From: an uncultured virus (IMG/VR IMGVR_UViG_3300037400_002380)
Taxonomy: Duplodnaviria; Heunggongvirae; Uroviricota; Caudoviricetes
Strand: one strand, 5' to 3'
DNA length: 64,000 bases
IMG/VR virus record: IMGVR_UViG_3300037400_002380
Part shown: piece after piece, positions 1 to 64,000 of the stretch
How the letters are laid out: every line of letters starts with the position of its first letter
How positions within the stretch are numbered: the first letter of the stretch is position 1
Notes under the pieces: model-generated
Told to the model about the DNA's origin: nothing
The model's input: the letters and a program-made list of their open reading frames with translations, nothing else
Database searches by the model: none
Position numbers and translations under genes: made by a program

Positions 1-37
1 CTTTAAAATTTCTCCGGGGGTAAATTTTTATATTTGT

Positions 38-147
38 CTTTTATATTACCCGAGGGCTGTCTGGGCTTACTCCTTTCTATACAGGGTCCTTCGTCCTCCT
101 GCCTGTATATTTTTTCTGGTTTAGGCAGTCCTCGTGTAATGTAAAAG
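38..147 (+). ncRNA. Long imperfect hairpin / candidate structured leader or sRNA upstream of the first gene
   Basis: 38-66 pairs with 119-147 (29 bp, 1 mismatch, several G-U); inner stem atacagg/cctgtat; loop contains pyrimidine tracts ACTCCTTTC and TCCTCCT. Confidence 0.45.
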
Positions 148-160
148 AGGAGAAAAGCTA

Positions 161-523
161 ATGGGAAGAAGAAAAAAGTCTGTTGAAACAGATCAAGATA
201 TTAGACTAAGACCGACTTTGTCTCCGGAAGCACTGGAAAACCGTCAGATATTTTTGGCAAATCGTCTTGCTGAGCAGAAACTGCTTGACGGTACCGCCTC
301 ATCACAGTTGATTGTCCACTTTCTGAAGCTTGGGACCACAAAGAATCAGCTTGAGATTGAGAAACTCAGAGCCGAAACAGCAAAAGCTAATGCCCAGGCC
401 GAGTCGATAAAGGCTAACGAAAGAGACGGTAAACTTACTGAGGAAGCAATAAAGGCTTTTACTCTTTACAGAGGAAAGGAGAACGAAGACGAATCAGAAA
501 TAGACGATGACGAATACTATTAA
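161..523 (+). CDS. Conserved phage protein, possible small terminase subunit
   Basis: RBS GAGGAG; located before HNH and terminase; helical C-terminus QLEIEKLRAET. Confidence 0.45.
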   Translation: MGRRKKSVETDQDIRLRPTLSPEALENRQIFLANRLAEQKLLDGTASSQLIVHFLKLGTTKNQLEIEKLRAETAKANAQAESIKANERDGKLTEEAIKAFTLYRGKENEDESEIDDDEYY

Positions 524-932
524 GACCTACAGCGAACTTATACGTCTTTCAACTTTCGAAGACCGTTTTCGATATTTGGCTCTTCACGGTAAAGTTGGAA
601 TTGACACATTTGGTTTTGACCGATATTTCAACCAAAAATTCTATAGATCATCAGAATGGAAACGGGTTAGGCACCAGGTCATAGTCAGAGATAGTGCCTG
701 TGATCTTGGAATAATAGGAAGAGATATTTCTGGTCGTGTAATAATTCACCATATGAATCCATTTACAATGGAAGACCTTACTGGAGAAAACGCATCAGAA
801 CTTTTAAACCCTGAGTATCTGATTTGTGTTAGTCACGATACACATAACGCCATACATTATGGCGACGAGAGTCTTCTTCCAGAGATATTTGTTGAGAGAA
901 GACCGAACGACACGTGTCCGTGGCTAAATTAA
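507..932 (+). CDS. HNH endonuclease (packaging-associated)
   Basis: FYRSSEWKRVRHQVIVRD, IIHHMNP, CVSHDTHNAIH motifs. Confidence 0.85.
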   Translation: MTNTIKTYSELIRLSTFEDRFRYLALHGKVGIDTFGFDRYFNQKFYRSSEWKRVRHQVIVRDSACDLGIIGRDISGRVIIHHMNPFTMEDLTGENASELLNPEYLICVSHDTHNAIHYGDESLLPEIFVERRPNDTCPWLN

Positions 933-1031
933 TTTAATCTTAATTCTCGGCCGGAAATAAGATAGATGTAACAACGATTTCATTAAAGACTGTGCTTGAG
1001 TGTATAAGCTGGTTTATTTGAGGATTTCAAA

Positions 1032-1376
1032 ATGCAGGAAAGTATACTTACTTCTATTAAGAAGTTGCTTGGAATAACGGCTGACTATGAGCACTTTGAC
1101 GCAGACATCGTCATGCACATAAATTCAGTGTTTATGATACTCATGCAACTTGGCGTAGGACCCGCCGATGGGTTCCATATTTCAGATAGTAATTCTGTTT
1201 GGAGCGACTTTCTTTCAGATGCTACATGGTTGGAATCTGTAAAGTCTTATGTTTATATGCGGGTTAAGTTGTTGTTCGATCCGCCACAGAATGGAACACT
1301 TATGAATTCTATTGAAAAGCAGATAGACGAGTTTGAGTGGCGTTGCCGAGTTGAATCAGAATTTAGAAATGATTGA
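1032..1376 (+). CDS. Head-tail connector/adaptor protein
   Basis: SILTSIKKLLG...FDADIVMHINSVF...LLFDPP...EFEWR pattern of siphophage connectors. Confidence 0.7.
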   Translation: MQESILTSIKKLLGITADYEHFDADIVMHINSVFMILMQLGVGPADGFHISDSNSVWSDFLSDATWLESVKSYVYMRVKLLFDPPQNGTLMNSIEKQIDEFEWRCRVESEFRND

Positions 1377-1472
1377 TGCGCACGATTTTCAGGTCCTCTT
1401 ATGAGAGGAAAGGAGTATAGCGTCATTTGCGCTTTCTTTTCCTTTTAATTTTAAAAATGAGAGAGGTTAATC

Positions 1473-2078
1473 ATGAGTAATTATATAGAGCATCATGGAA
1501 TTTTAGGACAGAAATGGGGAGTTCGAAGATTCCAGAATAAAGACGGCTCGCTTACTGAAGCTGGAAAGAAAAGGCAGCAATATGGCAATGGCCCAGATAG
1601 AGACGCTCGTGTTCAGACAAGCGCCATTGTAGGCACTGCTGTTCGTGTGTTATCAGGAAACGTAGGCGGTGCAGCACTAACAGCCGGACGATATATGACC
1701 GGAGGAGGCAAGGGTAGAGAAAAGCGTCTCGAATCTAAACTTGCTAAAGACGGTTCAATGAACGATAAACAACGTGCAAAGATTCAGACCAAACTTGAGG
1801 CGCAAAAGAAAGCAAATGCTGCCAGAGAAGTATATGACAATTATACTTCAAACGGAAAAATGTATGTTCAGGATTTTCTTCTTGGTGGTTTCGCCAATGG
1901 TGAAATGTATAGAAACGCTAGAGCACGCGGTGCAGGCCGTGTAAGATCATATCTTGAATCTGGTATCACTTCACCTGTTAGCGCACTTCTTAGGGGCACT
2001 GCTAATAAGAAGCGTTACGGAGATTGGTTTATTGCCGGAGATGTCGACCCGGACGAACTTTATCATACAAATTTTTAA
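1473..2078 (+). CDS. HHGxxGQKWGVRR-motif protein (DUF7211-like), probable internal virion protein
   Basis: N-terminus YIEHHGILGQKWGVRRFQNKDGSLT; RBS GAGGT. Confidence 0.7.
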   Translation: MSNYIEHHGILGQKWGVRRFQNKDGSLTEAGKKRQQYGNGPDRDARVQTSAIVGTAVRVLSGNVGGAALTAGRYMTGGGKGREKRLESKLAKDGSMNDKQRAKIQTKLEAQKKANAAREVYDNYTSNGKMYVQDFLLGGFANGEMYRNARARGAGRVRSYLESGITSPVSALLRGTANKKRYGDWFIAGDVDPDELYHTNF

Positions 2079-2839
2079 TGTCCCCATACTATTACTCTGA
2101 AATGTATTTGCAGCATCATGGAATTTTAGGTCAGAAATGGGGAGTACGAAGATTTCAGGATAAGTCCGGGAGACTTACTGCATTAGGAAAAAGGTACGGT
2201 GACTCTTCTAGAAAGGTGTCTGTGAAGCCTAACGGCGTATTCGCTCGTTTAAAAAAGAAAGATAAAAGAAAGGCCGCACCAGAATATGAGCAACGGTCGC
2301 GTGATAAAGAAATGCGATTCGCCGCAAATGAACGAGAATTTCAGTTAATGTACCAAAAGAAAGCTAACGACGACTCTTTAGACTACTGGTCTCGTAGTGA
2401 GTATCAGAGTCTCGCAGACTACTTTGGACAAAGTGCTGTTAGTAGCGAAAGATTAGCAAAAGCGAACGACAAAGTGTATACGTTTAAACCGTCTAAAGAC
2501 GAAAAACGGTTTGACAATGCGAGCGACGCCTTAAGTAAATTAAAACGATTCACCGAACCGCCGCCGGATGTGTCTAAAACAAAACCGGGTTCTAGTGAAA
2601 GACTGCGTGCGCTAGAACCTAATAAGTTACAAAAAGAAGTTGAATCTATTTCTGGAGATTGGTATAACAGCGAACCAAAGTCTGATAGATGGAAAAAGAT
2701 TTATAAAGAAGCAAACGAAAACGGTAAGAAAGTTTCTGAACGAGATCTTGCTAAAGCGGCGCTTCTTGACATGGGCTATAAAGCCACTCAGGAAAATATA
2801 GATTATTTAACTAACCGGCATGTAATATGTTGGGATTAG
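2078..2839 (+). CDS. HHGxxGQKWGVRR-motif protein (DUF7211-like)
   Basis: YLQHHGILGQKWGVRRFQ; ATG at 2078 overlaps the previous TAA (ORF track start 2024 is likely too long). Confidence 0.7.
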   Translation: MSPYYYSEMYLQHHGILGQKWGVRRFQDKSGRLTALGKRYGDSSRKVSVKPNGVFARLKKKDKRKAAPEYEQRSRDKEMRFAANEREFQLMYQKKANDDSLDYWSRSEYQSLADYFGQSAVSSERLAKANDKVYTFKPSKDEKRFDNASDALSKLKRFTEPPPDVSKTKPGSSERLRALEPNKLQKEVESISGDWYNSEPKSDRWKKIYKEANENGKKVSERDLAKAALLDMGYKATQENIDYLTNRHVICWD

Positions 2840-2850
2840 GTAGAAAGATT

Positions 2851-3438
2851 ATGAGCTACTATGTGTATAATGGTGAGATTTATCACCATGGTATTTTGGG
2901 CCAAAAATGGGGTGTAAGGCGCTTTCAAAATTATGATGGTACTTTAACCAATAAGGGCAAAAACAGAAATACCAGATACTACAAGAAAGCCCTTAATCGA
3001 GTTGACAAGGGAATCGCTGAAGAAAGCAGAGACTATAGTGACGAACGATCGGTGGCTATAAAACTGCGCACAAAAAGTGACAGACTACTTACAAAAGCTG
3101 GTAATGTTCTTGACACTAACCCGAATAAGGCAGACCGCTATTACTCTAAAATTGATAAGTTGGAAAAGAAAGCAAACGAGCACGATGCTAAAGCTAATGC
3201 GCATATGTCCAACATAATCAAAGGTCAAGAGTTGACACAGTGACTTCTTAACGAAGCGTCCAGTAAAGGTTATGCTGTTACCTCAAAAGTCACCTCACGA
3301 AACGTAACCAAAGGACATGAATACGTTCTTAACACTTTATCCGTATTAGGCGCGTATGCTATTGGTTCACCGATCGCAGTTACAACGCGTTCCAGGATGT
3401 ATGGAACTAAGTACACCGTTAAGAAACCAAAGGACTAA
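2851..3438 (+). pseudogene. HHG-motif protein interrupted by an in-frame TGA at 3241-3243 (nonsense allele or read-through)
   Basis: EIYHHGILGQKWGVRR start; the frame stays open for 64 codons after TGA, to TAA 3436-3438, 6 nt before terminase. Confidence 0.6.
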
Positions 3439-3444
3439 TTCAAA

Positions 3445-5196
3445 ATGGCACTATCGAACACTGCTGTACCAAAATACTACGGCATGTTTCGAGATGCCGT
3501 AATTCGAGGAGAGATACCAGTAAATGAGCAGATCTCTCTGGAGATGAATAGGATTGATGCTTTGATTGCTGATCCTAAAATGTACTACGATGAATCGGTT
3601 GTTGAAGGCTGGATTTACTTTTGTGAAAACGAAATGACGCTTACTGATGGAGGTGACGTTCACGTCCTCTTTTCTTTTAAGCTTTGGGCCGAACAACTTT
3701 ATGGATGGTACTACTTCATTGAGAAGAGCATTTACAAACCTAATGGAAATGGTACTGGCGGACACTACGTTACAAAACGTATAAAGAAACGCCTCACCAA
3801 TATACAGTATCTTATTGTAGGACGAGGGGCGGCGAAGTCGTTATATGACACATTTGTCCAGGCATATACTCTTGTTGTTGACAGATCGACCACACATCAG
3901 ATAACTACTTCTCCCACTATGAAACAGTCTGAAGAAGTTATGCAACCTTTCGCCACAGCTATAACAAGAGCTAGAGGCCCAGTCTTTAAGCTCATGACTC
4001 AAGGCTCTATTCAGAACACTACTGGAGATAGAATGAATAGAAAGCATCTCTATTCTTCTAAAAAGGGTATTGAGAACAATTTCACGAATAGCTATTTGGA
4101 AATCAGGCCTCTAAAAATCGACAAACTTCAGGGGTTACGAGTCAAATGTGCTACATTAGACGAATGGCTTTCTGGAGATCTTCCGGAGAATCCAATAACG
4201 GCCATACAGCAGGGTGGCGCTAAAGGTCTTGCTCCGGATTACATCATACTAGCCACTAGTTCCGAGGGAACTACACGAAACGGTATTGGCGATACTATTA
4301 AGATGGAGCTTATGGACATCCTAATGGGCAAATACTACAACCCGCATGTTTCTATTTGGTGGTATAAGCTTGATGACATAAAAGAAGTCGACAATCCAGA
4401 GATGTGGGTTAAAGCCAATCCGAACTTGGACTTGACAGTTTCTTACGAAACTTATCAAGAAGAAGTTCAGAAGATGAAAAACGTCCCAGCAGCAAGGAAT
4501 GAGATTCTCGCAAAGAGATTCGGAATTCCTATGGAAGGTCACACTTACTTCTTTACTTACGAGGAGACAATTCTCCACAAGAAAAGAGAGTTTTGGCAGT
4601 TACCTTGTTCCCTTGGTGGAGACTTGTCTATGGGCGACGACTTCTGTTCTTTCACATTTCTTTTTCCATTTCAAAATGGGTCTTTTGGAGTTAAGACTCG
4701 CAACTACATTACAGAGCATACTCTATTCAAACTGCATCCTTCGTTACGTCAACAGTATGACAAATTTATAGACGAGGGAAGTTTGATTGTTATGCCCGGA
4801 ACAGTGCTCGACATGATTGATGTTTACGAAGATCTTGTCAAGTGTATTGACGACAATCAATACGATGTAAGGTGTTTTGGTTATGACCCGTATAATGCAA
4901 AAGATTTTGTTGAAAGATGGGCAAAAGAAAATTCTCCGTACGGGATAGAGAAGGTGATTCAGGGAGCCCGTACGGAATCGGTTCCTCTTGGTGAACTTAA
5001 GAAGCTTGCAGAAGAACGACTTTTATTGTTTGACGAAGAATTAATGAAGTTTGCAATGGGTAACTGCATCACGTTAGAGGATACAAATGGTAACAGAAAA
5101 TTGTATAAGCGCAGGCATGAACAGAAAATTGATGCCGTTGCGGCTATGATGGATGCCTACGTGGCATATAAGTTGAACAGAGAGGCATTCGAATAA
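3445..5196 (+). CDS. terL: Terminase large subunit
   Basis: Walker A-like VGRGAAKS, Walker B ATLDEW, WVKANPNL, nuclease GGDLS and KIDAVAAMMDA. Confidence 0.95.
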   Translation: MALSNTAVPKYYGMFRDAVIRGEIPVNEQISLEMNRIDALIADPKMYYDESVVEGWIYFCENEMTLTDGGDVHVLFSFKLWAEQLYGWYYFIEKSIYKPNGNGTGGHYVTKRIKKRLTNIQYLIVGRGAAKSLYDTFVQAYTLVVDRSTTHQITTSPTMKQSEEVMQPFATAITRARGPVFKLMTQGSIQNTTGDRMNRKHLYSSKKGIENNFTNSYLEIRPLKIDKLQGLRVKCATLDEWLSGDLPENPITAIQQGGAKGLAPDYIILATSSEGTTRNGIGDTIKMELMDILMGKYYNPHVSIWWYKLDDIKEVDNPEMWVKANPNLDLTVSYETYQEEVQKMKNVPAARNEILAKRFGIPMEGHTYFFTYEETILHKKREFWQLPCSLGGDLSMGDDFCSFTFLFPFQNGSFGVKTRNYITEHTLFKLHPSLRQQYDKFIDEGSLIVMPGTVLDMIDVYEDLVKCIDDNQYDVRCFGYDPYNAKDFVERWAKENSPYGIEKVIQGARTESVPLGELKKLAEERLLLFDEELMKFAMGNCITLEDTNGNRKLYKRRHEQKIDAVAAMMDAYVAYKLNREAFE

Positions 5197-5864
5197 TGTA
5201 TTACGATGAACTATACCACCATGGCGTAAAAGGCCAACGATGGGGTGTAAGACGATTTCAGAATAAAGATGGATCGTTAACTAGATTAGGACAGAAAAGA
5301 GCTGACAGACAAGCTAAAGCGGCTGCAAAAGAATATGAAAAGAGGGCGGCAAGAGGAGAGTATAGTCTTGATTCAAAGTTCGAGTCTATTTCCGGAAGAA
5401 CTGTTAAATCTGGACGAAGACGTTCCGGTCCTCTTGACGGAGCAGGTGCTGCTATAGCTGGTTTAGCTGCTGTTACTGCTGGAGCTAAAATACTTTCCGG
5501 AACAAAAGGAAAGGGCGACTCCGCTTTTAAGCCAGAAAAGAAAGGTGGATCACCAGCAGAAAAAATATTGAATAATACGAGTAGTATTACAAGCTCTTTA
5601 GCAAAAGGTCTTGGCGACAGATCCAACGCCAAGGCTGCTAAAGAAGCAAATAAAATAGATCTTTCTCACGCGTCTGATCAAGAAATTAGAGATTATGTGA
5701 ATCGATACAATCTTGAGAAGCAATTCAGGCAGATCACTGCTGAACAATACAGTAGCGGGCATGCACGAACAAAAGAAATGATTGAGACTATCGGCGCTAT
5801 AGCAAGTGTTGGCGCGTCTATTGCCGGAATAATAGTTGCGTATAACAAAATTAAGAACGGATAA
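5196..5864 (+). CDS. HHG-motif protein (DUF7211-like)
   Basis: ELYHHGVKGQRWGVRRFQNKDGSLT; hydrophobic C-terminal helix. Confidence 0.7.
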   Translation: MYYDELYHHGVKGQRWGVRRFQNKDGSLTRLGQKRADRQAKAAAKEYEKRAARGEYSLDSKFESISGRTVKSGRRRSGPLDGAGAAIAGLAAVTAGAKILSGTKGKGDSAFKPEKKGGSPAEKILNNTSSITSSLAKGLGDRSNAKAAKEANKIDLSHASDQEIRDYVNRYNLEKQFRQITAEQYSSGHARTKEMIETIGAIASVGASIAGIIVAYNKIKNG

Positions 5865-5878
5865 AGGAAAAATTCAAA

Positions 5879-7147
5879 ATGTCAGATTTTTCAATAGGTT
5901 CCAGGTTTAAACAAGCTTGGAATGCTTTTTTCAACAAAGATCCCACGCCGTCGTTTAATCTTGGGACTTCTTATTACAATCGGCCAGATAGAATGAAATA
6001 CACAGGCGGTAACGACAGATCAATTGTTACTGCTATTTTTAATCGTATCGCGCTTGATGTAGCGTCTATTGGGCTTAAACATGTTCAGCTCGACGCTGAC
6101 GGAAGATATCAGAATGACAAACCAACGGAGTTGAATAGATGCTTAACTCTCGATGCGAATCTTGATCAAACCGGACGGTCTTTTCTGCAAGATGTTGTCG
6201 CTTCCATGATGGATGAAGGATGCGTTGCTATTGTGCCTGTGGTGACTGATAACGATCCGACTAAGTCCGACACATATGGAATCGAAAATCTAAGAACTGG
6301 ACGAATTGTTCAATGGTATCCTTCTATGGTTCGAATCGAACTATATAACGAGTTCACTGGAAAAAGGGACGAAGTTACTCTTCCGAAGAAAGTGGTTGCT
6401 ATCGTTGAGAATCCATTATATGCAGTTGTAAATGAGCCAAATTCAACTGCTAAACGACTAATGCGTAAACTTGCTTTATTGGATTTCATCGACGAACGAA
6501 ACGGATCTGACAAACTGAACATGCTTATTCAGCTTCCTTATGGTACCGGAAGGGAAAGGCTTAGAAGTAGAGCTCAAAAGAACATAGAAGACATAGAAAC
6601 ACAGTTATCATTATCTCGTTATGGAATAGCTTACACCGATTCGGCAGAAAAAGTATTTCAGTTAAATCGTCCTTTAGATAACACTCTTTTAGGACAAATA
6701 GAATTTCTAACCAATCTTCTTTATAGTCAACTTGGAATTACAAAGGAGATTATGGATGGAACTGCAAATCCAGAAACAATGCTGAATTACTATACTAGAA
6801 CTATAGAGCCGATACTAGCATCAATAGCGGATGAGATGAAACGAAAGTTTTTAAGTAAAAACGCTATTACTAGAGGACAAAGTATCGCTTACTATAGAGA
6901 TCAATTCCGATTAGTTCCATTAGATAAATTAGCGGAAATGATTGGGACTTTGATTACAAATAGGGTGTTAACGTCGAACGAAGGTAGACAGATCATTGGG
7001 TTGAAACCTTCTGATGATCCAAATGCCGATAAGTTAACTAATCCCAATGTCGACACTGTCGAACAATCCGAAAAGGCCGAAGAAGAAGCACCGAAAGAGA
7101 AAGAAACAGTAAACGAAGGAGAAATTCAAAATGTCGAAGAAACCTGA
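5879..7147 (+). CDS. Portal protein
   Basis: 422 aa between terminase and capsid; IFNRIALDVAS, TIEPI, LTSNEGRQIIGL motifs of HK97-type portals. Confidence 0.9.
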   Translation: MSDFSIGSRFKQAWNAFFNKDPTPSFNLGTSYYNRPDRMKYTGGNDRSIVTAIFNRIALDVASIGLKHVQLDADGRYQNDKPTELNRCLTLDANLDQTGRSFLQDVVASMMDEGCVAIVPVVTDNDPTKSDTYGIENLRTGRIVQWYPSMVRIELYNEFTGKRDEVTLPKKVVAIVENPLYAVVNEPNSTAKRLMRKLALLDFIDERNGSDKLNMLIQLPYGTGRERLRSRAQKNIEDIETQLSLSRYGIAYTDSAEKVFQLNRPLDNTLLGQIEFLTNLLYSQLGITKEIMDGTANPETMLNYYTRTIEPILASIADEMKRKFLSKNAITRGQSIAYYRDQFRLVPLDKLAEMIGTLITNRVLTSNEGRQIIGLKPSDDPNADKLTNPNVDTVEQSEKAEEEAPKEKETVNEGEIQNVEET

Positions 7148-8981
7148 TTTTTGTGGGTATGTAACTCGCAATGACGTTTTGTGCTCCGATGGAAGAATCA
7201 TCAGAAGAGATGCTTTCAAAGATTGTGATGGTATTACAGTGCCGCTTGTGTACAATCACGATCACGATCATTTAGAAGCAGTTATCGGACATGCCGAACT
7301 TATCAATCGACCCGACGGAGTATTTAGCAATTGCTACTTGAATACGGATGTCGAGTATGGAAAACTCGCAAAGGCGTTAATCGCCCATGGCGATATTACA
7401 GGGCTGTCCATTTATGCAAACCGTTTAAAGCAAAACGGGCCTGATGTTATTCATGGTAAGATTCGTGAAGTAAGTCTTGTTCTGGCTGGAGCGAATCCCG
7501 GGGCATTTATTGAACCAAAGAGTGTGACTCACTCTGACGATGGAGTCGAAAATGTGGACGAGGCCGTCATATACATGGGTGAGAATTTCGAGCTCTATCA
7601 TGCTGATGAAAAGGAGAAAACCGTGGCAGAAGATAAAAACAAAAAGCCGGCGGAACCGGAAACAGAAGAAAACGATGACGGAAAATCTATCAAAGAAGTC
7701 TTTGAGACTATGAATGAGGAACAGAAAAAGGTTGTTTATGCCCTTGTTGGTGCGGCTATTAGTGACCAAGAGGGCGGTGAAGAGGAGAAAGAAGATATGA
7801 AGCACAACGTATTCGATCAGAATGAGCAGCAGAGTGATGTTCTCACCCATTCCGATCTTGATGGGATCGTTCTTGACGCAAAGGAGAGCAACGGGTCTTT
7901 CCGTGAGTCTTTTAACATTTTTATGAAGAACAACGATCTCGAACTTGTTCATGACGGGCTTACCAGCAGCGGATTCTCTCAGGATACTACCCAGGATGGC
8001 AACATCACATGGTTGTTCCCTGAGTATCAGATTTATGGTCCTAAAACCCCGCAGCTTCTTACAGATGATCAGAGTTGGGTTTCTTCTGTAATCAACGGAG
8101 CAACTAAGCTTCCTTATTCTCGTGTTAGGACTCGCTATGTTGATATCAGAAACGTCAACGGTAATCACGACGATCTCCGAGCAAGAGGCTATCAGAAAGG
8201 TCAGCAGAAAGACTTTGTAGGAAATTACAATCTGGTGAGAAGGGAAACCGATCCGCAGACTATTTATGTCGAATCTGAACTTGAGAGAGATGATGTCATC
8301 GATATCACCGATTTCGATTATGTTCAGTGGCAGTACAATATCGATCGCATGCAGCTCGAAAACGAGCTCGCTACTGCAATTATGCTCGGTGATGGAAGGG
8401 CTGATGGCACAAAGGGTAAGATCTATCCTACTCACATTCGTCCGATCTGGACCGATGACGATATGTATACAATTCATAAGGACATTGACATTGCGGCTGC
8501 CAGAGAGGAAGTCCAGGGTACCGATACCGCTTCTTACTTCAGTGACAACTTTATTTATACTGAGGCGATGATTGCCGCTATTCAGGATGTATTCATCGAT
8601 TTCATGGGAACCGGTACTCCCGATATGTATATTGATCCTTGGATGCTTAATAAGCTTATGCTGGCTCGTGATCGCAACGGTCGCCGGATCAGAAATACAG
8701 TTAAAGAGCTTGCCAGCGAACTCAACGTTGGTACTGTGCATCGCGTACAGCAGTTCAAGAATAGGATCAGAACAGACTCCCAGGGCAATCAGCACAAGCT
8801 CCTTGCTATCATCGGAAACATGAAAGACTATGGTATCGGCAGCACCAAGGGCGGTCAGATCACTCATTTCACTGACTTTGATATCAGATTCAACCAGCTT
8901 ATTTCTCTGCTTGAGACTCGTCTGTCCGGAGCAAACATGGGTCTGTATTCCTTCATTGTCATCGAAGAGCCCGTAGTTTAA
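7131..8981 (+). CDS. Prohead protease-major capsid protein fusion
   Basis: N-terminal HK97-type protease (VPLVYNHDH, GLSIYA, REVSLVLAGANPGA), acidic scaffold linker, capsid-sized C-terminal domain. Confidence 0.9.
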   Translation: MSKKPDFCGYVTRNDVLCSDGRIIRRDAFKDCDGITVPLVYNHDHDHLEAVIGHAELINRPDGVFSNCYLNTDVEYGKLAKALIAHGDITGLSIYANRLKQNGPDVIHGKIREVSLVLAGANPGAFIEPKSVTHSDDGVENVDEAVIYMGENFELYHADEKEKTVAEDKNKKPAEPETEENDDGKSIKEVFETMNEEQKKVVYALVGAAISDQEGGEEEKEDMKHNVFDQNEQQSDVLTHSDLDGIVLDAKESNGSFRESFNIFMKNNDLELVHDGLTSSGFSQDTTQDGNITWLFPEYQIYGPKTPQLLTDDQSWVSSVINGATKLPYSRVRTRYVDIRNVNGNHDDLRARGYQKGQQKDFVGNYNLVRRETDPQTIYVESELERDDVIDITDFDYVQWQYNIDRMQLENELATAIMLGDGRADGTKGKIYPTHIRPIWTDDDMYTIHKDIDIAAAREEVQGTDTASYFSDNFIYTEAMIAAIQDVFIDFMGTGTPDMYIDPWMLNKLMLARDRNGRRIRNTVKELASELNVGTVHRVQQFKNRIRTDSQGNQHKLLAIIGNMKDYGIGSTKGGQITHFTDFDIRFNQLISLLETRLSGANMGLYSFIVIEEPVV

Positions 8982-8993
8982 GGAGGTAATCAT

Positions 8994-9236
8994 ATGGCCA
9001 CTACCAAAATAGAAGCGCTTGGAGCCATTCTCACTAGTCTCGGTAAGACTCCGACTGCCAGAACCACTAATGGACTCCTTGTAGAGATATCAGAAGCTGT
9101 TAGTGAAGAAAGTTCGGATGGTAGCTTTATTCCTGCTGTTACTTCTGCCGACAACGGTAAAGTGCTCGGCGTTGTCGATGGCCATTGGGCTGTTATGGAT
9201 TTGGCTTCATTTATTCAAGACAACACCGGATCATAA
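8994..9236 (+). CDS. Small virion protein (possible head decoration)
   Basis: RBS AGGAGG right after capsid; PAVTSADNGKVLGVVDGHW motif. Confidence 0.5.
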   Translation: MATTKIEALGAILTSLGKTPTARTTNGLLVEISEAVSEESSDGSFIPAVTSADNGKVLGVVDGHWAVMDLASFIQDNTGS

Positions 9237-9259
9237 GTGAGCAAAAGGGGAATTTCAAA

Positions 9260-9592
9260 ATGAAGTATTTTGGAGAAATCGGCTACGGTATAACTGAGGA
9301 AATTCGACCAGGCGTTAATAAACCAACGCTTGTTAAGCGAAATTATTATGGGGAAGTCACCAGGAACATTCGACGGTATGAAAATTCCGGAAATGTCAAT
9401 GACGATTTGAACATTAACATGACGCTCAGCATCGTAGCCGACCCCTTTGCATATCAGAATTTTCATCAGATAAGGTATGCTGTCTATATGGGATCTAAAT
9501 GGAAAGTATCTTCTGTTGAAGTAGCATACCCGAGATTAATACTTACTTTGGGAGGCGTATACAATGGCGAAGATGATGAACAAACGCCTTGA
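9260..9592 (+). CDS. Head-to-tail stopper/closure protein
   Basis: MKYFGEIGY...SIVADPFAYQNF...KWKVSSVEVAYPRLILTLGGVYNG; true start ATG 9260. Confidence 0.7.
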   Translation: MKYFGEIGYGITEEIRPGVNKPTLVKRNYYGEVTRNIRRYENSGNVNDDLNINMTLSIVADPFAYQNFHQIRYAVYMGSKWKVSSVEVAYPRLILTLGGVYNGEDDEQTP

Positions 9593-9881
9593 ACTTCATG
9601 AACTTTTGTGCGAAGTTTTAGGTTCTCGTAATGTATATTTTCAACCTCCAGAGTCAGTTAAGATGAGGTACCCAGCCATAGTATATTCTAGAAATAGAAT
9701 TGAGAATACTTCGGCTGATAACATTGTGTATAAACAGGATGTATCATACAAAATAACCGTTATAGACCCGGATCCGGACAGTGAAATTGTAGAAAGAGTT
9801 TCTGCGATTCCCGGTATTATGTACGATCGTCCTTATGTGTCAAATAATTTGAACCACGATGTGTTCACACTATTTTATTAA
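9564..9881 (+). CDS. Tail terminator/completion protein
   Basis: NVYFQPPES..YPAIVY motif; located before major tail. Confidence 0.7.
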   Translation: MAKMMNKRLELHELLCEVLGSRNVYFQPPESVKMRYPAIVYSRNRIENTSADNIVYKQDVSYKITVIDPDPDSEIVERVSAIPGIMYDRPYVSNNLNHDVFTLFY

Positions 9882-9892
9882 GGAGAAAAACT

Positions 9893-10561
9893 ATGAAACT
9901 TGTATGGGACCAGCCCGGCGAGAAACTCTGGGAGACAGGTGTAGATAGGACTGTTCTTTTTCCTATGACTAATGGGTCGCATGGCGAAGGTGTCGCTTGG
10001 AGCGGTATTACAGCGATCAATGAATCCCCGTCCGGAGCAGAGCCTTCAAAAATTTACGCAGATAACATCGTATATGGTGTTGTGATGAGTCCTGAAGAGG
10101 ATGCTATTACGATCGAAGCATTTACTTATCCTGATGAATTCTGCCAGTGTATTGGCGAGTCCGAACTCGGCGTTGGTGTTACTGTAAAGCAGCAGAATCA
10201 TGCACATTTCGGTCTGGCATATCGTACTTTGATCGGAAATGACGAAAACGGATCTAAGCACGGATATAAGCTTCATCTGTTTTACGACTGTGTTGCCGGA
10301 TCTTCTGAAGATAGCAATAGCACAATCAATGACAGCCCCGAGCAGAAGACCTTCTCCTGGAGTGTTACGACTATTCCTGTTCCTATTACTAACACCGACG
10401 GAGTTGTAATAGCGGATCCTGCTTCTTCAATCGTCATCGACTCCACGAAGGTTCCGGCTGCAAAACTTCAGGCCATCGAGGATCTTCTCTATGGCACTGC
10501 AAGCGCTAGCTCCTCGCTCCCTTCGCCTGCCGCGATCAAAGCTATTCTTGATGCTGCTTAA
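9893..10561 (+). CDS. Major tail protein (copy 1)
   Basis: WDQPGEKLWETGVDR, AWSGITAINESPSGAE, YADNI, EAFTYPDEF. Confidence 0.85.
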   Translation: MKLVWDQPGEKLWETGVDRTVLFPMTNGSHGEGVAWSGITAINESPSGAEPSKIYADNIVYGVVMSPEEDAITIEAFTYPDEFCQCIGESELGVGVTVKQQNHAHFGLAYRTLIGNDENGSKHGYKLHLFYDCVAGSSEDSNSTINDSPEQKTFSWSVTTIPVPITNTDGVVIADPASSIVIDSTKVPAAKLQAIEDLLYGTASASSSLPSPAAIKAILDAA

Positions 10562-10575
10562 TCTAGGAGGTAAAT

Positions 10576-11298
10576 ATGGGGGTAATCGCTTGGGATGACG
10601 TCGGATCGCGCCACTATGAAACCGGCGTAGACAGAGTCGTCATCTACGTTCAAAATGAAGCAAGTTCTTGGAACGGAATCACAGCGATCAATGAATCCCC
10701 GTCAGGAGCAGAGCCGTCTAAGATATATGCAGACGATATCGTATATGGAGTTGTAATGAGTCCCGAGGAAAACGCAGTTACGATTGAGGGTTTTACCTAT
10801 CCTGACTGCTTTAAGTCCTGTATCGGTGAAAAAGAATTTGCTAAAGGCGCCTTCGTAAATCAGCAGTCGCATATTCCGTTTGGTTTATGTTGGCGTTCAT
10901 TTGTTGGAAACGACCGGGATGGGCTTTCTGATTACAAATTGCACATTGTTCCAAAACTATTTGCGTCTCCCTCAGAAGATAACAACAGTACGATTAATGA
11001 CAGTCCAGAACAAAAGACTTTTTCGTTTTCGGCAACTGCGATTTCCGTTCAGCTTGACGAAGATCTATGGACATCCTCGATCGTTATTGATTCTAGAAAG
11101 TTAAAAGCGGCTGGCTTAGCAAATGCTCTTAGGCCGCTGGAAGACGTCTTGTACGGTACTGAGAATACCGTTCCTAGAATTCCAAAAGCAGGTGAAATTT
11201 TAACCATGCTTATACGATCCGGGATGCTCCTTGACTCGTCAGGCAACAGTATTTTGGACAGCTCGGGAGATTCTGTGTTAACGTTCGTTAGTAATTAA
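10576..11298 (+). CDS. Major tail protein paralogue (copy 2)
   Basis: Same motifs as 9893-10561 (ETGVDR, GITAINESPSGAEPSKIYAD, STINDSPEQKTFS) plus a C-terminal extension. Confidence 0.8.
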   Translation: MGVIAWDDVGSRHYETGVDRVVIYVQNEASSWNGITAINESPSGAEPSKIYADDIVYGVVMSPEENAVTIEGFTYPDCFKSCIGEKEFAKGAFVNQQSHIPFGLCWRSFVGNDRDGLSDYKLHIVPKLFASPSEDNNSTINDSPEQKTFSFSATAISVQLDEDLWTSSIVIDSRKLKAAGLANALRPLEDVLYGTENTVPRIPKAGEILTMLIRSGMLLDSSGNSILDSSGDSVLTFVSN

Positions 11299-11305
11299 TA
11301 TACGT

Positions 11306-11344
11306 GGCTACTTAGGTGCAAAATCTAAGTAGCCTTTTATTTTT
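11306..11344 (+). terminator. Intrinsic terminator
   Basis: ggctacttag...ctaagtagcc stem followed by ttttattttt. Confidence 0.75.
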
Positions 11345-11360
11345 ACGAAAGGAGTAATTT

Positions 11361-11816
11361 ATGGTAAGCAAAACAATAACATATGTCGACTATAACGGCG
11401 TTGAGAAAACTCAAACTTATTGGTTTAATATGTCCAGAGCAGATCTTCTTGATCTTGAGGCCGATACTGAAGGAGGCTGGGAGGCGACTCTTCGCAAGCT
11501 TATCGCTGAACAGGACGGGCGCAAAGCCTATAAGTTCTTCGAGAAATTTGTTAAAGACTCTTATGGTGTAAAAACTCCGGATGGCGGTTTCGACAAAGAT
11601 CCGAAGCATCTTAGAGCATTTCGGAACACGGAAGCATACTCGGAGCTTATTTGGGGGTTTGTGGAGCATCCGGACGAAGCTGCAGAGTTTATTAACGGAA
11701 TTGTTGCATCTGTCAAAAAGACAGTAGATGCTATAGATGTTGATAAGGCCATTGCTGAAAAGGCGAAGAACGCCGGGGGTAAGGTGATGAACTTTGTTAC
11801 GCCTCAGAATCCCTGA
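11361..11816 (+). CDS. Tail assembly chaperone
   Basis: KTITYVDYNG...FRNTEAYSEL; lies between major tail and tape measure. Confidence 0.7.
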   Translation: MVSKTITYVDYNGVEKTQTYWFNMSRADLLDLEADTEGGWEATLRKLIAEQDGRKAYKFFEKFVKDSYGVKTPDGGFDKDPKHLRAFRNTEAYSELIWGFVEHPDEAAEFINGIVASVKKTVDAIDVDKAIAEKAKNAGGKVMNFVTPQNP

Positions 11817-12342
11817 TCAAGATTTGTGGGATCCAGTAAAAGAAAAGTTCATTTCTGTTAAGGGAGCCACCGTAGATCTTGAACATAGTTTAGCTTCGGT
11901 TTCAAAATGGGAATCAAAATGGCATGTTCCTTTTCATGATGAGCGGAAGCAAAAGACTTTAGAACAGAATGTCGATTATATTCGTTGCATGTGTCTCACC
12001 GATACTGATCCTGAAGTTTTTAATTATTTAACGGAACAGAACGTTAAAGAAATTATGGACTATATCGGAGATAGTACTACGGCGACATGGTTTAACAACG
12101 CCGCCAATAAGAAAACCGGAAAGAGAGAAATAATCACAGCAGAGATTATATATTACTGGATGACTGTTTATAACATTCCGGAAAGTTACCAGTTATGGCA
12201 TTTGAATAAACTTATGACTTTGCTTAGAGTGTGCGCCGAAAAGAACAATCCAGATAAGAATAAGGCTAATTCTAGTCAACTTGCCGCACAGAGAAGGGCT
12301 CTCAATGCTGCTAGAAGAAAGAAGTATCATTCGAGAGGGTAG
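11794..12342 (+). CDS. Tail assembly protein (second chaperone-like)
   Basis: LEHSLASVSKWESKW, ITAEIIYYWM, WHLNKLMTL; tail-module position. Confidence 0.55.
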   Translation: MLRLRIPDQDLWDPVKEKFISVKGATVDLEHSLASVSKWESKWHVPFHDERKQKTLEQNVDYIRCMCLTDTDPEVFNYLTEQNVKEIMDYIGDSTTATWFNNAANKKTGKREIITAEIIYYWMTVYNIPESYQLWHLNKLMTLLRVCAEKNNPDKNKANSSQLAAQRRALNAARRKKYHSRG

Positions 12343-12344
12343 AC

Positions 12345-12719
12345 ATGATTACGTTTACGCAAAAAGGAGACTTTTCGAAACTTGACGGATATTTGAATAA
12401 TTTGAAAGGACTTTTCGGTCGTAGTGAACTTGACAAATACGGGCAAAAAGGTGTTCAAGCGCTATCTTCGGCTACGCCTTATGATAGTGGAAATACTGCT
12501 GGGTCATGGTATTACAAAATTTCTAAAAATGGTTCTGTTACTTCTTTGGAATTTTGTAATTCGAACATTAACGACGGCGTTCAAATAGCTGTTATTCTTC
12601 AGTACGGACATGGTACTGGAACCGGAGGCTGGATAGAAGGGCGAGATTATATTAACCCTGCTATTCAGCCTATTTTTGACGAAATTCTTAACGACATGTG
12701 GAAGGAGGTCTGCAAGTGA
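12345..12719 (+). CDS. HK97 gp10-like neck/tail component
   Basis: ATPYDSGNTAGSW, LQYGHGT, DYINPAI motifs. Confidence 0.65.
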   Translation: MITFTQKGDFSKLDGYLNNLKGLFGRSELDKYGQKGVQALSSATPYDSGNTAGSWYYKISKNGSVTSLEFCNSNINDGVQIAVILQYGHGTGTGGWIEGRDYINPAIQPIFDEILNDMWKEVCK

Positions 12720-15700
12720 GCAATACGGTTGACGAACGCGTTGTTAAAATGCAATTTGACAATGCGCAGTTTGAAAAAAATGTGCAGACTTCTCTCGGCA
12801 CATTAGGTAAGTTAAAAGAAGCTTTAAAATTTGACAAAGTTGATTTGTCTAGTGTGGCTTCTAATATCGAAAAGATAACTGAAAAAGTTAGTGGTATGGG
12901 TGGTGTTTTTGACACCGCTATGGATCGTATTGCTAATAAGATCGTAGATATTGGCGAAAAAATAGCTACGGAGTTTGTTTTTAATCCTCCGACAGACGGT
13001 TTTAAGGAATACGAACTTAAGATGGACTCTCTTAAGGTCATCATGGAGAGTTCACATGAAAGCCTGGAAACGGTTAATAAGTACCTTAATGAACTGAATA
13101 AGTATTCGGATCAAACCATTTATAGCTTTTCAGACATGACGGCAAGCATTGGTAAATTTACAAATGCCGGCGTCGATCTTAATACTGCTGTAAACGCTAT
13201 TAAGGGTATTGCTAACGAAGCGGCTCTTGCTGGCGCAAGTACAAACGACGCGTCAAGGGCTATGTATAACTTTGCTCAGGCTTTGAGCGCCGGCTCTGTA
13301 AAACTTATTGACTGGAAATCGATTGAGAATGCCAACATGGCGACTCAGGAGTTTAAGAACGAACTGATCAACACGGCTGTTGAGCTTGGAACGTTAACAA
13401 AAGTTGGCGATGATTATATTTCGACCACCACCAACATGCAAGGAAAAATCTCTGAAACCTTTAATGCAACCAAAGGCTTTAACGATTCTTTAGCATATCA
13501 ATGGATGACAACGGATGTTCTGACTAAGACTCTTGGGCGGTACGCCGACGCAAACACGGACGTCGGTGCCAGGGCAACCAAAGCCGCAACAGAAGTTAGA
13601 ACATTTTCGGCGATGATGGATTCCTTGAAAGAGGCTGTCGGTTCAGGTTGGGCTGAAACATGGGAACTTATATTTGGTAACATGGAAGAAGCCACAGAAA
13701 TGTGGACAGCAGTTAACGATGTTCTTAGCGGTTTCATAGATAAGTTTTCTAGCGCTAGAAATGATCTTCTTAAAGGTTGGCGTGAAGGAGATATTGACGG
13801 GAGAACAAAACTCCTTGAAGGTTTAGCTAATGTTTTTAAGATTCTTGGAAACGTGGTTAAACCCTTTTCTGATGCTATGAAAGTTCTCTTTCCTCCTATG
13901 ACGGCGGAAAGATTAAAAGATATTACTATAAAATTTGCAGATTTCACTGAGAAAGTTAAAAACATTACAGAAAACTTTCCTATGAAGTTGTTCGAGCCTA
14001 AAGATACAAATGCTGTTCAGAAGGGCTTGGGAACTGCTGCCGAAAAAGCAGAAAAATTTAATAAGAATACTAAGGCAATTGCAAAAGACATTAAAGATGC
14101 CTGGGATGGTACTGCTGAGTCTTCTGATGATGCTACTAAAACTGCTGTAGACAATTTGGAAGAAATTCAGGATGCTGTAAAAAAGACTATTAATGGCGAT
14201 TTTGGAAATGACCAAGAACGAGTAGACGCGTTACAGAAAGCCGGATTCGATCCAGATCAGATCCAGGATTATGTTAACAAAGTTCGTGAACTTTCTAACG
14301 GGTCTTGGGATCTTTCTGACGAAATGATGAATGCCGCAGCGGAATCGCTCGGTTTGATTCAGAAAACATCGGATGCTACTGATGAAACTAAAGAAAAAGT
14401 AGATGAAGCAAAAGATTCTTTAGAGGAATATAACGTAGAAGTTTCCGAAATAACGAAGAATGGAAATATTCTTACTAGTATTCTTGTTTCTATTGGTTCG
14501 ATTATTAAGAATGTTCTTGGATCTGGAGTTAAAATTATTGGAGCTGTCGGAGAAGCATGGAGAGAATCTTTCTCGCCGGTTACGATTTCTCTTGCCCAAC
14601 TGAAAAAGTTTGGCATGGCATTAGATAATGTTTCTAAAAGCTTTAAAATTTCTGACGGCGCTCTTGAAAAGATTAAGAATACTTTTAAGGATTTCTTTAC
14701 TGTTTTGAAGACGGTTTCCGATTTAGTTGTGCGGTTCGTAATTCAAAATGCGCCACTTGCTTTGGCGATTTTAAAAGACGTTGGACGAATTATAGGCGGA
14801 GTTGTTCTTGGAATAGCTTCGTTTGTGGCGTCTGTTGCTTCTGCTATAGCTAAATCCGGAATTCTTCAGAAGATACTCGACGGCGTTAACATGGCCTTTA
14901 GAGCTCTTCGTAAAATAATAGCAACTGTCGCTGATGTGTTCGGCTTTTTAGGTGAAAAAATCAGCAAAGGAATCGATTATATTCGCGACTATGTTAAGCA
15001 GCATGAGCTTTTAGCTAAAATTGCTAATGCAATACCTAATCTGTTTAATAAAGCCGGAAACAAAATAACAGAATTTGGTAACAAGCTAGCTAAATCTCTT
15101 GGAGTTGAATCTTTAGAAAAGTTTAAAGCTAAGCTCGGCGAAGCAATCGATAGACTGTCTCAGAATTTCCTAATACCAGGTTTCGAACGTTTTGCTACGT
15201 TTATTGAAGAACTGGTAACTGGAAACATGTCCATGGACAAAGTCACGAAGTTCTTTTCAGATCTCGGAAAAGATATTCGAGATTTTGCCAAAAGCATATT
15301 TACAAACAAAGACGGAACTCCTTCTATATTTGATCATATTAGTAATTTCTTTAAGGGTGCCGATTTAACCGGAAAACTTAAGAATTTTGGAGGTATTCTC
15401 AAAGACATAGGCGCTGCTATAAAGAGTTTCTTTAGCGGACTTGTCGGTAAAGATTTCAGTTTTGAGAACATTCTTCCAGATAAGATATTTAACCTGTTCG
15501 GGTCGTTTGCCGATAAAGGTGAAAAAGCAAAGAATAAACTCAAAGATGTTGGTGATGGTATTGCCGACACAGTTACTAATCTGAATCCCTTTAAAAAGAA
15601 GGGGGCGGCAAAAGATGTTGTCGATACAGTTAAAAACGTTGAAGAGCTTGAAAATTTAAGCGAAGTGATGAAGCCTTCCATCACAGATAGGATTAAGAAC

Positions 15701-18700
15701 TTCTTCAACGGTTTTAAGAATCTCGCAACAGATTCGTTTAAGAAATTTTCGGATTTCCTTTCTAAGCTCGACTTCGTTAAAGTTCTTACAGCAGCTAGAA
15801 GCATCAAAGTTATAACGTCCATATTTAACGGCATAAAGCTTACTAAATCGTTTAGCGGTATGGCCGACAATATTGGGGGGTTCTTCGAAAAGCTTAAAGA
15901 CGACGGTTTAGGAATAAATCTGGTACCAGAAGAAAGCAAATTCACAAAAATGGTGAAAATTGCTGGCGCTATATATTTGGTAGCAAAAGCCATTTCGATG
16001 ATAGCAGAGATACCTAAAGATCGTTTTAAATCTGCTGTTGCGGTTGTCGCAGGAATAGCAGCAGTTCTGACAGGTGTAACCATCGCGCTTGAAAAGATTA
16101 AGCCAGCCGAAGGTGCTGATCTCGGTGGTGCTTCCAAACTGATGCTCGGAATGGCCATAGCTATATTTATTATAGCAAAAGCCATGGAAATCATAGGGCA
16201 GCAGGATGCAAACACTCTAATAGCCGGTGGTATAGTCATAGCAGTTCTTGTTGATATTCTTACAGAAGCTGCTAAATCGCTTAAAGAGCTTAAGCTAAGT
16301 ACCGCGGATGTTGCCGCCCCGTTGGCTTTCGCTCTTGCTGTTCGAATTCTCATCGGGGCTGTAGTAGCGTTTGGCAAAATGGATCGAGGCACCTTGCTAC
16401 AGGGCGGGGTTTGCGTATTCATAGCGCTTGGAATACTACAGGGATCTGCTCAGGCTTTGAAAGATCTTAAGCTTGGACCGGCTGATGTCGCTGCTCCGTT
16501 AGCCTTTGCAATAGCCGTTGGCTTGTTGCTGCTATCTATTTTGGCATATGCTTTAGTTCCAGTTCCGGTGCTTAAAAAAGGCTTCGTTGCTGTTCTTATA
16601 GCATTAGCGTTACTCGCAGCAGCATCTAATTCTTTGCGAGCAATGAAAGTTTCTGCTGCTGCAGTATTTGCACCATTAGCATTTGCTCTAGCTTTGCTAA
16701 TTCTTGTCGGTGCTATTGCAGCGTTGGGATTAATACCAGATGACGTATTTCCTACGGCGTTTGACCGTATGACATCATTGGCGATATTGCTCGGCGGTTT
16801 CATGCTTGTTCAGAGTTTAATCGCAAAGTATATTGGCGGTCAGGTCGGGGCTGCAGACGTATTAAGTCTTATAGCTTTCGCGGTGGCAATAGATTTGCTT
16901 GCTGTCGCTTGCCTTGTCCTGAGTGTTGTGCCTCCAGATAGACTGGCGTCTGCTGTTAACGCTATATTGTGGCTCGGTTTCGTGGTTGGCGCATTAGCAG
17001 CAATAATGGCTATATCTAGCAGTATTTCTAATGTGAATCCGTCTAATATATTCGGACTCATTACTGCTGTGGGAGCAATTTTGTTGCTTAGTATTGCTAC
17101 GGCTGCTCTAGCGATGATCCCGAAACCATTGCTAGAAAAAGGTAGGCAGTCAATAGAAGCTTTAGCATTAGTTGTTATAGCTTTGATGTTTGCACTGTCT
17201 GTGTCGAGTGATATTTCCGCAGTAAATCCTTCAAACATTATTGGACTTGTAGTAGCTGTTGGTTCGATATTACTCTTAGGTATCGCTACAATAGCGCTGT
17301 CAATGATCCCGAAACCGTTGCTCGAAAAGGGCAAGCAGGCAGTAGAAGCTCTTGCGTTGGTTATCGTCGCCATAATGTTTGCCATGTCAATGTCCAGCGA
17401 TATTTCATCGATCGGAGCATCCAACATTGCGGCATTGCTGGTTGCGGTAGGTTCTATATATCTTCTTGCGATTGCCGCGATTGCGTTGGGGCTTGTTCCA
17501 CGTCCGGTTTTAGAGCAAGGTGTAGGAACCATAGTCATTCTTGGAATTATATTAGGTGCTATAGTTGGCGTAATGGGTGCTTTTAATTTCAATGTAGCAT
17601 CCGTTCTTGCTCCATTGGCTGTTGTTTTGGCGGTGATGGTACTTGTCGAAGCGGTAAAGCAGCTTGGAGCAATGGAATCCACTGACATGGCTCAGGGAGT
17701 GTTTGGCGTTGTCGCCCTTCTTATGGGATTGGCAGTTGCTATAGGGGTTTTAGCCACCTTTGCCGGACCTATTTTGGTGCTTGCTGCATCGTTTGTTGTA
17801 TTTGCAACAGGCGCTTTACTGCTTGGCGCCGCGTTTTTAATGGCTGCTACTGGAGTCATGAATATTGTCACGGCGCTGTCTCTTCTTGCAGTCATACCGA
17901 CGCAACAGTTGGCCATGAACATGATTGTTTTCTCAACGGCTTTGCTTGTACTTATTGGTGTATTTGCCGGTTTAGTGGCTATTCTGATGTTTATTCCAGC
18001 TGCAATACCCGTTCTTTTAGCGTTAGGCGCAGGCGTATTAATGCTCGGTACTGGTTTATATTTGGCAAGTGCTGCTATCGAGAAATTTGTTAATGTCGCA
18101 GGACAAATCGGCGGAGCAATAGCATCGGCGGTTTCTTCTGTAGTAAAGCATGCACCAGAAATAGGGCACGCTATTAAGAATGCGCTGTCTAGTGCTGCTA
18201 AGTATATTGCTTCTCACGTTGGTGAATTTGCATCTAAAGCAAAAGAACTTGCAATTGGTATTGCTAAGGGTATTAAAGAGAAAGCACCCGAAATACTCGC
18301 GAAAGTTAAAGAGGGTATAACAAAAGCTGGCGAATTCATTACAAGCCATGCTCCAGAATGGTTGGCCAAAGGTGCAGAACTTTTGGGTAAATTAGTAGAA
18401 GGCATTGCAACGAACGCCCCCAAGGTGCTTGAAAAAGTCGAAGAGGGCATTACAAACGCTGTTAATTTCGTCAAAGAGAAAGCTCCAGAATGGCTCAGTG
18501 CTGGTAAAGATCTTGTTCAGGGATTAATTGACGGTGCCGGCGAGAAGATCGGAGAAGTTGGCACAAAAGCTAAAGAAATTGGAAAGAAGGCCCTTGACGC
18601 TATAAAGAATTTCTTAGGCATAAAGTCTCCTTCTACTAAATTTAAAGAAGTTGGTAATAACGCCGGCCAGGGTCTTATTGACGGCGTCGATGAGAAAGGC

Positions 18701-19759
18701 GGCGAGGTTGAATCGTCATCTCAGGGTCTGGGTGGAAAACTTCTTAATGGTATTACTGACGCGTTATCTTCTCTTGGAGATAAAGTGTCATCTATATTTG
18801 GTGATACAAAGGACACTGTCGAATCTGAGGGTTCTGAAATTGCAGAAGCTGGTGCTAATTCGATGGCTCAGTTTGCTGATGGCGTGGATTCTGGAATGAC
18901 TACGGTAGGCCCTGTTGTTGAAAAGGGACTTGGGCAAATGCTCGAAGCCATAAATTCTATGAATTCAAAATGGCAGGGCGAAGGCAAGAAACTGGGCGAA
19001 TCTTTAGCCACTGGTGTGAGCAAAGCTGGCACTAGAATTAATAGATCTGGCAAAGATGTTTCTAAGAAGGGAGCTGAAGGAGCCAAATCTACAAAAAATA
19101 AGTGGATCGATGTCGGCAAAGCTTTAGCTGACGGATTAGCAAAGGGTGTTAAGGATCATAGCAGTAAAATTGAATCGGCAGCGAAATCAGCAGCCGAAAG
19201 AGCATATAAAGCGGCTAAAAACAAATTAGGTGTCAAATCTCCTTCGAGAGTGTTTGCTAGACTTGGTAAATTTGTTGATTTAGGATTGGCTAAAGGTATT
19301 AGCGATAATTCAGGTGCTATTAATTCTAGTGCAAAAGCTATGGCCGAGAAGCTTATTACTACTGCTGAACGAGCGCTCGCTCCTGTTGCAGAACTGATGA
19401 ATTCGAACATGATTGACGATCCTGTTATCAAGCCGGTTCTCGATCTGTCGGATTTCCAGAATGGTTCCAATAGATTATATTCTATGATGTCCGATATGGA
19501 TCGGTATTCGCTTCACGGGAATGTTGACCTTGCTACTAATACCGCTTTTAGCGTTGATAGAGAAAGACAGAGTAGAAGAGATAGAGACGACGATGTTTTG
19601 TCGGCTCTTATTGATGGACTCAAAGAACTTAAGAGACAAAATGATGAGCCTCATGGTAATACTTATATTATAGATGGGATTACATATGATGATGGTTCTA
19701 ATGTTGCAAATGCGATCGGCGCGCTTATCAGAGCGGCTAAAGTTGGAGGTAGAGCGTAG
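12716..19759 (+). CDS. Tape measure protein
   Basis: ~2350 aa Ala/Gly-rich helical protein with long hydrophobic region and two LG[IV]KSPS motifs; GTG start 12716 behind GGAGG. Confidence 0.92.
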   Translation: MSNTVDERVVKMQFDNAQFEKNVQTSLGTLGKLKEALKFDKVDLSSVASNIEKITEKVSGMGGVFDTAMDRIANKIVDIGEKIATEFVFNPPTDGFKEYELKMDSLKVIMESSHESLETVNKYLNELNKYSDQTIYSFSDMTASIGKFTNAGVDLNTAVNAIKGIANEAALAGASTNDASRAMYNFAQALSAGSVKLIDWKSIENANMATQEFKNELINTAVELGTLTKVGDDYISTTTNMQGKISETFNATKGFNDSLAYQWMTTDVLTKTLGRYADANTDVGARATKAATEVRTFSAMMDSLKEAVGSGWAETWELIFGNMEEATEMWTAVNDVLSGFIDKFSSARNDLLKGWREGDIDGRTKLLEGLANVFKILGNVVKPFSDAMKVLFPPMTAERLKDITIKFADFTEKVKNITENFPMKLFEPKDTNAVQKGLGTAAEKAEKFNKNTKAIAKDIKDAWDGTAESSDDATKTAVDNLEEIQDAVKKTINGDFGNDQERVDALQKAGFDPDQIQDYVNKVRELSNGSWDLSDEMMNAAAESLGLIQKTSDATDETKEKVDEAKDSLEEYNVEVSEITKNGNILTSILVSIGSIIKNVLGSGVKIIGAVGEAWRESFSPVTISLAQLKKFGMALDNVSKSFKISDGALEKIKNTFKDFFTVLKTVSDLVVRFVIQNAPLALAILKDVGRIIGGVVLGIASFVASVASAIAKSGILQKILDGVNMAFRALRKIIATVADVFGFLGEKISKGIDYIRDYVKQHELLAKIANAIPNLFNKAGNKITEFGNKLAKSLGVESLEKFKAKLGEAIDRLSQNFLIPGFERFATFIEELVTGNMSMDKVTKFFSDLGKDIRDFAKSIFTNKDGTPSIFDHISNFFKGADLTGKLKNFGGILKDIGAAIKSFFSGLVGKDFSFENILPDKIFNLFGSFADKGEKAKNKLKDVGDGIADTVTNLNPFKKKGAAKDVVDTVKNVEELENLSEVMKPSITDRIKNFFNGFKNLATDSFKKFSDFLSKLDFVKVLTAARSIKVITSIFNGIKLTKSFSGMADNIGGFFEKLKDDGLGINLVPEESKFTKMVKIAGAIYLVAKAISMIAEIPKDRFKSAVAVVAGIAAVLTGVTIALEKIKPAEGADLGGASKLMLGMAIAIFIIAKAMEIIGQQDANTLIAGGIVIAVLVDILTEAAKSLKELKLSTADVAAPLAFALAVRILIGAVVAFGKMDRGTLLQGGVCVFIALGILQGSAQALKDLKLGPADVAAPLAFAIAVGLLLLSILAYALVPVPVLKKGFVAVLIALALLAAASNSLRAMKVSAAAVFAPLAFALALLILVGAIAALGLIPDDVFPTAFDRMTSLAILLGGFMLVQSLIAKYIGGQVGAADVLSLIAFAVAIDLLAVACLVLSVVPPDRLASAVNAILWLGFVVGALAAIMAISSSISNVNPSNIFGLITAVGAILLLSIATAALAMIPKPLLEKGRQSIEALALVVIALMFALSVSSDISAVNPSNIIGLVVAVGSILLLGIATIALSMIPKPLLEKGKQAVEALALVIVAIMFAMSMSSDISSIGASNIAALLVAVGSIYLLAIAAIALGLVPRPVLEQGVGTIVILGIILGAIVGVMGAFNFNVASVLAPLAVVLAVMVLVEAVKQLGAMESTDMAQGVFGVVALLMGLAVAIGVLATFAGPILVLAASFVVFATGALLLGAAFLMAATGVMNIVTALSLLAVIPTQQLAMNMIVFSTALLVLIGVFAGLVAILMFIPAAIPVLLALGAGVLMLGTGLYLASAAIEKFVNVAGQIGGAIASAVSSVVKHAPEIGHAIKNALSSAAKYIASHVGEFASKAKELAIGIAKGIKEKAPEILAKVKEGITKAGEFITSHAPEWLAKGAELLGKLVEGIATNAPKVLEKVEEGITNAVNFVKEKAPEWLSAGKDLVQGLIDGAGEKIGEVGTKAKEIGKKALDAIKNFLGIKSPSTKFKEVGNNAGQGLIDGVDEKGGEVESSSQGLGGKLLNGITDALSSLGDKVSSIFGDTKDTVESEGSEIAEAGANSMAQFADGVDSGMTTVGPVVEKGLGQMLEAINSMNSKWQGEGKKLGESLATGVSKAGTRINRSGKDVSKKGAEGAKSTKNKWIDVGKALADGLAKGVKDHSSKIESAAKSAAERAYKAAKNKLGVKSPSRVFARLGKFVDLGLAKGISDNSGAINSSAKAMAEKLITTAERALAPVAELMNSNMIDDPVIKPVLDLSDFQNGSNRLYSMMSDMDRYSLHGNVDLATNTAFSVDRERQSRRDRDDDVLSALIDGLKELKRQNDEPHGNTYIIDGITYDDGSNVANAIGALIRAAKVGGRA

Positions 19760-22700
19760 TGGCAGAAATCCCAAGTAATCTAATAATAGATCATGAAGCG
19801 GGTACCGGTCGCGGCGTATATGCAACGTGGGAATGGCCCAAAGATCATACTGATCATTATGAGGTATGGTGGGAATATTCGACTTCCAATACGGCGTTGT
19901 GGTTTACCGGATCTGAATCTTCTGAAAAGCATAAAATAGCGACATACAGCTATCCAGAAAATGCAAAATCAGTACGTGTAAGAGTCATGCCGGTTGCGGA
20001 AAACAAACCGAATAGTGACACGCCTTATTGGAAGTCGGCATATACGAAAACACGCACTTATCCAGTACCTAAGTCTACCGTTAAGGCGGTTAAAAAACTA
20101 GACGAGAAGGTTACTGATTTAACCATAAAGCTTGAAGCTGGAACTAGCAGAACATTACACGCTAAATGGACCTGGAAACAGGCCAGGACTGATTTTTATA
20201 CCGTATCGTGGCAGTATAAAACTAGTGACGGAACATGGTATTACGCTACCACTGAAAATGTAGCAGTCAAAGAATCGGCATACACAGCTCCTGAAAACGC
20301 GGTTTCTGTTCGTGCTAATGTTTTGCCGATTTCAGCAATTGCCTATGAAACTGATGATTCTAGCGTTTTCTACTGGGAAACCACTGTTTCTGCATGGAAA
20401 AAATACGATTTTCCGCAAGAGGCAGACATACCCGTTTCTGGTGCTCCAAATAAGTTGAGTATTGGCATTCAGAACGGAACTGACGATACGGTATATGCTA
20501 CTTGGTCATTTAGCAAGCATTCTCAGACAGATCACTATGAAGTTTCTTGGTATTACTTTACCGGAGACAAAGACAGAAAGACTGGCGAGAACGTGTGGTA
20601 TAGTGGCGGAACTACTAACACACAATTAAAAAATGCGACATATTCACCTCAGGATAACGCTTTAAAAGTTCGTTATAGTGTTCTGCCAGTAGCCAAGGAG
20701 GTTAACGGCAGACTTCGTTTCAGGGGCAAACGCTCAGCTGTAAAATCGATTACCTTACGCACCGAACCTGTACCCGCAGGTGATACCGTAAAAAAAATCA
20801 AAATACAGAGAGAAGCTGGCAATACTACGACGCTATTAGCTTCTTGGACATGGCCCAAGCATTCTGAAACGGATCACTACGAGGTTGAATGGCGATATAC
20901 TACAGGAAACAAAACGGCAGACGGTAGTAGCATATGGTTTTATCCTTCCGGATCGCAATCCTCAAGTCAGTCTGCGACATATTCTCCGCCGACAAATGCG
21001 GTAAATGTCCAGGTCAGAATCAAACCCGTTGCAAAGGCTGGAAAATCCTGGACAAAAAGCTGGACGACATGGTCTCCAAAAGGCGGTTATGCTTTTGGTG
21101 TAAGTCTGGATAAAAGTCCTACTTCAAACTTGAAGAAAACCGTTACTGGGGTAACTATCGAACAGCAAAACGGTAGCGATAATTCGGTATTTGCTACATG
21201 GGAATGGGATCAGGAAAACACTAGCGGCTATACGGTTATATGGCAATACGCTACTGGCAATGGCATTTGGTTTGATGGAGCAAAGAACGAAAATGTAACC
21301 GTCAAGAATAATTTATATTCTGTTCCAAGCAATGCGACTAAGATTAGAGTTAGGATTAAACCTATATCTAAAACGCACAAGGTCCAAGGTATAGATACTG
21401 CTTATTGGACTGCCAGCGCTTCGGAACCTGTTGTGATGGTTATAGGAGATACTGACCAGGCTAATACTCCAGCTAGTGTCCAGACCCCGGCTATCGATAT
21501 TGACGGAACAAAATTAACGGCAAGAGCTACTACATACGATGAAAATACTATATACATTGAATTCCAAATAGTTCAGGATGACACGACGGTCATAACATCA
21601 CTTATCTCGTTAGTGAAAACCTCTTTGGCTTCGATATCTTACGATGTGGCGCTTGGTCATGAGTATAAAGTACGTGCAAGAGGACTTAAACGACGAGACG
21701 GAGTTAGTGTTGACACATTCAGATCCAACATAAATCAGGCAAACGCTTATATTGGCGATTGGTCTGAGTATTCGGAGAACGTTGAGACTGTTCCTGATAC
21801 GCCAGAAAAGATTATTTCGCATACAGTAATACACGTTGATGAAATTTTACTTACGTGGGCAAAATCTTCCAATGTTACAGGATACGTTATAGAGTATACG
21901 ACTAATGAAGATTATTTCGATAAATCAGATCAAGTAACTAAAGTTAATGTTGACGGAGGAGAGACCAGCTATTATATTAACGGCTTTGACCCGGGCGAAG
22001 TATATTACGTACGAGTATGTGCGGTTAATGATGCTGGAGAGTCTGGTTGGACTCCTATCTATTCTTTTGTTCTCGGTACGGTTCCAGTACCACCCACTAC
22101 ATGGTCGGACACAACGATAGGCGTCGTTGGCGATGATTTATATTTGTATTGGCTTCATAACTCTGAAGACGGAAGTAGTCAAAGTGCGGCCGAGGTAGAA
22201 TTGACCATCAACGAAGACGAACCTATCATTTGTGAGCCATCGCACAGGTCAACTGACGGAACGCCGAGCTATTATATTTTCAGATCAGTAAAAGTCTCAA
22301 CTGAAGCCATCCAGGACGATTCAGATGATGATATCCTTGACTCTGATGGCGAAACATTGCTTCATCAAGAGCTTCAGACATATCCCGAGGGTGTTACGGT
22401 TAGATGGCGTGTTAGAACAAAAGGTATCGTAGAAGAATGGTCTGGCTGGTCTACAACGAGAACTATTATTATTTATGCGCAACCGGTTATTGAGCTTTAT
22501 GTAGGTAATAACGTTGAACGAAACGATAGAATGTATGAGCTTACCAAATACCCGTTACTTATTCACGGTGAGGTCAGACCGAATTCGCAAAGCGCAATTT
22601 CGTATAATGTATCTATTATTGCCAATGAATCTTATGCTACAACTGACTATAGCGGTCGATTAATGAACGTTAGAGATCAGGAAGTTATATTCTCTAAATA

Positions 22701-23574
22701 CATACCGGCGACTGGTAATACTCTTGACTTAGCTCTTACTGCCGGAGACGTGAATCTCGATAGCGGTATTACTTATACTGTTAAAGTGGTTGCTGCTATG
22801 GATTCTAGTCTTATCGCAGAAGCGGTATGGACATTTACTGCTCGTTGGAACGTAGATCTTCTTGTCCCCGACGCTGAAATAACGGTTGATAAAGATCGAT
22901 TGTGTACTTATATTCGTCCGTTTTGTAACGACGAGTATGGAGAACTTATACCAGAAGTACTTGTGTCGGTATACAGACTTGAATACGATGGCGGGCTGAC
23001 AGAGCTTGCTACAAATCTCGATAACGGTGATGTCACAATTGTAGATCCGCATCCTAGCTTAAACTACGCTCGTTACAGAGTTGTGGCCATGGACGAAGCT
23101 ACTGGCGAAATCGGTTTTCGTGATATTCCAGGACAGTATATTGGCGAAACAGGTATAGTTATTCAATGGGGCGAGGAATGGCAGCCATTTTCTACTAACT
23201 CTGGTGAGTATGAAGATGAATTTGCAGATGTTATTAAATCCGGTTCGATGGTTAAACTTCCATATAACGTCGAAGTATCAGATTCTAATAGCATTGATGT
23301 AGCTCTTAACGAATACATAGGCAGAGCGCATCCTGTGAGTTATTACGGAACTCAACTTGGAGTTAAGCATGATTTGAACGCTGTTATTACCAGAGACGAC
23401 GTAGAGACTCTCTATTCCTTAAGGCGGTTAGCTGTATACATGGGTGACGTGTATGTCAGAGAGCCGTCAGGCGTTGGCTATTGGGCTAACGTCCAGGTGT
23501 CGTTTAGCAGAAGATATTCTGACATGACGATACCAGTAACACTTAACGTGGTCAGAGTGGAAGGAGGAGTATAA
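19759..23574 (+). CDS. Minor tail protein with repeated Ig/fibronectin-III-like domains
   Basis: Repeated ATW.W....TD.YEV.W.Y units and FN3 signature YYVRVCAVNDAGESGW. Confidence 0.75.
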   Translation: MAEIPSNLIIDHEAGTGRGVYATWEWPKDHTDHYEVWWEYSTSNTALWFTGSESSEKHKIATYSYPENAKSVRVRVMPVAENKPNSDTPYWKSAYTKTRTYPVPKSTVKAVKKLDEKVTDLTIKLEAGTSRTLHAKWTWKQARTDFYTVSWQYKTSDGTWYYATTENVAVKESAYTAPENAVSVRANVLPISAIAYETDDSSVFYWETTVSAWKKYDFPQEADIPVSGAPNKLSIGIQNGTDDTVYATWSFSKHSQTDHYEVSWYYFTGDKDRKTGENVWYSGGTTNTQLKNATYSPQDNALKVRYSVLPVAKEVNGRLRFRGKRSAVKSITLRTEPVPAGDTVKKIKIQREAGNTTTLLASWTWPKHSETDHYEVEWRYTTGNKTADGSSIWFYPSGSQSSSQSATYSPPTNAVNVQVRIKPVAKAGKSWTKSWTTWSPKGGYAFGVSLDKSPTSNLKKTVTGVTIEQQNGSDNSVFATWEWDQENTSGYTVIWQYATGNGIWFDGAKNENVTVKNNLYSVPSNATKIRVRIKPISKTHKVQGIDTAYWTASASEPVVMVIGDTDQANTPASVQTPAIDIDGTKLTARATTYDENTIYIEFQIVQDDTTVITSLISLVKTSLASISYDVALGHEYKVRARGLKRRDGVSVDTFRSNINQANAYIGDWSEYSENVETVPDTPEKIISHTVIHVDEILLTWAKSSNVTGYVIEYTTNEDYFDKSDQVTKVNVDGGETSYYINGFDPGEVYYVRVCAVNDAGESGWTPIYSFVLGTVPVPPTTWSDTTIGVVGDDLYLYWLHNSEDGSSQSAAEVELTINEDEPIICEPSHRSTDGTPSYYIFRSVKVSTEAIQDDSDDDILDSDGETLLHQELQTYPEGVTVRWRVRTKGIVEEWSGWSTTRTIIIYAQPVIELYVGNNVERNDRMYELTKYPLLIHGEVRPNSQSAISYNVSIIANESYATTDYSGRLMNVRDQEVIFSKYIPATGNTLDLALTAGDVNLDSGITYTVKVVAAMDSSLIAEAVWTFTARWNVDLLVPDAEITVDKDRLCTYIRPFCNDEYGELIPEVLVSVYRLEYDGGLTELATNLDNGDVTIVDPHPSLNYARYRVVAMDEATGEIGFRDIPGQYIGETGIVIQWGEEWQPFSTNSGEYEDEFADVIKSGSMVKLPYNVEVSDSNSIDVALNEYIGRAHPVSYYGTQLGVKHDLNAVITRDDVETLYSLRRLAVYMGDVYVREPSGVGYWANVQVSFSRRYSDMTIPVTLNVVRVEGGV

Positions 23575-24680
23575 TGCCAGATTGGACTAAGTCCATGAAA
23601 CAGACATTTGAGTATTATATTGTCGATCCTTCCACTTGGACCGACATAACTCAATGCACGTTTGTGAGCAAGACCACAATTAAACGAGACCTGAAGTCAG
23701 ACACACTTGGAAGCGCTTCCATCGACACTGCTGAAGATTTACCAGAATGTTACATCAGGGTATATTTGATTACTGAGCAGAATAAGATTGAGGAGCGCTT
23801 CTCGCTTGGTACTTTTCTTTGTCAAGCGCCGTCAAGATCGTTTGACGGAAAAGTAAACTCCATAAGTGTCGACGCATATACGCCATTGATAGAACTCAAA
23901 GAAAAGAACCCTCCAGTAGGATATTACATTGCTGGTGGAAGTCGAGTTCTTGAAATGGCGTATCGTCTCGTTAGAGAAAACGCAAGAGCACCTGTTGTAA
24001 GACCGTCGTCTACAGCGGCGTTATCTGATGGTTTTGTGTCGGAGTTAGATGATACATGGTTTACATATTTGAGCGACCTGCTTGCCTGTGCTGGATACAG
24101 ATTTGATCTGGACGATTACAGCCGTATTTTGTTTGCGCCAGAGCAGGATTTGAATTCGCTTAATCCTGTTTGGACTTATAACGATGATAACAGTTCTATA
24201 CTATTCCCGGACGTTGATCTTGATCGAGATTTGTATGGCATACCAAACGTTCTTGAGGTTGTATATTCAACAGACCATCATGTATTTGTGTCCAGAGCAG
24301 TTAACGACGACCCAAACAGTCCTATTTCGACCGTGTCAAGAGGCAGAGAGGTTATGAACCGTATCACAGATCCTGATATTGTGGGCGGACCAGAGCAATC
24401 TCAGACGCTTGATCAGGATGGTATCGACGCCTTTCAGCAAGTTCTTGACAACTACACAAGACAGGAACTCAGGAATTTGTCATCGTTCGAATACACATTG
24501 ACGTATTCTCATGGCTACAATCCTGTAAGACCTGGGGATTGCGTATTGTTCAACTACACAAGGTCCGGTTTGACAGGTATTAAAGCCAAAGTTATATCTC
24601 AGTCGATAAGTTGTGAGACCGGTTGCAAGGTCGACGAAACTGCTGTGTACACCACCAGTTTATGGGGGGTGGCGACATGA
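23574..24680 (+). CDS. Minor tail / baseplate hub protein
   Basis: Coupled to previous gene; tail-hub position and composition. Confidence 0.6.
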   Translation: MPDWTKSMKQTFEYYIVDPSTWTDITQCTFVSKTTIKRDLKSDTLGSASIDTAEDLPECYIRVYLITEQNKIEERFSLGTFLCQAPSRSFDGKVNSISVDAYTPLIELKEKNPPVGYYIAGGSRVLEMAYRLVRENARAPVVRPSSTAALSDGFVSELDDTWFTYLSDLLACAGYRFDLDDYSRILFAPEQDLNSLNPVWTYNDDNSSILFPDVDLDRDLYGIPNVLEVVYSTDHHVFVSRAVNDDPNSPISTVSRGREVMNRITDPDIVGGPEQSQTLDQDGIDAFQQVLDNYTRQELRNLSSFEYTLTYSHGYNPVRPGDCVLFNYTRSGLTGIKAKVISQSISCETGCKVDETAVYTTSLWGVAT

Positions 24681-25753
24681 ATATTCCTGACAAATTGCTC
24701 AGATCGTTTTCTGACATTATAAATTCGTCTAGAAACGATAGACGCCGTGATAAGCAAAATAACACTGTGTATGGCACCGTGGTTAAGGAGAACGGCAATG
24801 TCTCAGTTTTAATTGACGGGTCAGTCTCTCCTACGCCTGCTTCGTGCCTTGTTGGAGTAGACCATGGTGACAGAGTTGACGTGCTTATTAAAAACCACAA
24901 GGCCATCATAACGGCAAATCACACCAGCCCAGCCATTACTAAGTTTGGTGATGTGTATGTTACTATGAGTCCTGATGGCGTTATTGTAGGTAAACTCGAT
25001 GAAGACGAACAACCAACAGGAGCTTCGATTCTTATTGATCCTACCAGTGGCGAGTTTCGTGTTGTTGATGCTGATGGTACACCACTTGCAAGGTTTGGTG
25101 AAATCGCTCAGTTAGGAAGGGCCGATCGACCGCATTCAGTAACCGACGCAAACTATTTCATCATTAAAGACGCCGACAACAACGACGTTGCTGTATTTGG
25201 CGCTAATACGTCCATCAAAAGACTTGTAGCAGAACGAGCTGAAGTACGACCGGCAAATGGCTCTGTGGCTAATATGCCGGTGTCCGCTTATGACAATAAT
25301 GGTGATCTTGCTGCCGCCGTTAGACTACACGCAAATCCTTCGTCCGGAAGAGGCGGTCTGTATGACAGTATGGCTAGTAACTGGATGGTATATTCTGAGC
25401 CAAATGGAGACATCAAAGCCAGAATAACGCCTGTTCAGTTATATTCTGGAGCAATCCATCCTAGAATAATCAGTGCTGAAGAGACTTACACAAACGCTTC
25501 TGTTCCCGGATTGTCATCTTGGTCCATGGTTGTTGCTTTCTGTAGAGTAGGACTTAATTACCAGCATTTGGTGTTTATCAGAGGTGGATCAACTGAAAGT
25601 TACATGAGTTATTATAGCCGATCGTCAGACGTAACTACTCGTGGAGGCTTCAAAGTCGATTGGGCTAACAACCGTATGCAGATACGAGGACTGTTGGGAG
25701 ATGATACCCAGTTAATAACTTTGTATAACGTATACGGATTATTAACTTATTAG
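24677..25753 (+). CDS. Minor tail protein (spike/adaptor-like)
   Basis: ATGA overlap at 24677; OB-like N-terminus (VYGTV...GDRVDVLIKNH) followed by a beta-rich region. Confidence 0.55.
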   Translation: MNIPDKLLRSFSDIINSSRNDRRRDKQNNTVYGTVVKENGNVSVLIDGSVSPTPASCLVGVDHGDRVDVLIKNHKAIITANHTSPAITKFGDVYVTMSPDGVIVGKLDEDEQPTGASILIDPTSGEFRVVDADGTPLARFGEIAQLGRADRPHSVTDANYFIIKDADNNDVAVFGANTSIKRLVAERAEVRPANGSVANMPVSAYDNNGDLAAAVRLHANPSSGRGGLYDSMASNWMVYSEPNGDIKARITPVQLYSGAIHPRIISAEETYTNASVPGLSSWSMVVAFCRVGLNYQHLVFIRGGSTESYMSYYSRSSDVTTRGGFKVDWANNRMQIRGLLGDDTQLITLYNVYGLLTY

Positions 25754-25763
25754 GAGATAATGT

Positions 25764-28034
25764 ATGAGTAGAATTACAGAATACACGCCTGTTTCTGCGT
25801 TTGACGAGAACGACGTGTTGATTAAAGACGGAGAAAACGGAACAAAGATTATCTCCGTTGAGGACGCGGCGTCAGAATTCAGGCGTCTGTGTGGCATTGA
25901 CGGTGATATTTCTGACATCACAGATTCACTTTCAGCATTTGGCACGAATCTTGCCGGTGTTGAGACAACTTTCATTGCCACTAAGAATTACAACATCGGC
26001 GATTTGTTTGTCATCGATGGTGTTCTGTACAGAGCCACAGCGACCATTGCATCGGATAGCGAGATTGACCCTGAGACAAACTGTGAAGAAACGAGCTTTT
26101 CCACAGTGATCGAGGCTATGAATGATATTCTCGCTGGTAAAGCTGATGCGAACGGAACCTATGAGAATCTCATTGCTGGCAACGCTAAACAGCTTGTCGG
26201 TACAGTCTTTACCGAAGATGATGCGGCCTATACTTTCAGAACGGCTGGTGGTTCCGCTGATATTGGCGACCGTGAGTATGACGAGATCGTTGGCGGAAGT
26301 ATTGTGTGGAATCAGTTGCAGCAATATGGGTCTAATAGAACAAATAATGGAGTTACGTATGCATATGAAAACGGTATACTTTCCATTAGTGGCGCGACAA
26401 ACGGATCAAATTCGTACTGGAGAGGTAATGGTTCAGGCGTGCACAGAACAAAGGTACGTTCAGGCCATGTTTATTTATTAATTCCTAACTGTAATAAAGA
26501 ATACACAGGTGTGGGTAATAGCGCGGTCGGGCGTATGTATCTCTCAGGTTCTACGTCGTCGATGGACATCACGACGGGATTTAACGGATGTAAAATGTAT
26601 AAGGCGCTTGCGGATTCCGAAGTATACATCGAAGTCCGTTTCACAGCTGGCGAGGAACCTGTTACTGAAGGGTTAACATATAAGCCAATGTTCATCGACC
26701 TCACCGCCATGTTTGGTCCCACGATCGCCGATTATATTTACAACCTCGAAACCGCAACTGCCGGTGCTGGCGTAGCATGGTTCAGGAAGTACTTCCCCAA
26801 GGAATACTACGAGTATAACGCCGGTGAAATCATGTCCGTAGAAGGTCTGACCAGCCATGATCTTGTCGGGTTTAATATGGAACCTAACGAGGGTCATGTC
26901 GGTTGGATTTACAATAGTGACGGCGCTATTGACAAAAACGCGTCCACTTCATATGCGTCAACGCTCACAAAAATGAGGTGCCTTCCGAACACTGAATATT
27001 GTGTTACAGTTCCTGGGAGAAGTTCTGGCAGCTTACTTGCCGTATACATAGTCCGGTTTGACATTGACGGTAATTTTATATCTAATGGCCGTATCGGAAC
27101 TAGTTATCAGCTAACCGACAGCCATCCGTTTTTAACATTCGTAACAGACCCTAATACGCATTATTTTGCTTTATATTTCTATAGAGCAAGTCCCATCGCC
27201 GATTCCGAAGTAAAAGACATCTGTGTCAACCTCTCCTGGGATGGTGAACGTGATGGCGAATACGAGCCGTATGTCAAGCATTCGTATCCTCTAGATCCGA
27301 CTCTTACTCTCAGAGGTATACCGGTACTGTCAGGAGGAAACCTTGCGTACGACGGCGATCGATACAAAGCTGATGGTACTGTTGAGAGACGCTATGGGAT
27401 CGTGGATTTGGGGACACTTTCTTGGACGGTACATGCTGCAGATACAGGTGTCTTTAAAGCAAATGTTACCGGTATAAAGAGAACGGCCAGTAGCAGTGTT
27501 GTACCAAACCTGCTTTGCGATAAATACGCCACATACTCAACGTCGGTCATGGCCAATACTGATAAGATGATCGGAAAAGCTACGGGTGCGTCGCTTACTA
27601 TATATGCCAAAGACTCCGACTACGCTAATATGTCTGCAGAAGACTTCGGAGAAGCTATGTCCGGCGTATATCTTGTCTACGAACTCGAAGAGCCTACTGA
27701 AGAAACAGTGACCGCTTACCAGTCTCCTCAGATCGTAGACGACTTCGGAACTGAAGAATACGTCACAACATCCATTGTCCCTGTAGGCCATGAGACAAAG
27801 TACGACTCCAACCTGAGGGCTAAACTGGAGATGGCTCCCAACAGTCCTGACGGCGATGGCGACTATCTTGTTCGTCAGACAAGTGGCCAGAACGAGTATA
27901 TTCCGTACACAGATGGTGGCAGAATCACAACTTTGGAAGGAAAGATCCCTTCACCTCCGTCAACTGATGGTGCTTATGTACTGACATGCACAGTTGCTGA
28001 TGGAACACCGACCTATTCCTGGGTCAGCGCGTAA
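25764..28034 (+). CDS. Tail fibre / receptor-binding protein
   Basis: Last large tail gene; NYNIGDLFVIDGVLYRAT, GGSIVWNQL, DLTAMFG, YLVYELEEP motifs common in Firmicutes phage fibres. Confidence 0.7.
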   Translation: MSRITEYTPVSAFDENDVLIKDGENGTKIISVEDAASEFRRLCGIDGDISDITDSLSAFGTNLAGVETTFIATKNYNIGDLFVIDGVLYRATATIASDSEIDPETNCEETSFSTVIEAMNDILAGKADANGTYENLIAGNAKQLVGTVFTEDDAAYTFRTAGGSADIGDREYDEIVGGSIVWNQLQQYGSNRTNNGVTYAYENGILSISGATNGSNSYWRGNGSGVHRTKVRSGHVYLLIPNCNKEYTGVGNSAVGRMYLSGSTSSMDITTGFNGCKMYKALADSEVYIEVRFTAGEEPVTEGLTYKPMFIDLTAMFGPTIADYIYNLETATAGAGVAWFRKYFPKEYYEYNAGEIMSVEGLTSHDLVGFNMEPNEGHVGWIYNSDGAIDKNASTSYASTLTKMRCLPNTEYCVTVPGRSSGSLLAVYIVRFDIDGNFISNGRIGTSYQLTDSHPFLTFVTDPNTHYFALYFYRASPIADSEVKDICVNLSWDGERDGEYEPYVKHSYPLDPTLTLRGIPVLSGGNLAYDGDRYKADGTVERRYGIVDLGTLSWTVHAADTGVFKANVTGIKRTASSSVVPNLLCDKYATYSTSVMANTDKMIGKATGASLTIYAKDSDYANMSAEDFGEAMSGVYLVYELEEPTEETVTAYQSPQIVDDFGTEEYVTTSIVPVGHETKYDSNLRAKLEMAPNSPDGDGDYLVRQTSGQNEYIPYTDGGRITTLEGKIPSPPSTDGAYVLTCTVADGTPTYSWVSA

Positions 28035-28066
28035 ATTGTTATATTTAATAAGAAAGGAAATGAGAT

Positions 28067-28270
28067 ATGTATATTGTAGTTGAACTTCAGACATACGAAA
28101 ACGGAACTGTCGGCTCGCTCGTTACTCAGCATTCTACGAGAGCTGAAGCAGAATCTAAATTCCATGGTGTTCTGGCGGCTGCGGCGATCAGTAACATTCC
28201 CAAACACGCGGCGATCTGCGTCACAGAAGAAGGCTTCGAGGTACTGCCCCCGGTCTGCTACAAGCACTAA
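28067..28270 (+). CDS. Small tail-associated hypothetical protein
   Basis: RBS AAAGGA; follows the fibre gene. Confidence 0.5.
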   Translation: MYIVVELQTYENGTVGSLVTQHSTRAEAESKFHGVLAAAAISNIPKHAAICVTEEGFEVLPPVCYKH

Positions 28271-28285
28271 TAGGAGATCATATGC

Positions 28286-28585
28286 ATGACATCATGGTTA
28301 CAAATCGTATTGACTATATTTGCATCGGTAATGGCTTCCTCTGGCCTTTGGGCTTTTTTAGGAAATCGTTTAGATAAGCGATCCGCAGAGAGAGACCTTA
28401 TCATTGGAATTGGCCATATAGAGCTGGTATTCTTCGGTATGCAGTATATCGAACGAGGTTGGATCACTAAAGATGAGTACGAGACTCTCAAAGGTCTGTA
28501 CGATTCGTATAAAAAACTTGGCGGTAATGGCTCCGGCACGAAGGTTATGGCTGAAGTAGAGAAACTGCCAATGCACGAAAAATGA
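28286..28585 (+). CDS. Holin-associated membrane protein
   Basis: N-terminal TM helix; YKKLGGNG motif typical of lysis-cassette proteins. Confidence 0.6.
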   Translation: MTSWLQIVLTIFASVMASSGLWAFLGNRLDKRSAERDLIIGIGHIELVFFGMQYIERGWITKDEYETLKGLYDSYKKLGGNGSGTKVMAEVEKLPMHEK

Positions 28586-28600
28586 GTCGAGGTGATATTT

Positions 28601-28816
28601 ATGGATTCGATTCTCAGTGACAAACAGTACAACGTGCTCAAATGGGTTGCACTGATTCTGCTTCCTGCGATTGGCGCGGCTTACTTCGGACTTGCTGCTA
28701 TTTGGGGATTTCCTTATGGCGAGCAGGTAGTCGGCACTATCACTGTGCTCGACACGTTCCTTGGGGCTATCCTCGGAATCAGCACAGTTCAGTACAACGA
28801 AAAGAAAGAGGAGTAA
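28601..28816 (+). CDS. Holin (Dp-1-like)
   Basis: YNVLKWVALILLPA...WG.PY.EQVVGTI..DTFLGAILGIS, two TM segments. Confidence 0.85.
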   Translation: MDSILSDKQYNVLKWVALILLPAIGAAYFGLAAIWGFPYGEQVVGTITVLDTFLGAILGISTVQYNEKKEE

Positions 28817-28868
28817 CTACCATACTCCGGCACCCGGGTCAACCGCTAAAATGGTAGAGTAACAACAC

Positions 28869-28910
28869 AGGGATAGCGAGTCGCAAGGCTTTCTATCCCT
28901 TTTATTTTTT
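28869..28910 (+). terminator. Intrinsic terminator ending the late operon
   Basis: agggatag...ctatccct stem followed by a T-tract. Confidence 0.65.
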
Positions 28911-28961
28911 CGCCTGCCGTGTTATACTGTCGCGGGGCGGACTCTGATTAGGAGGTGCCGT

Positions 28962-30134
28962 TTGGGTAAGGATTTAAAAGGAAAGGAATGCGGCAAAGGG
29001 GTTTGTCAGAGAAAGGATGGTTTATATTCTGCCAGGTATACGGTCGACGGAAAGACAAGATACTCGTACTTCAAGACAGTCAAAGAGGCTAAAGCGTGGT
29101 TAAAAGAAGAAAAAGACACAAAGCATAACCAGTCGAACAAGTCGATGACCGTAAACGAGTGGTATGAGTTCTGGATGACGAATTATATTTGTGATTTAGC
29201 TCCAAACACAAGACGGAACTATGCAGAGAGATACAAGCATAACATCAAGTCTGCGATTGGACGGATGAGTATTACAGATGTGAAACCCATGCACTGTAAA
29301 ATGATACTGAATCAAATGGATTCGAAGTACGCAACTGGTACGATTGTTCAGACTTACATAACCATGGGCGTACTGTTCAGAGCGGCGATTAACAACGACA
29401 TCATCATAAAGCATCCGCTCGATGGAGTGAAATGGAACAAGCCAAGAAAAGCTCCTGATGATATTCACTTTCTGACGATTGACGAGCAGGAACGGTTTCT
29501 TGACGCGGCTAAGCGGTCACACAACTATCGGCAGTACGAGTTGATTCTGGAAACTGGAATCAGAACCGGAGAACTGATCGGCTTGACCTGGGATTCGATT
29601 GACTGGGATCGTCACACCATGGCCATCACAAAGACTCTGGAATACAGGTATTCGACAAAGATCTGGAGAGCTGGTCCGACTAAAACTAAATCGAGCTACA
29701 GGACTATACCTCTCACGACACGAGCGTATGATATTTTGCAGGAGTGCTATGCGGAAAGAGAGACGAGAAAAGAGAGTGCAAGACTTGACGAGACTTTGGA
29801 GTATCTCGATCGCAGGACGGGTGGCGTCAAAGAGTTTAATATGCGTGAACTTATATTTGTAAACTGGCGAACCGGAATGCCTGCAAAGAACAGTTCATAC
29901 GACACACATTTGTATAAGCTTTGTGATGACGCTGGAATTAGCAGGTTCTGTATGCACGCTCTGAGACACACATACGCGACCAGAGCTATTGAGAGAGGTG
30001 TTCCACCAAAGACCCTACAGAAGCTCCTGGGTCATGCAAGTATCAAGACTACCATGGACAGATACGTTCATGTTACTGACGAGTCTCTTTTTGAGGGAGT
30101 CAAGATCTTCGAGAATTGTGTAAGAAACGTGTAA
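28962..30134 (+). CDS. int: Tyrosine integrase
   Basis: ETGIRTGEL (R), KTKSS (K), HALRHTYATR (H-x-x-R), LLGHAS..TTMDRYVH (H,Y); N-terminal arm-binding domain. Confidence 0.95.
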   Translation: MGKDLKGKECGKGVCQRKDGLYSARYTVDGKTRYSYFKTVKEAKAWLKEEKDTKHNQSNKSMTVNEWYEFWMTNYICDLAPNTRRNYAERYKHNIKSAIGRMSITDVKPMHCKMILNQMDSKYATGTIVQTYITMGVLFRAAINNDIIIKHPLDGVKWNKPRKAPDDIHFLTIDEQERFLDAAKRSHNYRQYELILETGIRTGELIGLTWDSIDWDRHTMAITKTLEYRYSTKIWRAGPTKTKSSYRTIPLTTRAYDILQECYAERETRKESARLDETLEYLDRRTGGVKEFNMRELIFVNWRTGMPAKNSSYDTHLYKLCDDAGISRFCMHALRHTYATRAIERGVPPKTLQKLLGHASIKTTMDRYVHVTDESLFEGVKIFENCVRNV

Positions 30135-30157
30135 AGTCATCCGAGACTATTATATTT

Positions 30158-30194
30158 TAAGGAGAAAAGAAGCAAAATGAAATTAGGCATCGTA
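30158..30194 (+). other. Putative attP core: RBS plus ATGAAATTAGGCATCGTA (MKLGIV, ychF-like 5' end)
   Basis: AAGGAG RBS, ATG at 30177, reads MKLGIVTS-stop, immediately downstream of int. Confidence 0.65.
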
Positions 30195-30360
30195 ACAAGC
30201 TAACATACAAAACCCAGTGTTTATGCGGGTTTCAGAGCCGTAAAAGTAGCGATTTCGAGATTATATTTGTGTAAAATTGTACAATAGTTCGCCCCAAGCA
30301 AATACCGTACTCATGCACCCATGAACTGGTTTAACTTCTTTACAAAAAGGAGGTCTAGTC

Positions 30361-30783
30361 ATGGGTGATTTTTTGTCTAAGGAACTTTCAAAAGCTAACA
30401 GGTGGTGGCTGCCGAAGTACAGGTATCTGGAGCTAAGATATTTTGCGTTACAGTATCCGTATTGGAAACAGAAACTTGCTGAACTGAAGTACGATAATGG
30501 CATTACACATAAGAGGTCTGATGAACCATATTTAACCAGCTCAAAACTTAGTGACCGCACAGCAGAGATCGCCATACAGAGAAAGATTCTATCCGATTAC
30601 ATACGTATGGTGGAGCAAGCCGCTATTGAAGCAGAACCAGAACTTTACAGTTATATTCTCAAAGCCGTCACAGAGAATCTTACATTTGTGGTGTTGAAAC
30701 AGGTGTATAACATGCCATGCGAGAGAGACATGTTTTACGACCGCAGACGGAAGTTCTATTGGGCGTTGAGTAGGGTGCGCTAA
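30361..30783 (+). CDS. RinA/ArpU-like transcriptional regulator
   Basis: SDRTAEIAI and C-terminal HTH-like ERDMFYDRRRKFYWAL. Confidence 0.5.
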   Translation: MGDFLSKELSKANRWWLPKYRYLELRYFALQYPYWKQKLAELKYDNGITHKRSDEPYLTSSKLSDRTAEIAIQRKILSDYIRMVEQAAIEAEPELYSYILKAVTENLTFVVLKQVYNMPCERDMFYDRRRKFYWALSRVR

Positions 30784-30801
30784 AATTACAAAGCATATTA
30801 T

Positions 30802-30945
30802 GAGAGGTACTGCTATTGTAACCTAAACTGAAAGGCATGGTTACTTTAACAAAGAAACAGTTACAATTGGCCACGTTTGGGAAACCGAACTAAATAATAA
30901 AATGGCCAATTTAGCTTGTGGGTGCGGCTAATCCCACTACCTCTT
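30802..30945 (+). ncRNA. Candidate structured non-coding RNA
   Basis: Begins directly after a motif; closing stem agaggta/tacctct, internal stems, GAAA loops, T-tract; no ORF. Confidence 0.55.
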
Positions 30946-31090
30946 TTTTTTTTTTTTCGCATATTTTGCAACGCACATTATAGGATAGCGAGACTGTCGT
31001 AAAATCGACAATGAGCTTTAATTTTTTGCACAAAATTTACAACTCCTATTATAGGAATAAAACTGATTTTTTATACATAGGAGGATCATT

Positions 31091-31324
31091 ATGTTTACAA
31101 AGTTTTTTAAGAAGAATAAACAGTTTAGAGTCCGCGTTGCGGAAGAGTTCGCTCCTGATACAGGTGTGGCGCTTGGAAGGCTTGGATTAATAGCCGATCA
31201 GGTAGTTTACACCGGTGAACATGAGTACACTCTTACCGGGAAATGGACTCCGGACTTTTACGGAGACACAAGAACTTTAGAGGCATTAACAATGCTCCCC
31301 GTAAGGGAAGCGGTTGTATTCTAA
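31091..31324 (+). CDS. Hypothetical protein (single-gene cassette)
   Basis: Motif at 31029, RBS AGGAGG, hairpin terminator at ~31332-31382. Confidence 0.6.
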   Translation: MFTKFFKKNKQFRVRVAEEFAPDTGVALGRLGLIADQVVYTGEHEYTLTGKWTPDFYGDTRTLEALTMLPVREAVVF

Positions 31325-31446
31325 AAAGATACGGCTCTGTTGATATTTGAAAGACAATATCTGCAGGGTCGTTTTCTTTTTTCAAATCCAAAAATTTCCC
31401 AGGTCGGAATTTTCAGAAAAACAGATTAGGAGGTGGCTAAAAGTTT

Positions 31447-31698
31447 ATGGATTTTGGTTTTACGTTTTACTTATTTATCATTTTTGTTTGCCTTATTGGG
31501 GTTCTCATTGGCGTTAAACTGGATCAAAAAAGCGGACCAAACAACGTTTTGCCAGAATGTGTTGGCGCGATTCAGATATATGTTCAGGATGGCGAAGCAT
31601 ATTTGTTTCTTGACACAGATCTCACCCCATTGGAAATGGCAAGCCATTCAGAGATCATTCTTAAGGTAGTAACGCAGGATCCACAAACCCCTTTATGA
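31447..31698 (+). CDS. Hypothetical membrane-anchored protein
   Basis: RBS AGGAGG; N-terminal TM. Confidence 0.5.
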   Translation: MDFGFTFYLFIIFVCLIGVLIGVKLDQKSGPNNVLPECVGAIQIYVQDGEAYLFLDTDLTPLEMASHSEIILKVVTQDPQTPL

Positions 31699-31734
31699 GC
31701 AACTAAAAATTATATTTTTAAGAAAGGAGTAGCA

Positions 31735-32178
31735 ATGGGAAATAGTGACGGAATTAACGATGAGATTCGCGAAGAGTGCTGTAAACTGGTACTGAGCACC
31801 ATCAATCACGCCAACTCATTACCCAAAGACTCGGACGAGTTCAAGAAGGCTGTTGACGAGTTCCAGAAAGTGTATGGCGTATATCTGGATCAGGGCAAGG
31901 CTGATTGCCAGTATGACGAAGCGTATCAGAAGCGCGTGGAAGAATTTCGGAAGCGCAAATCTGACGACGAATTTCGCGAAAAGCAGTTAGCACAGCAGCA
32001 CAAGGAGTTTCGCCAGAAACTTGTTGCGGACTGCGTTACAAACGGCATCAAGATCGCGTTCTTGGCAGTGGTTGGGAAATGGTCGTCGGTGCTTGAGGGT
32101 GTTAGCGTGATATCTAGCGGCACTGCGAAGAATTTCATCCGCGAAACGTGGAAAAATTGCTTCGAGTTAAAGAAGTAA
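31735..32178 (+). CDS. Hypothetical protein (cassette)
   Basis: Motif at 31673, RBS AAAGGAG, hairpin at 32201. Confidence 0.6.
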   Translation: MGNSDGINDEIREECCKLVLSTINHANSLPKDSDEFKKAVDEFQKVYGVYLDQGKADCQYDEAYQKRVEEFRKRKSDDEFREKQLAQQHKEFRQKLVADCVTNGIKIAFLAVVGKWSSVLEGVSVISSGTAKNFIRETWKNCFELKK

Positions 32179-32255
32179 TGTTTAAGTAGCTCGACAACCG
32201 GGCCCTGTGAGTATCGAAATGATATTTGCAGGGCCTTTTTGTTTTTGGAGGACTA

Positions 32256-32615
32256 ATGCGATACCACTATAAGAAGCCGGACATCTCTATTCCGATGTAT
32301 GGAAAAACTTATATTTGTAACCATCCAGTGTATAACAAGTGTACACTGTATAAAATGGGAAACTCTGGGCTGGCAGTAATACAACAGCGATACAGTAAGA
32401 CGACTAAACGGACTTGGTGGAATCAGATAGATCCGTATTTGCAGAATGAATTATATTTGAACCCTAGGTTTTTAGACTATTTTAAGAAGTACGCAGGTCC
32501 TTGTGTTGACGAATGCTATCCGACTGTAACGATTAGACAAATTATGTGGGCTCTGAAGATCAAACCTTTAAAACGTGAACCGTGGGAGACCTCCTTCGAT
32601 CATTGTCCTATCTAA
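32256..32615 (+). CDS. Conserved hypothetical phage protein
   Basis: RBS GGAGG then ATG 32256; CNHPVY..CTLY motif. Confidence 0.6.
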   Translation: MRYHYKKPDISIPMYGKTYICNHPVYNKCTLYKMGNSGLAVIQQRYSKTTKRTWWNQIDPYLQNELYLNPRFLDYFKKYAGPCVDECYPTVTIRQIMWALKIKPLKREPWETSFDHCPI

Positions 32616-32684
32616 ATGCGCCAAAATTACAGGTCATATTATAGAAAGGAATTGAATTTTTTTATGAAAATAAAGGAGGTTTTT

Positions 32685-32900
32685 ATGAACATTTTGCTTA
32701 ATTCTGGATGGATTAAGTCTCTTGTGTCAAAGGCGATCACGTTCGCTGTTACCAAGAAGGCTGGTATCAAAGCCGATCTCGGTATCAATGAACTTGAGAT
32801 CACCGATGACGATGACGTTGACGGAGTAAATTTACATCTGGATATAAACGTAAAAATGACAAAAGAACAATTGGAAAAGCTGTTAAAAAATTTAATGTAA
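32685..32900 (+). CDS. Hypothetical protein (cassette)
   Basis: Motif at 32619, RBS AAGGAGG, terminator at ~32908-32950. Confidence 0.55.
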   Translation: MNILLNSGWIKSLVSKAITFAVTKKAGIKADLGINELEITDDDDVDGVNLHLDINVKMTKEQLEKLLKNLM

Positions 32901-33007
32901 TTTAAGAAAGGGCTTTGTTGGGTAAAACCGGCAAGGTCCTTTTTCTTTTTCGCAAGATTTGCATACACCATTATGAAACTGTTGGAAATTATGAAAGGAG
33001 GGATGTC

Positions 33008-33088
33008 ATGAGCCCGATCCACATAGTATTAGGATGTGGGTTGCTTATTGCAGCTTATTTAAACATGATCGACAACAACGATATGTAA
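33008..33088 (+). CDS. 26-aa hydrophobic peptide MSPIHIVLGCGLLIAAYLNMIDNNDM
   Basis: Strong RBS AAAGGAGG; translated by hand; below the ORF-track cutoff. Confidence 0.5.
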   Translation: MSPIHIVLGCGLLIAAYLNMIDNNDM

Positions 33089-33103
33089 AGAAAGGAGGAG
33101 ATT

Positions 33104-33196
33104 ATGCAGTTTGGAGGAATCACAATACTTGTGATTGGCCTCGCTGTTATTTGTATCTTAAAGGACTGGAACAAGTCCAATAAAGACAAAAAATAA
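33104..33196 (+). CDS. 30-aa hydrophobic peptide MQFGGITILVIGLAVICILKDWNKSNKDKK
   Basis: Strong RBS AAAGGAGG; single TM plus basic tail; terminator at ~33221-33260. Confidence 0.55.
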   Translation: MQFGGITILVIGLAVICILKDWNKSNKDKK

Positions 33197-33326
33197 TTAG
33201 TGAAAACCAATCACGAACTTTGGGAGGCTTTGCGAGATTCGCAGAGTCTCCTCTTTTTTCTCCTTCGCAGATTTTACAGGTCTTTTTATGACACTAGTAA
33301 CTGATATATTATAAGGAGGACGAAAT

Positions 33327-33587
33327 ATGTTTAATGTGCCTAAACTTAGAAAACCCGTGAAAAGGATGTCACACAAAATGGACTTACCGAAGACGTGTGT
33401 CGATCAGAAAGTCTGGGACGCTCTTCATCGTTTTGGTACCTTTGTAACAACAAAGGAATACCTGAAGGAAGATGAAGAGGCAACAGAGTTCTGGTACGAG
33501 ATCCGCGTTATCGCAAGCAACGATGAGTGGGACGCTCTTAACCGAGCTTTCGGGGCGATGGGCATTGACAAAATGCTCGCCAAGTAA
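33327..33587 (+). CDS. Hypothetical protein (cassette)
   Basis: Motif at 33266, RBS AAGGAGG, hairpin at 33611. Confidence 0.6.
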   Translation: MFNVPKLRKPVKRMSHKMDLPKTCVDQKVWDALHRFGTFVTTKEYLKEDEEATEFWYEIRVIASNDEWDALNRAFGAMGIDKMLAK

Positions 33588-33674
33588 AAAATTAGTAACA
33601 AGTAGACTGTGGCTCTCTGTAAGTATCCAAATGATATTTGCAGGGAGTCTTTTGTTTTTCCAGGAGGGATAAGA

Positions 33675-33980
33675 ATGGATAAGAAATTCACAATTACTAT
33701 TCCGTACGAGAATGATTTTTCAGATGAACAAAGAAGGGATCTTGCCTTGTTCGAGTTCCTGTGCCAGAAAAATTACGTTAACGATAAGCCTAAAGCGTAT
33801 GGCACACTTTCTCTGAACGAAGTTATGAGAGATTTTCATTACCTAAAGTGTTACCGATATTCGTATCGCTGGGGCTGGGATTTGCATAAGCACGGTTTCA
33901 TAGACGTTAATCTGATTCCAAATCCTGCGAGCGATTATATTTGGTATCTGAAATTCACAGCTTATGACATTGTTGGATAA
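33675..33980 (+). CDS. Hypothetical protein
   Basis: RBS AGGAGG before ATG (MDKKF...). Confidence 0.5.
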   Translation: MDKKFTITIPYENDFSDEQRRDLALFEFLCQKNYVNDKPKAYGTLSLNEVMRDFHYLKCYRYSYRWGWDLHKHGFIDVNLIPNPASDYIWYLKFTAYDIVG

Positions 33981-34194
33981 GGAGGGAACATGATCGACAG
34001 GATTCTTACTTTTATATTTGGCGAACTCACGGCCGCAGAAATTTGGGAAGCATGCGGTCAGCAGGTTAATGATACTGGCGAGATCGATCTGCTTATGGCT
34101 ATTCAGTATTTCACAGAACGTAAATGGAACGAAAGATTCTGGAGAATGATCGGTCGCTGATATTCTGATCCGCAAAATTTGCAAAGAGTATTGT

Positions 34195-34250
34195 GAGAGA
34201 CATTGACGGCTTAATTGAGGCTAGATCGGAAACGATTGTCGATGTCTCTC
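34195..34250 (+). ncRNA. Candidate small three-way-junction RNA
   Basis: Starts right after the motif at 34171; 13-bp closing stem gagagacattgac/gtcgatgtctctc; two inner hairpins, one with a GAAA loop. Confidence 0.5.
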
Positions 34251-34442
34251 TTAACTTTTCGTTCACTTATATTTTTTACAAAGGAGGTCGAAATTGAAAA
34301 AATGGGGTGCAATTCAATTGATTGCAGAAGCAGTAACAGGTATTGCCTCGGTCATCAGCATCGTGGCAGGTTTTAAAAACGACGAGGATCTTGACGAAAG
34401 AGTAAGAAGAATTCTCGACAATGACTCAGAGGAGGAAGAATA

Positions 34443-34634
34443 ATGAAAAATTCTACAAAGTATTTTCTTAAAAGCCTGGCAGCCTGGGCGGTTTTTGTCG
34501 CTGGAGCTATCGCGTATAATCAGTGTGGTTATGAGAACGGCTACGACGATGCTCTTGAGGGCGCTACAAAGGCTGCAAAAGAGCACGGTCACGATATCGA
34601 GTTTATTAAAACTAAAAAGAGAAAGGAGAAATAA
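34443..34634 (+). CDS. Hypothetical membrane-anchored protein
   Basis: ORF with N-terminal TM in a tightly packed operon. Confidence 0.5.
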   Translation: MKNSTKYFLKSLAAWAVFVAGAIAYNQCGYENGYDDALEGATKAAKEHGHDIEFIKTKKRKEK

Positions 34635-34636
34635 TT

Positions 34637-34930
34637 ATGAAGTTCCCTAAGATCAAAATCAGAAAAGGTGCTGGAATCAGACTTCTTGCATCAACGGCAT
34701 TATCGTTTGGAGCAGCTTTCTTCGGCTATTACCGCTATAAGCAGGGACTTGAGGAAGAGTGGGAGTACCTCACGGGTAAGGCCGATGAAAAAAGTAATAC
34801 GTTTTTTACAAACATGGACGATCCAGACAAGGATCGCGACAGGTATCTGATGTTAGGTAAAGAGAGGTCTTCCGAGTTATGGAAGATTGCTCAGGAGACA
34901 GTGAACAATGATCAGGAGAGCAACGACTAA
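34637..34930 (+). CDS. Hypothetical membrane-anchored protein
   Basis: RBS AAAGGAG; N-terminal TM. Confidence 0.5.
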   Translation: MKFPKIKIRKGAGIRLLASTALSFGAAFFGYYRYKQGLEEEWEYLTGKADEKSNTFFTNMDDPDKDRDRYLMLGKERSSELWKIAQETVNNDQESND

Positions 34931-35189
34931 GGGCAAAATAATAAACCGAATGTGTTTATATTTGTCGGAACTCGGTGATCCAGCACGCAGTTCATCACCA
35001 CATGGTGTCGTGGCTAGATCATATGCAAAGTCGACGGTGTTGGAATTAATAAAGGAGGTGGTGCATTCCGACACCGATCCGGCTTTGGTTGTTTCAGAAT
35101 TTATTAAAAAAGTTAACAAACGTGACGGGTTTATATTTAGTGTTGCATACGACATTGCCGTAGACCTGTACGATCGTGTGTTTTTATGA
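34908..35189 (+). CDS. Hypothetical protein
   Basis: Overlapping operon gene. Confidence 0.5.
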   Translation: MIRRATTKGKIINRMCLYLSELGDPARSSSPHGVVARSYAKSTVLELIKEVVHSDTDPALVVSEFIKKVNKRDGFIFSVAYDIAVDLYDRVFL

Positions 35190-35200
35190 AAGGAGTTTAA

Positions 35201-35416
35201 ATGAATACTGATAGCGTTACTATTTTTCTGGATAAGAGCCCTCTTTACATAGCTAACCAGCTTATTACGGCTATTATAGACGATGAGAGGAAACCTTCTC
35301 AGGAAGCAATCGACACGCTTGATGAAATCGCGGCATATATTCGTACTTGGGCAAGTTTTAGACCCTACGAAGAAGATAAGCGTCCGTTTCGTTACAGTTA
35401 TAGACCGGCACGATAA
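35201..35416 (+). CDS. Hypothetical protein
   Basis: RBS AAAGGAG. Confidence 0.5.
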   Translation: MNTDSVTIFLDKSPLYIANQLITAIIDDERKPSQEAIDTLDEIAAYIRTWASFRPYEEDKRPFRYSYRPAR

Positions 35417-35442
35417 TCCGCAAAGTTTGCAATGACTATTAT

Positions 35443-35518
35443 GGAAAGACTTCGGTCCAATGGGTGGACGCTACCAGCAATGGTAGAGAAGGTGTGTTCG
35501 AATCTACCAAGTCTTTCC
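35443..35518 (+). ncRNA. 76-nt tRNA-like cloverleaf RNA without a canonical anticodon loop
   Basis: 10-bp closing stem, D-like arm, ctacca-GCAA-tggtag arm, GTTCGAATC T-loop arm; motif upstream and U-tract downstream. Confidence 0.6.
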
Positions 35519-35744
35519 TTTTCTTTTTCACTTTTATATTTTCAAAGAAAGGAGTAACTATGTTAAAAGTATTCAAAACTATTTGTGGAGCAGTAGCAGT
35601 CTACGTTGAGTTCAAACTTGTCAAAGGGTATATCGCGCATCTCATGACAAAAGAGATGTATAAAAGAGGCGTAGACGATCTTCACATCAACGGTATGGAG
35701 CTTGTAGAACTGATTAAGAATGATATTTTCTGAGAGGCGTAACA

Positions 35745-36509
35745 ATGAGCAAATTGAGAGCGCTTAGAGCTGGTCTGATCAAACTCGGTCCGCAGATTGC
35801 TACTGGCATTGGGATCGGATTAGCTCTTCTTGCGGGCATCAAGGCTGTAGAGAAAACACCTGAAGCGATTAAACTCATCGAAAAGAAAAAGGAGGAAGAG
35901 CATAAAGATGAGTTGACACCGATGGAGACAGTGGAAGCAACATGGAAATGTTATATTCTGCCTATCATCATGTTCATTATCGCCTGCGTTCTGATTATCG
36001 GAGGGCAGAGAGTATCTACAAGGAGGGCATTGGCGGCAGCAACCGCCTGCTCGCTATCGGAAAGCAAGTTGCAAAAGATACTCGAAACGGAGAAGGCGTT
36101 CCTAGGTGATAAGAAAATGGACGAACTCCAGACCGAACGAGCACGATATGAAATAAAAAACAATCCGCCAGGTGAGGACATAGTTATCACCGGACGTGGA
36201 GACGCTTTGTTTTATGACGTACTCCATAAAAGATATTTCAAATCAGATCCGACGTACGTTGACAAGGCCATTTCGAGACTTAACTTCAGATTGTTAGATG
36301 AAATGTATGTTTCTGTAAACGACTATTGGAGTGAGATGGGCCTTCCAACAACAAAACTCGGAGAAATGCTCTGTTGGTCAGTTAATGACGGATCCATAGA
36401 TCCTGGTAAAACTGTAATTTTGGTTGACTCAGGACCATATGAAGGCTATCCGTGCAGAGTAATGGACTTTTATGTTTGTCCGAGGCATAACTACAACGAT
36501 CGTTATTAA
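35745..36509 (+). CDS. DUF6353-like conserved phage protein
   Basis: Two TM-like helices; LFYDVLHKRYFKS and VSVNDYWSEMGL motifs. Confidence 0.55.
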   Translation: MSKLRALRAGLIKLGPQIATGIGIGLALLAGIKAVEKTPEAIKLIEKKKEEEHKDELTPMETVEATWKCYILPIIMFIIACVLIIGGQRVSTRRALAAATACSLSESKLQKILETEKAFLGDKKMDELQTERARYEIKNNPPGEDIVITGRGDALFYDVLHKRYFKSDPTYVDKAISRLNFRLLDEMYVSVNDYWSEMGLPTTKLGEMLCWSVNDGSIDPGKTVILVDSGPYEGYPCRVMDFYVCPRHNYNDRY

Positions 36510-36574
36510 TTCGCAATAATAACGAACGCTATTATGAAACTGGTAACTTCGTCGAATACGAAAGGAGAATTGCT

Positions 36575-36814
36575 ATGGACGAAGAAAGAACTACGATGGA
36601 AACTGCTGAGGTTGTAAATAATGATATTCTGGATCAGGGAGCACCGGTTCCTGGCGATGAATCCGAGGAAGGACTTCCGTTTGGCGTATATGCTATTGCA
36701 TTCGGCGTCGGCGTCCTTATTGGAAAGGGAGTTAAATCAGTGTTTAACCTGATCACAGGTAAGAACAAAAAGTACGCCGAAGTGGACCACGGGAAGTTCA
36801 CTCGTGTTAAGTAA
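36575..36814 (+). CDS. Hypothetical membrane protein (cassette)
   Basis: Motif at 36512, RBS AAAGGAG, hairpin at ~36853. Confidence 0.55.
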   Translation: MDEERTTMETAEVVNNDILDQGAPVPGDESEEGLPFGVYAIAFGVGVLIGKGVKSVFNLITGKNKKYAEVDHGKFTRVK

Positions 36815-36953
36815 AACAAAATTATATTCTAAACGAAGTAACTGAAAACACGGAGAGGTTGTGCAACATATGCAACCTCTCCTTTTGTTTTCGAAAAGTG
36901 GATACGAGGGATAAGCAATTCCAACATAGTTCAAATCAAAAAGGAGGTTCGAC

Positions 36954-37283
36954 ATGCGTAAAGGTTTAGTTATATTCGGAACACTTATTGTAGCAGGTGT
37001 GGCCGGCATCATTGCGTATAAAAAACACAAAAAATCCGAGGAGGAAGATTTAGCAAAAACAATTGCAAAGACCATTAAGGATAAGGTTGATGAAGCAACC
37101 GTTGAAAAAGATATTAAGGACATGATCGATAAGAAGGCTAAACGGATTGTTGATCAGATTTCTTTGGAAAAGTCGATCATTCGTTTTGCAGACAGAATGA
37201 CTGACAAAATTATATTTAAAGCAAAACGCGCGATCGAGAAGAAAGTCGCCCATTACATGTTCTGGGCGGAATGGCTCGAATAG
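36954..37283 (+). CDS. Hypothetical membrane-anchored protein
   Basis: RBS AAGGAGG; N-terminal TM. Confidence 0.55.
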   Translation: MRKGLVIFGTLIVAGVAGIIAYKKHKKSEEEDLAKTIAKTIKDKVDEATVEKDIKDMIDKKAKRIVDQISLEKSIIRFADRMTDKIIFKAKRAIEKKVAHYMFWAEWLE

Positions 37284-37298
37284 GAAGGAGAATTATAT

Positions 37299-37889
37299 TT
37301 GGCTGACTACAGAAACGCAGGAAAGGCCGATAACGAACAAAAGACTTCTAGTAAAAAACTGGAAAAGGTCGTAAAGGGCTCCGTAAAACCAAAAAAGAAG
37401 TCTGGGTTCCGTAAGTTCATGGACGCATTTGTCCAGGAAGATATTGGCACTATTAAAGATTATGTATTTACAGAGGTTCTGATTCCGGCTATGAAAAAGA
37501 CATTTTCGGATATTGTCAACAATAGCCTGGACATGCTTCTTTGGGGTAAGTCTGGAGGTAGACGAACAAGAGGCAGCGCTGAACGAATCTCGTATAGAAG
37601 CTACTACAGAGATGGTGGCGTAAGCAGGGAGCCCGAAAAAAAGCGCAGGTACGACTATGATGAAATTGTTTTGGATAGCAGAGAAGAAGCAGAGGAAGTT
37701 CTTACAAGAATGAACGAGCTTCTTGAAGATTACAAAATGGTTAGCGTAGCAGACCTGTATGACCTGGTTGGTATCACTGGCAAAGTTACAGACAATAATT
37801 TCGGATGGACCGATCTGCGTAACGCATCGGTTACCCGTGACAGAGACGGATATTTGATTAACTTACCCAGAGCTATTGCTTTGGATTGA
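37299..37889 (+). CDS. Conserved hypothetical phage protein
   Basis: SREEAEEVL...VSVADLYDLVG...FGWTDL motif. Confidence 0.65.
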   Translation: MADYRNAGKADNEQKTSSKKLEKVVKGSVKPKKKSGFRKFMDAFVQEDIGTIKDYVFTEVLIPAMKKTFSDIVNNSLDMLLWGKSGGRRTRGSAERISYRSYYRDGGVSREPEKKRRYDYDEIVLDSREEAEEVLTRMNELLEDYKMVSVADLYDLVGITGKVTDNNFGWTDLRNASVTRDRDGYLINLPRAIALD

Positions 37890-37900
37890 AAGGAGTATTT

Positions 37901-38830
37901 ATGAGCAAGATGAGACTCGGAAAGGTTATAAAGAAACTCGTTAAGCATAGAAAGGCTGAGATCTGCATGGCCGCCGGAACAATTCTCGGAGTAGCGTCTT
38001 TTGTTTCGGCTTGCATCCAGGCCGGAAAAGGCTTGAATGATATTTCAAAGGATCATGCTGAGAGGATTGCAAAAGTTAGAGCAATGGACAAAGACGATCC
38101 GGAAAGAGGCAAAGAGACTCTGAAATGCTATGGTAAGACACTGTATCGGTCCGCACGTCTCATGGCTGGACCTTTGGCTTTGTTCGTAGCGTCTCAGGTA
38201 TCATTCTATGCGGCATACAATAATCTGAACATCACAAATGCTGGGCTTGCAGCAGGACTGGCTGGTCTTAAGAAAGAGTATGAAGCTTATCAGGAACGCA
38301 CTGAAAAGATCGTAGGTAAAGAAGTAGCTGACAAGATTCGTTATGGCGCAGAGACCAAAGAGATTGAGAAGACTGTAATCGATGAGAATGGCGAGGAAAA
38401 GGTTGTTACCGAAATCGCAGATGTTGTAGAGAATCCTGACGGGAGCGATTTTGTGAAGTATTTCGCTAAAGGCAATCCTAACTGGGATAATTCTCCAGAC
38501 ATGAGTAAGTTCTTTCTCGATTGCCAGCAGAACCTTGCTAATGACATGCTCAGAACAAATGGCGAGTTAACTCTAAATGAGGTGTATGACATGCTTGGGT
38601 TCGAGAGAACGGAAGCTGGCATGGTCATGGGCTGGCTGTACGATAAGTATCATCCGTTTGGCGAGAACAAAGTAGAGTTTAGGAAGAAACGCGTCCACAT
38701 TCCGAACGAAAACGGCAAAGGATATTCCATAGGTTACGCCATCGATTTCAACATTGACGGTAACATCTATGAGGAGAAGATCCGCAGGAGAGGTCTTAAA
38801 ACCTTTCGGAAGCGGAAATTGGATGGCTGA
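37901..38830 (+). CDS. DUF6353-like conserved phage protein (paralogue of 35745)
   Basis: LTLNEVYDMLG..GW..IDFNIDG motif. Confidence 0.55.
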   Translation: MSKMRLGKVIKKLVKHRKAEICMAAGTILGVASFVSACIQAGKGLNDISKDHAERIAKVRAMDKDDPERGKETLKCYGKTLYRSARLMAGPLALFVASQVSFYAAYNNLNITNAGLAAGLAGLKKEYEAYQERTEKIVGKEVADKIRYGAETKEIEKTVIDENGEEKVVTEIADVVENPDGSDFVKYFAKGNPNWDNSPDMSKFFLDCQQNLANDMLRTNGELTLNEVYDMLGFERTEAGMVMGWLYDKYHPFGENKVEFRKKRVHIPNENGKGYSIGYAIDFNIDGNIYEEKIRRRGLKTFRKRKLDG

Positions 38831-38872
38831 TATTTTTGATTACCCTTGGTTGTTCTATTAAGGAGAATAATT

Positions 38873-39487
38873 ATGAAGAAAGCTTTTTATGCAGTGGCGT
38901 TTCTTGCAGGGGCTGTTGTCGGAGTTGTTTCCGGAGCGTTTGCTATGAATAAGTACATTCACAAGCACTATGATATTTCAGAAAAGACTGACGATGCCGA
39001 TGACGCAGAAGAACCTTTCGAGTCTGTCGAGCAGGATGAAGACGATGGATTAAGTCAAGAAGAGAAGATTATTAAACGTGCTAATAATGATATTTTGAAA
39101 CACGTTAAAGATCCTGAAGAAAGAAAAAAGACAGAGGCGCTTCTCAACGAATATATTACTCTTTCGTCAATTTATGGCGGAGAAGAAGTTGTTGAGATGC
39201 ACGATACACCATATAGAATTATGCCCGATCAGTTTTCAGAGTTCTCTGACTATAGTGCAGTAGAACTCACTTTATATTCTGATGGGATTGTTGCTGACGA
39301 CCGCGATGAGATAGTACCAAATGCGGAAGAATTACTCGGTCCAAATTTCAGATCGATGTTTAAGGAAGGAGAAGATGAGCTTTATATTCGTAACGATGAA
39401 CGATGCTGCGATTATGCAATCCTGAAAGATCTCCAGACATATGAAACTTTGGAAGATGAGCGTCCGCATTACATAGAGGAGGGATAA
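38873..39487 (+). CDS. Conserved hypothetical protein, N-terminal TM, acidic
   Basis: PYRI.PD.F, LTLYSDGIVAD, LYIRND motifs. Confidence 0.6.
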   Translation: MKKAFYAVAFLAGAVVGVVSGAFAMNKYIHKHYDISEKTDDADDAEEPFESVEQDEDDGLSQEEKIIKRANNDILKHVKDPEERKKTEALLNEYITLSSIYGGEEVVEMHDTPYRIMPDQFSEFSDYSAVELTLYSDGIVADDRDEIVPNAEELLGPNFRSMFKEGEDELYIRNDERCCDYAILKDLQTYETLEDERPHYIEEG

Positions 39488-40033
39488 ATGAGCGATATTT
39501 CGAAGGATTACTTCGATTGGCTATGCGGACTAATTGATTACAAGGGTAAAGTCAGGTCTTATAAAAAGGTCCTGGCTTTGCTCTATAACCAGGATTTCAT
39601 TTATACGATTGATAAGGATGCGAATCGTTACGAAGACGGCATTGATCTTAGATACCAGTTTGGAGATGAGAAGCATGTACGTGCTTCCGAAATTGCTGAT
39701 ATTTTGGACAACCGTCCTTGCAGCGTTCTGGAAATGATGGTCGCTCTTGCAGTCCGGTGCGAGGACCACATAATGTGCGATCCGGATCTCGGGGCACGCC
39801 AAAGCAAATGGTTCTGGGTAATGTTTGACAACCTAGGTCTTAAAGGAATGACCAACGGCAAGGTTGACGCTAACAATGGTTATATTTTAGACATCGTTGA
39901 TCGGTTTCTATACAGAGAATACGAGAAAGATGGAACCGGAGGATTGTTCAGAACAACTGATCCTGACAAAGACATGCGCGAAGAAGAAATCTGGTATCAG
40001 ATGATGGAGTATCTCAAGAGCAATCGGGAGTAA
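39488..40033 (+). CDS. Conserved hypothetical protein preceding the replicase
   Basis: DANRYEDGIDLR, CSVLEMMVALA, GGLF, EIWYQM motifs. Confidence 0.65.
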   Translation: MSDISKDYFDWLCGLIDYKGKVRSYKKVLALLYNQDFIYTIDKDANRYEDGIDLRYQFGDEKHVRASEIADILDNRPCSVLEMMVALAVRCEDHIMCDPDLGARQSKWFWVMFDNLGLKGMTNGKVDANNGYILDIVDRFLYREYEKDGTGGLFRTTDPDKDMREEEIWYQMMEYLKSNRE

Positions 40034-40037
40034 CTAA

Positions 40038-43000
40038 ATGGACTTTTTCATGATTTCGACACGACCTGGCAAGAAGGGTGTTATAGAAATCTATCCTAGG
40101 TTTATTATTCCTACGAGAAAGAAAAGTTCTGACTTGATGATTCGAGGCGGCGATTTCTATGCTGTCTGGATGGAAGATAAAGGTTTGTGGTCAACGGACG
40201 AAGGAGACGTTCTTCAGACTATAGACCACGAACTAGATTTATATTTGGAAAACAAAAAAGACGAGTTTGCGGATTACAAACTCAAAGTCCTGCATATGTG
40301 GGACGCTCAGACGGGTATGATAGACACCTGGCATAAGTATTGCCAAAAGCAACTCAGGGATTCATATCACGCTCTTGATGAGAAAATTATATTTTCCAAT
40401 GTAGAACCTAAAAAGGAGGATTACGCGTCAAAGCGGCTTAGCTACCCGCTTGAAAAAGGAAGCATTGAAGCATACGACCGATTAATGTCAGTGTTATATT
40501 CTGAAGACGAACGACGCAAAATAGAATGGGCAATAGGTTCTATTGTTGCTGGAGATTCTAAGACTATTCAAAAATTCATAGTTCTGTATGGTGAGGCTGG
40601 TACCGGTAAGTCAACCGTACTTAACATAATCGATTCGTTGTTTGGTGATTATTGCATATCGTTCGAATCGAAAGTTCTTGGACAGTCTAATGCGTCGTTC
40701 GCTTTAGAACAATTCAAATCTAATCCTCTTGTCGCAATCGATCACGAGGGTAAGCTGTCTGGTTTGGAAGACAATACTAGACTCAACAGCATCGTATCCC
40801 ACGATAAAATGATTGTGAATGAAAAGTTCAAATCGCCATATGAAAACCGATTTAAGTGTTTTTTGTTTATAGGCACAAACGAACCGGTTCGCATCACAAA
40901 CGCCAAGTCGGGCCTACTCAGGAGATTAATTGATGTATCTCCTACAGGTAATAAAATCCCTAGCAGGGAATACAAAAAACTCGTAAAACAGATAGACTTC
41001 GAGTTGGGTGCAATAGCTCAACATTGCCTCGAAGTGTACACTGAAGATCCGGATCATTACGAGAATTATATTCCAACAACAATGCTAAGTGCGACAAACG
41101 ATTTCTATAACTTTGTACTTGATTCATACATAACATTTAAAAAGGAGGACGGCGTTTCTCTTGCGGTGGCTTATGAAATGTATAAAAACTACTGCGACAT
41201 GGCAAGGGTTCCGTATCCGTATACTAGAAGAGTCTTTAAAGAAGAACTCAAAAACTACTTCAAGGAATACTGTGAAAGATGTCAGCTTGAAGACGGAACA
41301 AGAGTAAGGAGCTATTACAAAAATTTCCGGGTGGAAAAATTCGAAGAACCAAATGAAATCCCAGATGAGCCAGAAAAAAAGGAGGATGATGACTGGCTGG
41401 TATTCAGGGAGCAACACTCCCTCTTCGACAGTTTATATTCTGATTGCCCTGCGCAGTACGCCAAAAAAGACGAAACCCCTTCTGTTGCGTGGGACGATGT
41501 TAAAACTACACTTAAGGATCTTGACACCAGCAAGCTCCATTATATTTTGACTCAAGCTAAAGAACCGAATCTTATTGTTATAGACTTTGACATTAAGGAT
41601 CCTGTTACTGGCGAAAAAAGCTACGATCTTAATTACGCTGCAGCAAGTAAATGGCCTAAAACTTATGCAGAACTTAGTAAGAGCGGAAAAGCTATTCATC
41701 TTCATTATATTTACAATGGGGATGTGTCACAATTAAGCAGGATTTATGATGAGCATGTTGAAATAAAAGTTTTTACAGGAAAGAGCTCTCTACGAAGGGC
41801 TCTTACTTTATGCAATGATATTGCAATAGCAACAATAAGTAGCGGTTTACCAATCAAGAAAGGAGATAAGGTGGTAAATGAGAATGTTATAAAGAGCGAG
41901 CAGGGTCTCCGCAAGCTTATTGTTCGAAATCTGAATAAAGAGATACATTCATCAACCGCATCCAGTGTCGATTTCATCTATCATATTCTGGAAGACGCTT
42001 ATGAATCAGGTCTAGTTTATGATATTTCAGATATGAAGCCGTCCATTATAGCTTTTGCCGCTTCCAGCTCCAATCAGAGCGAGAAATGCCTCAATCTTGT
42101 GACTAGGATGCATTTCAAGTCTGAGGAAGATGCTGAAAACGAAGAAGCCAGTAATGATATTTTAGTATTCTATGACATTGAAGTCTTTCCAAATCTGTTT
42201 GTTGTAAACTGGAAAAAGAGAGGGAAAGAAAACAAAGTCGTAAGAATGATCAACCCTACTGGCGAGCAGGTAAATATTTTAACACAGTTCAAACTGATCG
42301 GATTTAACAACAGGCGATATGACAATCATATTTTGTATGCTCGTGTTATGGGCTACAATAATCAACAGTTGTACGAGCTGTCTCAGAAGATTATATCTGG
42401 TGACAGAAACGCTTTCTTCGGAAATGCATACAACATTAGCTTTACTGATGTGTATGATTTCTGTTCAAAGAAACAGTCTCTGAAGAAATGGGAAATTGAG
42501 CTCGGTATACATCACCAGGAATTAGGTTTACCATGGGATAAGCCAGTACCTGAAGAACTGTGGCCCAAAGTAGCAGAGTATTGCGATAACGATGTAATTG
42601 CTACTGAGGCAGTTTTTGAAGCACGGCAGGCCGATTTCATAGCGAGAGAAATCCTGGCAGATGTTGCTGGTAGTGTTCCAAATGATACTACCAATGGCCT
42701 GACAACCAAAATTATATTTGGCGACAACAGGCATCCTCAGTCACAGTTTAATTATCGTGATATGGGAGACGAATCTGAGCGCTTTGACGATTTTGTATAC
42801 GAATCACAGTTCTATTACGATTTCGATAGTTATTACACCGCTTTTGACTTCGAAGGCAAACCGATATTCCCAGGTTACAAATACGAATCTGGTAAATCGA
42901 CATACAGAGGAGAGGAAGTAGGAGAAGGCGGATACGTATATTCTGAACCTGGAATGTACTTTAACATTGCTCTGTTAGACATCGCGTCAATGCATCCTAG

Positions 43001-44087
43001 CAGTATTGTTGCGGAAGAGCTGTTCGGACCTGAATATACAGCTCGATTTAATGATATTCTGCAGGCTCGTATTGCAATCAAGCATAAGGACTTTGACAAG
43101 GCAAGAACCATGCTTGGTGGAAAGCTTGCTAAGTATCTTACTGATGAAAGCGCTGCAAAAGATCTGGCTCAGGCTCTGAAGATTGCAATCAATTCCGTAT
43201 ATGGTCTTACTGCTGCTTTGTTCGAGAATCCCTTTCGTGATATTCGTAACAAAGATAATATCGTCGCTAAGAGAGGCGCTTTGTTCATGGTTAACCTGAA
43301 GCATGAGGTACAAAACAGAGGGTTTACAGTAGCTCACATCAAAACGGATTCCATCAAGATTCCAAACGCTACTCCTGAGATCATTAAGTTTGTTACTGAT
43401 TATGGCAAACTGTATGGCTACAACTTTGAACATGAAGCTACATACGACCGTATGTGCTTGGTTAACGACGCTGTTTATATTTGTAAACATGACGGAGAGT
43501 GGGATGCTACAGGCACGCAGTTCGCTGTTCCGTATGTCTTTAAAAAGTTATTCAGCCACGAGCCTATTAAGTTCAAAGACATGTGCGAAACAAAATCTGT
43601 AGCTAAGGGTGAGTTATATTTAGACATGAACGAATCTCTTCCCGACGTTTCGATGATCGAGAAAGAACTGGACAAAGCCGTTCAGAAGTACAAGAAAGGG
43701 CTTCTCTCTGATATTTCGTACGATGAAATTAAAGCTAGGTTAGAACCAGAGATTGAGGAAGGTCATTCTTATCAATTCGTAGGACGAGTTGGATCGTTCT
43801 GCCCGATCAAGCCCGGATTGGGCGGAGGCGTTCTGTACAGGAAGCAGGACGGCAAATACTATGCTGCTGCAGGAACTAAGGGCTATCGCTGGCTAGAGTC
43901 TGAAACCGTCAGGGATTTAGAGAACGCACGAGATATGATAGACGAGTCCTATTATATTTCTCTGGTCGATGACGCAGTGGATACTATTTCTCAGTACGGA
44001 GATTTTGAGATGTTTGTTTCTGATGATCCTATTGCGAAGTATATGAATGTGCCAGAATCTACTGAAGAGGAGATTCCCTTCGCATAA
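40038..44087 (+). CDS. Fused SF3 helicase - primase-like - family B DNA polymerase
   Basis: Walker A GEAGTGKST; VIDFD and SKSGKAIHLHY primase-like motifs; exonuclease FYDIE; PolB motifs DIASMHPS, KIAINSVYG, KTDS. Confidence 0.85.
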   Translation: MDFFMISTRPGKKGVIEIYPRFIIPTRKKSSDLMIRGGDFYAVWMEDKGLWSTDEGDVLQTIDHELDLYLENKKDEFADYKLKVLHMWDAQTGMIDTWHKYCQKQLRDSYHALDEKIIFSNVEPKKEDYASKRLSYPLEKGSIEAYDRLMSVLYSEDERRKIEWAIGSIVAGDSKTIQKFIVLYGEAGTGKSTVLNIIDSLFGDYCISFESKVLGQSNASFALEQFKSNPLVAIDHEGKLSGLEDNTRLNSIVSHDKMIVNEKFKSPYENRFKCFLFIGTNEPVRITNAKSGLLRRLIDVSPTGNKIPSREYKKLVKQIDFELGAIAQHCLEVYTEDPDHYENYIPTTMLSATNDFYNFVLDSYITFKKEDGVSLAVAYEMYKNYCDMARVPYPYTRRVFKEELKNYFKEYCERCQLEDGTRVRSYYKNFRVEKFEEPNEIPDEPEKKEDDDWLVFREQHSLFDSLYSDCPAQYAKKDETPSVAWDDVKTTLKDLDTSKLHYILTQAKEPNLIVIDFDIKDPVTGEKSYDLNYAAASKWPKTYAELSKSGKAIHLHYIYNGDVSQLSRIYDEHVEIKVFTGKSSLRRALTLCNDIAIATISSGLPIKKGDKVVNENVIKSEQGLRKLIVRNLNKEIHSSTASSVDFIYHILEDAYESGLVYDISDMKPSIIAFAASSSNQSEKCLNLVTRMHFKSEEDAENEEASNDILVFYDIEVFPNLFVVNWKKRGKENKVVRMINPTGEQVNILTQFKLIGFNNRRYDNHILYARVMGYNNQQLYELSQKIISGDRNAFFGNAYNISFTDVYDFCSKKQSLKKWEIELGIHHQELGLPWDKPVPEELWPKVAEYCDNDVIATEAVFEARQADFIAREILADVAGSVPNDTTNGLTTKIIFGDNRHPQSQFNYRDMGDESERFDDFVYESQFYYDFDSYYTAFDFEGKPIFPGYKYESGKSTYRGEEVGEGGYVYSEPGMYFNIALLDIASMHPSSIVAEELFGPEYTARFNDILQARIAIKHKDFDKARTMLGGKLAKYLTDESAAKDLAQALKIAINSVYGLTAALFENPFRDIRNKDNIVAKRGALFMVNLKHEVQNRGFTVAHIKTDSIKIPNATPEIIKFVTDYGKLYGYNFEHEATYDRMCLVNDAVYICKHDGEWDATGTQFAVPYVFKKLFSHEPIKFKDMCETKSVAKGELYLDMNESLPDVSMIEKELDKAVQKYKKGLLSDISYDEIKARLEPEIEEGHSYQFVGRVGSFCPIKPGLGGGVLYRKQDGKYYAAAGTKGYRWLESETVRDLENARDMIDESYYISLVDDAVDTISQYGDFEMFVSDDPIAKYMNVPESTEEEIPFA

Positions 44088-44143
44088 TTAACAACGCCCT
44101 TTATGGAAGTATTGTTTTTATATTTTAGAAAGGAGTAACTGTT

Positions 44144-44383
44144 ATGAAAGATACTTTTAGTGTAATTAGTGAGACCGCATTAGTAACCATCGAATGTGGA
44201 GTCGCAGCAGGTATGCTGGGCATCGCATTAGCTGGCAGCAAACTGAGCGATTTATTCGCGCGGGGCGGTGTTAAGCTCGTGCAAATGGCCGGAGATCGTG
44301 CTATGAACTCCTCGTGGCTTGGTGACGAGGCAAAGTCTCGGGTCGGAAACATTATGAGTGACATCAATAATGTAGCTCCGTGA
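44144..44383 (+). CDS. Hypothetical protein (cassette)
   Basis: Motif at 44081, RBS, hairpin at ~44418. Confidence 0.55.
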   Translation: MKDTFSVISETALVTIECGVAAGMLGIALAGSKLSDLFARGGVKLVQMAGDRAMNSSWLGDEAKSRVGNIMSDINNVAP

Positions 44384-44507
44384 CGAAAATCGAGAACAAT
44401 ATTTTGTAACTGATGACCGAGCCCCTGTGGTGTGTGATTAACACTGCGGGGGCTCTTGTCTTTTCGCCAGATTAACAATCTCCTTTATAGAAAGGAGATT
44501 TTTTGAC

Positions 44508-44735
44508 ATGATGAAAAAAATAATTATTGGAACTGTGGTTGGTTGTTCAGTTGTGTACGCTATTAAAATTGGAGTCGTCGCAACAAAAGAAGCCCTTAAC
44601 GAGTTCGTAAGGCGCGAACGAGAAAGGGCAATCAACAAGACTGTTGACGACTTCGTAAAAGCGGTCGTGTTCAACCGAGTAGTAACAATTGACAGTGAAC
44701 ATAATGGGAGCGTTACTGTCAAAATGATCAAATAG
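44508..44735 (+). CDS. Hypothetical membrane-anchored protein (cassette)
   Basis: Motif at 44465, RBS, hairpin at ~44743. Confidence 0.55.
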   Translation: MMKKIIIGTVVGCSVVYAIKIGVVATKEALNEFVRRERERAINKTVDDFVKAVVFNRVVTIDSEHNGSVTVKMIK

Positions 44736-44809
44736 CAAAAAGCGAGGGGCTGTGTACAAAATGTACATGGCCTCTTGTCGTTTTATATTTTAAGAAAAGG
44801 AGAATAACT

Positions 44810-45295
44810 ATGGAAAAACATTTTGTAGCACCTGAGAATTTTGAAAACGCAAGGATCATTTACCGGAACTTTACTGGGGCTGGATCGAGATTTAGCAAAG
44901 AAGGTGAGAGAAAATTCACGTACGAGTTCTATGACGACGACGAAGCCGAGAGACTCAGAAACCTTGGCTGGTATGTAAAAACCAAGGTCGGCAGAGAAGA
45001 AGGAGATCCGGTTAGGTATCACATCGACGTAGCTGTGAGTTTTAAGTCTTTTCCAAATGTGCCGCCTGCAGCAATTTATATTTATTCCAATGGAGTAAGA
45101 ACACAGCTCAACGAAGACACCGTCAGTATGTTGGATTCTGCAGAGATCAGAACCGTTGATCTGACTATCAGACCTCGCTGGTGGCTTGACGATCGCACTA
45201 ATGAATGGAAGGTTAAAGCGTATCTGAAAGAAATGCATGTTACTCTGGAGCCTTCTCCCTGGGCAAGTAAGTATGCCGATTACGACGAGGAATGA
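44810..45295 (+). CDS. Probable single-stranded DNA-binding protein
   Basis: IIYRNFTG..EG.RKF, VDLTIRP, KAYLK, acidic tail; near the replicase. Confidence 0.65.
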   Translation: MEKHFVAPENFENARIIYRNFTGAGSRFSKEGERKFTYEFYDDDEAERLRNLGWYVKTKVGREEGDPVRYHIDVAVSFKSFPNVPPAAIYIYSNGVRTQLNEDTVSMLDSAEIRTVDLTIRPRWWLDDRTNEWKVKAYLKEMHVTLEPSPWASKYADYDEE

Positions 45296-45359
45296 TATTT
45301 ATACGCACTATTTGCACCTCCTTTTATGCAATAATAACTATTTCGGAAAGGAGATACAA

Positions 45360-45707
45360 ATGAATAGGTTTTATAAAAATTGGGCGTTCCCCTATAAAGA
45401 CCCTGATGATATAGTCCTATCTGCCGGATGCAGGTGGATGGTACTTTACATTCCCAAAGACGGTCGAGATTTCAACCGGCACGAATTAAAACCCGGAAAT
45501 AGATTTTGGAGTCTGTGTAAAGACACAGTGCTCTACGATCTGAAAAAGAAGGTTAAATCAGTGTTGGGTTATGATGATGGCGGACTTTGGATGTTTGAGG
45601 ATCGACACTACTCGGTGTGGGAAATTAATGTTCAGGCCAAACTGGGGACAAAGAAATACGAAGCTTTAAAAAAAGTAGGCTTCAAAGAAAGAGATTATTG
45701 CGTCTGA
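45360..45707 (+). CDS. Hypothetical protein (cassette)
   Basis: Motif at 45304, RBS AAAGGAG, ATG 45360, hairpin at 45714. Confidence 0.55.
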   Translation: MNRFYKNWAFPYKDPDDIVLSAGCRWMVLYIPKDGRDFNRHELKPGNRFWSLCKDTVLYDLKKKVKSVLGYDDGGLWMFEDRHYSVWEINVQAKLGTKKYEALKKVGFKERDYCV

Positions 45708-45822
45708 AAGGCGAGCCTCTGTAGGTATCAAAAAGATATTTGCAGAGGCTTTTGCTTTTTCGCAGGATTTACGCCTCCTTTTATGCAAACAAAAACTGTT
45801 TTTTATTTATAGGAGGTAAACT

Positions 45823-46092
45823 ATGTGGAATTGGAAAAATAATCTTGCCAATAACCTGGAGTATTCAATATACGTAGCAAGCTTTGTAAAAGCATGCTCG
45901 CGTATGGGACTTAAACCGAGTTATCGACTGTGCATGGAATGGCTTAGCAGCCTGACCGTAAACGGCGAGAAGCTGTCGGAAGAAGACAAAAGCGGCATCT
46001 GTAACATGCTTGATAACGGTAAATTGGAACTCCAGGAACATTGCGAAAAATTTCTGGAACCAATAGTCTATGACGAAGATGAATATGATTGA
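45823..46092 (+). CDS. Hypothetical protein (cassette)
   Basis: Motif at 45761, RBS AGGAGG, hairpin at 46106. Confidence 0.6.
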   Translation: MWNWKNNLANNLEYSIYVASFVKACSRMGLKPSYRLCMEWLSSLTVNGEKLSEEDKSGICNMLDNGKLELQEHCEKFLEPIVYDEDEYD

Positions 46093-46194
46093 TTTGTAAG
46101 TGTATGGCTCACTGTGATATTTACAGTGGGTCTTACGTTTTCGCTATGTTTACATCTCCTATTATAGAAAGATTCAATATAGGAGGTGCTAAAA

Positions 46195-46473
46195 ATGAAA
46201 GTCACGTTATTAATTTATAAGGAAAAAGTGTTATCTAGAATGATGACGCTTAAGGAATTGAAGCATACTATGACCTATCTTAAGGAGCTATACCTTAGAA
46301 AATCCATGACTCTGGATGATATTTCCAGGGAATTCGGATTCACAGGTATACGCGACGGAAAGACAGAACTTGTGTGCAGCAGACCTGAAGCGAGATATTC
46401 GTTCAGAGAACCAAAAACCGTGTTAATTAACTGCGAGTCCGTAAAGATTGGCAGCGACAAGTATTTGATCTGA
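46195..46473 (+). CDS. Hypothetical protein (cassette)
   Basis: Motif at 46142, RBS AGGAGG, hairpin at 46478. Confidence 0.55.
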   Translation: MKVTLLIYKEKVLSRMMTLKELKHTMTYLKELYLRKSMTLDDISREFGFTGIRDGKTELVCSRPEARYSFREPKTVLINCESVKIGSDKYLI

Positions 46474-46582
46474 AGACGAGAGTCTGTGCTGTATGATATT
46501 TAGCAGCATGGACTCTTTGTTTTTCGCACTATTTACATACCTCTTTATAGAAACGTTAATTAATTTGTAAGGAGGTATATTT

Positions 46583-46762
46583 ATGAGAACAATCATTAAG
46601 AAATGGCTCAGCACCCCTATCACATGGGGAAGTTACTTCAGATTTGGCGGTATCTTGAGTTTGATAACGACAATCTGGTGTGTACTTTGGTACATAAAGA
46701 TCGGGCTGCTTGCCAACCCGTTAGATTGGATTCACGAAAAACTGAATAAAGAAGAAGATTGA
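46583..46762 (+). CDS. 59-aa membrane protein (cassette; absent from ORF track)
   Basis: Motif at 46525, RBS AAGGAGG, MRTIIKKWLSTPITWG..., hairpin plus T19. Confidence 0.55.
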   Translation: MRTIIKKWLSTPITWGSYFRFGGILSLITTIWCVLWYIKIGLLANPLDWIHEKLNKEED

Positions 46763-47260
46763 TGTTTCAAACACAGGGTTCTGTGGGTGCTTAGAGGCCG
46801 CGCTCACAGGGCCCTTTTTTTTTTTTTTTTTTTGCGTTAATAAAGTCGCTGCGAAAATCCTGTAGCCCTTTGCGGTTATTGATTCCATGTTCATTCGCAC
46901 CTCCTTTCTTCCAAGCGTACATTAAGGACAAGTACCAGCGACTTTATTATATATTTTGGAGGAGCTATGCAATACCCGTACAAAATAGTAAGATTTGACG
47001 AATACTGTAAGACATGCACAAGTCGGCTTCTTGATGAAAGCGAGGAACCTTGCAATACATGTTTAGAAGTTAGCGTAAGAGAAGGAACGAGGGAGCCGCT
47101 CAAATATGTCAAAGATACTAAAAAGCGAACGAAATAGGCTAAAGAAAGCAGCGAGGCAACTATTATATCCTGAGTGGGTTCAGTCAGCTTTAGACAAAGC
47201 CCAAACAGAAGAGGAAGCATCTAGGATTATGACTATTGCGAGGAAGGAGAATTCAAACTA

Positions 47261-47584
47261 TTGGAAGGACAGAAAATAGATAATGTAAATCATCCCGCGC
47301 ATTATGAGGCAAGCACGTCAATAGAATGCATCGAAGCCATGGAGCTGATATTTGACTTCGACGACGTGCAGCAATTTTGTTTGTGCAATGCCTTCAAGTA
47401 TATTTGGAGGCACAAACACAAGAACGGTCTTGAGGATCTTGATAAAGCACAGTGGTACATCAACCATGCGGTACAGTTATACAACGATAACGACATTATT
47501 GACACAGATCTGTGGAGTCCTAACGTTGATCGCCTTCAGAATCTTCTAAACGTTAAGAGGAAGCAATGGCTGGAATCTCACTAA
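47261..47584 (+). CDS. DUF3310 (T7 gp1.7-like nucleotide kinase) protein
   Basis: DNVNHPAHY..IECIEAM..FCLCNAFKYIWR..KNGLEDLDKAQWY. Confidence 0.85.
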   Translation: MEGQKIDNVNHPAHYEASTSIECIEAMELIFDFDDVQQFCLCNAFKYIWRHKHKNGLEDLDKAQWYINHAVQLYNDNDIIDTDLWSPNVDRLQNLLNVKRKQWLESH

Positions 47585-48795
47585 AACAATACCAGCTAGA
47601 TGCTGTGCATAAGATGAAAAGAGGCTGCATTCTCTGCGGAGGCGTTGGCAGTGGTAAGTCTAGAACGGCTTTAGCTTACTATTATATTTGCAATGGCGGA
47701 AAGCTAGATACAAAAAACTACGTCATGATGAAGAAACCCCGAGATCTCTATATTATTACCACAGCTCGTAAGCGAGACACCTGCGAATGGGAGCAGGAGT
47801 TGGCACCGTTTCTATTATCTACAAATCCTGATGCAATGCCATACAAAGATCTGAAAGTGACAATAGACTCGTGGAATAATATAAAAAAATATAAAAATAT
47901 CAGAGGGGCCTTTTTTATATTTGACGAGCAGCGTGTAGTCGGTTCCGGAGCATGGGTCAAAGCTTTTGAAAAAATTGCCTGGTGGGGTAATCACTGGATC
48001 CTTTTGTCTGCCACGCCAGGCGATAACTGGCTAGATTATATTCCTGTGTTCGTTGCAAATGGGTTTTACAAAAATCGTACAGAATTTATGCGTGAGCATG
48101 TAGTTCGTAATGGGTATGTTAAGTTCTTCAAGGTAGAAAGATATTTAGGTACTCGTAGACTCGAACGATTGCGGGACAGTATTCTGGTCAATATGGATTT
48201 CCTGAGACCTACCGTGCAACATCACGAAACTATCTGGGTGGAATACGATAGGCAGGGTTACAAAGATATTTGCAGGACTCGCTGGAATCCTTGGGAAGAA
48301 GATCCGATCAAGAACGCTAGCGAATTTTGTCAATGTCTCAGAAAACTCGTAAACCTGGATGAGTCTAGATTAACTGCGCTGCTTGAGATCCTGGAGAAGC
48401 ACCCGAAAGCTATTATATTTTACAACTATGATTACGAGCTTGAGCTGCTTAGAGACATTAACAACTATATTCATCCTGACTTCGAAATAGCAGAGTGGAA
48501 CGGACACAAGCATCAGCCTATACCAGATGGTGACAGGTGGGTGTATCTGGTACAGTACAACGCTGGAGCAGAAGGATGGAACTGCATAAGAACAGACACC
48601 ATTATATTTTACTCTCAGAACTATAGCTACAAAGTCATGGTACAGGCCAGCGGTAGGATCGACAGAATGAATACGCCATTTGTGGATTTATATTTCTATC
48701 ATTTGAAATCGCATAGCAGTATTGATCTGGCAATAAGCAAGGCGCTAACCGAAAAGAAGAAATTCAATGAGACGAGATTCTATGGAGGTAAATGA
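47566..48795 (+). CDS. SF2 (SNF2-like) helicase
   Basis: GGVGSGKS, FIFDEQ, LLSATP, QASGRIDR. Confidence 0.85.
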   Translation: MAGISLKQYQLDAVHKMKRGCILCGGVGSGKSRTALAYYYICNGGKLDTKNYVMMKKPRDLYIITTARKRDTCEWEQELAPFLLSTNPDAMPYKDLKVTIDSWNNIKKYKNIRGAFFIFDEQRVVGSGAWVKAFEKIAWWGNHWILLSATPGDNWLDYIPVFVANGFYKNRTEFMREHVVRNGYVKFFKVERYLGTRRLERLRDSILVNMDFLRPTVQHHETIWVEYDRQGYKDICRTRWNPWEEDPIKNASEFCQCLRKLVNLDESRLTALLEILEKHPKAIIFYNYDYELELLRDINNYIHPDFEIAEWNGHKHQPIPDGDRWVYLVQYNAGAEGWNCIRTDTIIFYSQNYSYKVMVQASGRIDRMNTPFVDLYFYHLKSHSSIDLAISKALTEKKKFNETRFYGGK

Positions 48796-49017
48796 TGGTA
48801 GAGTATCCCATTCAAGTTAGATGGCCTTATGAACCACCGCTTGCAAGAGCCATGAGATCGCAAGACTGGATAATATGGTTTTCTTATCAAGTTTTGTTTT
48901 TAGGGACAAGCGCAGATTTTATACGAACTTATTTTGCATTCGAACGTTTCTCCGCCAAATAAACAACTCCTTTTATGAACAAGTAAATTATATTTCACAA
49001 GCAAAAGGAGGTAAAAA

Positions 49018-49314
49018 ATGAAGAAATACGGCATAGCAATGTCGCTGTCAACAAACGAAGCCTACCTACAGTTCGAAACGGACACTGTAGAGGTTCAATT
49101 CAGTGTGCTCTGGGCAAAGAGCCCGGCAGATGGCTGGTATTTTGTTATTCTTCGAGATAACGACGGTCAACCTATTGAAATTATGAGGATGGCCGACGAG
49201 TCGAATAAAAATTACAAAGTATTCAGGTCTACCGTGGAGCACTACGCCGGAACATTTGAGTTCGAGGTTGTAATAGTGCCGAGTATTGGAATGTGGGAAG
49301 TACACGTTAAGTAA
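49018..49314 (+). CDS. Hypothetical protein (cassette)
   Basis: Motif at 48953, RBS, hairpin at ~49335. Confidence 0.6.
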   Translation: MKKYGIAMSLSTNEAYLQFETDTVEVQFSVLWAKSPADGWYFVILRDNDGQPIEIMRMADESNKNYKVFRSTVEHYAGTFEFEVVIVPSIGMWEVHVK

Positions 49315-49427
49315 AAGGCAGTTACATTCTGGCGAGGAGGTAATTCTAAAAAGAGTTGCCTCCTTTTGTTTTTCGCAATATTTACTGTCTATATTATGAC
49401 TATAAACTTTTTAAGAAAGGAGACTAA

Positions 49428-49790
49428 TATGGAAAAGTATATTGCAAAATTTGATTTTAAACCTGAATTCAAGGGGCTTGAGTTCGAAAAGCAACTGGCA
49501 ATCGATCTGTATACCAAAGCGCGGAACTTGTTCTGTGACCTCGCAAACGAATGCTACGAAAAATGGAACGACGAATACAACGAGCAGAAAGATGGCTCGT
49601 ATGATTCGTATATTTCTAAGAAACAGCAAGTCGTTGTAGACGTGGTAAACGGACAATTGAAAAAGAGCGCTCCGATAAAGCAGATCATGAAACTCAAATT
49701 GAACGAAGACAATGATGTAGACGGAATTTATAAGTCAATTGGACAAGAATACAGGATTTCTATGTATATTGTACCTTCGACTACTAAGTA
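49428..49790 (+). CDS. Hypothetical protein (cassette)
   Basis: Motif at 49374, RBS AAAGGAG before MEKYIAK, hairpin at 49803. Confidence 0.55.
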
Positions 49791-49863
49791 ATAGTCAACT
49801 ATAGACTCTCTGTAAGTATCGGAATGATATTTGCAGGGAGTCTTTTGTTTTTAAGGAGGTTTT

Positions 49864-50625
49864 ATGGCAATAAGAATTTGTTTTGAAGAAAAGTATGTCA
49901 AAAGAACATTGGACAAATCCAAAAAGAACGACATGGCTATTATCGACCCAGACGGCATTGATACCAGGATCGTTGAAGCCGCGGCAAACAGAGGAGTCCA
50001 TGTCTATGGATATTTGAATGCCTGTGCTCTTGAGAAGGAACGTTGGTACTATAATCAGTTCAAAGACATTCGAATCGCTCCGTATGAAGGGTGGCCTGAT
50101 GAATACTGGGTTGATGTTACGTCCGAGAGGTGGAAAGACAATCTGATCGCTGCAGCTAAGGCAATGAAAGGCTACGGTGTCAAAGGTTTATATTTTGATA
50201 ACACCGATCTGTATTATATGTGTCTTAAGGGTTTCGGTGATAAGGCAATGAGAACGCCGCCGAGGGCATGGTCTGTATATACTGCATTACTTGATGTTAT
50301 GCAGCGGATCACAGTCATGGGTATGGTCGTCATGCCTAATGGTGGTGACGACTTTGTTAGGAAGCTTGTTAATAATGGTCACAGAGATCTGGTCAAGACT
50401 GTGATCCAGGAATCTGTTTTATATTCTGACAATAAGAAAGTATCTAAAAGCGATACGAAATACTTCACCGAATACCTTGACTGGTGCAAGAAGCATGGAA
50501 TCTACGTCAGAGGCATAGAGTATTGTAAGTCTGCAAAAGATATTCTCTATGCAAAGGCCTACTATCTGAAGCACGGTTGGCCTGGTCTTTATATTTCGAA
50601 GCATCATAATTTGGAAGGGGATTGA
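49864..50625 (+). CDS. GH114-like glycoside hydrolase (endo-alpha-1,4-polygalactosaminidase family)
   Basis: YGYLNACALE, WPDEYWVDV, KGLYFDNTDLY, VIQESV, IEY motifs. Confidence 0.65.
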   Translation: MAIRICFEEKYVKRTLDKSKKNDMAIIDPDGIDTRIVEAAANRGVHVYGYLNACALEKERWYYNQFKDIRIAPYEGWPDEYWVDVTSERWKDNLIAAAKAMKGYGVKGLYFDNTDLYYMCLKGFGDKAMRTPPRAWSVYTALLDVMQRITVMGMVVMPNGGDDFVRKLVNNGHRDLVKTVIQESVLYSDNKKVSKSDTKYFTEYLDWCKKHGIYVRGIEYCKSAKDILYAKAYYLKHGWPGLYISKHHNLEGD

Positions 50626-50695
50626 GCATGAAATCAGTAATGATATTTGTAGGGACTATTTTGTTTTTGCGTAGGTTTATTTGGAGGAATGAATA

Positions 50696-50974
50696 ATGGA
50701 TAAAATGGCATTACGTATTGTAGAGAATTATATTCGTGAGCACCTGGACAAAAGCGATCCGGAAGTGCATTTTGATGTGTTCACAGTGTGGAAGGCAAAA
50801 ATCCTTCAGAACTGGAAATATCTGATCAGCAGTACGTTACCTGATGGTATGTACTACGAACTGACATATAACGGCAATAAAGCCGAGTGGTACCTTGACG
50901 CCTACAAGAAAATTGAAAACGTCGTGCATAATTCAGACGGTGATCCTGTTCGTGGGAGGTATAATTTTGGATAA
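50696..50974 (+). CDS. DUF6275-like protein
   Basis: VW..K.LQNWK.L.S....DGMYYELTYNG.K.E.YLDAYKK. Confidence 0.7.
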   Translation: MDKMALRIVENYIREHLDKSDPEVHFDVFTVWKAKILQNWKYLISSTLPDGMYYELTYNGNKAEWYLDAYKKIENVVHNSDGDPVRGRYNFG

Positions 50975-51296
50975 CAAAGAAACAACAAAACTTGTAGACA
51001 AAATCGGTACACCGGCTTTGCTCGAACTGATGGCCGAAGAAGCAACCGAATTATCCTTCGCTTGTCTGAAACTTGCAAGATATTTGAGGGACGAAAATCC
51101 GATGGCAAGCGAACATGATCAGACTGAACTTTCGATGAAAATCGACGAAGAAGTGGCTGATTGCTATGTGACTTTGAGAGAGCTTCGTAAGGCTCCTAAC
51201 ATTGTCAATAACAACGCAGTCTCAGAGATTATCGACTTCAAGCGCAGGAGGATGAATGAGCGTCTTGGAATGAAAGCTGAATCGTTTATATTCTGA
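50967..51296 (+). CDS. MazG-like nucleotide pyrophosphohydrolase
   Basis: AEEATEL...DEEVADC motifs; probable TTG start after GGAGG. Confidence 0.6.
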   Translation: MDNKETTKLVDKIGTPALLELMAEEATELSFACLKLARYLRDENPMASEHDQTELSMKIDEEVADCYVTLRELRKAPNIVNNNAVSEIIDFKRRRMNERLGMKAESFIF

Positions 51297-51362
51297 GTAC
51301 GCATTTCTTACAATCTCCTTTATGGACGAATGGTGTCCGTATTTAGAAAGGAGTAACTTATT

Positions 51363-51776
51363 ATGAAACAGATGGAATATGGAAAAAACATTGACCGAGA
51401 GGTTCTGTATCACGGAAACATAGACGGCGTTGAATGTGCTATCGTTAACACGAGAGGTAGTCACCCGTGCGCGTACATCAATGTGCCAAAATCCATTCTC
51501 AACAAATACGATGATCCGGAATTGGATTACGACAAATGGTTTGCCGACTGTCATGGAGGCTTTACATATGCCGATACCAAGGCTCCGGGAATAGATTCTG
51601 AAAAGGATGGTTTCTGGCTCGGATGGGACTACGCACACTGTGGAGATTATACATGTGTCGCATATAATGGTAGCATACTTTTCCCGCCGCATAAACATGA
51701 ACATATGTGGACCACCGGCGAAGTTTTGGAAAACGTTATTGACACAATATGTTCGCTCGAATACGATGCGGATTAA
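51363..51776 (+). CDS. Conserved hypothetical phage protein (HGGFTY / GWDYAH)
   Basis: HPCAY, CHGGFTY, WLGWDYAH motifs; cassette after motif 51300. Confidence 0.65.
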   Translation: MKQMEYGKNIDREVLYHGNIDGVECAIVNTRGSHPCAYINVPKSILNKYDDPELDYDKWFADCHGGFTYADTKAPGIDSEKDGFWLGWDYAHCGDYTCVAYNGSILFPPHKHEHMWTTGEVLENVIDTICSLEYDAD

Positions 51777-51891
51777 AAGCCAACAGGAGGGCCTGTCGCG
51801 ATATTTACGATGGGTCCTTTTGTTTTTCTCGCAGAATCTGCAATCTCCTTTATGGACGAATAGTGTCCGTAAATAAAAAGGAGGAAACAAA

Positions 51892-52176
51892 ATGAGAATG
51901 TTAACTGAGTTGCCTTTAAAAGCGACCGATGCAATGATTCACTTTGGTGAAAAAGCTCCACTGACGGAGCTGCGTTTTCGCCTCGCAAAGATGGCACACG
52001 ATATGTATACCGTGCATATCTACGACCGTAACGGCAAACTCATCAGCTTGATGAATTTGGTAGATCACTGTCGTGGATATCACACTATGTATACTGTTGT
52101 CCTAGAGGGAGGCGTTATCGTAGACGTCGCCATATATGAGCGATTTCACCGGTGGACTATTTCAGTCGCCGGGTAA
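51892..52176 (+). CDS. Hypothetical protein (cassette)
   Basis: Motif at 51830, RBS, hairpin at ~52184. Confidence 0.55.
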   Translation: MRMLTELPLKATDAMIHFGEKAPLTELRFRLAKMAHDMYTVHIYDRNGKLISLMNLVDHCRGYHTMYTVVLEGGVIVDVAIYERFHRWTISVAG

Positions 52177-52388
52177 GGCATTCGGAGGTAGCTCTTTATT
52201 GAGTTGCCTCCTTTTATTTTTTTTTTTCACGCAGAATTTACAAACAGTATTATGGAAACGTTTCATTAAGATGAAAGGAGGATTTGAAATGAAACGTATA
52301 AGCAAGGGAAGACCTAACTGCGCTATTCTAGATAAGCGTTACAAGGTCTTCCCGTTTTTGTTTTATATTTTCTAGCGTTAGGAGGGTT

Positions 52389-52538
52389 ATGTCAAAAGAA
52401 TGCATTAATTGTGATAAGTACGTTCCGTATTGCAAGCTCTATGGATATTTTGACAAAGGAGGAAAACCAAGAGTCAATAAAGTCTGTGGTTGTGAAAACG
52501 AAGGGTCACGTTGCTGTAAGAAAGGAGAAACAAAATGA
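52389..52538 (+). CDS. 49-aa Cys-rich protein coupled to the Cas7-like gene
   Basis: RBS AGGAGG; MSKECINCDK...CGC...CC; ATGA overlap with 52535. Confidence 0.5.
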   Translation: MSKECINCDKYVPYCKLYGYFDKGGKPRVNKVCGCENEGSRCCKKGETK

Positions 52539-53137
52539 AAGAAATGAAAATCAAGGTAACCTTTATCGAGCCTGTACTTGGATCTCAGCCTGCTGATCCG
52601 GAAGTGTACAGCAAATTCATCGCTGCGAATGCTCCAGACGCAAAGACCATGAAGGAAGAAATCGAGGAAATGGGCAAGACAAAGTATGAGGAGAAGACCA
52701 TGACGGTGTTTCCTCGTACTGCTGACGAGAAGCCTTGCATCCTTGACTACCAGATCAAGGGTTTCTTCAAGGACAGTTGCTCAGCTCTTCAGAAAATGAA
52801 AGATGAGGACATGTCGAGAGAGTCTTGCAAGATCAAGGCTTTCAAAAAGGTTATTGACGGTAACGTTTTCCCGTACCCCAGGAAGTCGGAGATTGTTTTC
52901 GATGGAGATATCAGCAATCTCCAGCGTCCTCTTAGAGCTCAGACCATGCAGGGTGAGAGGATCTGTCTCGCAAATTCGGAGATGATTCCAGCTGGGGCTT
53001 ATTTCTTTGCAACGATCAAATTCCCGGATAAGCTTGAGCCGGTGATTCGCGAATGGCTCGACTATGGGGAATTGAAAGGCCTTGGTCAGTGGAGAAATGC
53101 TGGCTGGGGTCGGTTCAAGTGGGAAGTTGTCGATTGA
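52535..53137 (+). CDS. Stand-alone Cas7/RAMP-like RNA-binding protein
   Basis: RAMP-type N-terminal strand KIKVTFIEPVLG, P.I...QIKGFFK helix, E.IPAG..F strand, C-terminal G-rich loop GLGQWRNAGWGRF. Confidence 0.75.
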   Translation: MKEMKIKVTFIEPVLGSQPADPEVYSKFIAANAPDAKTMKEEIEEMGKTKYEEKTMTVFPRTADEKPCILDYQIKGFFKDSCSALQKMKDEDMSRESCKIKAFKKVIDGNVFPYPRKSEIVFDGDISNLQRPLRAQTMQGERICLANSEMIPAGAYFFATIKFPDKLEPVIREWLDYGELKGLGQWRNAGWGRFKWEVVD

Positions 53138-53141
53138 TATT

Positions 53142-53670
53142 TGCTATGGCATGGCGGAGTAACGGTGTGTATTGCAAAGGCGAGGTGCAGTTCCGCAACG
53201 AGAGGTAGCGTGTGGCAAAGGCATAGTGCCGTCAAGTATTGTTGTGCAATGGCGTAGTGAAGTACCGTGTGACAGTGTAAAGCAAAGGCACAGCGTGGCA
53301 AGGTATTGGATGGCTACGGTATAGCTGAGTGCAGAGTAGCGACGCAATGGCTATGCGAGGAAGGGAACAGCAGCGCAGAGCAATGGCATTGTTAAGCTAG
53401 GAATAGTTCGGCAAAGGCGAAGCGATTAGTTGAATTGTATAGCAATGGCAAAGTGCAGTAGGTAAGGCAACGGCATAGCAAGGCATGGTCACGCGTGGCA
53501 AGGTATTGGATGGCTATGGCGTGGTGCAGTTCCGCGAGGTCTGGTTGTGTTAAGCAATGGCAAAGTATTGAATCGTAACGCGGCGCTAAGGCATTGTTAA
53601 GCGATGTAATATCCTGTATGGCAAAGGCAAAGTATCGAATTGAATCGTAATGTGGCGTATGGCATAGTGG
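53142..53670 (+). repeat. Non-coding periodic array (NGY-NN)n in ~15 units; candidate guide-RNA array
   Basis: Anchor GCWAHGGY at 53143, 53174, 53215, 53246, 53282, 53313, 53344, 53380, 53411, 53442, 53467, 53513, 53554, 53585, 53621; 5-nt internal period. Confidence 0.85.
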
Positions 53671-53734
53671 TTGGCTCCCTGTAGGTATCAGAAATGATAT
53701 TTGCAGGGAGTTTTTTATTTGAAAGGAGATAGCG

Positions 53735-54013
53735 ATGTTATATTCGAGCTCGGCAGCTATGTCCCGGGTTAAAAACTCAGTAATCAGAAAGAACCCGTCA
53801 CCATGTAAAGACTGCTCATCACGACACAGCAGATGTCATTCAGAATGCAGTTTATATTCTGAGTGGAAAGATGCTGTATACCAGAAAAGGGCTGATGTTT
53901 TAAAAAACTATGCAAAAGCTAACAGTGGAAGTCGGGAAGCGAAAGCGCGTACTCGTAGGTATATCGAGCGCAAAGCTGATATGTCGAAAAAAGGACAGAC
54001 AGTGAGTATTTGA
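53735..54013 (+). CDS. Cys-rich hypothetical protein
   Basis: PCKDC..RH..CHSEC..Y..W motif; RBS AAAGGAG. Confidence 0.6.
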   Translation: MLYSSSAAMSRVKNSVIRKNPSPCKDCSSRHSRCHSECSLYSEWKDAVYQKRADVLKNYAKANSGSREAKARTRRYIERKADMSKKGQTVSI

Positions 54014-54023
54014 TGGAGGACAA

Positions 54024-54305
54024 ATGATGAAATCAATTGTTAGTTATTCAAATCTATGGGACAGTGATCCAATTCTTAATGTCGATTTTGGCGATGGCAG
54101 CGCTTTTACACTTGGTTATAATGGCCGTTACGAATCGTTTTTAAAAGAATTTATACCAAATCTTAAAGACTTCTTTAACGGTGTTATTGAAGAGTATCAT
54201 GAGTTAACTGCGCATAGAAGTGATTATGAAGACTGCTTTAATACCATGATATCTGACTTTGAAACTGTTAACACCCCCTATTTTCAGCGTACCGTGTGCT
54301 TTTGA
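54024..54305 (+). CDS. Hypothetical protein (paralogue of 55430)
   Basis: FTL.Y.G...YE.CF.TMI.DFET shared with 55430-55732. Confidence 0.55.
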   Translation: MMKSIVSYSNLWDSDPILNVDFGDGSAFTLGYNGRYESFLKEFIPNLKDFFNGVIEEYHELTAHRSDYEDCFNTMISDFETVNTPYFQRTVCF

Positions 54306-54314
54306 GGAGAACAA

Positions 54315-54509
54315 ATGATGGCTGATATGGTATCTATAAAGTCATACGAAGAGTTTGTTAAGCAGTGGGACGATACTCTTGAGCTTATGCGCAAAAGCGG
54401 GTTAGACAATGGTTTCTACAGAATTGGCGATTTCATTACTAACGACGGCGTTACTGGATATTTTCTGCCTGGTTTGTATGAAAATTCGAAGAAAGGAGAA
54501 CAAAGATGA
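54315..54509 (+). CDS. Hypothetical protein
   Basis: RBS GAGGAG; coupled to the next gene. Confidence 0.45.
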   Translation: MMADMVSIKSYEEFVKQWDDTLELMRKSGLDNGFYRIGDFITNDGVTGYFLPGLYENSKKGEQR

Positions 54510-55417
54510 TCAAAATTGAAAACGTTAGCACTGTTGGATGGGAGCCGGCTATTAGAGGTGCCAGAAATCCTATGAACTCGTGGGAGAAGAGTGATACGCT
54601 GGTTGATAACAGATATTGCGAAGCAATCGATGACATATTTGGAGAAACCGTATTCTCCGACGAAGACAGCGAATCCGGCTATTACATGTACGACGGACCT
54701 GAAGAAAAAGAACATTTATATTCTTGGGCTATGAACGATCGTAAGCAGCCTGAATTTGTGAACTTCCATAACGGAATCTGTATCGGCCCAAACGACCTGA
54801 AGCTCCTGACTAACCTTGCAAAAGCTGGGTCAGACGAAGCTAAGTTCCGGAGAATGATCGTGGTATATCTGGACGTGACTGCGCCAATGTACTGGTGGAA
54901 GGAAGCTGATACATACAAGGTTGGCACTGTCAGAAACTCATGCTCCACCATGCACAAGATCCATGCTAAGGAGTTTAAGCTTGGTGACTTCTCTACGGAA
55001 CATTTGTTTGCTCCGATGGGCGCATTACCTGATTCCAAAGAAGAAAGAGATGATCAATGCATTATTGAGATGTGGCCAGATCAGTACACTAGCCCATACG
55101 GAACTATGGTGATTGACATTAAAGCTCTCAATACTGCCAGGGAGTTATATCTCAAAACCAAAGACAAGAAGTACTGGTGGCAGATGATCCAGCTTCTTCC
55201 TTCGTCCTACAACCAGCGAGCTACTCTCATGCTGAACTATGAAGTTCTGGCCAATATGTACCATGCCAGGAAGAACCATAAACTTGATGAGTGGCGTGAG
55301 TTCTGCGAGTGGATCGAGACTCTTCCTTATGCCAAAGAGCTGATTATCTGTCCTACAATTAATGATATGCCGATTAGCCCGTTGCTGGATCCAAATTACA
55401 AGGTCGGTGAACAATGA
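54506..55417 (+). CDS. ThyX-like (FAD-dependent thymidylate synthase-fold) protein
   Basis: AIRGARNPMNSW, KFRRMI.V, AP.YWWKE.DTYK, SCSTMH, LLPSSY, RKNHKL.EW motifs. Confidence 0.6.
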   Translation: MIKIENVSTVGWEPAIRGARNPMNSWEKSDTLVDNRYCEAIDDIFGETVFSDEDSESGYYMYDGPEEKEHLYSWAMNDRKQPEFVNFHNGICIGPNDLKLLTNLAKAGSDEAKFRRMIVVYLDVTAPMYWWKEADTYKVGTVRNSCSTMHKIHAKEFKLGDFSTEHLFAPMGALPDSKEERDDQCIIEMWPDQYTSPYGTMVIDIKALNTARELYLKTKDKKYWWQMIQLLPSSYNQRATLMLNYEVLANMYHARKNHKLDEWREFCEWIETLPYAKELIICPTINDMPISPLLDPNYKVGEQ

Positions 55418-55429
55418 AAGGAGAATCTG

Positions 55430-55732
55430 ATGGGTCAGATAAGTGACGACAACTGCTGTACATATATGGAGCATATCGCAAGTTATAAAGAGTTCCCCAA
55501 AATTCGAATTGGATTTGAAGGGTACGGTTTCACTCTCGACTATGAAGGATATGATAACGAGTTCTGGGAAAAGTTTGAATCTATGTTCAAGACGTTCACC
55601 AAAGACGTGTTGGAGTCTTATGAAGAATTTAAAAACTTTAATTTAGATTCCCGTTACGAAAGCTGTTTCTATACAATGATCGAGGACTTCGAGACCCATG
55701 ATTGTGCTTTTACAGCCAAGAAGGGAGTATGA
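55430..55732 (+). CDS. Hypothetical protein (paralogue of 54024)
   Basis: Shared C-terminal motif; RBS AAAGGAG. Confidence 0.55.
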   Translation: MGQISDDNCCTYMEHIASYKEFPKIRIGFEGYGFTLDYEGYDNEFWEKFESMFKTFTKDVLESYEEFKNFNLDSRYESCFYTMIEDFETHDCAFTAKKGV

Positions 55733-56251
55733 CCGATGATATCTTTAGCCGTAAAGCCTTATTGCAATAATTGCGATTATTTTGAACCGGAAAAATCAAG
55801 TGTTATATATGCCGACGAAAATTCGTATACGGAAGTTATGTGCAAAAATAAGCGTAAGTGCGACCAGATTGAAGCATATCTTAGGCGTGAAATGCAAAAG
55901 GAGGACCACAGTAGCCATGAAAATTGAAGAACTGAAAAAGGTGCGTGATATTTTAAGTAACGTTTTAAAATGTCACAAAACAGAAGATTGCAATGTTGCG
56001 TGCGGAATCTGTCCAAATAATTTCGACGAAAATGAGTATGACGAAGCGTTATATACGGCTATAACAGTAATAGGAGATGTTATAAAACAAATGGAAAAGA
56101 TGACCACGAGGGAGGTTTTGACGACCAATGATATCTCTAATTAACACTGTTATCACCGTGATATTTTTTCTTTTTATCCTTGTTGTGTTCATCGGCTCTA
56201 TAGGAGCAATTTTAGAGATTCTTGCAGATCGTGTTCTTAGGAAGGAGGACC

Positions 56252-56566
56252 ATGGGAAGAGCAGAAAGGAGGGCTCAACAGAAGATTAAACAGCCTACTT
56301 ATCTGCACCAGGAGAAAAGATGGAAGGCGCATATTCGTGAGATGGTTCCGAAGATATATGCTGCCTTCTGTCTTATTCTTCACGAGAAGTATGGCTTAAC
56401 GTTTGAGCAAATTGTGGATATTTTGGCTGCTACACAGGATTTATGGCAGTCTGATGGCGATAATGGCTTTGATATTCTGAAAGCCTGTGCCGAAAAGACT
56501 GGCATTAATCTGATGAGCAAAGTGACTGCTGATGCGCTAGATGTGAAAGGAGACGCTGAGATATGA
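56252..56566 (+). CDS. Hypothetical protein
   Basis: RBS AAGGAGG, MGRAERR..., LHEKYG motif. Confidence 0.55.
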   Translation: MGRAERRAQQKIKQPTYLHQEKRWKAHIREMVPKIYAAFCLILHEKYGLTFEQIVDILAATQDLWQSDGDNGFDILKACAEKTGINLMSKVTADALDVKGDAEI

Positions 56567-56968
56567 TCGCTTTGAAATGTGATAACTGTGGTGGATATTA
56601 CGACCATAAAATCAGAGAAATTACGAAAATAGCATTCCGTCTACCCAGTGGCGCTGTGGTTAAAGAGGAGGATGTTTGTCCTGAATGCTTGGCGGCTGTT
56701 GACAAGGCTCTGGATGATCGGAAAAAGATCAAGATTCAGAAAAAGACCGATCGGCTTGAGGATGATCTTAAATGATATTTATAGAAAGGAGGATAAATGG
56801 ATACGTTTGAAAAAGAGCAATCCAAAAAATTGAATGCCACACTGAAAGAAATTTCTAAGGGCATTACCAGGTTGGGCAACGAGATAGTGAAACTGCGGGA
56901 CACCATTGAGAGGAATGGTTACGCGGTATTGCCAACCATCGAAATGACAGAAGAGAAAGGAGAAACAG

Positions 56969-58009
56969 ATGAAAACGAAGAATGATTGCGAGCGTGATTA
57001 TATAAAAGAGGCCTTTGATAAGCTGTATAATCGCGTTATGCCGTTTGTCGATTTGACACAGTTTTCCAATGCAGACACAGCGTTCAAAGAGCTTGACAAA
57101 AAAGTTCATAGTGAAATTTATATTCTGAAGAAGTGTCTTGCTGAAAGCGACAGAGCGGTCGACGCAGGTCTTACCAGATCAAAAGTGCTGCAGGAAAGGA
57201 TCCACGAGCTTGAGGGAGAAAACGCCAGCCTTCGTGCAACTACTTTTGACGCTATAGACGAGAAGGAAAAAGAGATCAACGATCTGAAGAAAAAGATACA
57301 GTATCTTGAGACAGAAAACGCCAGCCTTCGTGAAACTCCCTTTGACACACTCGAAGCTCTGAAGAAAGAGAACAGCGCACTGAGAACACATAATGAAGCT
57401 CTTTCTGCTGTGTGTGAAAGCCATTTGAAAGCCCTGTCTGAAGCAAAAGCAGACGTTACGCGGTATAAAAAGAGTTTCATGGTGCATCACGAAGAGAACG
57501 ATCGCCTGCGCGGGGTTGTGGACACACTTGAAAAGGAGATCAACACCCTTAAGAAGAAGATCCATGATCTCGAGGAAGAAGTCGACATCCTCAACGAAGA
57601 TATAGAAGCGCTTATAGAAGAAAACGCAGATAACGCAACCAGGATAGAATCTCTGAAGAAGGCTAACAGTGCTCTGAGGAGAGATAATGGAATACTGTGG
57701 TCGAAGATAGAAGAAGTTGATATTACCACACGCCCATGGCATGGTGATGCTAATGCTAGAACTCACCACAAATCCCTTGTAGAGACAATTGAAGAACTTA
57801 AAGCGGAGAAAGCAAGACTCGAAGAGAAGATAGATCTGTCGTACGGGCATGAATTCGAGTTCGGCGACAAAGTATATGTTCCGTGGTCTGATGGACCGTA
57901 CATGTATGTTATACGTGGGCGGTTATATAATCCGAGAACAGAAAATCTTGTCTATATAAGCGGAACGGAGCATCTCAAGTGGTTCGGAGATAAGTTTTCG
58001 ATCGTATAA
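56969..58009 (+). CDS. Coiled-coil protein with internal repeats
   Basis: Repeated ENASLR/ENSALR/EKEIN.LKKKI; nucleotide repeat gaaaacgccagccttcgtg occurs twice. Confidence 0.65.
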   Translation: MKTKNDCERDYIKEAFDKLYNRVMPFVDLTQFSNADTAFKELDKKVHSEIYILKKCLAESDRAVDAGLTRSKVLQERIHELEGENASLRATTFDAIDEKEKEINDLKKKIQYLETENASLRETPFDTLEALKKENSALRTHNEALSAVCESHLKALSEAKADVTRYKKSFMVHHEENDRLRGVVDTLEKEINTLKKKIHDLEEEVDILNEDIEALIEENADNATRIESLKKANSALRRDNGILWSKIEEVDITTRPWHGDANARTHHKSLVETIEELKAEKARLEEKIDLSYGHEFEFGDKVYVPWSDGPYMYVIRGRLYNPRTENLVYISGTEHLKWFGDKFSIV

Positions 58010-58074
58010 CTACGCATATTTTGCAATCTTCTTTATAGGTAGGAAACTAAAAACTTATTATAAGGAGGTACTGT

Positions 58075-58434
58075 ATGTGCACTATTAAGGAACTTCATGA
58101 CAAGATGACAGACATCGTGGCCGTGAAGGCTAACGAAGCCGGGGGAAGGATCAACCTCGCTCGGAAAATTGGCTGTAGTGACAGGCTTGTACATGGGATT
58201 CTTGACAGAGTCGAGTATCCGTCTAAGAAATCATTCGAACTTTGGTTCGGACCGATGACTGATTTTGACGGTCGCGTCGACGAGTCGGAACTGCCCATGG
58301 CCGGTTTGCTCGTGAACGACAATTACGAGCCGAAGGATGACAAACTCCCGTTCATCGTTAGGTGTCCGGAATACGATGTGTTGTCAAAAATCTTAGAACC
58401 TTTGGGATACAGCATTAAAATCACAAAAAAGTAA
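58075..58434 (+). CDS. XRE-like HTH protein (cassette)
   Basis: LARKIGCSDRLVHGIL; motif at 58013; hairpin at 58455. Confidence 0.55.
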   Translation: MCTIKELHDKMTDIVAVKANEAGGRINLARKIGCSDRLVHGILDRVEYPSKKSFELWFGPMTDFDGRVDESELPMAGLLVNDNYEPKDDKLPFIVRCPEYDVLSKILEPLGYSIKITKK

Positions 58435-58570
58435 GTGAGGATAAGAAAACCGACAAGACTCTCTGTGAGTATCGAAATGATATTTACAGGGAGTCTTTTG
58501 TTTTCGCAATATTTGCGTTCTCTATTATGGAACTATTAACTTTTATGACATTCCATAAAGGAGGACAAAA

Positions 58571-58936
58571 ATGGAATATACGTTTGAGAACATGCAGCGG
58601 ACTGTCCAAAAGATAAAGGACGAAGAAAATCTTTCATGGAAACAGATGGCAGAACTGTTTGGTTTCAAAACACCAAATTCTGTCAACCAGTATGCTACGG
58701 GTTCAAAAAAATACTCTCCAAAAGCGTTCCGTCGGCACTTTGGACCGATTGAACAGTATTGGAAGAGTGAAAAGAAACCCAAAGCAGAACAAGTTGAGGC
58801 AGTTGTTGAGGAGAAACCGGAGGAAAAGCCGCAGGAAACTGAAAAAGACGGAATCGTCCTGAGTTGCAAGACGGTTGAGGAACTTGTGAAATTGTTAGAC
58901 ATTGTCGGATACAGAATGGAGGTGATAAAGAAATAG
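58571..58936 (+). CDS. XRE-like HTH protein (cassette, paralogue of 58075)
   Basis: LSWKQMAELFGFKTPNSVNQYATG; motif at 58505. Confidence 0.6.
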   Translation: MEYTFENMQRTVQKIKDEENLSWKQMAELFGFKTPNSVNQYATGSKKYSPKAFRRHFGPIEQYWKSEKKPKAEQVEAVVEEKPEEKPQETEKDGIVLSCKTVEELVKLLDIVGYRMEVIKK

Positions 58937-59012
58937 TCACTTGTAAACCGGGTGCGAGGCTCAGCAAGGGTCACACACCCTTTTTATTTTTTTCATATAA
59001 GGAGAATAAATT

Positions 59013-60377
59013 ATGAACTCTAAGCTTGTAACGACAACCATCTTATCACCCAATCATTCGGGAAAGAGGTGCCACAAAGTAACCCGCATAACGCCTCACT
59101 GCATGGTTGGACAGCTAAGTGCTACTGAATGTGGGCATCTCTTTGCGAATGCTCACTACGAGGCGTCAAGCAACTATGGTATCGGGACTGGTGGCGTAAT
59201 TGGTCTGTATGTTGACGAGGACAACCGGTCATGGTGCTCAAGCTCTGCAGACAACGACAACCGTGCTATCACCATTGAATGTGCATCCGACACTAAGCAT
59301 CCTTACGCCATGAACCAGCAGGTATGGAATTCGCTTGTGGAACTCTGCACTGATATTTGTGTGAGGTATGGCAAGACTAAGACGATCTGGTTCAACGACA
59401 AGGCTACGACCCTTGCTTATGTGCCAAAAGACAATGAAATGATATTTACAGCCCATCGGTGGTTTGCTGCTAAGGCGTGTCCTGGTGATTGGCTGTACAA
59501 AAGGATGGGCAAATTGTCTGAAGAAGTCAATAAAAAGCTCTCTCAGACTACGTTTTGGCCAGAAAAAGAGATCGAACGGCCTAAAACAGGGGTGATCTAT
59601 GATACAGAAGAGGACCGCGAGAGGGATATCTGGCACTTTTTCAAGGTCAACAGTGACTTCAACGACTTCGGAATCGCTGGACTTATGGGAAATTTATATT
59701 CTGAAAGCGCTCTTAGACCCAACAATCTGCAGAATTCTTTCGAGAAGAAGCTGAAAATGACCGATAAGTCCTATACAACGGGTGTAAACGACGAAACTTA
59801 TAGCCGTGAGCAGTTTATCAACGATGGCGCTGGCTATGGATTGGCTCAGTGGACCTTCAGAACACGGAAAGCTGCCCTTTATGACTTCATTTTGGGTGGT
59901 GCGAACGGTCATTTGGCCTCGATCGACGATTTATATTTGCAGTGTGCGTTCCTTCTGAAGGAATTGGTGCAGTACAAAGAGGTTTACAAGGTCCTTTCCA
60001 AGGCTGTCAGCGTCAAACAGGCGTCTGATATTGTCCTGACACAGTTCGAAAAGCCTGCTGATCAGAGTAATTCGGTCAAAAACAAGCGTGCGGCCTTCGG
60101 AAAAGTCTATTATGACAAGTATTCCGACGCTAAAAAGGACGTCGTGAAGGAAAATCTGGGCTTTTATATTCAGTATGGCGCCTTCAGCACGAAGAAAAAC
60201 GCTGAAAAGAGACTTGCTGAGATCGAAAAACACGGTTTTGAGGGAAAAGTTGAGAAATTTGACGGCTATTATCGTGTAATTCATGGATATTTCAAGGATC
60301 GAAGTGAACTTGATGGCATTGTTTCGGCTGCAAGAAGTAAGAAGTTCGATGTTATTGTCAAAGAAAGGAAGGTTTGA
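59013..60377 (+). CDS. Endolysin: amidase_2 + phage-lysozyme-like + SPOR domains
   Basis: ITPHC, SSNYGIG, AITIECA, HRWFAAKACPG; AGLMGNL..ES, GYGLAQWT, FEKPA; IQYGAFSTKKNA. Confidence 0.85.
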   Translation: MNSKLVTTTILSPNHSGKRCHKVTRITPHCMVGQLSATECGHLFANAHYEASSNYGIGTGGVIGLYVDEDNRSWCSSSADNDNRAITIECASDTKHPYAMNQQVWNSLVELCTDICVRYGKTKTIWFNDKATTLAYVPKDNEMIFTAHRWFAAKACPGDWLYKRMGKLSEEVNKKLSQTTFWPEKEIERPKTGVIYDTEEDRERDIWHFFKVNSDFNDFGIAGLMGNLYSESALRPNNLQNSFEKKLKMTDKSYTTGVNDETYSREQFINDGAGYGLAQWTFRTRKAALYDFILGGANGHLASIDDLYLQCAFLLKELVQYKEVYKVLSKAVSVKQASDIVLTQFEKPADQSNSVKNKRAAFGKVYYDKYSDAKKDVVKENLGFYIQYGAFSTKKNAEKRLAEIEKHGFEGKVEKFDGYYRVIHGYFKDRSELDGIVSAARSKKFDVIVKERKV

Positions 60378-62038
60378 TAGCTATGTTGTGGTATAGAGTA
60401 CAAATTGGAGCCTATGCTCTGAAGAAATCTGCTGAAAAAGTGTCCGTCGACCTGATCGAGAAGGGGTTTAAGACCGCTATCGTCCATGAAGGACTGCTTT
60501 ACAAGGTCAGAGTCGGCAGTTTCCAGGATAAAGCGAAGGCCGAGAAGGTTCTGGCACGTGTCCATGAGCATAAAAACTACAGAAAAGCGAAGATTCTTGA
60601 GTGGGACGATGGCGTAAAGATCGGTGAAAAGCACGGAACCGGCGTGATTATTCGTGAAAACGAGGCTAATCAGGTCCTCACCATGATCGAAAACAGATAT
60701 TTGGACCGCGATGACGCTCATAAGAGGGTTATGGCGGACTTCAATGCGCTTGCGGACAAGGTCGGAAAGCCTCATATGAAGGACACCAGTGGATGGTGTA
60801 CAGAAACCCTGGTGTCTGCGTTCAATCTTTGTGGTCTTTTGGACCTTGTTGGGTATGCTACAGGCGCTCCTGCTCTGAAAAAGAATGCTAAAGAGCGTGG
60901 TACGTGGATCAGTGGGACTCCGGATCACTACGAACCCGGTGATATTTGCGTTTATCAGAGTGATGCCGGCGACCCTAACCATGTAGAAATCAGTATTGAT
61001 CAGGAATGGAACTATACTGGCAACCGTAATGGTGGATGCCATAAGCGTAAAAAGACTGATCGACACAGCAAACTCAACGGCGTGATCAGACCTAAATACA
61101 AGACTATTGATATTCCGGTTGATGACGACGATACGGCTTTGGTCGATTACAATCCCAGGATCGATCTTGTAGCTATCTGGCTCAGTGAGACCCATGAGAG
61201 CAAGTATGGTGATGCTCAGGTCTTTATTGAGTATGGTCCTGACGACAAGACCATTGCCCATGCTGTGCTTGTGGATACTGGTCAGAATGGATGCGACACC
61301 ATTGCAAAGCTTAAGAAACTTGGGGTTAAGACTCTGGATGCCGTTGTGATCTCTCATGCCCATGGCGATCACTATGGATATTTGAAAGAGATTCTTAATC
61401 AGTTCAAGGTTCTGCATCTGTATTTGCCTGGGATTGCGGGTCTTAAGAAGTATCAGAAGAGCTATGCTACAGCCATTCAGAATCAGGAAACGAGGGCTAA
61501 GAAGCTCGGTATTCCTGTCACTTATATGACTACTGGATCGTCGTTTACCATCGGACACATCGAATGTGAGTGCGTTTATCAGGTTCTTGCCAGTGATCTG
61601 AGCGAGCACGACAACCATCACTTCGTCAATAACCAGTCCACTGTATTGATATTTACTTTGGAAGGTGTTGGTAAGGTTCTGTTAACTGGCGATCTGAGTA
61701 ATCCTGGAAACAGGGTTGTTATGAAGAAAGTTCCTCGTGAATATTTGCAGGCTGACATTGCCAAGTGCGGATGGCATGGTGATGGTAATGCTATGACCAT
61801 TGACTGGGCCAAGTTCATCGGTGCTTGGGCTTGGTACTGGAATTATCACCATGCTATGCGTAAGGGCGGACGTCAGAATACCTTAAAGAAATTGAAGAAT
61901 GCCGGGGTTCTTGAGAAACATATCTACAGGAACTATGAAGATGGCGACATCACCTTCTCCTACAAGAACGGATCCTGGACTATTACCAAGTCCAAAGACA
62001 GTAAGAACCATGAGGTAGTTAAGTCCAGGTTCACTTGA
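60374..62038 (+). CDS. SPOR + CHAP-like + metallo-beta-lactamase-fold (ComEC/Pce-like) hydrolase
   Basis: YRVQIGAY / YKVRVGSF; WC....S...PGDI...HV; LVDTG, ISHAHGDHYG, NNQS, LLTGD, WHG. Confidence 0.75.
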   Translation: MIAMLWYRVQIGAYALKKSAEKVSVDLIEKGFKTAIVHEGLLYKVRVGSFQDKAKAEKVLARVHEHKNYRKAKILEWDDGVKIGEKHGTGVIIRENEANQVLTMIENRYLDRDDAHKRVMADFNALADKVGKPHMKDTSGWCTETLVSAFNLCGLLDLVGYATGAPALKKNAKERGTWISGTPDHYEPGDICVYQSDAGDPNHVEISIDQEWNYTGNRNGGCHKRKKTDRHSKLNGVIRPKYKTIDIPVDDDDTALVDYNPRIDLVAIWLSETHESKYGDAQVFIEYGPDDKTIAHAVLVDTGQNGCDTIAKLKKLGVKTLDAVVISHAHGDHYGYLKEILNQFKVLHLYLPGIAGLKKYQKSYATAIQNQETRAKKLGIPVTYMTTGSSFTIGHIECECVYQVLASDLSEHDNHHFVNNQSTVLIFTLEGVGKVLLTGDLSNPGNRVVMKKVPREYLQADIAKCGWHGDGNAMTIDWAKFIGAWAWYWNYHHAMRKGGRQNTLKKLKNAGVLEKHIYRNYEDGDITFSYKNGSWTITKSKDSKNHEVVKSRFT

Positions 62039-62055
62039 TATTCTGAGAGGTTAAT

Positions 62056-62223
62056 ATGGGGGACAAGAAAAGAGGCAGACCTAAGAAACGTTATCTAGTA
62101 AGAAAGACCAAAGAGATCAGACTGAGGCTCTCGCCGTTGCAATATGATCAAATTAGAGTCCGCGCAGAGAGAGATGGCGTGTCTATGAGCGAGTATATTC
62201 GCAGTCTTTTACCTATTTTTTAG
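62056..62223 (+). CDS. 55-aa ribbon-helix-helix (MobC/CopG-like) DNA-binding protein
   Basis: MGDKKRGRPKK...IRLRLS..QYDQI...A..DGVSMSEYIRSLL; translated by hand. Confidence 0.6.
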   Translation: MGDKKRGRPKKRYLVRKTKEIRLRLSPLQYDQIRVRAERDGVSMSEYIRSLLPIF

Positions 62224-62650
62224 GCCTACAAAAAATAAAAATCTCTGCCCACTTTTGAGTTTTTGAAAGTGGGCAAAACCCACTTTTTTTTGGCCATTGA
62301 CATAAAGTCGATTTTTGAGGCCTACAAAAAATAGAAAAAATGGGTATTTTTTAGGCCTACAAAAAATAGTTTTTTGGCCAAAAGCCCACTTTTGCCCACT
62401 TTCGAAATGGCCAAAAATGGGCAGAAAATGGGCAAAATTTGATTTTTTGTAGGCCTCATAAATAGCGAAAAAATGCCAAAAAACGCCCAAAAACGGCCTT
62501 TTTTATTTTTTAGGCCTACAAAAAATAGAGAGCTCTGGCCAAAAACCCACTTTTATTTTAAATTAATTGCGAAAAAAAAAATAATAATTATATAGTAATT
62601 AACGAAAAAAAGTGGGCTTTTGGCCAGAGAATTTTTGTAGGCCTAAAAAT
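62222..62650. repeat. Iteron-rich non-coding region, putative replication origin
   Basis: AGGCCTACAAAAAATA at 62222, 62318, 62353, 62512 and inverted at ~62442, ~62631; CCCACTTT repeats; AT-rich core 62555-62607. Confidence 0.7.
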
Positions 62651-62720
62651 TCATTGATATTTTAGGCAGATTTATCTCCCAGTTTCATGGTACAATAAAA
62701 GAAACGAAAGGAGGTAAAAC

Positions 62721-62930
62721 ATGAACTTTTTCAACCCACAGAGAATCACAGCCATGCTTACAGGAGAATACATCTGCCCAGAATGTGGAAGCCGATTGAT
62801 ATTTGAAGACGAGTGGGAAACCGTTTTGGTATGCCCATGTTGTGGTAACAGTATTGAACTGGATAGATACGGTTTTACAGATGATGAATATGAATCGCTC
62901 TATCCGACAGAAGATGAACTTGACAATTGA
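62721..62930 (+). CDS. Zinc-ribbon protein
   Basis: CPECG...CPCCG; RBS AAAGGAGG; terminator at ~62952-62985. Confidence 0.6.
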   Translation: MNFFNPQRITAMLTGEYICPECGSRLIFEDEWETVLVCPCCGNSIELDRYGFTDDEYESLYPTEDELDN

Positions 62931-63102
62931 TATTTTGGTTTTGTGCTTGAATGGGCCTCGCAGCTTTGCGGGGCTCTTTTCTTTTGCTATTTTTCTCTTC
63001 GCAATAATTACAGTTCCTTTTATGAAAGGAAGAGAGTATAAAGTGCCAAATTTGACACTTCTCTTCCTTTTCGTTTTTCTGGATATTTGAAAGGAGTATT
63101 AA

Positions 63103-63399
63103 TTGGGACGAAGAGAAAACGATTTTCAAGCAAAACTCATTAAGGATTTGGAAACGCGATTTCCTGGATCCATAGTGACTAAGCTTGATTCATCGCACAT
63201 TCAGGGTATTCCAGATCTATTGATATTATACAAAGATCGATGGGCAACTCTTGAATGCAAAAGAGACAAAAAAGCAGCAAGACAACCTAATCAAGAAATT
63301 TATGTTGATCGAATGAACAGCATGTCATTTTCTAGGTTTATCTATCCAGAAAACAGAGAGGAGGTTTTGAGTGAACTTCAACACGCATTCGAATCTTGA
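63103..63399 (+). CDS. VRR-NUC / Holliday-junction-resolvase-like nuclease
   Basis: RENDFQ..GIPDLLIL...LECK...PNQ. Confidence 0.8.
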   Translation: MGRRENDFQAKLIKDLETRFPGSIVTKLDSSHIQGIPDLLILYKDRWATLECKRDKKAARQPNQEIYVDRMNSMSFSRFIYPENREEVLSELQHAFES

Positions 63400-63928
63400 G
63401 GGCAAACATGCCTTTCTTGGTGCGAGTAAGTATCACTGGATATTTTACGACGATGCAAAAGTCGCAGAAGTATACAAGAGAATGCTTGCCACTCAGAAAG
63501 GAATAGAACTTCATGCGTTTGCTGCCCAGTGCATCAAGCTTAGACAAAAGTTGCCTCCGTCTAAGAAGACCTTGAACAAGTATGTAAATGATGCTATTGG
63601 GTATCGCATGAAGCCGGAACAAATTTTGTATTATTCTCCAAACTGCTTTGGCACAGCGGATGCTATTTCATTCAATAACAATTTACTTAGGATCCACGAT
63701 CTTAAGACAGGTGTTATACCGGCACACATGGAACAGCTTGTAGTGTATGCTTCATTGTTCTGTCTTGAGTACGGTGTTAAACCAGGGTCTATTGATTTTG
63801 AACTTAGAATCTATCAATCAGATGACATTTTAATTTCCAATCCAACTGTTGAGGACATTGCTCCGGTTATGGACAAAATCATAACATTTGACAGAATCAT
63901 TAATGATATTTCCAAGGAGGAAGAATGA
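63371..63928 (+). CDS. PD-(D/E)xK (Cas4/RecB-like) nuclease
   Basis: GIELH, PEQ, GTADAI, IHDLKTG, QL..Y motifs. Confidence 0.75.
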   Translation: MNFNTHSNLEGKHAFLGASKYHWIFYDDAKVAEVYKRMLATQKGIELHAFAAQCIKLRQKLPPSKKTLNKYVNDAIGYRMKPEQILYYSPNCFGTADAISFNNNLLRIHDLKTGVIPAHMEQLVVYASLFCLEYGVKPGSIDFELRIYQSDDILISNPTVEDIAPVMDKIITFDRIINDISKEEE

Positions 63929-64000
63929 TGGCCTTTGAAGAAGATTTTTTGATGCACTATGGAGTTGGCAAACTTGATGGATCTCCTGGAAGAGGTTCTG
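63925..64000 (+). CDS. 5' end of a gene truncated by the window edge, with an LMHYG N-terminal motif
   Basis: RBS AAGGAGG; MMAFEEDFLMHYGVGKLDGSPGRGS. Confidence 0.6.
   Translation, partial: MMAFEEDFLMHYGVGKLDGSPGRGS

Follow-up and report, generated by a model that had tools for sequence, protein, structure and literature searches.

Twenty-five sites of one fixed geometry in a 64,000-nucleotide stretch of an uncultured caudovirus genome (the window) most probably serve as promoters for a single-chain, two-barrel RNA polymerase that the phage itself is predicted to encode, and transcription would probably start (+1) directly after the TTAT of the motif. Promoters for a phage RNA polymerase had been proposed from the letters of the window (the sequence-only reading), and the comparative evidence, including a polymerase gene and the elements downstream of the sites, supports this. 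The promoter reading is preferred because the motif travels with the polymerase gene, stays in prophages, and fails the tests for a sigma70 promoter.

The window matches the strict pattern CGC-N7-RCR-N7-TTAT-R at 21 places (30778 to 63000), all on the + strand and none on the - strand, as had been claimed. A weight matrix adds four sites (1379, 31029, 34171, and 49374; 18.9–28.1 bits), with the next-best site on either strand at 8.6 and the top of 3 shuffles at 9.9, giving the 25 sites (21 strict, 4 near matches) counted earlier; both sites quoted then as examples (46142 and 52230) were found in place. The sequence-only reading had described the spacing as invariant, which holds (48 alternative spacer combinations give 0–2 matches per strand each); the letters do vary, as the four near matches break the stated consensus with TCA, CAC, TTGT, and ACT. 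An order-2 Markov control gave a mean of 0.27 matches in 100 runs (maximum 2). The three blocks lie about 10 bp apart (CGC at -24..-22, RCA at -14..-12, and TTAT at -4..-1), and each of the 25 hexamers is followed by a purine (G in 18, A in 7). The copies are placed before SD-led genes and hairpins, and 24 of the 25 belong to the non-structural arm, with 1379 the only left-arm site (Table 1). A 26th weak match, at 28882, falls within a terminator and was left out of the count.

Table 1. Motif sites and associated features in the window
Feature	Position	Strand	Basis and remarks
Motif site (near match), sole left-arm site	1379..1403	+	Weight matrix; predicted +1 1403
Predicted hairpin from +1, U-rich tract after	1403..1446	+	Folding
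Tyrosine integrase	28962..30134	+	Context: temperate phage; relevant to the recombination alternative
Motif site	30778..30802	+	Strict pattern; predicted +1 30802
Predicted 144-nt structured RNA, closing stem from +1, poly-U after	30802..30945	+	Folding; no Rfam match
Motif site	30958..30982	+	Strict pattern
Motif site (near match, CAC)	31029..31053	+	Weight matrix
Motif site	31673..31697	+	Strict pattern
Motif site; SD-like AAAGGA at +3	32619..32643	+	Strict pattern
Motif site	32951..32975	+	Strict pattern
Motif site	33266..33290	+	Strict pattern
Motif site (near match, TTGT)	34171..34195	+	Weight matrix
Predicted three-way RNA, closing stem from +1	34195..34250	+	Folding
Motif site	35419..35443	+	Strict pattern
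Predicted 76-nt tRNA-shaped RNA, 10-bp closing stem from +1, U tract after	35443..35518	+	Folding; ARAGORN: no call
Motif site; heads operon whose last gene is the primase-polymerase (40038-44087)	36512..36536	+	Strict pattern
Motif site	44081..44105	+	Strict pattern
Motif site; SD AAAGGAG at +3, ATG at +20, 75-aa ORF	44465..44489	+	Strict pattern
Motif site	45304..45328	+	Strict pattern
Motif site	45761..45785	+	Strict pattern
Motif site	46142..46166	+	Strict pattern
Motif site	46525..46549	+	Strict pattern
Motif site	48953..48977	+	Strict pattern
Motif site (near match, ACT)	49374..49398	+	Weight matrix
Motif site	51300..51324	+	Strict pattern
Motif site; 400-nt cassette 51830-52229 missing in one related contig	51830..51854	+	Strict pattern
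Motif site	52230..52254	+	Strict pattern
Motif site	58013..58037	+	Strict pattern
Motif site; small gene and endolysin gene downstream	58505..58529	+	Strict pattern
Motif site; heads nuclease-exonuclease-RNA polymerase operon	63000..63024	+	Strict pattern
Predicted hairpin from +1/+2, U-rich tail; possible attenuator	63024..63071	+	Folding
Predicted two-barrel RNA polymerase gene, first 76 bases	63925..64000	+	Runs on to G000:66651

A phage RNA polymerase or specificity factor had been expected elsewhere in the genome, and a predicted two-barrel polymerase gene was found just past the window, beginning within its last 76 bases (genome 63925-66651, +; 907–908 aa; PHROG 4291). Its catalytic loop DFDGD (DxDGD), with R-x-P upstream, is preserved in 150/150 homologues (R472, P474, D519, D521, G522, and D523 invariant); in the second barrel, R282 and K292 are invariant and D259 is present in at least 90% of the 150, these Asp, Arg, and Lys residues being paired with those of QDE-1 by motif order and not by residue-level superposition. 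Eight invariant residues, including the second-barrel Asp, Arg, and Lys, define such polymerases in the sections of the 2010 review cited here (PMC2919709). As sequence and profile searches of the PDB returned HTH matches alone and no polymerase, recognition of the fold required a structure search. The model (pLDDT 88, pTM 0.82) has QDE-1 as its best Foldseek match (E 7e-9) and aligns to it over residues 233–745 (Z 15.5, rmsd 4.2, 360 aligned), with further matches to P74-26 gp62 (Z 13.1) and P23-45 gp64 (Z 11.4); a single chain with a two-barrel fold is thus predicted. HTH matches lie at both ends of the chain, which contains three HTH units, the C-terminal one weakly matching sigma region 4 profiles. 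The protein is 48% identical to that of Oengus, and 250 phage records match. The family comprises 891 clusters at 50% identity (E up to 1e-30) and 337 stretches in bacterial genomes; its members are mostly annotated as HTH protein, and the GenBank record labels 1706 orf75 a "structural protein".

The phage belongs to the 1706/Oengus/actinophage AU-BI-CC-DJ-EL group, throughout which the motif recurs across two host phyla (Firmicutes and Actinobacteria). Fourteen of 16 relatives carry 5–22 gene-strand matches to the matrix of this phage (column-shuffled mean at most 0.8). The remaining two, P092 (1 match) and BitterVaud1 (2 matches), carry drifted versions that came from later, looser searches and are therefore post hoc. 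MT835485 was selected via its primase-polymerase and not via the RNA polymerase gene. Among contigs of at least 40 kb found by the motif alone, 54/63 encode the full-length polymerase, as do 39/41 of those at least 90% complete; two near-complete, motif-bearing contigs (G010 and G052) gave no polymerase match. In five lysogens (21.5 Mb), the motif sits in the prophage and not in the chromosome (27–31 of 34 matches at the prophage): 27 matches lie within 35 kb of the polymerase gene and on its strand, 4 are clustered on a second contig, and 3 are scattered, against 6 in the control. Shared ancestry would also make motif and polymerase co-occur, and on that ground the reader could be the product of any of the group's core genes.

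The position of the start is indicated by what follows the sites. The closing stems said earlier to begin right after TTAT were recovered by folding at 1403 (z-score -3.25), 30802 (-4.77), 34195 (-2.75), 35443 (-1.09), and 63024 (-2.48); since the folded stretches were trimmed to begin at +1, offset scans are the real control. The 1403 stem depends on G-U pairs, and the folding energy at 35443 is unremarkable. Rfam and ARAGORN scans of the window gave no matches. Across 604 sites pooled from the group, predicted helices open at +1/+2 in 41 sites vs. 7 across +4..+25, the SD of SD-led ORFs starts at +1..+5 in 74/349 and at +4..+9 in only 10, and tRNA-like elements start at +3..+5 in 21/29. The +1 base is a purine in 598 of the 604, a count inflated because the scan patterns required G at +1 in one or more sites of each locus. 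The SDs, closing stems, and tRNA-like elements at +1..+5 occupy the stretch that a sigma70 start would skip, and thus point to a +1 right after the hexamer. The public RNA data (6 of 19 listed runs) consist of assembled contigs only, from which transcription starts cannot be read; contig ends lie at 51326 (+3; one contig), at 35440 (-3; one contig), and, for other contigs, at +13 to +20, while one run has long contigs that span motifs.

The non-sigma70 character noted earlier was borne out for this phage, as the -35, TAnnnT, and extended -10 tests all failed. No site has a TTGACA-like -35 matching at least 5/6 at 16–18 nt (4/6 in 4/26 vs. 13% background), TAnnnT is present in 10/26, and the TG of an extended -10 in 0/26. 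The motif shares with sigma70/sigmaA promoters an A/T-rich hexamer, which is TATAAT in many actinophage sites, but here it lacks a -35 at that distance, an extended -10, and a kept -11A, and its inferred +1 adjoins the hexamer. A sigma70 promoter scan found 37 candidates vs. 43.8 in shuffles, not above chance; upstream of the structural operon there is no canonical sigmaA site, and a late promoter search found none. The -24/-12 consensus of sigma54 promoters is GG-N10-GC; this type was rejected, as -14/-13 is AC in 16/26 sites and GC in 8/26, and the flank above CGC is mostly T-rich.

T4 middle promoters reportedly combine an activator that replaces the -35 with a -10 used by the host polymerase. 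If this logic applied here, host sigmaA would use the hexamer as a -10, with a phage activator bound to the CGC and ACA blocks. Such an arrangement is suggested by the actinophage-type sites (TATAAT, a perfect -10, in 40/73; TAnnnT in 60/73), by the pooled set (TAnnnT in 405/604), and by a 4-of-6 -35 match in 24/108 other Firmicutes-type sites vs. 11% background; moreover, motif and candidate HTH protein are both phage-borne, and their co-occurrence and prophage confinement would suit it equally. However, TAnnnT is present in only 10/26 sites here and 36/110 in other Firmicutes-type phages, the extended -10 TG is found in only 3/108 other Firmicutes-type sites and 2/73 actinophage-type sites, the elements at +1..+5 argue against a sigmaA start, and the HTH protein retains a complete catalytic centre. 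We therefore regard a sigmaA-activator arrangement as unlikely. More unlikely still is that the phage polymerase uses the sites only together with a further specificity factor, from phage or host, because its built-in HTH units are insufficient. The authors of the YonO study leave the need for extra factors open (PMC5467207), and in all annotated relatives viewed the polymerase gene is followed by a 77-aa gene, whose protein gave no usable match in an atlas search. Also compatible with it, no HTH residue tracks the motif cleanly across the relatives. Assigning a motif block to one HTH was dropped: Bing lacks the ESSVR helix yet keeps CGC, P092 lacks both this helix and the C-x-C block, and 1706 has both. 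Against a separate factor stand the three HTH units, one weakly sigma-like, and conservation of the motif in phages of two host phyla, which makes a host factor less likely.

In the mechanism proposed for the phage polymerase, the fused HTH units would bind the upstream blocks on one helix face, replacing a sigma factor; the A/T-rich hexamer would melt; and transcription would start at the purine directly after TTAT. Each promoter-gene-terminator unit would be a self-contained early cassette, and the final site (63000) would drive the polymerase's own operon. More tentatively, the enzyme may be carried in the virion and start the circuit without host polymerase. A T7-like system of one protein and one promoter, built on a cellular polymerase fold, in which a virion-delivered, sigma-free two-barrel polymerase recognises and opens double-stranded promoters through its fused HTH units, seems to us possible, at slightly less than an even chance. 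Such a system would make early transcription independent of the host and could partly account for a single lineage using the same promoter in Firmicutes and Actinobacteria. The enzyme family is so far just predicted, with no bench test found in the literature searched, and the motif allows a direct one: with a promoter and start base defined, it becomes an afternoon's assay, for which phages of Arthrobacter, Gordonia, Streptomyces, and Lactococcus are in culture. Should the enzyme alone read the site, this would show two-barrel polymerase initiation without a sigma factor and the enzyme could be used for orthogonal expression in Gram-positive hosts. In addition, the motif flags transcription units and small RNA genes throughout the group.

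The sequence-only reading had offered recombination sites for cassette exchange as an alternative; the integrase would then act on them. Motif edges do seem to be points of cassette gain and loss: in one related contig exactly 51830-52229 is missing, a segment that runs from one motif to the next with 8 letters shared, joints lie at 32619 and 35415, and alignments to two relatives end at motifs in 8/40 and 8/42 cases vs. 4% of length, a comparison confounded by intergenic DNA and motifs bounding alignments. As a function, however, recombination found no support and is very improbable, given inverted symmetry of only 2–8 of 24 with no palindrome, no common crossover core (in-register identical run mostly 4–7 nt, mean identity 15.7/24), the occurrence of the motif in phages of clusters CC and EL, which reportedly have no integrase, and a one-strand polarity and downstream geometry that suit transcription; the turnover more plausibly arises as a side effect of the short homology that promoter copies share. 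A role as operators or stoperators of a phage repressor, which numerous asymmetric, intergenic sites on one strand of a temperate phage might suggest, is the least probable of all, as lytic members that lack a repressor also carry the motif, there are no sigma70 promoters above chance for a repressor to act on, and the RNA 5' structures hold a fixed position relative to the motif.

The promoter reading can be compared with known systems. The enzyme of the 1706/Oengus/actinophage AU-AM-AW-BI-CC-DJ-EL group was already predicted, as stated in the parts of the two publications considered here (PMC2919709, 2010; 10.1101/842583, 2021), and the window protein is a full-length member of this family (1706 orf75, Oengus AUV56548, PHROG 4291), sharing with the published prediction HTH at both ends and DxDGD; in those parts, the 2010 review places the 1706 protein in its own separate family. 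What the present finding adds is the promoter, its geometry, and the inferred +1: the word "promoter" is absent from the main text of Koert (10.1101/842583), and no description of the motif was found in the literature searched. Thermus phage enzymes match in structure (Z 11–13), and P23-45 gp96/gp64 are likewise single-chain two-barrel phage enzymes with conserved upstream motifs that co-travel among relatives; P23-45, however, encodes a pair of enzymes, of which one is fused to the tape measure (PMC10770324), whereas here one enzyme with fused HTH units, at 14% identity, is paired with a three-block 24-bp site. YonO of Bacillus phage SPbeta is also a single-chain two-barrel polymerase (~100 kDa) of a temperate Firmicutes phage, and was shown to be DNA-dependent (PMC5467207). 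YonO transcribes a single late operon, its promoter sequence being left open by the authors (PMC5467207), unlike the sites described here, which lie almost entirely in the non-structural arm. Finally, SAS/ESAS and other actinophage repeat motifs are similarly repeated, oriented, and intergenic before small genes (PMC7302621, in the sections cited), where no motif is reported for cluster EL. Identity with SAS/ESAS was rejected, as the SD is distinct from the motif, beginning at +3 to +106, and no SD-led ORF occurs within 170 nt of two of the sites; according to the same sections, SAS are located at the ribosome-binding site, whereas the motif described here precedes a distinct SD and also stands at the head of non-coding RNAs.

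The 25 sites of the window are probably promoters of the phage's own predicted RNA polymerase, as judged from sequence comparison. The motif CGC-N7-RCR-N7-TTAT-R was found in a pattern scan of the window as 21 strict matches between 30778 and 63000, 21/21 on the + strand, and the other 48 spacer pairs tried gave merely 0-2 matches per strand. A matrix made from the strict sites adds 1379, 31029, 34171 and 49374, below which the score drops from 18.9 to 8.6 bits. With a mean of 0.27 matches expected by chance in a Markov control, the 25 copies of fixed spacing and single orientation proposed by the sequence-only reading are real; its consensus, however, fits 21 of them and is one letter off in each of the remaining four. 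Only one site lies in the structural arm. The A/T-rich hexamer closing the motif is directly followed by a purine (+1) in 25/25 sites, and 23/25 have an ORF of at least 24 aa, led by a ribosome-binding sequence (SD), within 170 nt downstream. According to folding prediction, the five RNA stems named in the same reading do start at this purine. One of them belongs to a tRNA-shaped RNA (Table), 85-87% conserved in two further contigs (G001 and G005), and in relatives ARAGORN predicts tRNA-like genes at positions +2 to +9 relative to a site. Terminator U tracts lie directly upstream of many sites. A family of long terminator-like hairpins (17-20 bp, the 3' arm opening with GATATTT(G/A)CAG) was also observed, several directly upstream of a site; they may be terminators adapted to the phage enzyme.

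The RNA polymerase sought in the rest of the genome was found at 63925-66651 of the 67,097-base genome (G000), with just 76 bases of its gene inside the window. The 907-908-aa product contains RYPH and SGADFDGD, and its catalytic residues show no variation in an alignment of 150 homologues. A two-barrel fold is predicted, and in a structure search with the model built from 79 homologues (pLDDT 88), QDE-1, RDR2 and Thermus phage gp62 and gp64 rank above the cellular polymerases. Helix-turn-helix (HTH) units are located at residues 45-125 (two) and 865-907 (one). In GenBank, the homologues of phages 1706 and Poco6 are labelled 'structural protein'. A 77-aa acidic protein (PHROG 4303; unnamed, 2763 homologues) is always encoded behind the polymerase gene, and open frames of ~195-219 aa matching only polymerase profile positions 531-626 occur as free-standing pieces. 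Four left-arm proteins share a DUF7211 leader (HHG..G..WG), which the polymerase N-terminus (63925 onward) resembles less closely with its LxHYG (Pfam E 0.12); such leaders are possibly a virion-loading signal.

The start of a sigma70 transcript lies ~7 nt past the -10 hexamer. In a first geometry set (209 sites, 17 genomes), helices of at least 8 bp open at +1/+2 in 11 sites and at +1 to +7 in 19, with none of the 209 opening at +8 to +12; in 13, an ORF of at least 49 aa comes after an SD located at +2 to +4. For the second, independent set, 157 loci selected by the motif supplied 604 non-redundant sites, which were scored solely on the 24 bases before +1. The +1 base is a purine in 598/604, a figure somewhat inflated by scan patterns that required G at +1 in one or more sites of each locus. 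No SD-led ORF was called at 255 of the 604; among the other 349, the SD falls at +1 to +5 in 74, at +2 or +3 in 68, and at +4 to +9 in 10. Helices that precede a T-rich run open at +1/+2 in 41 sites of this set, at the three positions before +1 in 16, and over +4 to +25 in 7, and 21/29 tRNA-like elements begin at +3 to +5. Since a +7 start would remove the SDs and acceptor stems at +1 to +5, +1 probably lies right after the hexamer.

The motif travels with the polymerase gene. In 14/16 relatives, 15 of the 16 picked via this gene, the G000 matrix gives 5-22 gene-strand matches and 0-2 on the opposite strand (column-shuffled matrices: mean at most 0.8). Actinophage sites read TCGCA-N6-ACA-N5-TATAAT-GA; P092 and BitterVaud1, missed by the matrix at first, were later recognised to have variant motifs. 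Lactococcal members keep ACA-N5-hexamer and shift the distal block, which is mostly CAC or YGC in 1706 (W12, 24026-42925) and TTT in P092 (W06, 22960-44453). These forms are natural variants for specificity swaps. In the reverse direction, two motif-only scans of IMG/VR gave at least 158 and at least 175 stretches; the 80 loci listed per scan included 64 distinct contigs of at least 40 kb, 63 of them searchable. Among the matches listed, 54/63 carry the full polymerase gene, 2 a piece only and 7 none; for contigs at least 90% complete the count is 39/41, which includes G003, a carrier known beforehand. In five lysogen genomes, chosen among 80 loci for long contigs, 27/34 matches share the strand of the polymerase gene and are no more than 35 kb away from it, 4 are grouped on a second contig and resemble prophage sites of another genome, and the last 3 are dispersed, where the control gives 6 matches. 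As the matches gather at the polymerase gene, the motif is not a host regulon. Co-occurrence is expected from shared ancestry too, so it makes the polymerase a candidate reader and does not prove the pairing.

The main rival is reading by the host polymerase with an activator, which we regard as improbable. It keeps this place because TAnnnT fits 60/73 actinophage-type sites, awkward for a non-sigma70 reading, and because a 4/6 -35 match occurs in 24/108 other Firmicutes-type sites against an 11% background. However, among the 26 G000 sites (a count including the weak 28882 match) none has a -35 with 5/6 matches or an extended -10 TG, and merely 10 have a TAnnnT hexamer; a sigma70 scan of 28-48 kb gave 37 sites against 43.8 in shuffles. 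Recombination sites, the alternative offered by the sequence-only reading, would agree with cassette turnover at motif edges, where alignment ends cluster and one related contig lacks exactly 51830-52229, but the motif is not palindromic, its copies share no common core, and it occurs in phages described as having no integrase. Operators are argued against by the same lack of palindrome and core, and by occurrence in phages described as having no repressor. The gene found, its co-occurrence with the motif, the start geometry and the poor fit to sigma70 together support promoters for a phage polymerase.

It is proposed that the three blocks, one helical turn apart, would be read on one helix face by the HTH units, and that the hexamer would melt and RNA begin at the next purine. 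The 63000 site may drive the enzyme's own operon via a hairpin with a possible attenuating role. As long as the enzyme is absent, promoters in a prophage would stay silent; its delivery in the virion is conceivable. The enzyme is a member of a family already predicted in print: the 1706 protein was placed among five YonO-like families (Ruprich-Robert and Thuriaux, 2010; PMC2919709), and Koert et al. predict the enzyme in a main text where the word 'promoter' does not occur (10.1101/842583). Promoter sets of phage polymerases are represented by YonO (Forrest, 2017; PMC5467207) and P23-45 (Chaban, 2024; PMC10770324), and the G000 set seems to work likewise. The motif was not found in passages of PMC5883640, PMC13313380, 10.1101/2022.11.23.517428, PMC7302621, PMC5513430 and PMC5759034, and the literature searches returned no paper describing it. 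A promoter of three blocks whose start adjoins the hexamer, serving a polymerase that carries its own HTH units, appears to be a new form of a known system; not surprising in kind, it makes a widespread enzyme directly testable.

Table. Coordinates of features in the window, the whole genome (G000) and further contigs
Feature	Location	Remark
Terminator-like hairpin	window 32200-32236	
Terminator-like hairpin	window 33611-33649	
Terminator-like hairpin	window 45713-45751	
Terminator-like hairpin	window about 49800-49845	
Terminator-like hairpin	window 53670-53715	
Terminator-like hairpin	window 58455-58500	
tRNA-shaped RNA	window 35443-35518	GCAA tetraloop in place of anticodon loop
DUF7211-leader protein	window 1473-2078	
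DUF7211-leader protein	window 2024-2839	
DUF7211-leader protein	window 2827-3243	
DUF7211-leader protein	window 5196-5864	
77-aa acidic protein	G000:C1:66728-66961	L001 4229-4462
Free-standing polymerase piece	G006:C1:13266-13553	
Free-standing polymerase piece	G027:C1:10882-11175	
Free-standing polymerase piece	G031:C1:34202-34489	
Free-standing polymerase piece	G035:C1:8595-8882	
1349-aa primase-helicase-DNA polymerase fusion	window 40038-44087	replicase of 1706/Oengus/actinophage group
GH114 glycoside hydrolase	window 49864-50625	
SPOR + metallo-beta-lactamase-fold protein	window 60374-62038	behind endolysin

The phage is a temperate siphophage with a tyrosine integrase, and its group includes Lactococcus phage 1706, Faecalibacterium phage Oengus, and phages of Arthrobacter, Gordonia, Streptomyces, Rhodococcus and Microbacterium. 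On the gene strand, the pentamer ATATT far outnumbers AATAT (252/63 in G000, 176/6 in Pepy6, 133/4 in Roney, and 104/2 in Bing, where the Markov expectation is 8) in a comparison of the whole genome and relatives W02, W03, W05, W07 and W08; the bias is weak in Niktson and was not found in G002 or P092. As a guess, ATATT might be recognised by a primase. The polymerase's nearest match in a bacterial genome (88%) belongs to a Butyrivibrio MAG, where it lies on a 6.5-kb contig (L407), and the remaining ones are mostly in Lachnospiraceae and Oscillospiraceae; these matches give no more than a hint of the host.

Follow-up and report, generated by a model that had tools for sequence, protein, structure and literature searches.

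Is a 76-nt, cloverleaf-shaped sequence with no anticodon loop, carried by a phage of the cattle gut, a tRNA gene in decay, the leader of an mRNA, or an RNA product in its own right? The element lies within a 143-nt intergenic gap of the window (the whole 64,000-nt stretch of viral DNA analysed here), which comes from a siphophage that is a relative of Faecalibacterium phage FP_oengus. It forms a cloverleaf in which a closing stem of 10 bp encloses a D arm, a T arm with a UUCGAAU loop and, at the position of the anticodon arm, a 6-bp helix capped by GCAA (Table 1). Judged by sequence comparison, the element is a selected, tRNA-derived, non-decoding RNA. The original prediction of a "non-decoding tRNA-like RNA" is thus supported, by a conserved and covarying cloverleaf, by tRNA ancestry and by the closed anticodon arm.

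Table 1 The tRNA-like element, its parts and its neighbours in the window.
Feature	Position	Strand	Remark
Promoter-like motif CCGCAAAGTTTGCAA-N6-TATTAT	35415..35442	+	Last base adjoins the start of the element
Whole tRNA-derived cloverleaf RNA with sealed anticodon arm	35443..35518	+	Fold, 12 contigs, covariation
Closing stem, 5' strand GGAAAGACTT: leader GGA (3 nt) and acceptor-like AAGACTT (7 nt)	35443..35452	+	Pairs with 35509-35518
D arm GTCC-AATGGGT-GGAC, loop GG kept	35455..35469	+	Optional fifth A-T pair gives gtcca/tggac
CTACCA/TGGTAG 6-bp helix with GCAA tetraloop	35471..35486	+	Anticodon-arm position, 16 nt against 17
Variable region AGAA, purine-only	35487..35490	+	Most variable part within the clade
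T arm GGTG(T)G-TTCGAAT-CTACC, one bulged U	35491..35508	+	Fold
Closing stem, 3' strand AAGTCTTTCC: acceptor-like AAGTCTT and TCC pairing with the leader	35509..35518	+	No CCA
U-tract TTTTCTTTTTC	35519..35529	+	Abuts the closing stem; kept in 12/12 contigs, length varies
Conserved leader CACTTTTATATTTTCAAAGAAAGGAG	35530..35559	+	Shine-Dalgarno 35549-35554; near-copy at 34252-34290 after a second structured leader
First downstream gene, 57 aa, no family found	35560..35733	+	ATG 35560 behind AAGGAG
DUF6353 gene, two predicted N-terminal helices	35745..36509	+	Pfam E 6.5e-41; usual operon neighbour of the element
YonO-like single-chain RNA polymerase gene, start only	63925..64000	+	Cut by the window end

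Both the sequence reading and the fold bear out a tRNA-sized cloverleaf with a GCAA tetraloop in place of the anticodon loop and without CCA, the acceptor-like strand being followed by TCCT. The closing stem, D arm and GCAA arm are as originally described. The plain T arm of that description is not, since the window copy carries a bulged U (GGUG-(U bulge)-G / C-UACC around the 7-nt UUCGAAU loop; GTTCGAATC lies inside 35496-35504, the T-loop motif). The window cloverleaf has a predicted energy of -26.4 kcal/mol against -27.9 for the minimum free energy (MFE) structure, a rival fold, which leaves a gap of 1.5 kcal/mol. In the related contigs L024 and L082, where the T arm is the canonical GUAGG-UUCGAAU-CCUAC, the cloverleaf is itself the MFE structure (-30.7 and -27.4, respectively). 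The plus-strand fold has a z-score of -3.3, with 2 of 200 shuffles equally good. The minus strand folds equally well (z -3.9), and the element was therefore assigned to the plus strand on the basis of its promoter, the direction of the genes and the T-loop motif. A structural switch, in which TGGTAG(A) would pair with either of two CTACCA copies (the window MFE structure uses the second), was considered and dropped; it is not conserved, because the second partner reads CCTAC in L024 and L082, where the cloverleaf is the MFE structure.

Programs that search for tRNAs pass over the window element. ARAGORN reported no genes in the window, tmRNA included, and Rfam gave no match at gathering thresholds in the window and no tRNA-clan match at E ≤ 10 in 35300-35650, in line with the pseudo-tRNA or absent call that had been expected. 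In L024 the best tRNA-clan match stays at 16.9 bits, where the cut-off is 47. Among seven other lineages, six pass with the Rfam tRNA model (RF00005), at 39-74 bits, and some sister elements are called as tRNAs by ARAGORN. Because these relatives score 39-74 bits, the element is, by this measure, a descendant of tRNA genes. All four helices of the canonical tRNA are present and covary, with the single bulge in the T stem of the window copy. At the anticodon arm, the 5-bp stem and 7-nt loop with U33 and a purine at position 37 that define a tRNA are replaced by a 6-bp stem and the 4-nt GCAA, and a GNRA-capped closed helix cannot present an anticodon. Among the nucleotides of tertiary contacts, the D-loop GG and TTCGAAT are present; position 8 is a C, position 15 an A and position 48 a G or A, with no 15-48 pair (numbering by our own alignment).

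The element occurs at the same place in 11 related contigs (12 with the window). Its region is 84-92% identical to that of the relatives, compared with 68-75% for the flanking genes, DNA polymerase included, and in L111 a 78-nt element is identical between flanks that are near 70%. None of the substitutions among the 12 contigs breaks a stem; single-base stem changes give G.U or U.G pairs, such as a C-to-T change in the D arm of L082, L104 and L112 that still forms a G.U pair. The sealed form of the arm is found in 12/12 contigs, with three single-base variants. Its 6-bp GCAA helix is identical in eight of them and shows an A-to-G change (G.U) in L107 and L108, and the tetraloop is GTAA in L109 and L110, so that the GNRA type is retained in two backgrounds. 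The variable region takes the forms AGAAG, AGAAA, AGGGA and AGGAA. A canonical T arm, GTAGG-TTCGAAT-CCTAC, is present in L024, L082, L106, L109 (CCTGC, U.G) and L112, and the window type in seven contigs. Mosaic junctions adjoin the element.

A covariance model built from three copies matched nine further metagenome contigs at E 1e-27 or better. With a covariance model, one copy per complete genome (3/3) is found in more distant relatives, FP_oengus included. The element lies intact in mid-contig in complete phage contigs. The search for relatives took in the best 80 of at least 594 DNA-polymerase-related contigs. Across the wider family, 95.5% of alignment cells were paired and 19 of 25 pairs had changed on both sides, whereas slid controls reached at most 55.8% and 11, respectively; none of 500 shuffles equalled the observed value in four of five measures and 18/500 did so for further pair types, all in an alignment that was fitted to the model and thus favours the structure. 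Within that same model-fitted alignment all four helices covary, which answers the call for covariation in relatives made with the original prediction. The closing stem keeps 10/10 pairs across the family, eight of which have changes on both sides, and helix 2 (the D arm) is 100% paired. A T loop of UUCGAAU or a one-base variant, together with the D-loop GG, is found in every distinct sequence but that of L099 (27/28). Less regular members exist: L099 and L093 are strongly degenerate, and an internal loop interrupts the acceptor-like stem in the L046/L084 group. With a promoter leading directly into the closing stem, D and T arms, a short or variable anticodon arm and one copy per genome, the window element has the features of this Oengus-like family.

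The anticodon-position arm has 10-16 nt instead of 17, too short for an anticodon loop, in 21/28 distinct sequences, and the short types differ by lineage: GCAA/6 bp, GCAA/3 bp, CUUC/5 bp, ACUUCC/4 bp, UAAU/5 bp and, in FP_oengus, UUGAUU/4 bp. As read from these sequences, the anticodon loop is lost repeatedly in sister lineages, in different ways. Near-identical bodies are assigned to Phe(gaa), Ser(tga) and Leu(tag) in L087, L086 and L090, respectively, and a scan for further bodies of the L087 type found none beyond these three. Taken at the level of sequence, the identity of the anticodon does not matter in this family.

A blastn search of 35150-35800 against 50,697 phage records gave no match, a 21-nt pattern had no match in one genome per species from 185,579 species, and a protein-anchored scan of a genome collection found no host or prophage copy among 181 candidates. 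Exact-pattern scans of IMG/VR with three pieces of the element returned 0, 5 and 15 loci, none of which is the element; these were rejected as chance matches inside other sequence, where ARAGORN calls no tRNA. Three IMG/VR loci found through a neighbour protein (28% identity) were likewise set aside, having the promoter motif and a small 5' hairpin with no tRNA-like element. A description of the family was not found in Rfam or in the literature searched, and the FP_oengus record carries no annotation at the position of its family member, 2934-3008; this phage is in culture on Faecalibacterium prausnitzii.

How the RNA would be made can be read from its upstream side. A weight matrix, trained on the regions 5' of family members, found 17 sites on the plus strand of the window and none on the minus strand (≥14 bits), located 5' of Shine-Dalgarno/start sequences; the motif noticed earlier at 35419 is thus real and recurrent. 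The same motif stands 5' of the element in all relatives inspected, and in every lineage read the first base of the closing stem is the base after the TATTAT hexamer, with a leader of 3 or 7 nt. On this sequence evidence, the element is preceded directly by one of the phage's own consensus promoters, and transcription most likely starts at G35443. In the RNA run X21, a contig begins at 35440 and was considered as a mark of the transcription start; this was rejected since a second variant of the same run joins at 35415, and the break is probably an assembly branch. Uncovered stretches in the RNA runs were left out of the analysis.

The YonO-like polymerase of the phage is the probable reader of this promoter motif. 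At the very end of the window, 21/24 residues are identical to the N-terminus of a 907-aa ORF in the full L024 contig, which is in turn 50% identical to FP_oengus gp55. Neither Pfam (63 ORFs) nor tblastn with FP_oengus gp55 found a polymerase or sigma factor in the window, a negative result that is explained by the gene being cut off by the window end. The YonO paper (PMC5467207) leaves the promoter that YonO recognises undefined, and the element marks the likely promoter of a YonO-type polymerase.

Downstream of the element, the 57-codon gene is swapped for other small genes in L024, L082 and L111. A DUF6353 gene is found 0-2 genes downstream in L024, L050, L044, L084, L046 and L081; in L097 the distance is about 1 kb. 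An AlphaFold model of the DUF6353 protein of the window has a mean pLDDT of 72 and gave no Foldseek match in the PDB at E ≤ 0.001; the term "DUF6353" was not found in the literature searched. The ORF at 35464-35733, whose translation across the element would have spoken against a structured RNA, is a mere upstream extension of the gene starting at ATG 35560: the distance from element to ATG is 114-118 nt in the 12 contigs, and an in-frame stop lies inside the element in 6/12. A Shine-Dalgarno/start sequence follows within ~30-40 nt, with no second promoter, in both the 12-contig window clade and the large L046 group. As judged by eye at four loci, FP_oengus and L099 have a second promoter-like motif between the element and the next gene, and in L044 (both copies) and in L084 the element is followed by a canonical terminator hairpin with U-tract. 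In RNA-library runs of two studies, contigs extend over the element and continue into the next gene (contigs only, in which DNA carry-over is possible), and three RNA-library runs show one extra T in the U-tract after 35523.

In our preferred, if tentative, view the RNA is itself the product and acts in trans by mimicking the shape of a tRNA. The RNA would start at G35443, with its 5' end fully paired in the 10-bp stem (7-bp acceptor-like part and 3-bp leader-trailer), and would show the elbow and the acceptor/T helix of a tRNA to a factor that recognises tRNA shape, such as a defence nuclease or toxin directed at tRNA, or else RNase P, RNase Z or the CCA-adding enzyme. The sealed arm would keep the RNA out of translation and hide the nuclease-sensitive anticodon loop, and the result would be a competitive decoy or sponge. 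Neither a terminator of its own nor a second promoter stands behind the element in the window clade, so that read-through transcripts there would have it as the 5' leader of the DUF6353 operon as well. Where transcription starts, where the RNA ends on its 3' side and how it acts are our inferences.

In a more specific form, which we regard as possible though doubtful, gut Clostridia phages with a YonO-like polymerase may make this tRNA-shaped RNA, its anticodon loop sealed several times independently, as an uncleavable stand-in that binds and blocks a host factor recognising tRNA shape, be it an immune effector that cuts or modifies tRNA or RNase P/Z. The data at hand single out no partner, and the decoy role is a guess. 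Some partners fit less well than others. Anticodon nucleases cut the anticodon loop, and a decoy for them is awkward because the loop that they cut is missing; the T-box specifier pairs with the anticodon, so that a T-box target is unlikely where there is no anticodon to pair with. Mimicry of the acceptor end cannot be universal, given the internal loop in the acceptor-like stem of the L046/L084 group, and tRNA-like tertiary folding is not assured in view of the C at position 8 and the lack of a 15-48 pair in the window clade.

The main rival, to which we give minority credence, is that the element is a cis-acting 5' leader, the first 76 nt of an operon mRNA that act on their own mRNA. Such a leader could bury the 5' end in a long helix and so shield it from 5'-end-dependent decay, provide a cut signal for RNase P or RNase Z, or serve as a promoter-proximal attenuator (stem and U-tract) that is read through by the phage polymerase or with an antiterminator. 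Consistent with this, the closing stem starts directly behind the hexamer in each lineage read, a Shine-Dalgarno sequence and ATG are found at +27 to +64 in most lineages, and RNA-library contigs span the element and the next gene. A closing-stem structure with a U-rich tract follows 4/16 window promoters; behind three promoters other than that of the element (1375, 34167 and 62996), plain or Y-shaped versions stand at the same position. One of the structures, at 34195-34251, is conserved, with compensatory changes and a GAAA-capped hairpin of its own. Two structured leaders share the downstream module CACTTATATTTT...AAAGGAG. The structures behind the promoters at 1375, 34167 and 62996 suggest a general function of such leaders, one for which a tRNA shape is unnecessary, and a cis leader fits equally well where a Shine-Dalgarno/start sequence lies close behind and a second promoter is missing (window clade and L046 group).

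By analogy, the mRNA of T7 gene 10 reportedly has a 5' stem-loop beginning at +1, and that leader is like the element in a promoter that runs up to +1, a purine-rich start and first bases that pair with a downstream pyrimidine run. Leaders of this kind are simple hairpins, however, whereas the element encloses a conserved, four-way, tRNA-derived fold. A simple hairpin appears to be enough at other promoters, and retention of the T loop and D-loop GG (27/28) is left unexplained by a cis role. Moreover, with the fresh promoter-like motif in FP_oengus and L099 and the full terminator in L044 and L084, the next gene need not carry the element at all.

It is unlikely that the element is a phage tRNA gene that has lost its anticodon loop and is drifting, with conservation that reflects recent descent or recombination of a module. 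The Rfam tRNA scores that grade from 74 bits to none across the family, the T arm of the window being less regular than those of its relatives, the degeneracy of L099 and L093 and the mosaic junctions next to the element would all be expected of decay. Nonetheless, the element is the best conserved sequence in its neighbourhood (84-92% vs 68-75%; identical in L111), with not one stem-breaking substitution in 12 contigs. The T arm is rebuilt rather than lost, the loop is closed differently in several lineages, each time as a stable short hairpin, and the GNRA tetraloop persists in two backgrounds.

A chargeable carrier, which would be trimmed, given a CCA and aminoacylated by an anticodon-blind synthetase to pass its amino acid to a non-ribosomal acceptor, seems very improbable to us. 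RNase P, RNase Z and the CCA-adding enzyme measure the 12-bp acceptor/T stack, and the acceptor-like stem and T arm of the element would form a stack of that length; by our reading, the FP_oengus copy also has a G3.U70 pair. That pair is missing in the window (G3-C70) and in most lineages, the acceptor-like stem is broken in the L046/L084 group, and Pfam detects no Fem-type or other aminoacyl-transferase gene among the 63 window ORFs. The paired leader and trailer should, on general grounds, hinder RNase P and RNase Z.

Just as improbable is an element that works as DNA or in termination only (an attP core like a host tRNA gene, an origin, or an unusual terminator or insulator with irrelevant inner arms): a 10-bp inverted repeat does precede a T-run, the FP_oengus element is 1.5 kb from an integrase gene, and, since the flap domain that serves hairpin termination is missing from YonO-type polymerases (PMC5467207), such signals could sort host from phage polymerase, but both halves of every helix covary, inner arms too, for which an attP or bare terminator has no need, the integrase gene of the window is 5.3 kb away, complete phages carry the element intact in mid-contig, and the one-genome-per-species collection holds no match. 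As a terminator, the element would consist of a 10-bp stem with 4 G-C pairs that closes a 56-nt multiloop, with the U-tract adjoining, and a consensus terminator scan does not list it.

Should the preferred reading of a trans-acting RNA hold, the element would represent a new class of RNA mimic in the conflict between phage and host, with an RNA-based counter-defence or takeover not yet described; if it acts in cis, it would be the bacterial-virus counterpart of tRNA punctuation or of RNA-stabilising tRNA scaffolds. In both cases, a gut and rumen phage lineage that includes the cultured FP_oengus keeps the body of a tRNA under selection while it discards the anticodon. In practice, annotation overlooks genes of this kind or labels them wrongly, as "tRNA-???" or pseudo-tRNA.

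The usual view of phage tRNA genes is that they aid codon usage or stand in for tRNAs that host defence systems have cut. The element is like them (RF00005, clan CL00001) in its four covarying helices, UUCGAAU T loop and GG D loop, and differs in the GNRA-capped 6-bp helix that stands for the 7-nt anticodon loop, in C8, in the 10-bp closing stem, in the lack of CCA, and in an "anticodon" that is not conserved among close relatives. The mascRNA of MALAT1 is a tRNA-like processing signal, with RNA ends set by RNase P and RNase Z. Plant-mitochondrial t-elements (PMC1920247) are reportedly also tRNA-shaped and non-decoding within longer transcripts, with a top half that matters and ends defined by RNase P/Z. 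Both t-elements and mascRNA are eukaryotic or organellar, whereas the phage element stands at the very 5' end behind a promoter, its leader paired with its trailer. The arms of YrlA follow a circular permutation of the tRNA order; in contrast, the element has the normal order of D, anticodon-position and T arms. The tRNA-like domain of tmRNA and YrlA/Y RNA likewise combine an elbow with an acceptor/T helix without an anticodon and are reported to act via tRNA-binding proteins (PMC4201824). Unlike the element with its D arm, tmRNA lacks a D-arm helix and includes a portion that serves as mRNA, and the element belongs with neither architecture, given the tRNA order of its arms and the absence of a tmRNA call or an Rfam match. 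The AcrIIIA1 paper deals with host tRNA fragments and not with a phage tRNA mimic (PMC11662646). SPbeta and the phage group of the element both have a YonO-type polymerase, and in the SPbeta late operon, transcription by YonO begins upstream of "an unannotated non-coding RNA" (PMC5467207).

We consider it very probable that the element, a cloverleaf lacking an anticodon loop, is a real, selected, tRNA-derived RNA that cannot decode and that belongs to an undescribed family. Its sequence in the window is GGAAAGACTT-CG-GTCC-AATGGGT-GGAC-G-CTACCA-GCAA-TGGTAG-AGAA-GGTGTG-TTCGAAT-CTACC-AAGTCTTTCC, with TTTTCTTTTTC directly on its 3' side. The original prediction had described a tRNA mimic in which a GCAA tetraloop replaces the anticodon loop, and its 10-bp closing stem, D-type arm, 6-bp GCAA-capped helix and GTTCGAATC motif were all confirmed on the sequence (tRNA position numbering was assigned by eye). 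This copy has an irregular T arm (five pairs plus one bulged U; 7-nt loop), and the cloverleaf with the bulged arm reaches -26.4 kcal/mol versus -27.9 for the minimum free energy (MFE) fold, which pairs TGGTAGA with TCTACCA. Compared with shuffled sequences the fold had a z of -3.3 (2/200 equally good); since the opposite strand folds equally well, the strand must be taken from context. As had been anticipated, ARAGORN called no tRNA or tmRNA in the 64-kb window and Rfam gave no match there at gathering scores; the Rfam tRNA clan did not match 35300-35650 even at E<=10.

The window corresponds to a nearly complete siphophage genome with every gene on the + strand (terminase, portal, protease, tape measure, integrase, helicase, endolysin and a 1349-aa primase-polymerase sharing 56% identity with the Faecalibacterium phage FP_oengus polymerase), and the sequencing runs containing its DNA are labelled as bovine or other gut metagenomes. 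A 143-nt gap holds the element; ORF 35201-35416 lies upstream of this gap and a 57-codon gene (ATG 35560, preceded by AAGGAG) downstream. Translation across the element from an overlapping ORF at 35464-35733 had been raised as a contrary outcome; this ORF is the upstream open run of the 57-codon gene's frame, which carries a stop inside the element in 6 of 12 contigs, so the element is not translated as a conserved frame.

Those 12 contigs are the window and 11 close relatives (the window clade). Two of them, L024 and L082, have polymerases 87% identical to the window's and carry the element in the same place, and a 21-nt pattern search found 11 metagenome loci, namely these two contigs and nine new ones. 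Identity to relatives was 84-92% across 35414-35562 versus 68-75% for the flanking genes and for that of the polymerase, and L111 shares 78 identical nt with the window between flanks of ~70%. The element-to-ATG distance ranges from 114 to 118 nt, and neighbours vary by contig, with three different first downstream genes. Single stem changes give G.U or U.G pairs: C to T in the D stem (L082, L104, L112), A to G in the anticodon-position stem (L107, L108) and A to G in the T stem (L109). All contigs have GCAA as the tetraloop except L109 and L110, which have GUAA and differ in T-arm type; the T arm has two paired forms (GUAGG/CCUAC in five contigs, GGUG(U)G/CUACC in seven), the T loop has one change in L107, and the variable region, made up of purines only, varies freely. 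The MFE fold is the cloverleaf in both L024 and L082.

A covariance model built from three copies and searched on 83 sources (1.62 Mb in total) returned 45 matches at E<=10, every one of them on the + strand. Matches at E<=0.001 occurred in 41 of the 79 polymerase-anchored IMG/VR loci examined (from the best 80 of at least 594 polymerase-related loci, with many near-duplicates and one sequence common to 18), and 3/3 complete genomes had exactly one match each. The cultured phage FP_oengus carries a member that is unannotated in its record and called 'tRNA-???' by ARAGORN; the word 'tRNA' is absent from the paper describing this phage. Covariation in relatives, a check put forward with the original prediction, was found: an alignment of 32 matches (28 distinct), fitted to the model and hence favouring the structure, had standard pairs in 95.5% of cells and changes on both sides in 19/25 pairs, compared with at most 55.8% paired and 11 pairs in slid controls. 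The observed value was never reached in 500 shuffles for four of five measures and was reached by 18/500 for further pair types. The Rfam tRNA model scored 74.3, 58.8/58.7, 47.9, 45.7, 39.6 and 39.4 bits in other lineages (cut-off 29), so the family descends from tRNA genes. This model had no match in L099 or in the window clade, which is among the most diverged members; the L024 element has a weak tRNA-clan match (tRNA-Sec, 16.9 bits, E 0.65) over the acceptor and T arm.

The T-loop sequence and D-loop GG are retained in 27/28 distinct sequences. The anticodon arm is not conserved across the family, measuring 16 nt in 8, 14 nt in 11, 15 nt in one, 10 nt in one and 17-19 nt in 7 of these sequences. 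Its closed forms vary by lineage and include another GCAA hairpin, independent of the first and with a 3-bp stem (L099), and a 4-bp stem with a 6-nt loop (FP_oengus). Three tRNA-like bodies (in L087, L086 and L090) received different ARAGORN identities although they are nearly identical, with differences confined to the anticodon loop and one or two stem bases. All three have the promoter motif upstream, a 14-bp closing stem, helicase and Tad3-like (anti-Thoeris) genes downstream, and a short variable region; in bacterial Ser and Leu tRNAs this region is not short.

The promoter motif, CGCRAAAWTTRCAA-N6-TATTAT or a close variant, precedes every family member. A weight matrix built from the upstream stretches placed 17 sites on the window's + strand, of which one at 63075 looks spurious, and 0 on the - strand. 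Sites consist of a contiguous motif followed by a purine-rich start and lie upstream of Shine-Dalgarno/start sequences. With so short a spacing between its two conserved blocks (about 5-6 nt), the motif does not appear to fit a sigma-70 promoter. The last 75 bases of the window encode a YonO-like polymerase N-terminus (21/24 residues shared with a 907-aa homologue in the L024 contig), and truncation of this gene by the window end accounts for the lack of a polymerase among the Pfam and tblastn results for the window. FP_oengus gp55, annotated as 'RNA-dependent RNA polymerase', is described in a preprint as a putative YonO-like RNA polymerase and possible signature of this heterogeneous phage group (10.1101/842583); its homologue in the complete L024 contig is 50% identical. 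We infer that the motif is the promoter of the phage's YonO-like single-chain RNA polymerase. In every lineage that was read, the base right after the TATTAT hexamer is already the first of the closing stem, with leader lengths of 3 nt (window, L046, L044), 2 nt (FP_oengus) and 7 nt (L087, 14-bp stem). These first bases covary with their pairing partners, so the functional RNA would include them and its 5' end would most simply be placed there.

Transcription of the element is likely. It is covered by RNA-library contigs from two studies, but such contigs do not give strand, ends or level, and DNA carry-over is possible.

Coordinates of the element and associated features (window unless stated)
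Feature	Position	Strand	Remarks
Element	35443-35518	+	cloverleaf directly after promoter motif (35415..35442)
Family member, FP_oengus	2934-3008
tRNA-like body, L087	14645-14723		Phe(gaa)
tRNA-like body, L086	14645-14723		Ser(tga)
tRNA-like body, L090	13593-13671		Leu(tag)
RNA-library contig	33980-37456		3.5 kb
RNA-library contig	35440-35785
RNA-library contig	35481-35634		size-fractionated library
Promoter-like motifs	1375, 28024, 30774, 30954, 31025, 32615, 33262, 34167, 35415, 44077, 45757, 46138, 48949, 49370, 52226, 62996	+	~28 nt each, weight matrix
Structured leader	1403-1447	+	directly after promoter motif; -19.2 kcal/mol
Structured leader	34195-34251	+	directly after promoter motif (34167-34194)
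Structured leader	63024-63072	+	directly after promoter motif; -17.9 kcal/mol
YonO-like polymerase N-terminus	63925-64000	+
DUF6353 genes	35745-36509, 37886-38830
ORFs with DUF7211 motif	1473-2078, 2024-2839, 2827-3243, 5196-5864	+	near terminase gene
Terminator-like long hairpins	32200-32236, 33611-33649	+	GGGCCCTGTGAGTATCGAAATGATATTTGCAGGGCC type
Same type, L024	about 15280-15327, 15909-15963
SPOR/metallo-beta-lactamase ORF	60374-62038	+	adjoins endolysin gene

What resembles the element most among known kinds are phage tRNA genes, processing signals of tRNA-like shape (t-elements, mascRNA), tRNA mimics of bacteria (the tRNA-like domain of tmRNA, YrlA) and stem-loops at the 5' end of phage mRNAs. 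The element does not pass the anticodon-loop and score tests that define a tRNA and has the architecture of neither tmRNA nor YrlA. Mutations in the loop are reported to let phage tRNAs evade anticodon nucleases. Our literature searches returned no description of the family, which is undescribed in the literature searched. With regard to YonO itself, the paper on this polymerase notes that it initiates the SPbeta late operon ahead of 'an unannotated non-coding RNA' (PMC5467207).

We tentatively rank first a role of the RNA in trans as a mimic of tRNA shape, because several lineages give the element its own promoter and its own terminator or a following promoter, because the tRNA elbow nucleotides are kept though a plain hairpin serves other promoters, and because the anticodon loop has been closed repeatedly and in different ways. 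That loop is the decoding site and usual nuclease target. Judged by eye, a canonical terminator hairpin and U-tract follow the element in L044 (both copies) and L084, and a second promoter-like motif separates it from the next gene in FP_oengus and L099. Ranked second, and somewhat doubtful, is a cis-acting leader that would protect, process or attenuate the mRNA; it has good support in the window clade itself. There and in the L046 group the element is followed by a stretch rich in U and, within about 30-40 nt, by a Shine-Dalgarno sequence and a start. The trans and cis roles are compatible. A drifting dead tRNA gene is improbable, fitting the conservation pattern poorly, and we give scarcely any credence to a chargeable carrier or to a DNA-level or terminator-only element.

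The window, L024, L050, L044, L084, L046 and L081 each have a DUF6353 gene 0 to 2 genes behind the element, and L097 has one roughly 1 kb behind it; L093 has a methylase downstream. There are two or three DUF6353 copies per phage (gp15, gp18 and gp22 in FP_oengus), most often close behind the element. In the protein model the N-terminal helices are long and the C-terminal domain is small and mixed, and it had no structural match in the PDB.

At 4/16 window promoters, the element included, a structure follows whose closing stem runs from the first base up to a U-rich tract. The leader after the 34167 motif is Y-shaped, with a 13-bp closing stem and two inner hairpins, one GAAA-capped (ATCG-GAAA-CGAT). 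It is followed by a U-rich tract and the same CACTTATATTTT...AAAGGAG module that stands behind the tRNA look-alike. L024 and L082 both conserve this leader, with a compensatory change on both sides and a paired insertion; it could represent a relative of the tRNA-like unit after further reduction. The other two are long hairpins that form promoter-proximal, terminator-like leaders with a 5' polypurine strand from the first base and U-rich tracts following. Elsewhere, two GGGCCCTGTGAGTATCGAAATGATATTTGCAGGGCC-type hairpins in the window are copies of each other and recur at different places in relatives, forming a small family of repeated terminator hairpins. The short DUF7211 motif opens each of four ORFs around the terminase gene, with Pfam E values between 3e-6 and 2e-4, at the cut-off or slightly below it; it is a repeated N-terminal tag. 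The ORF adjoining the endolysin gene joins an N-terminal SPOR domain to a metallo-beta-lactamase fold, a pairing that is unusual in a lysis module.
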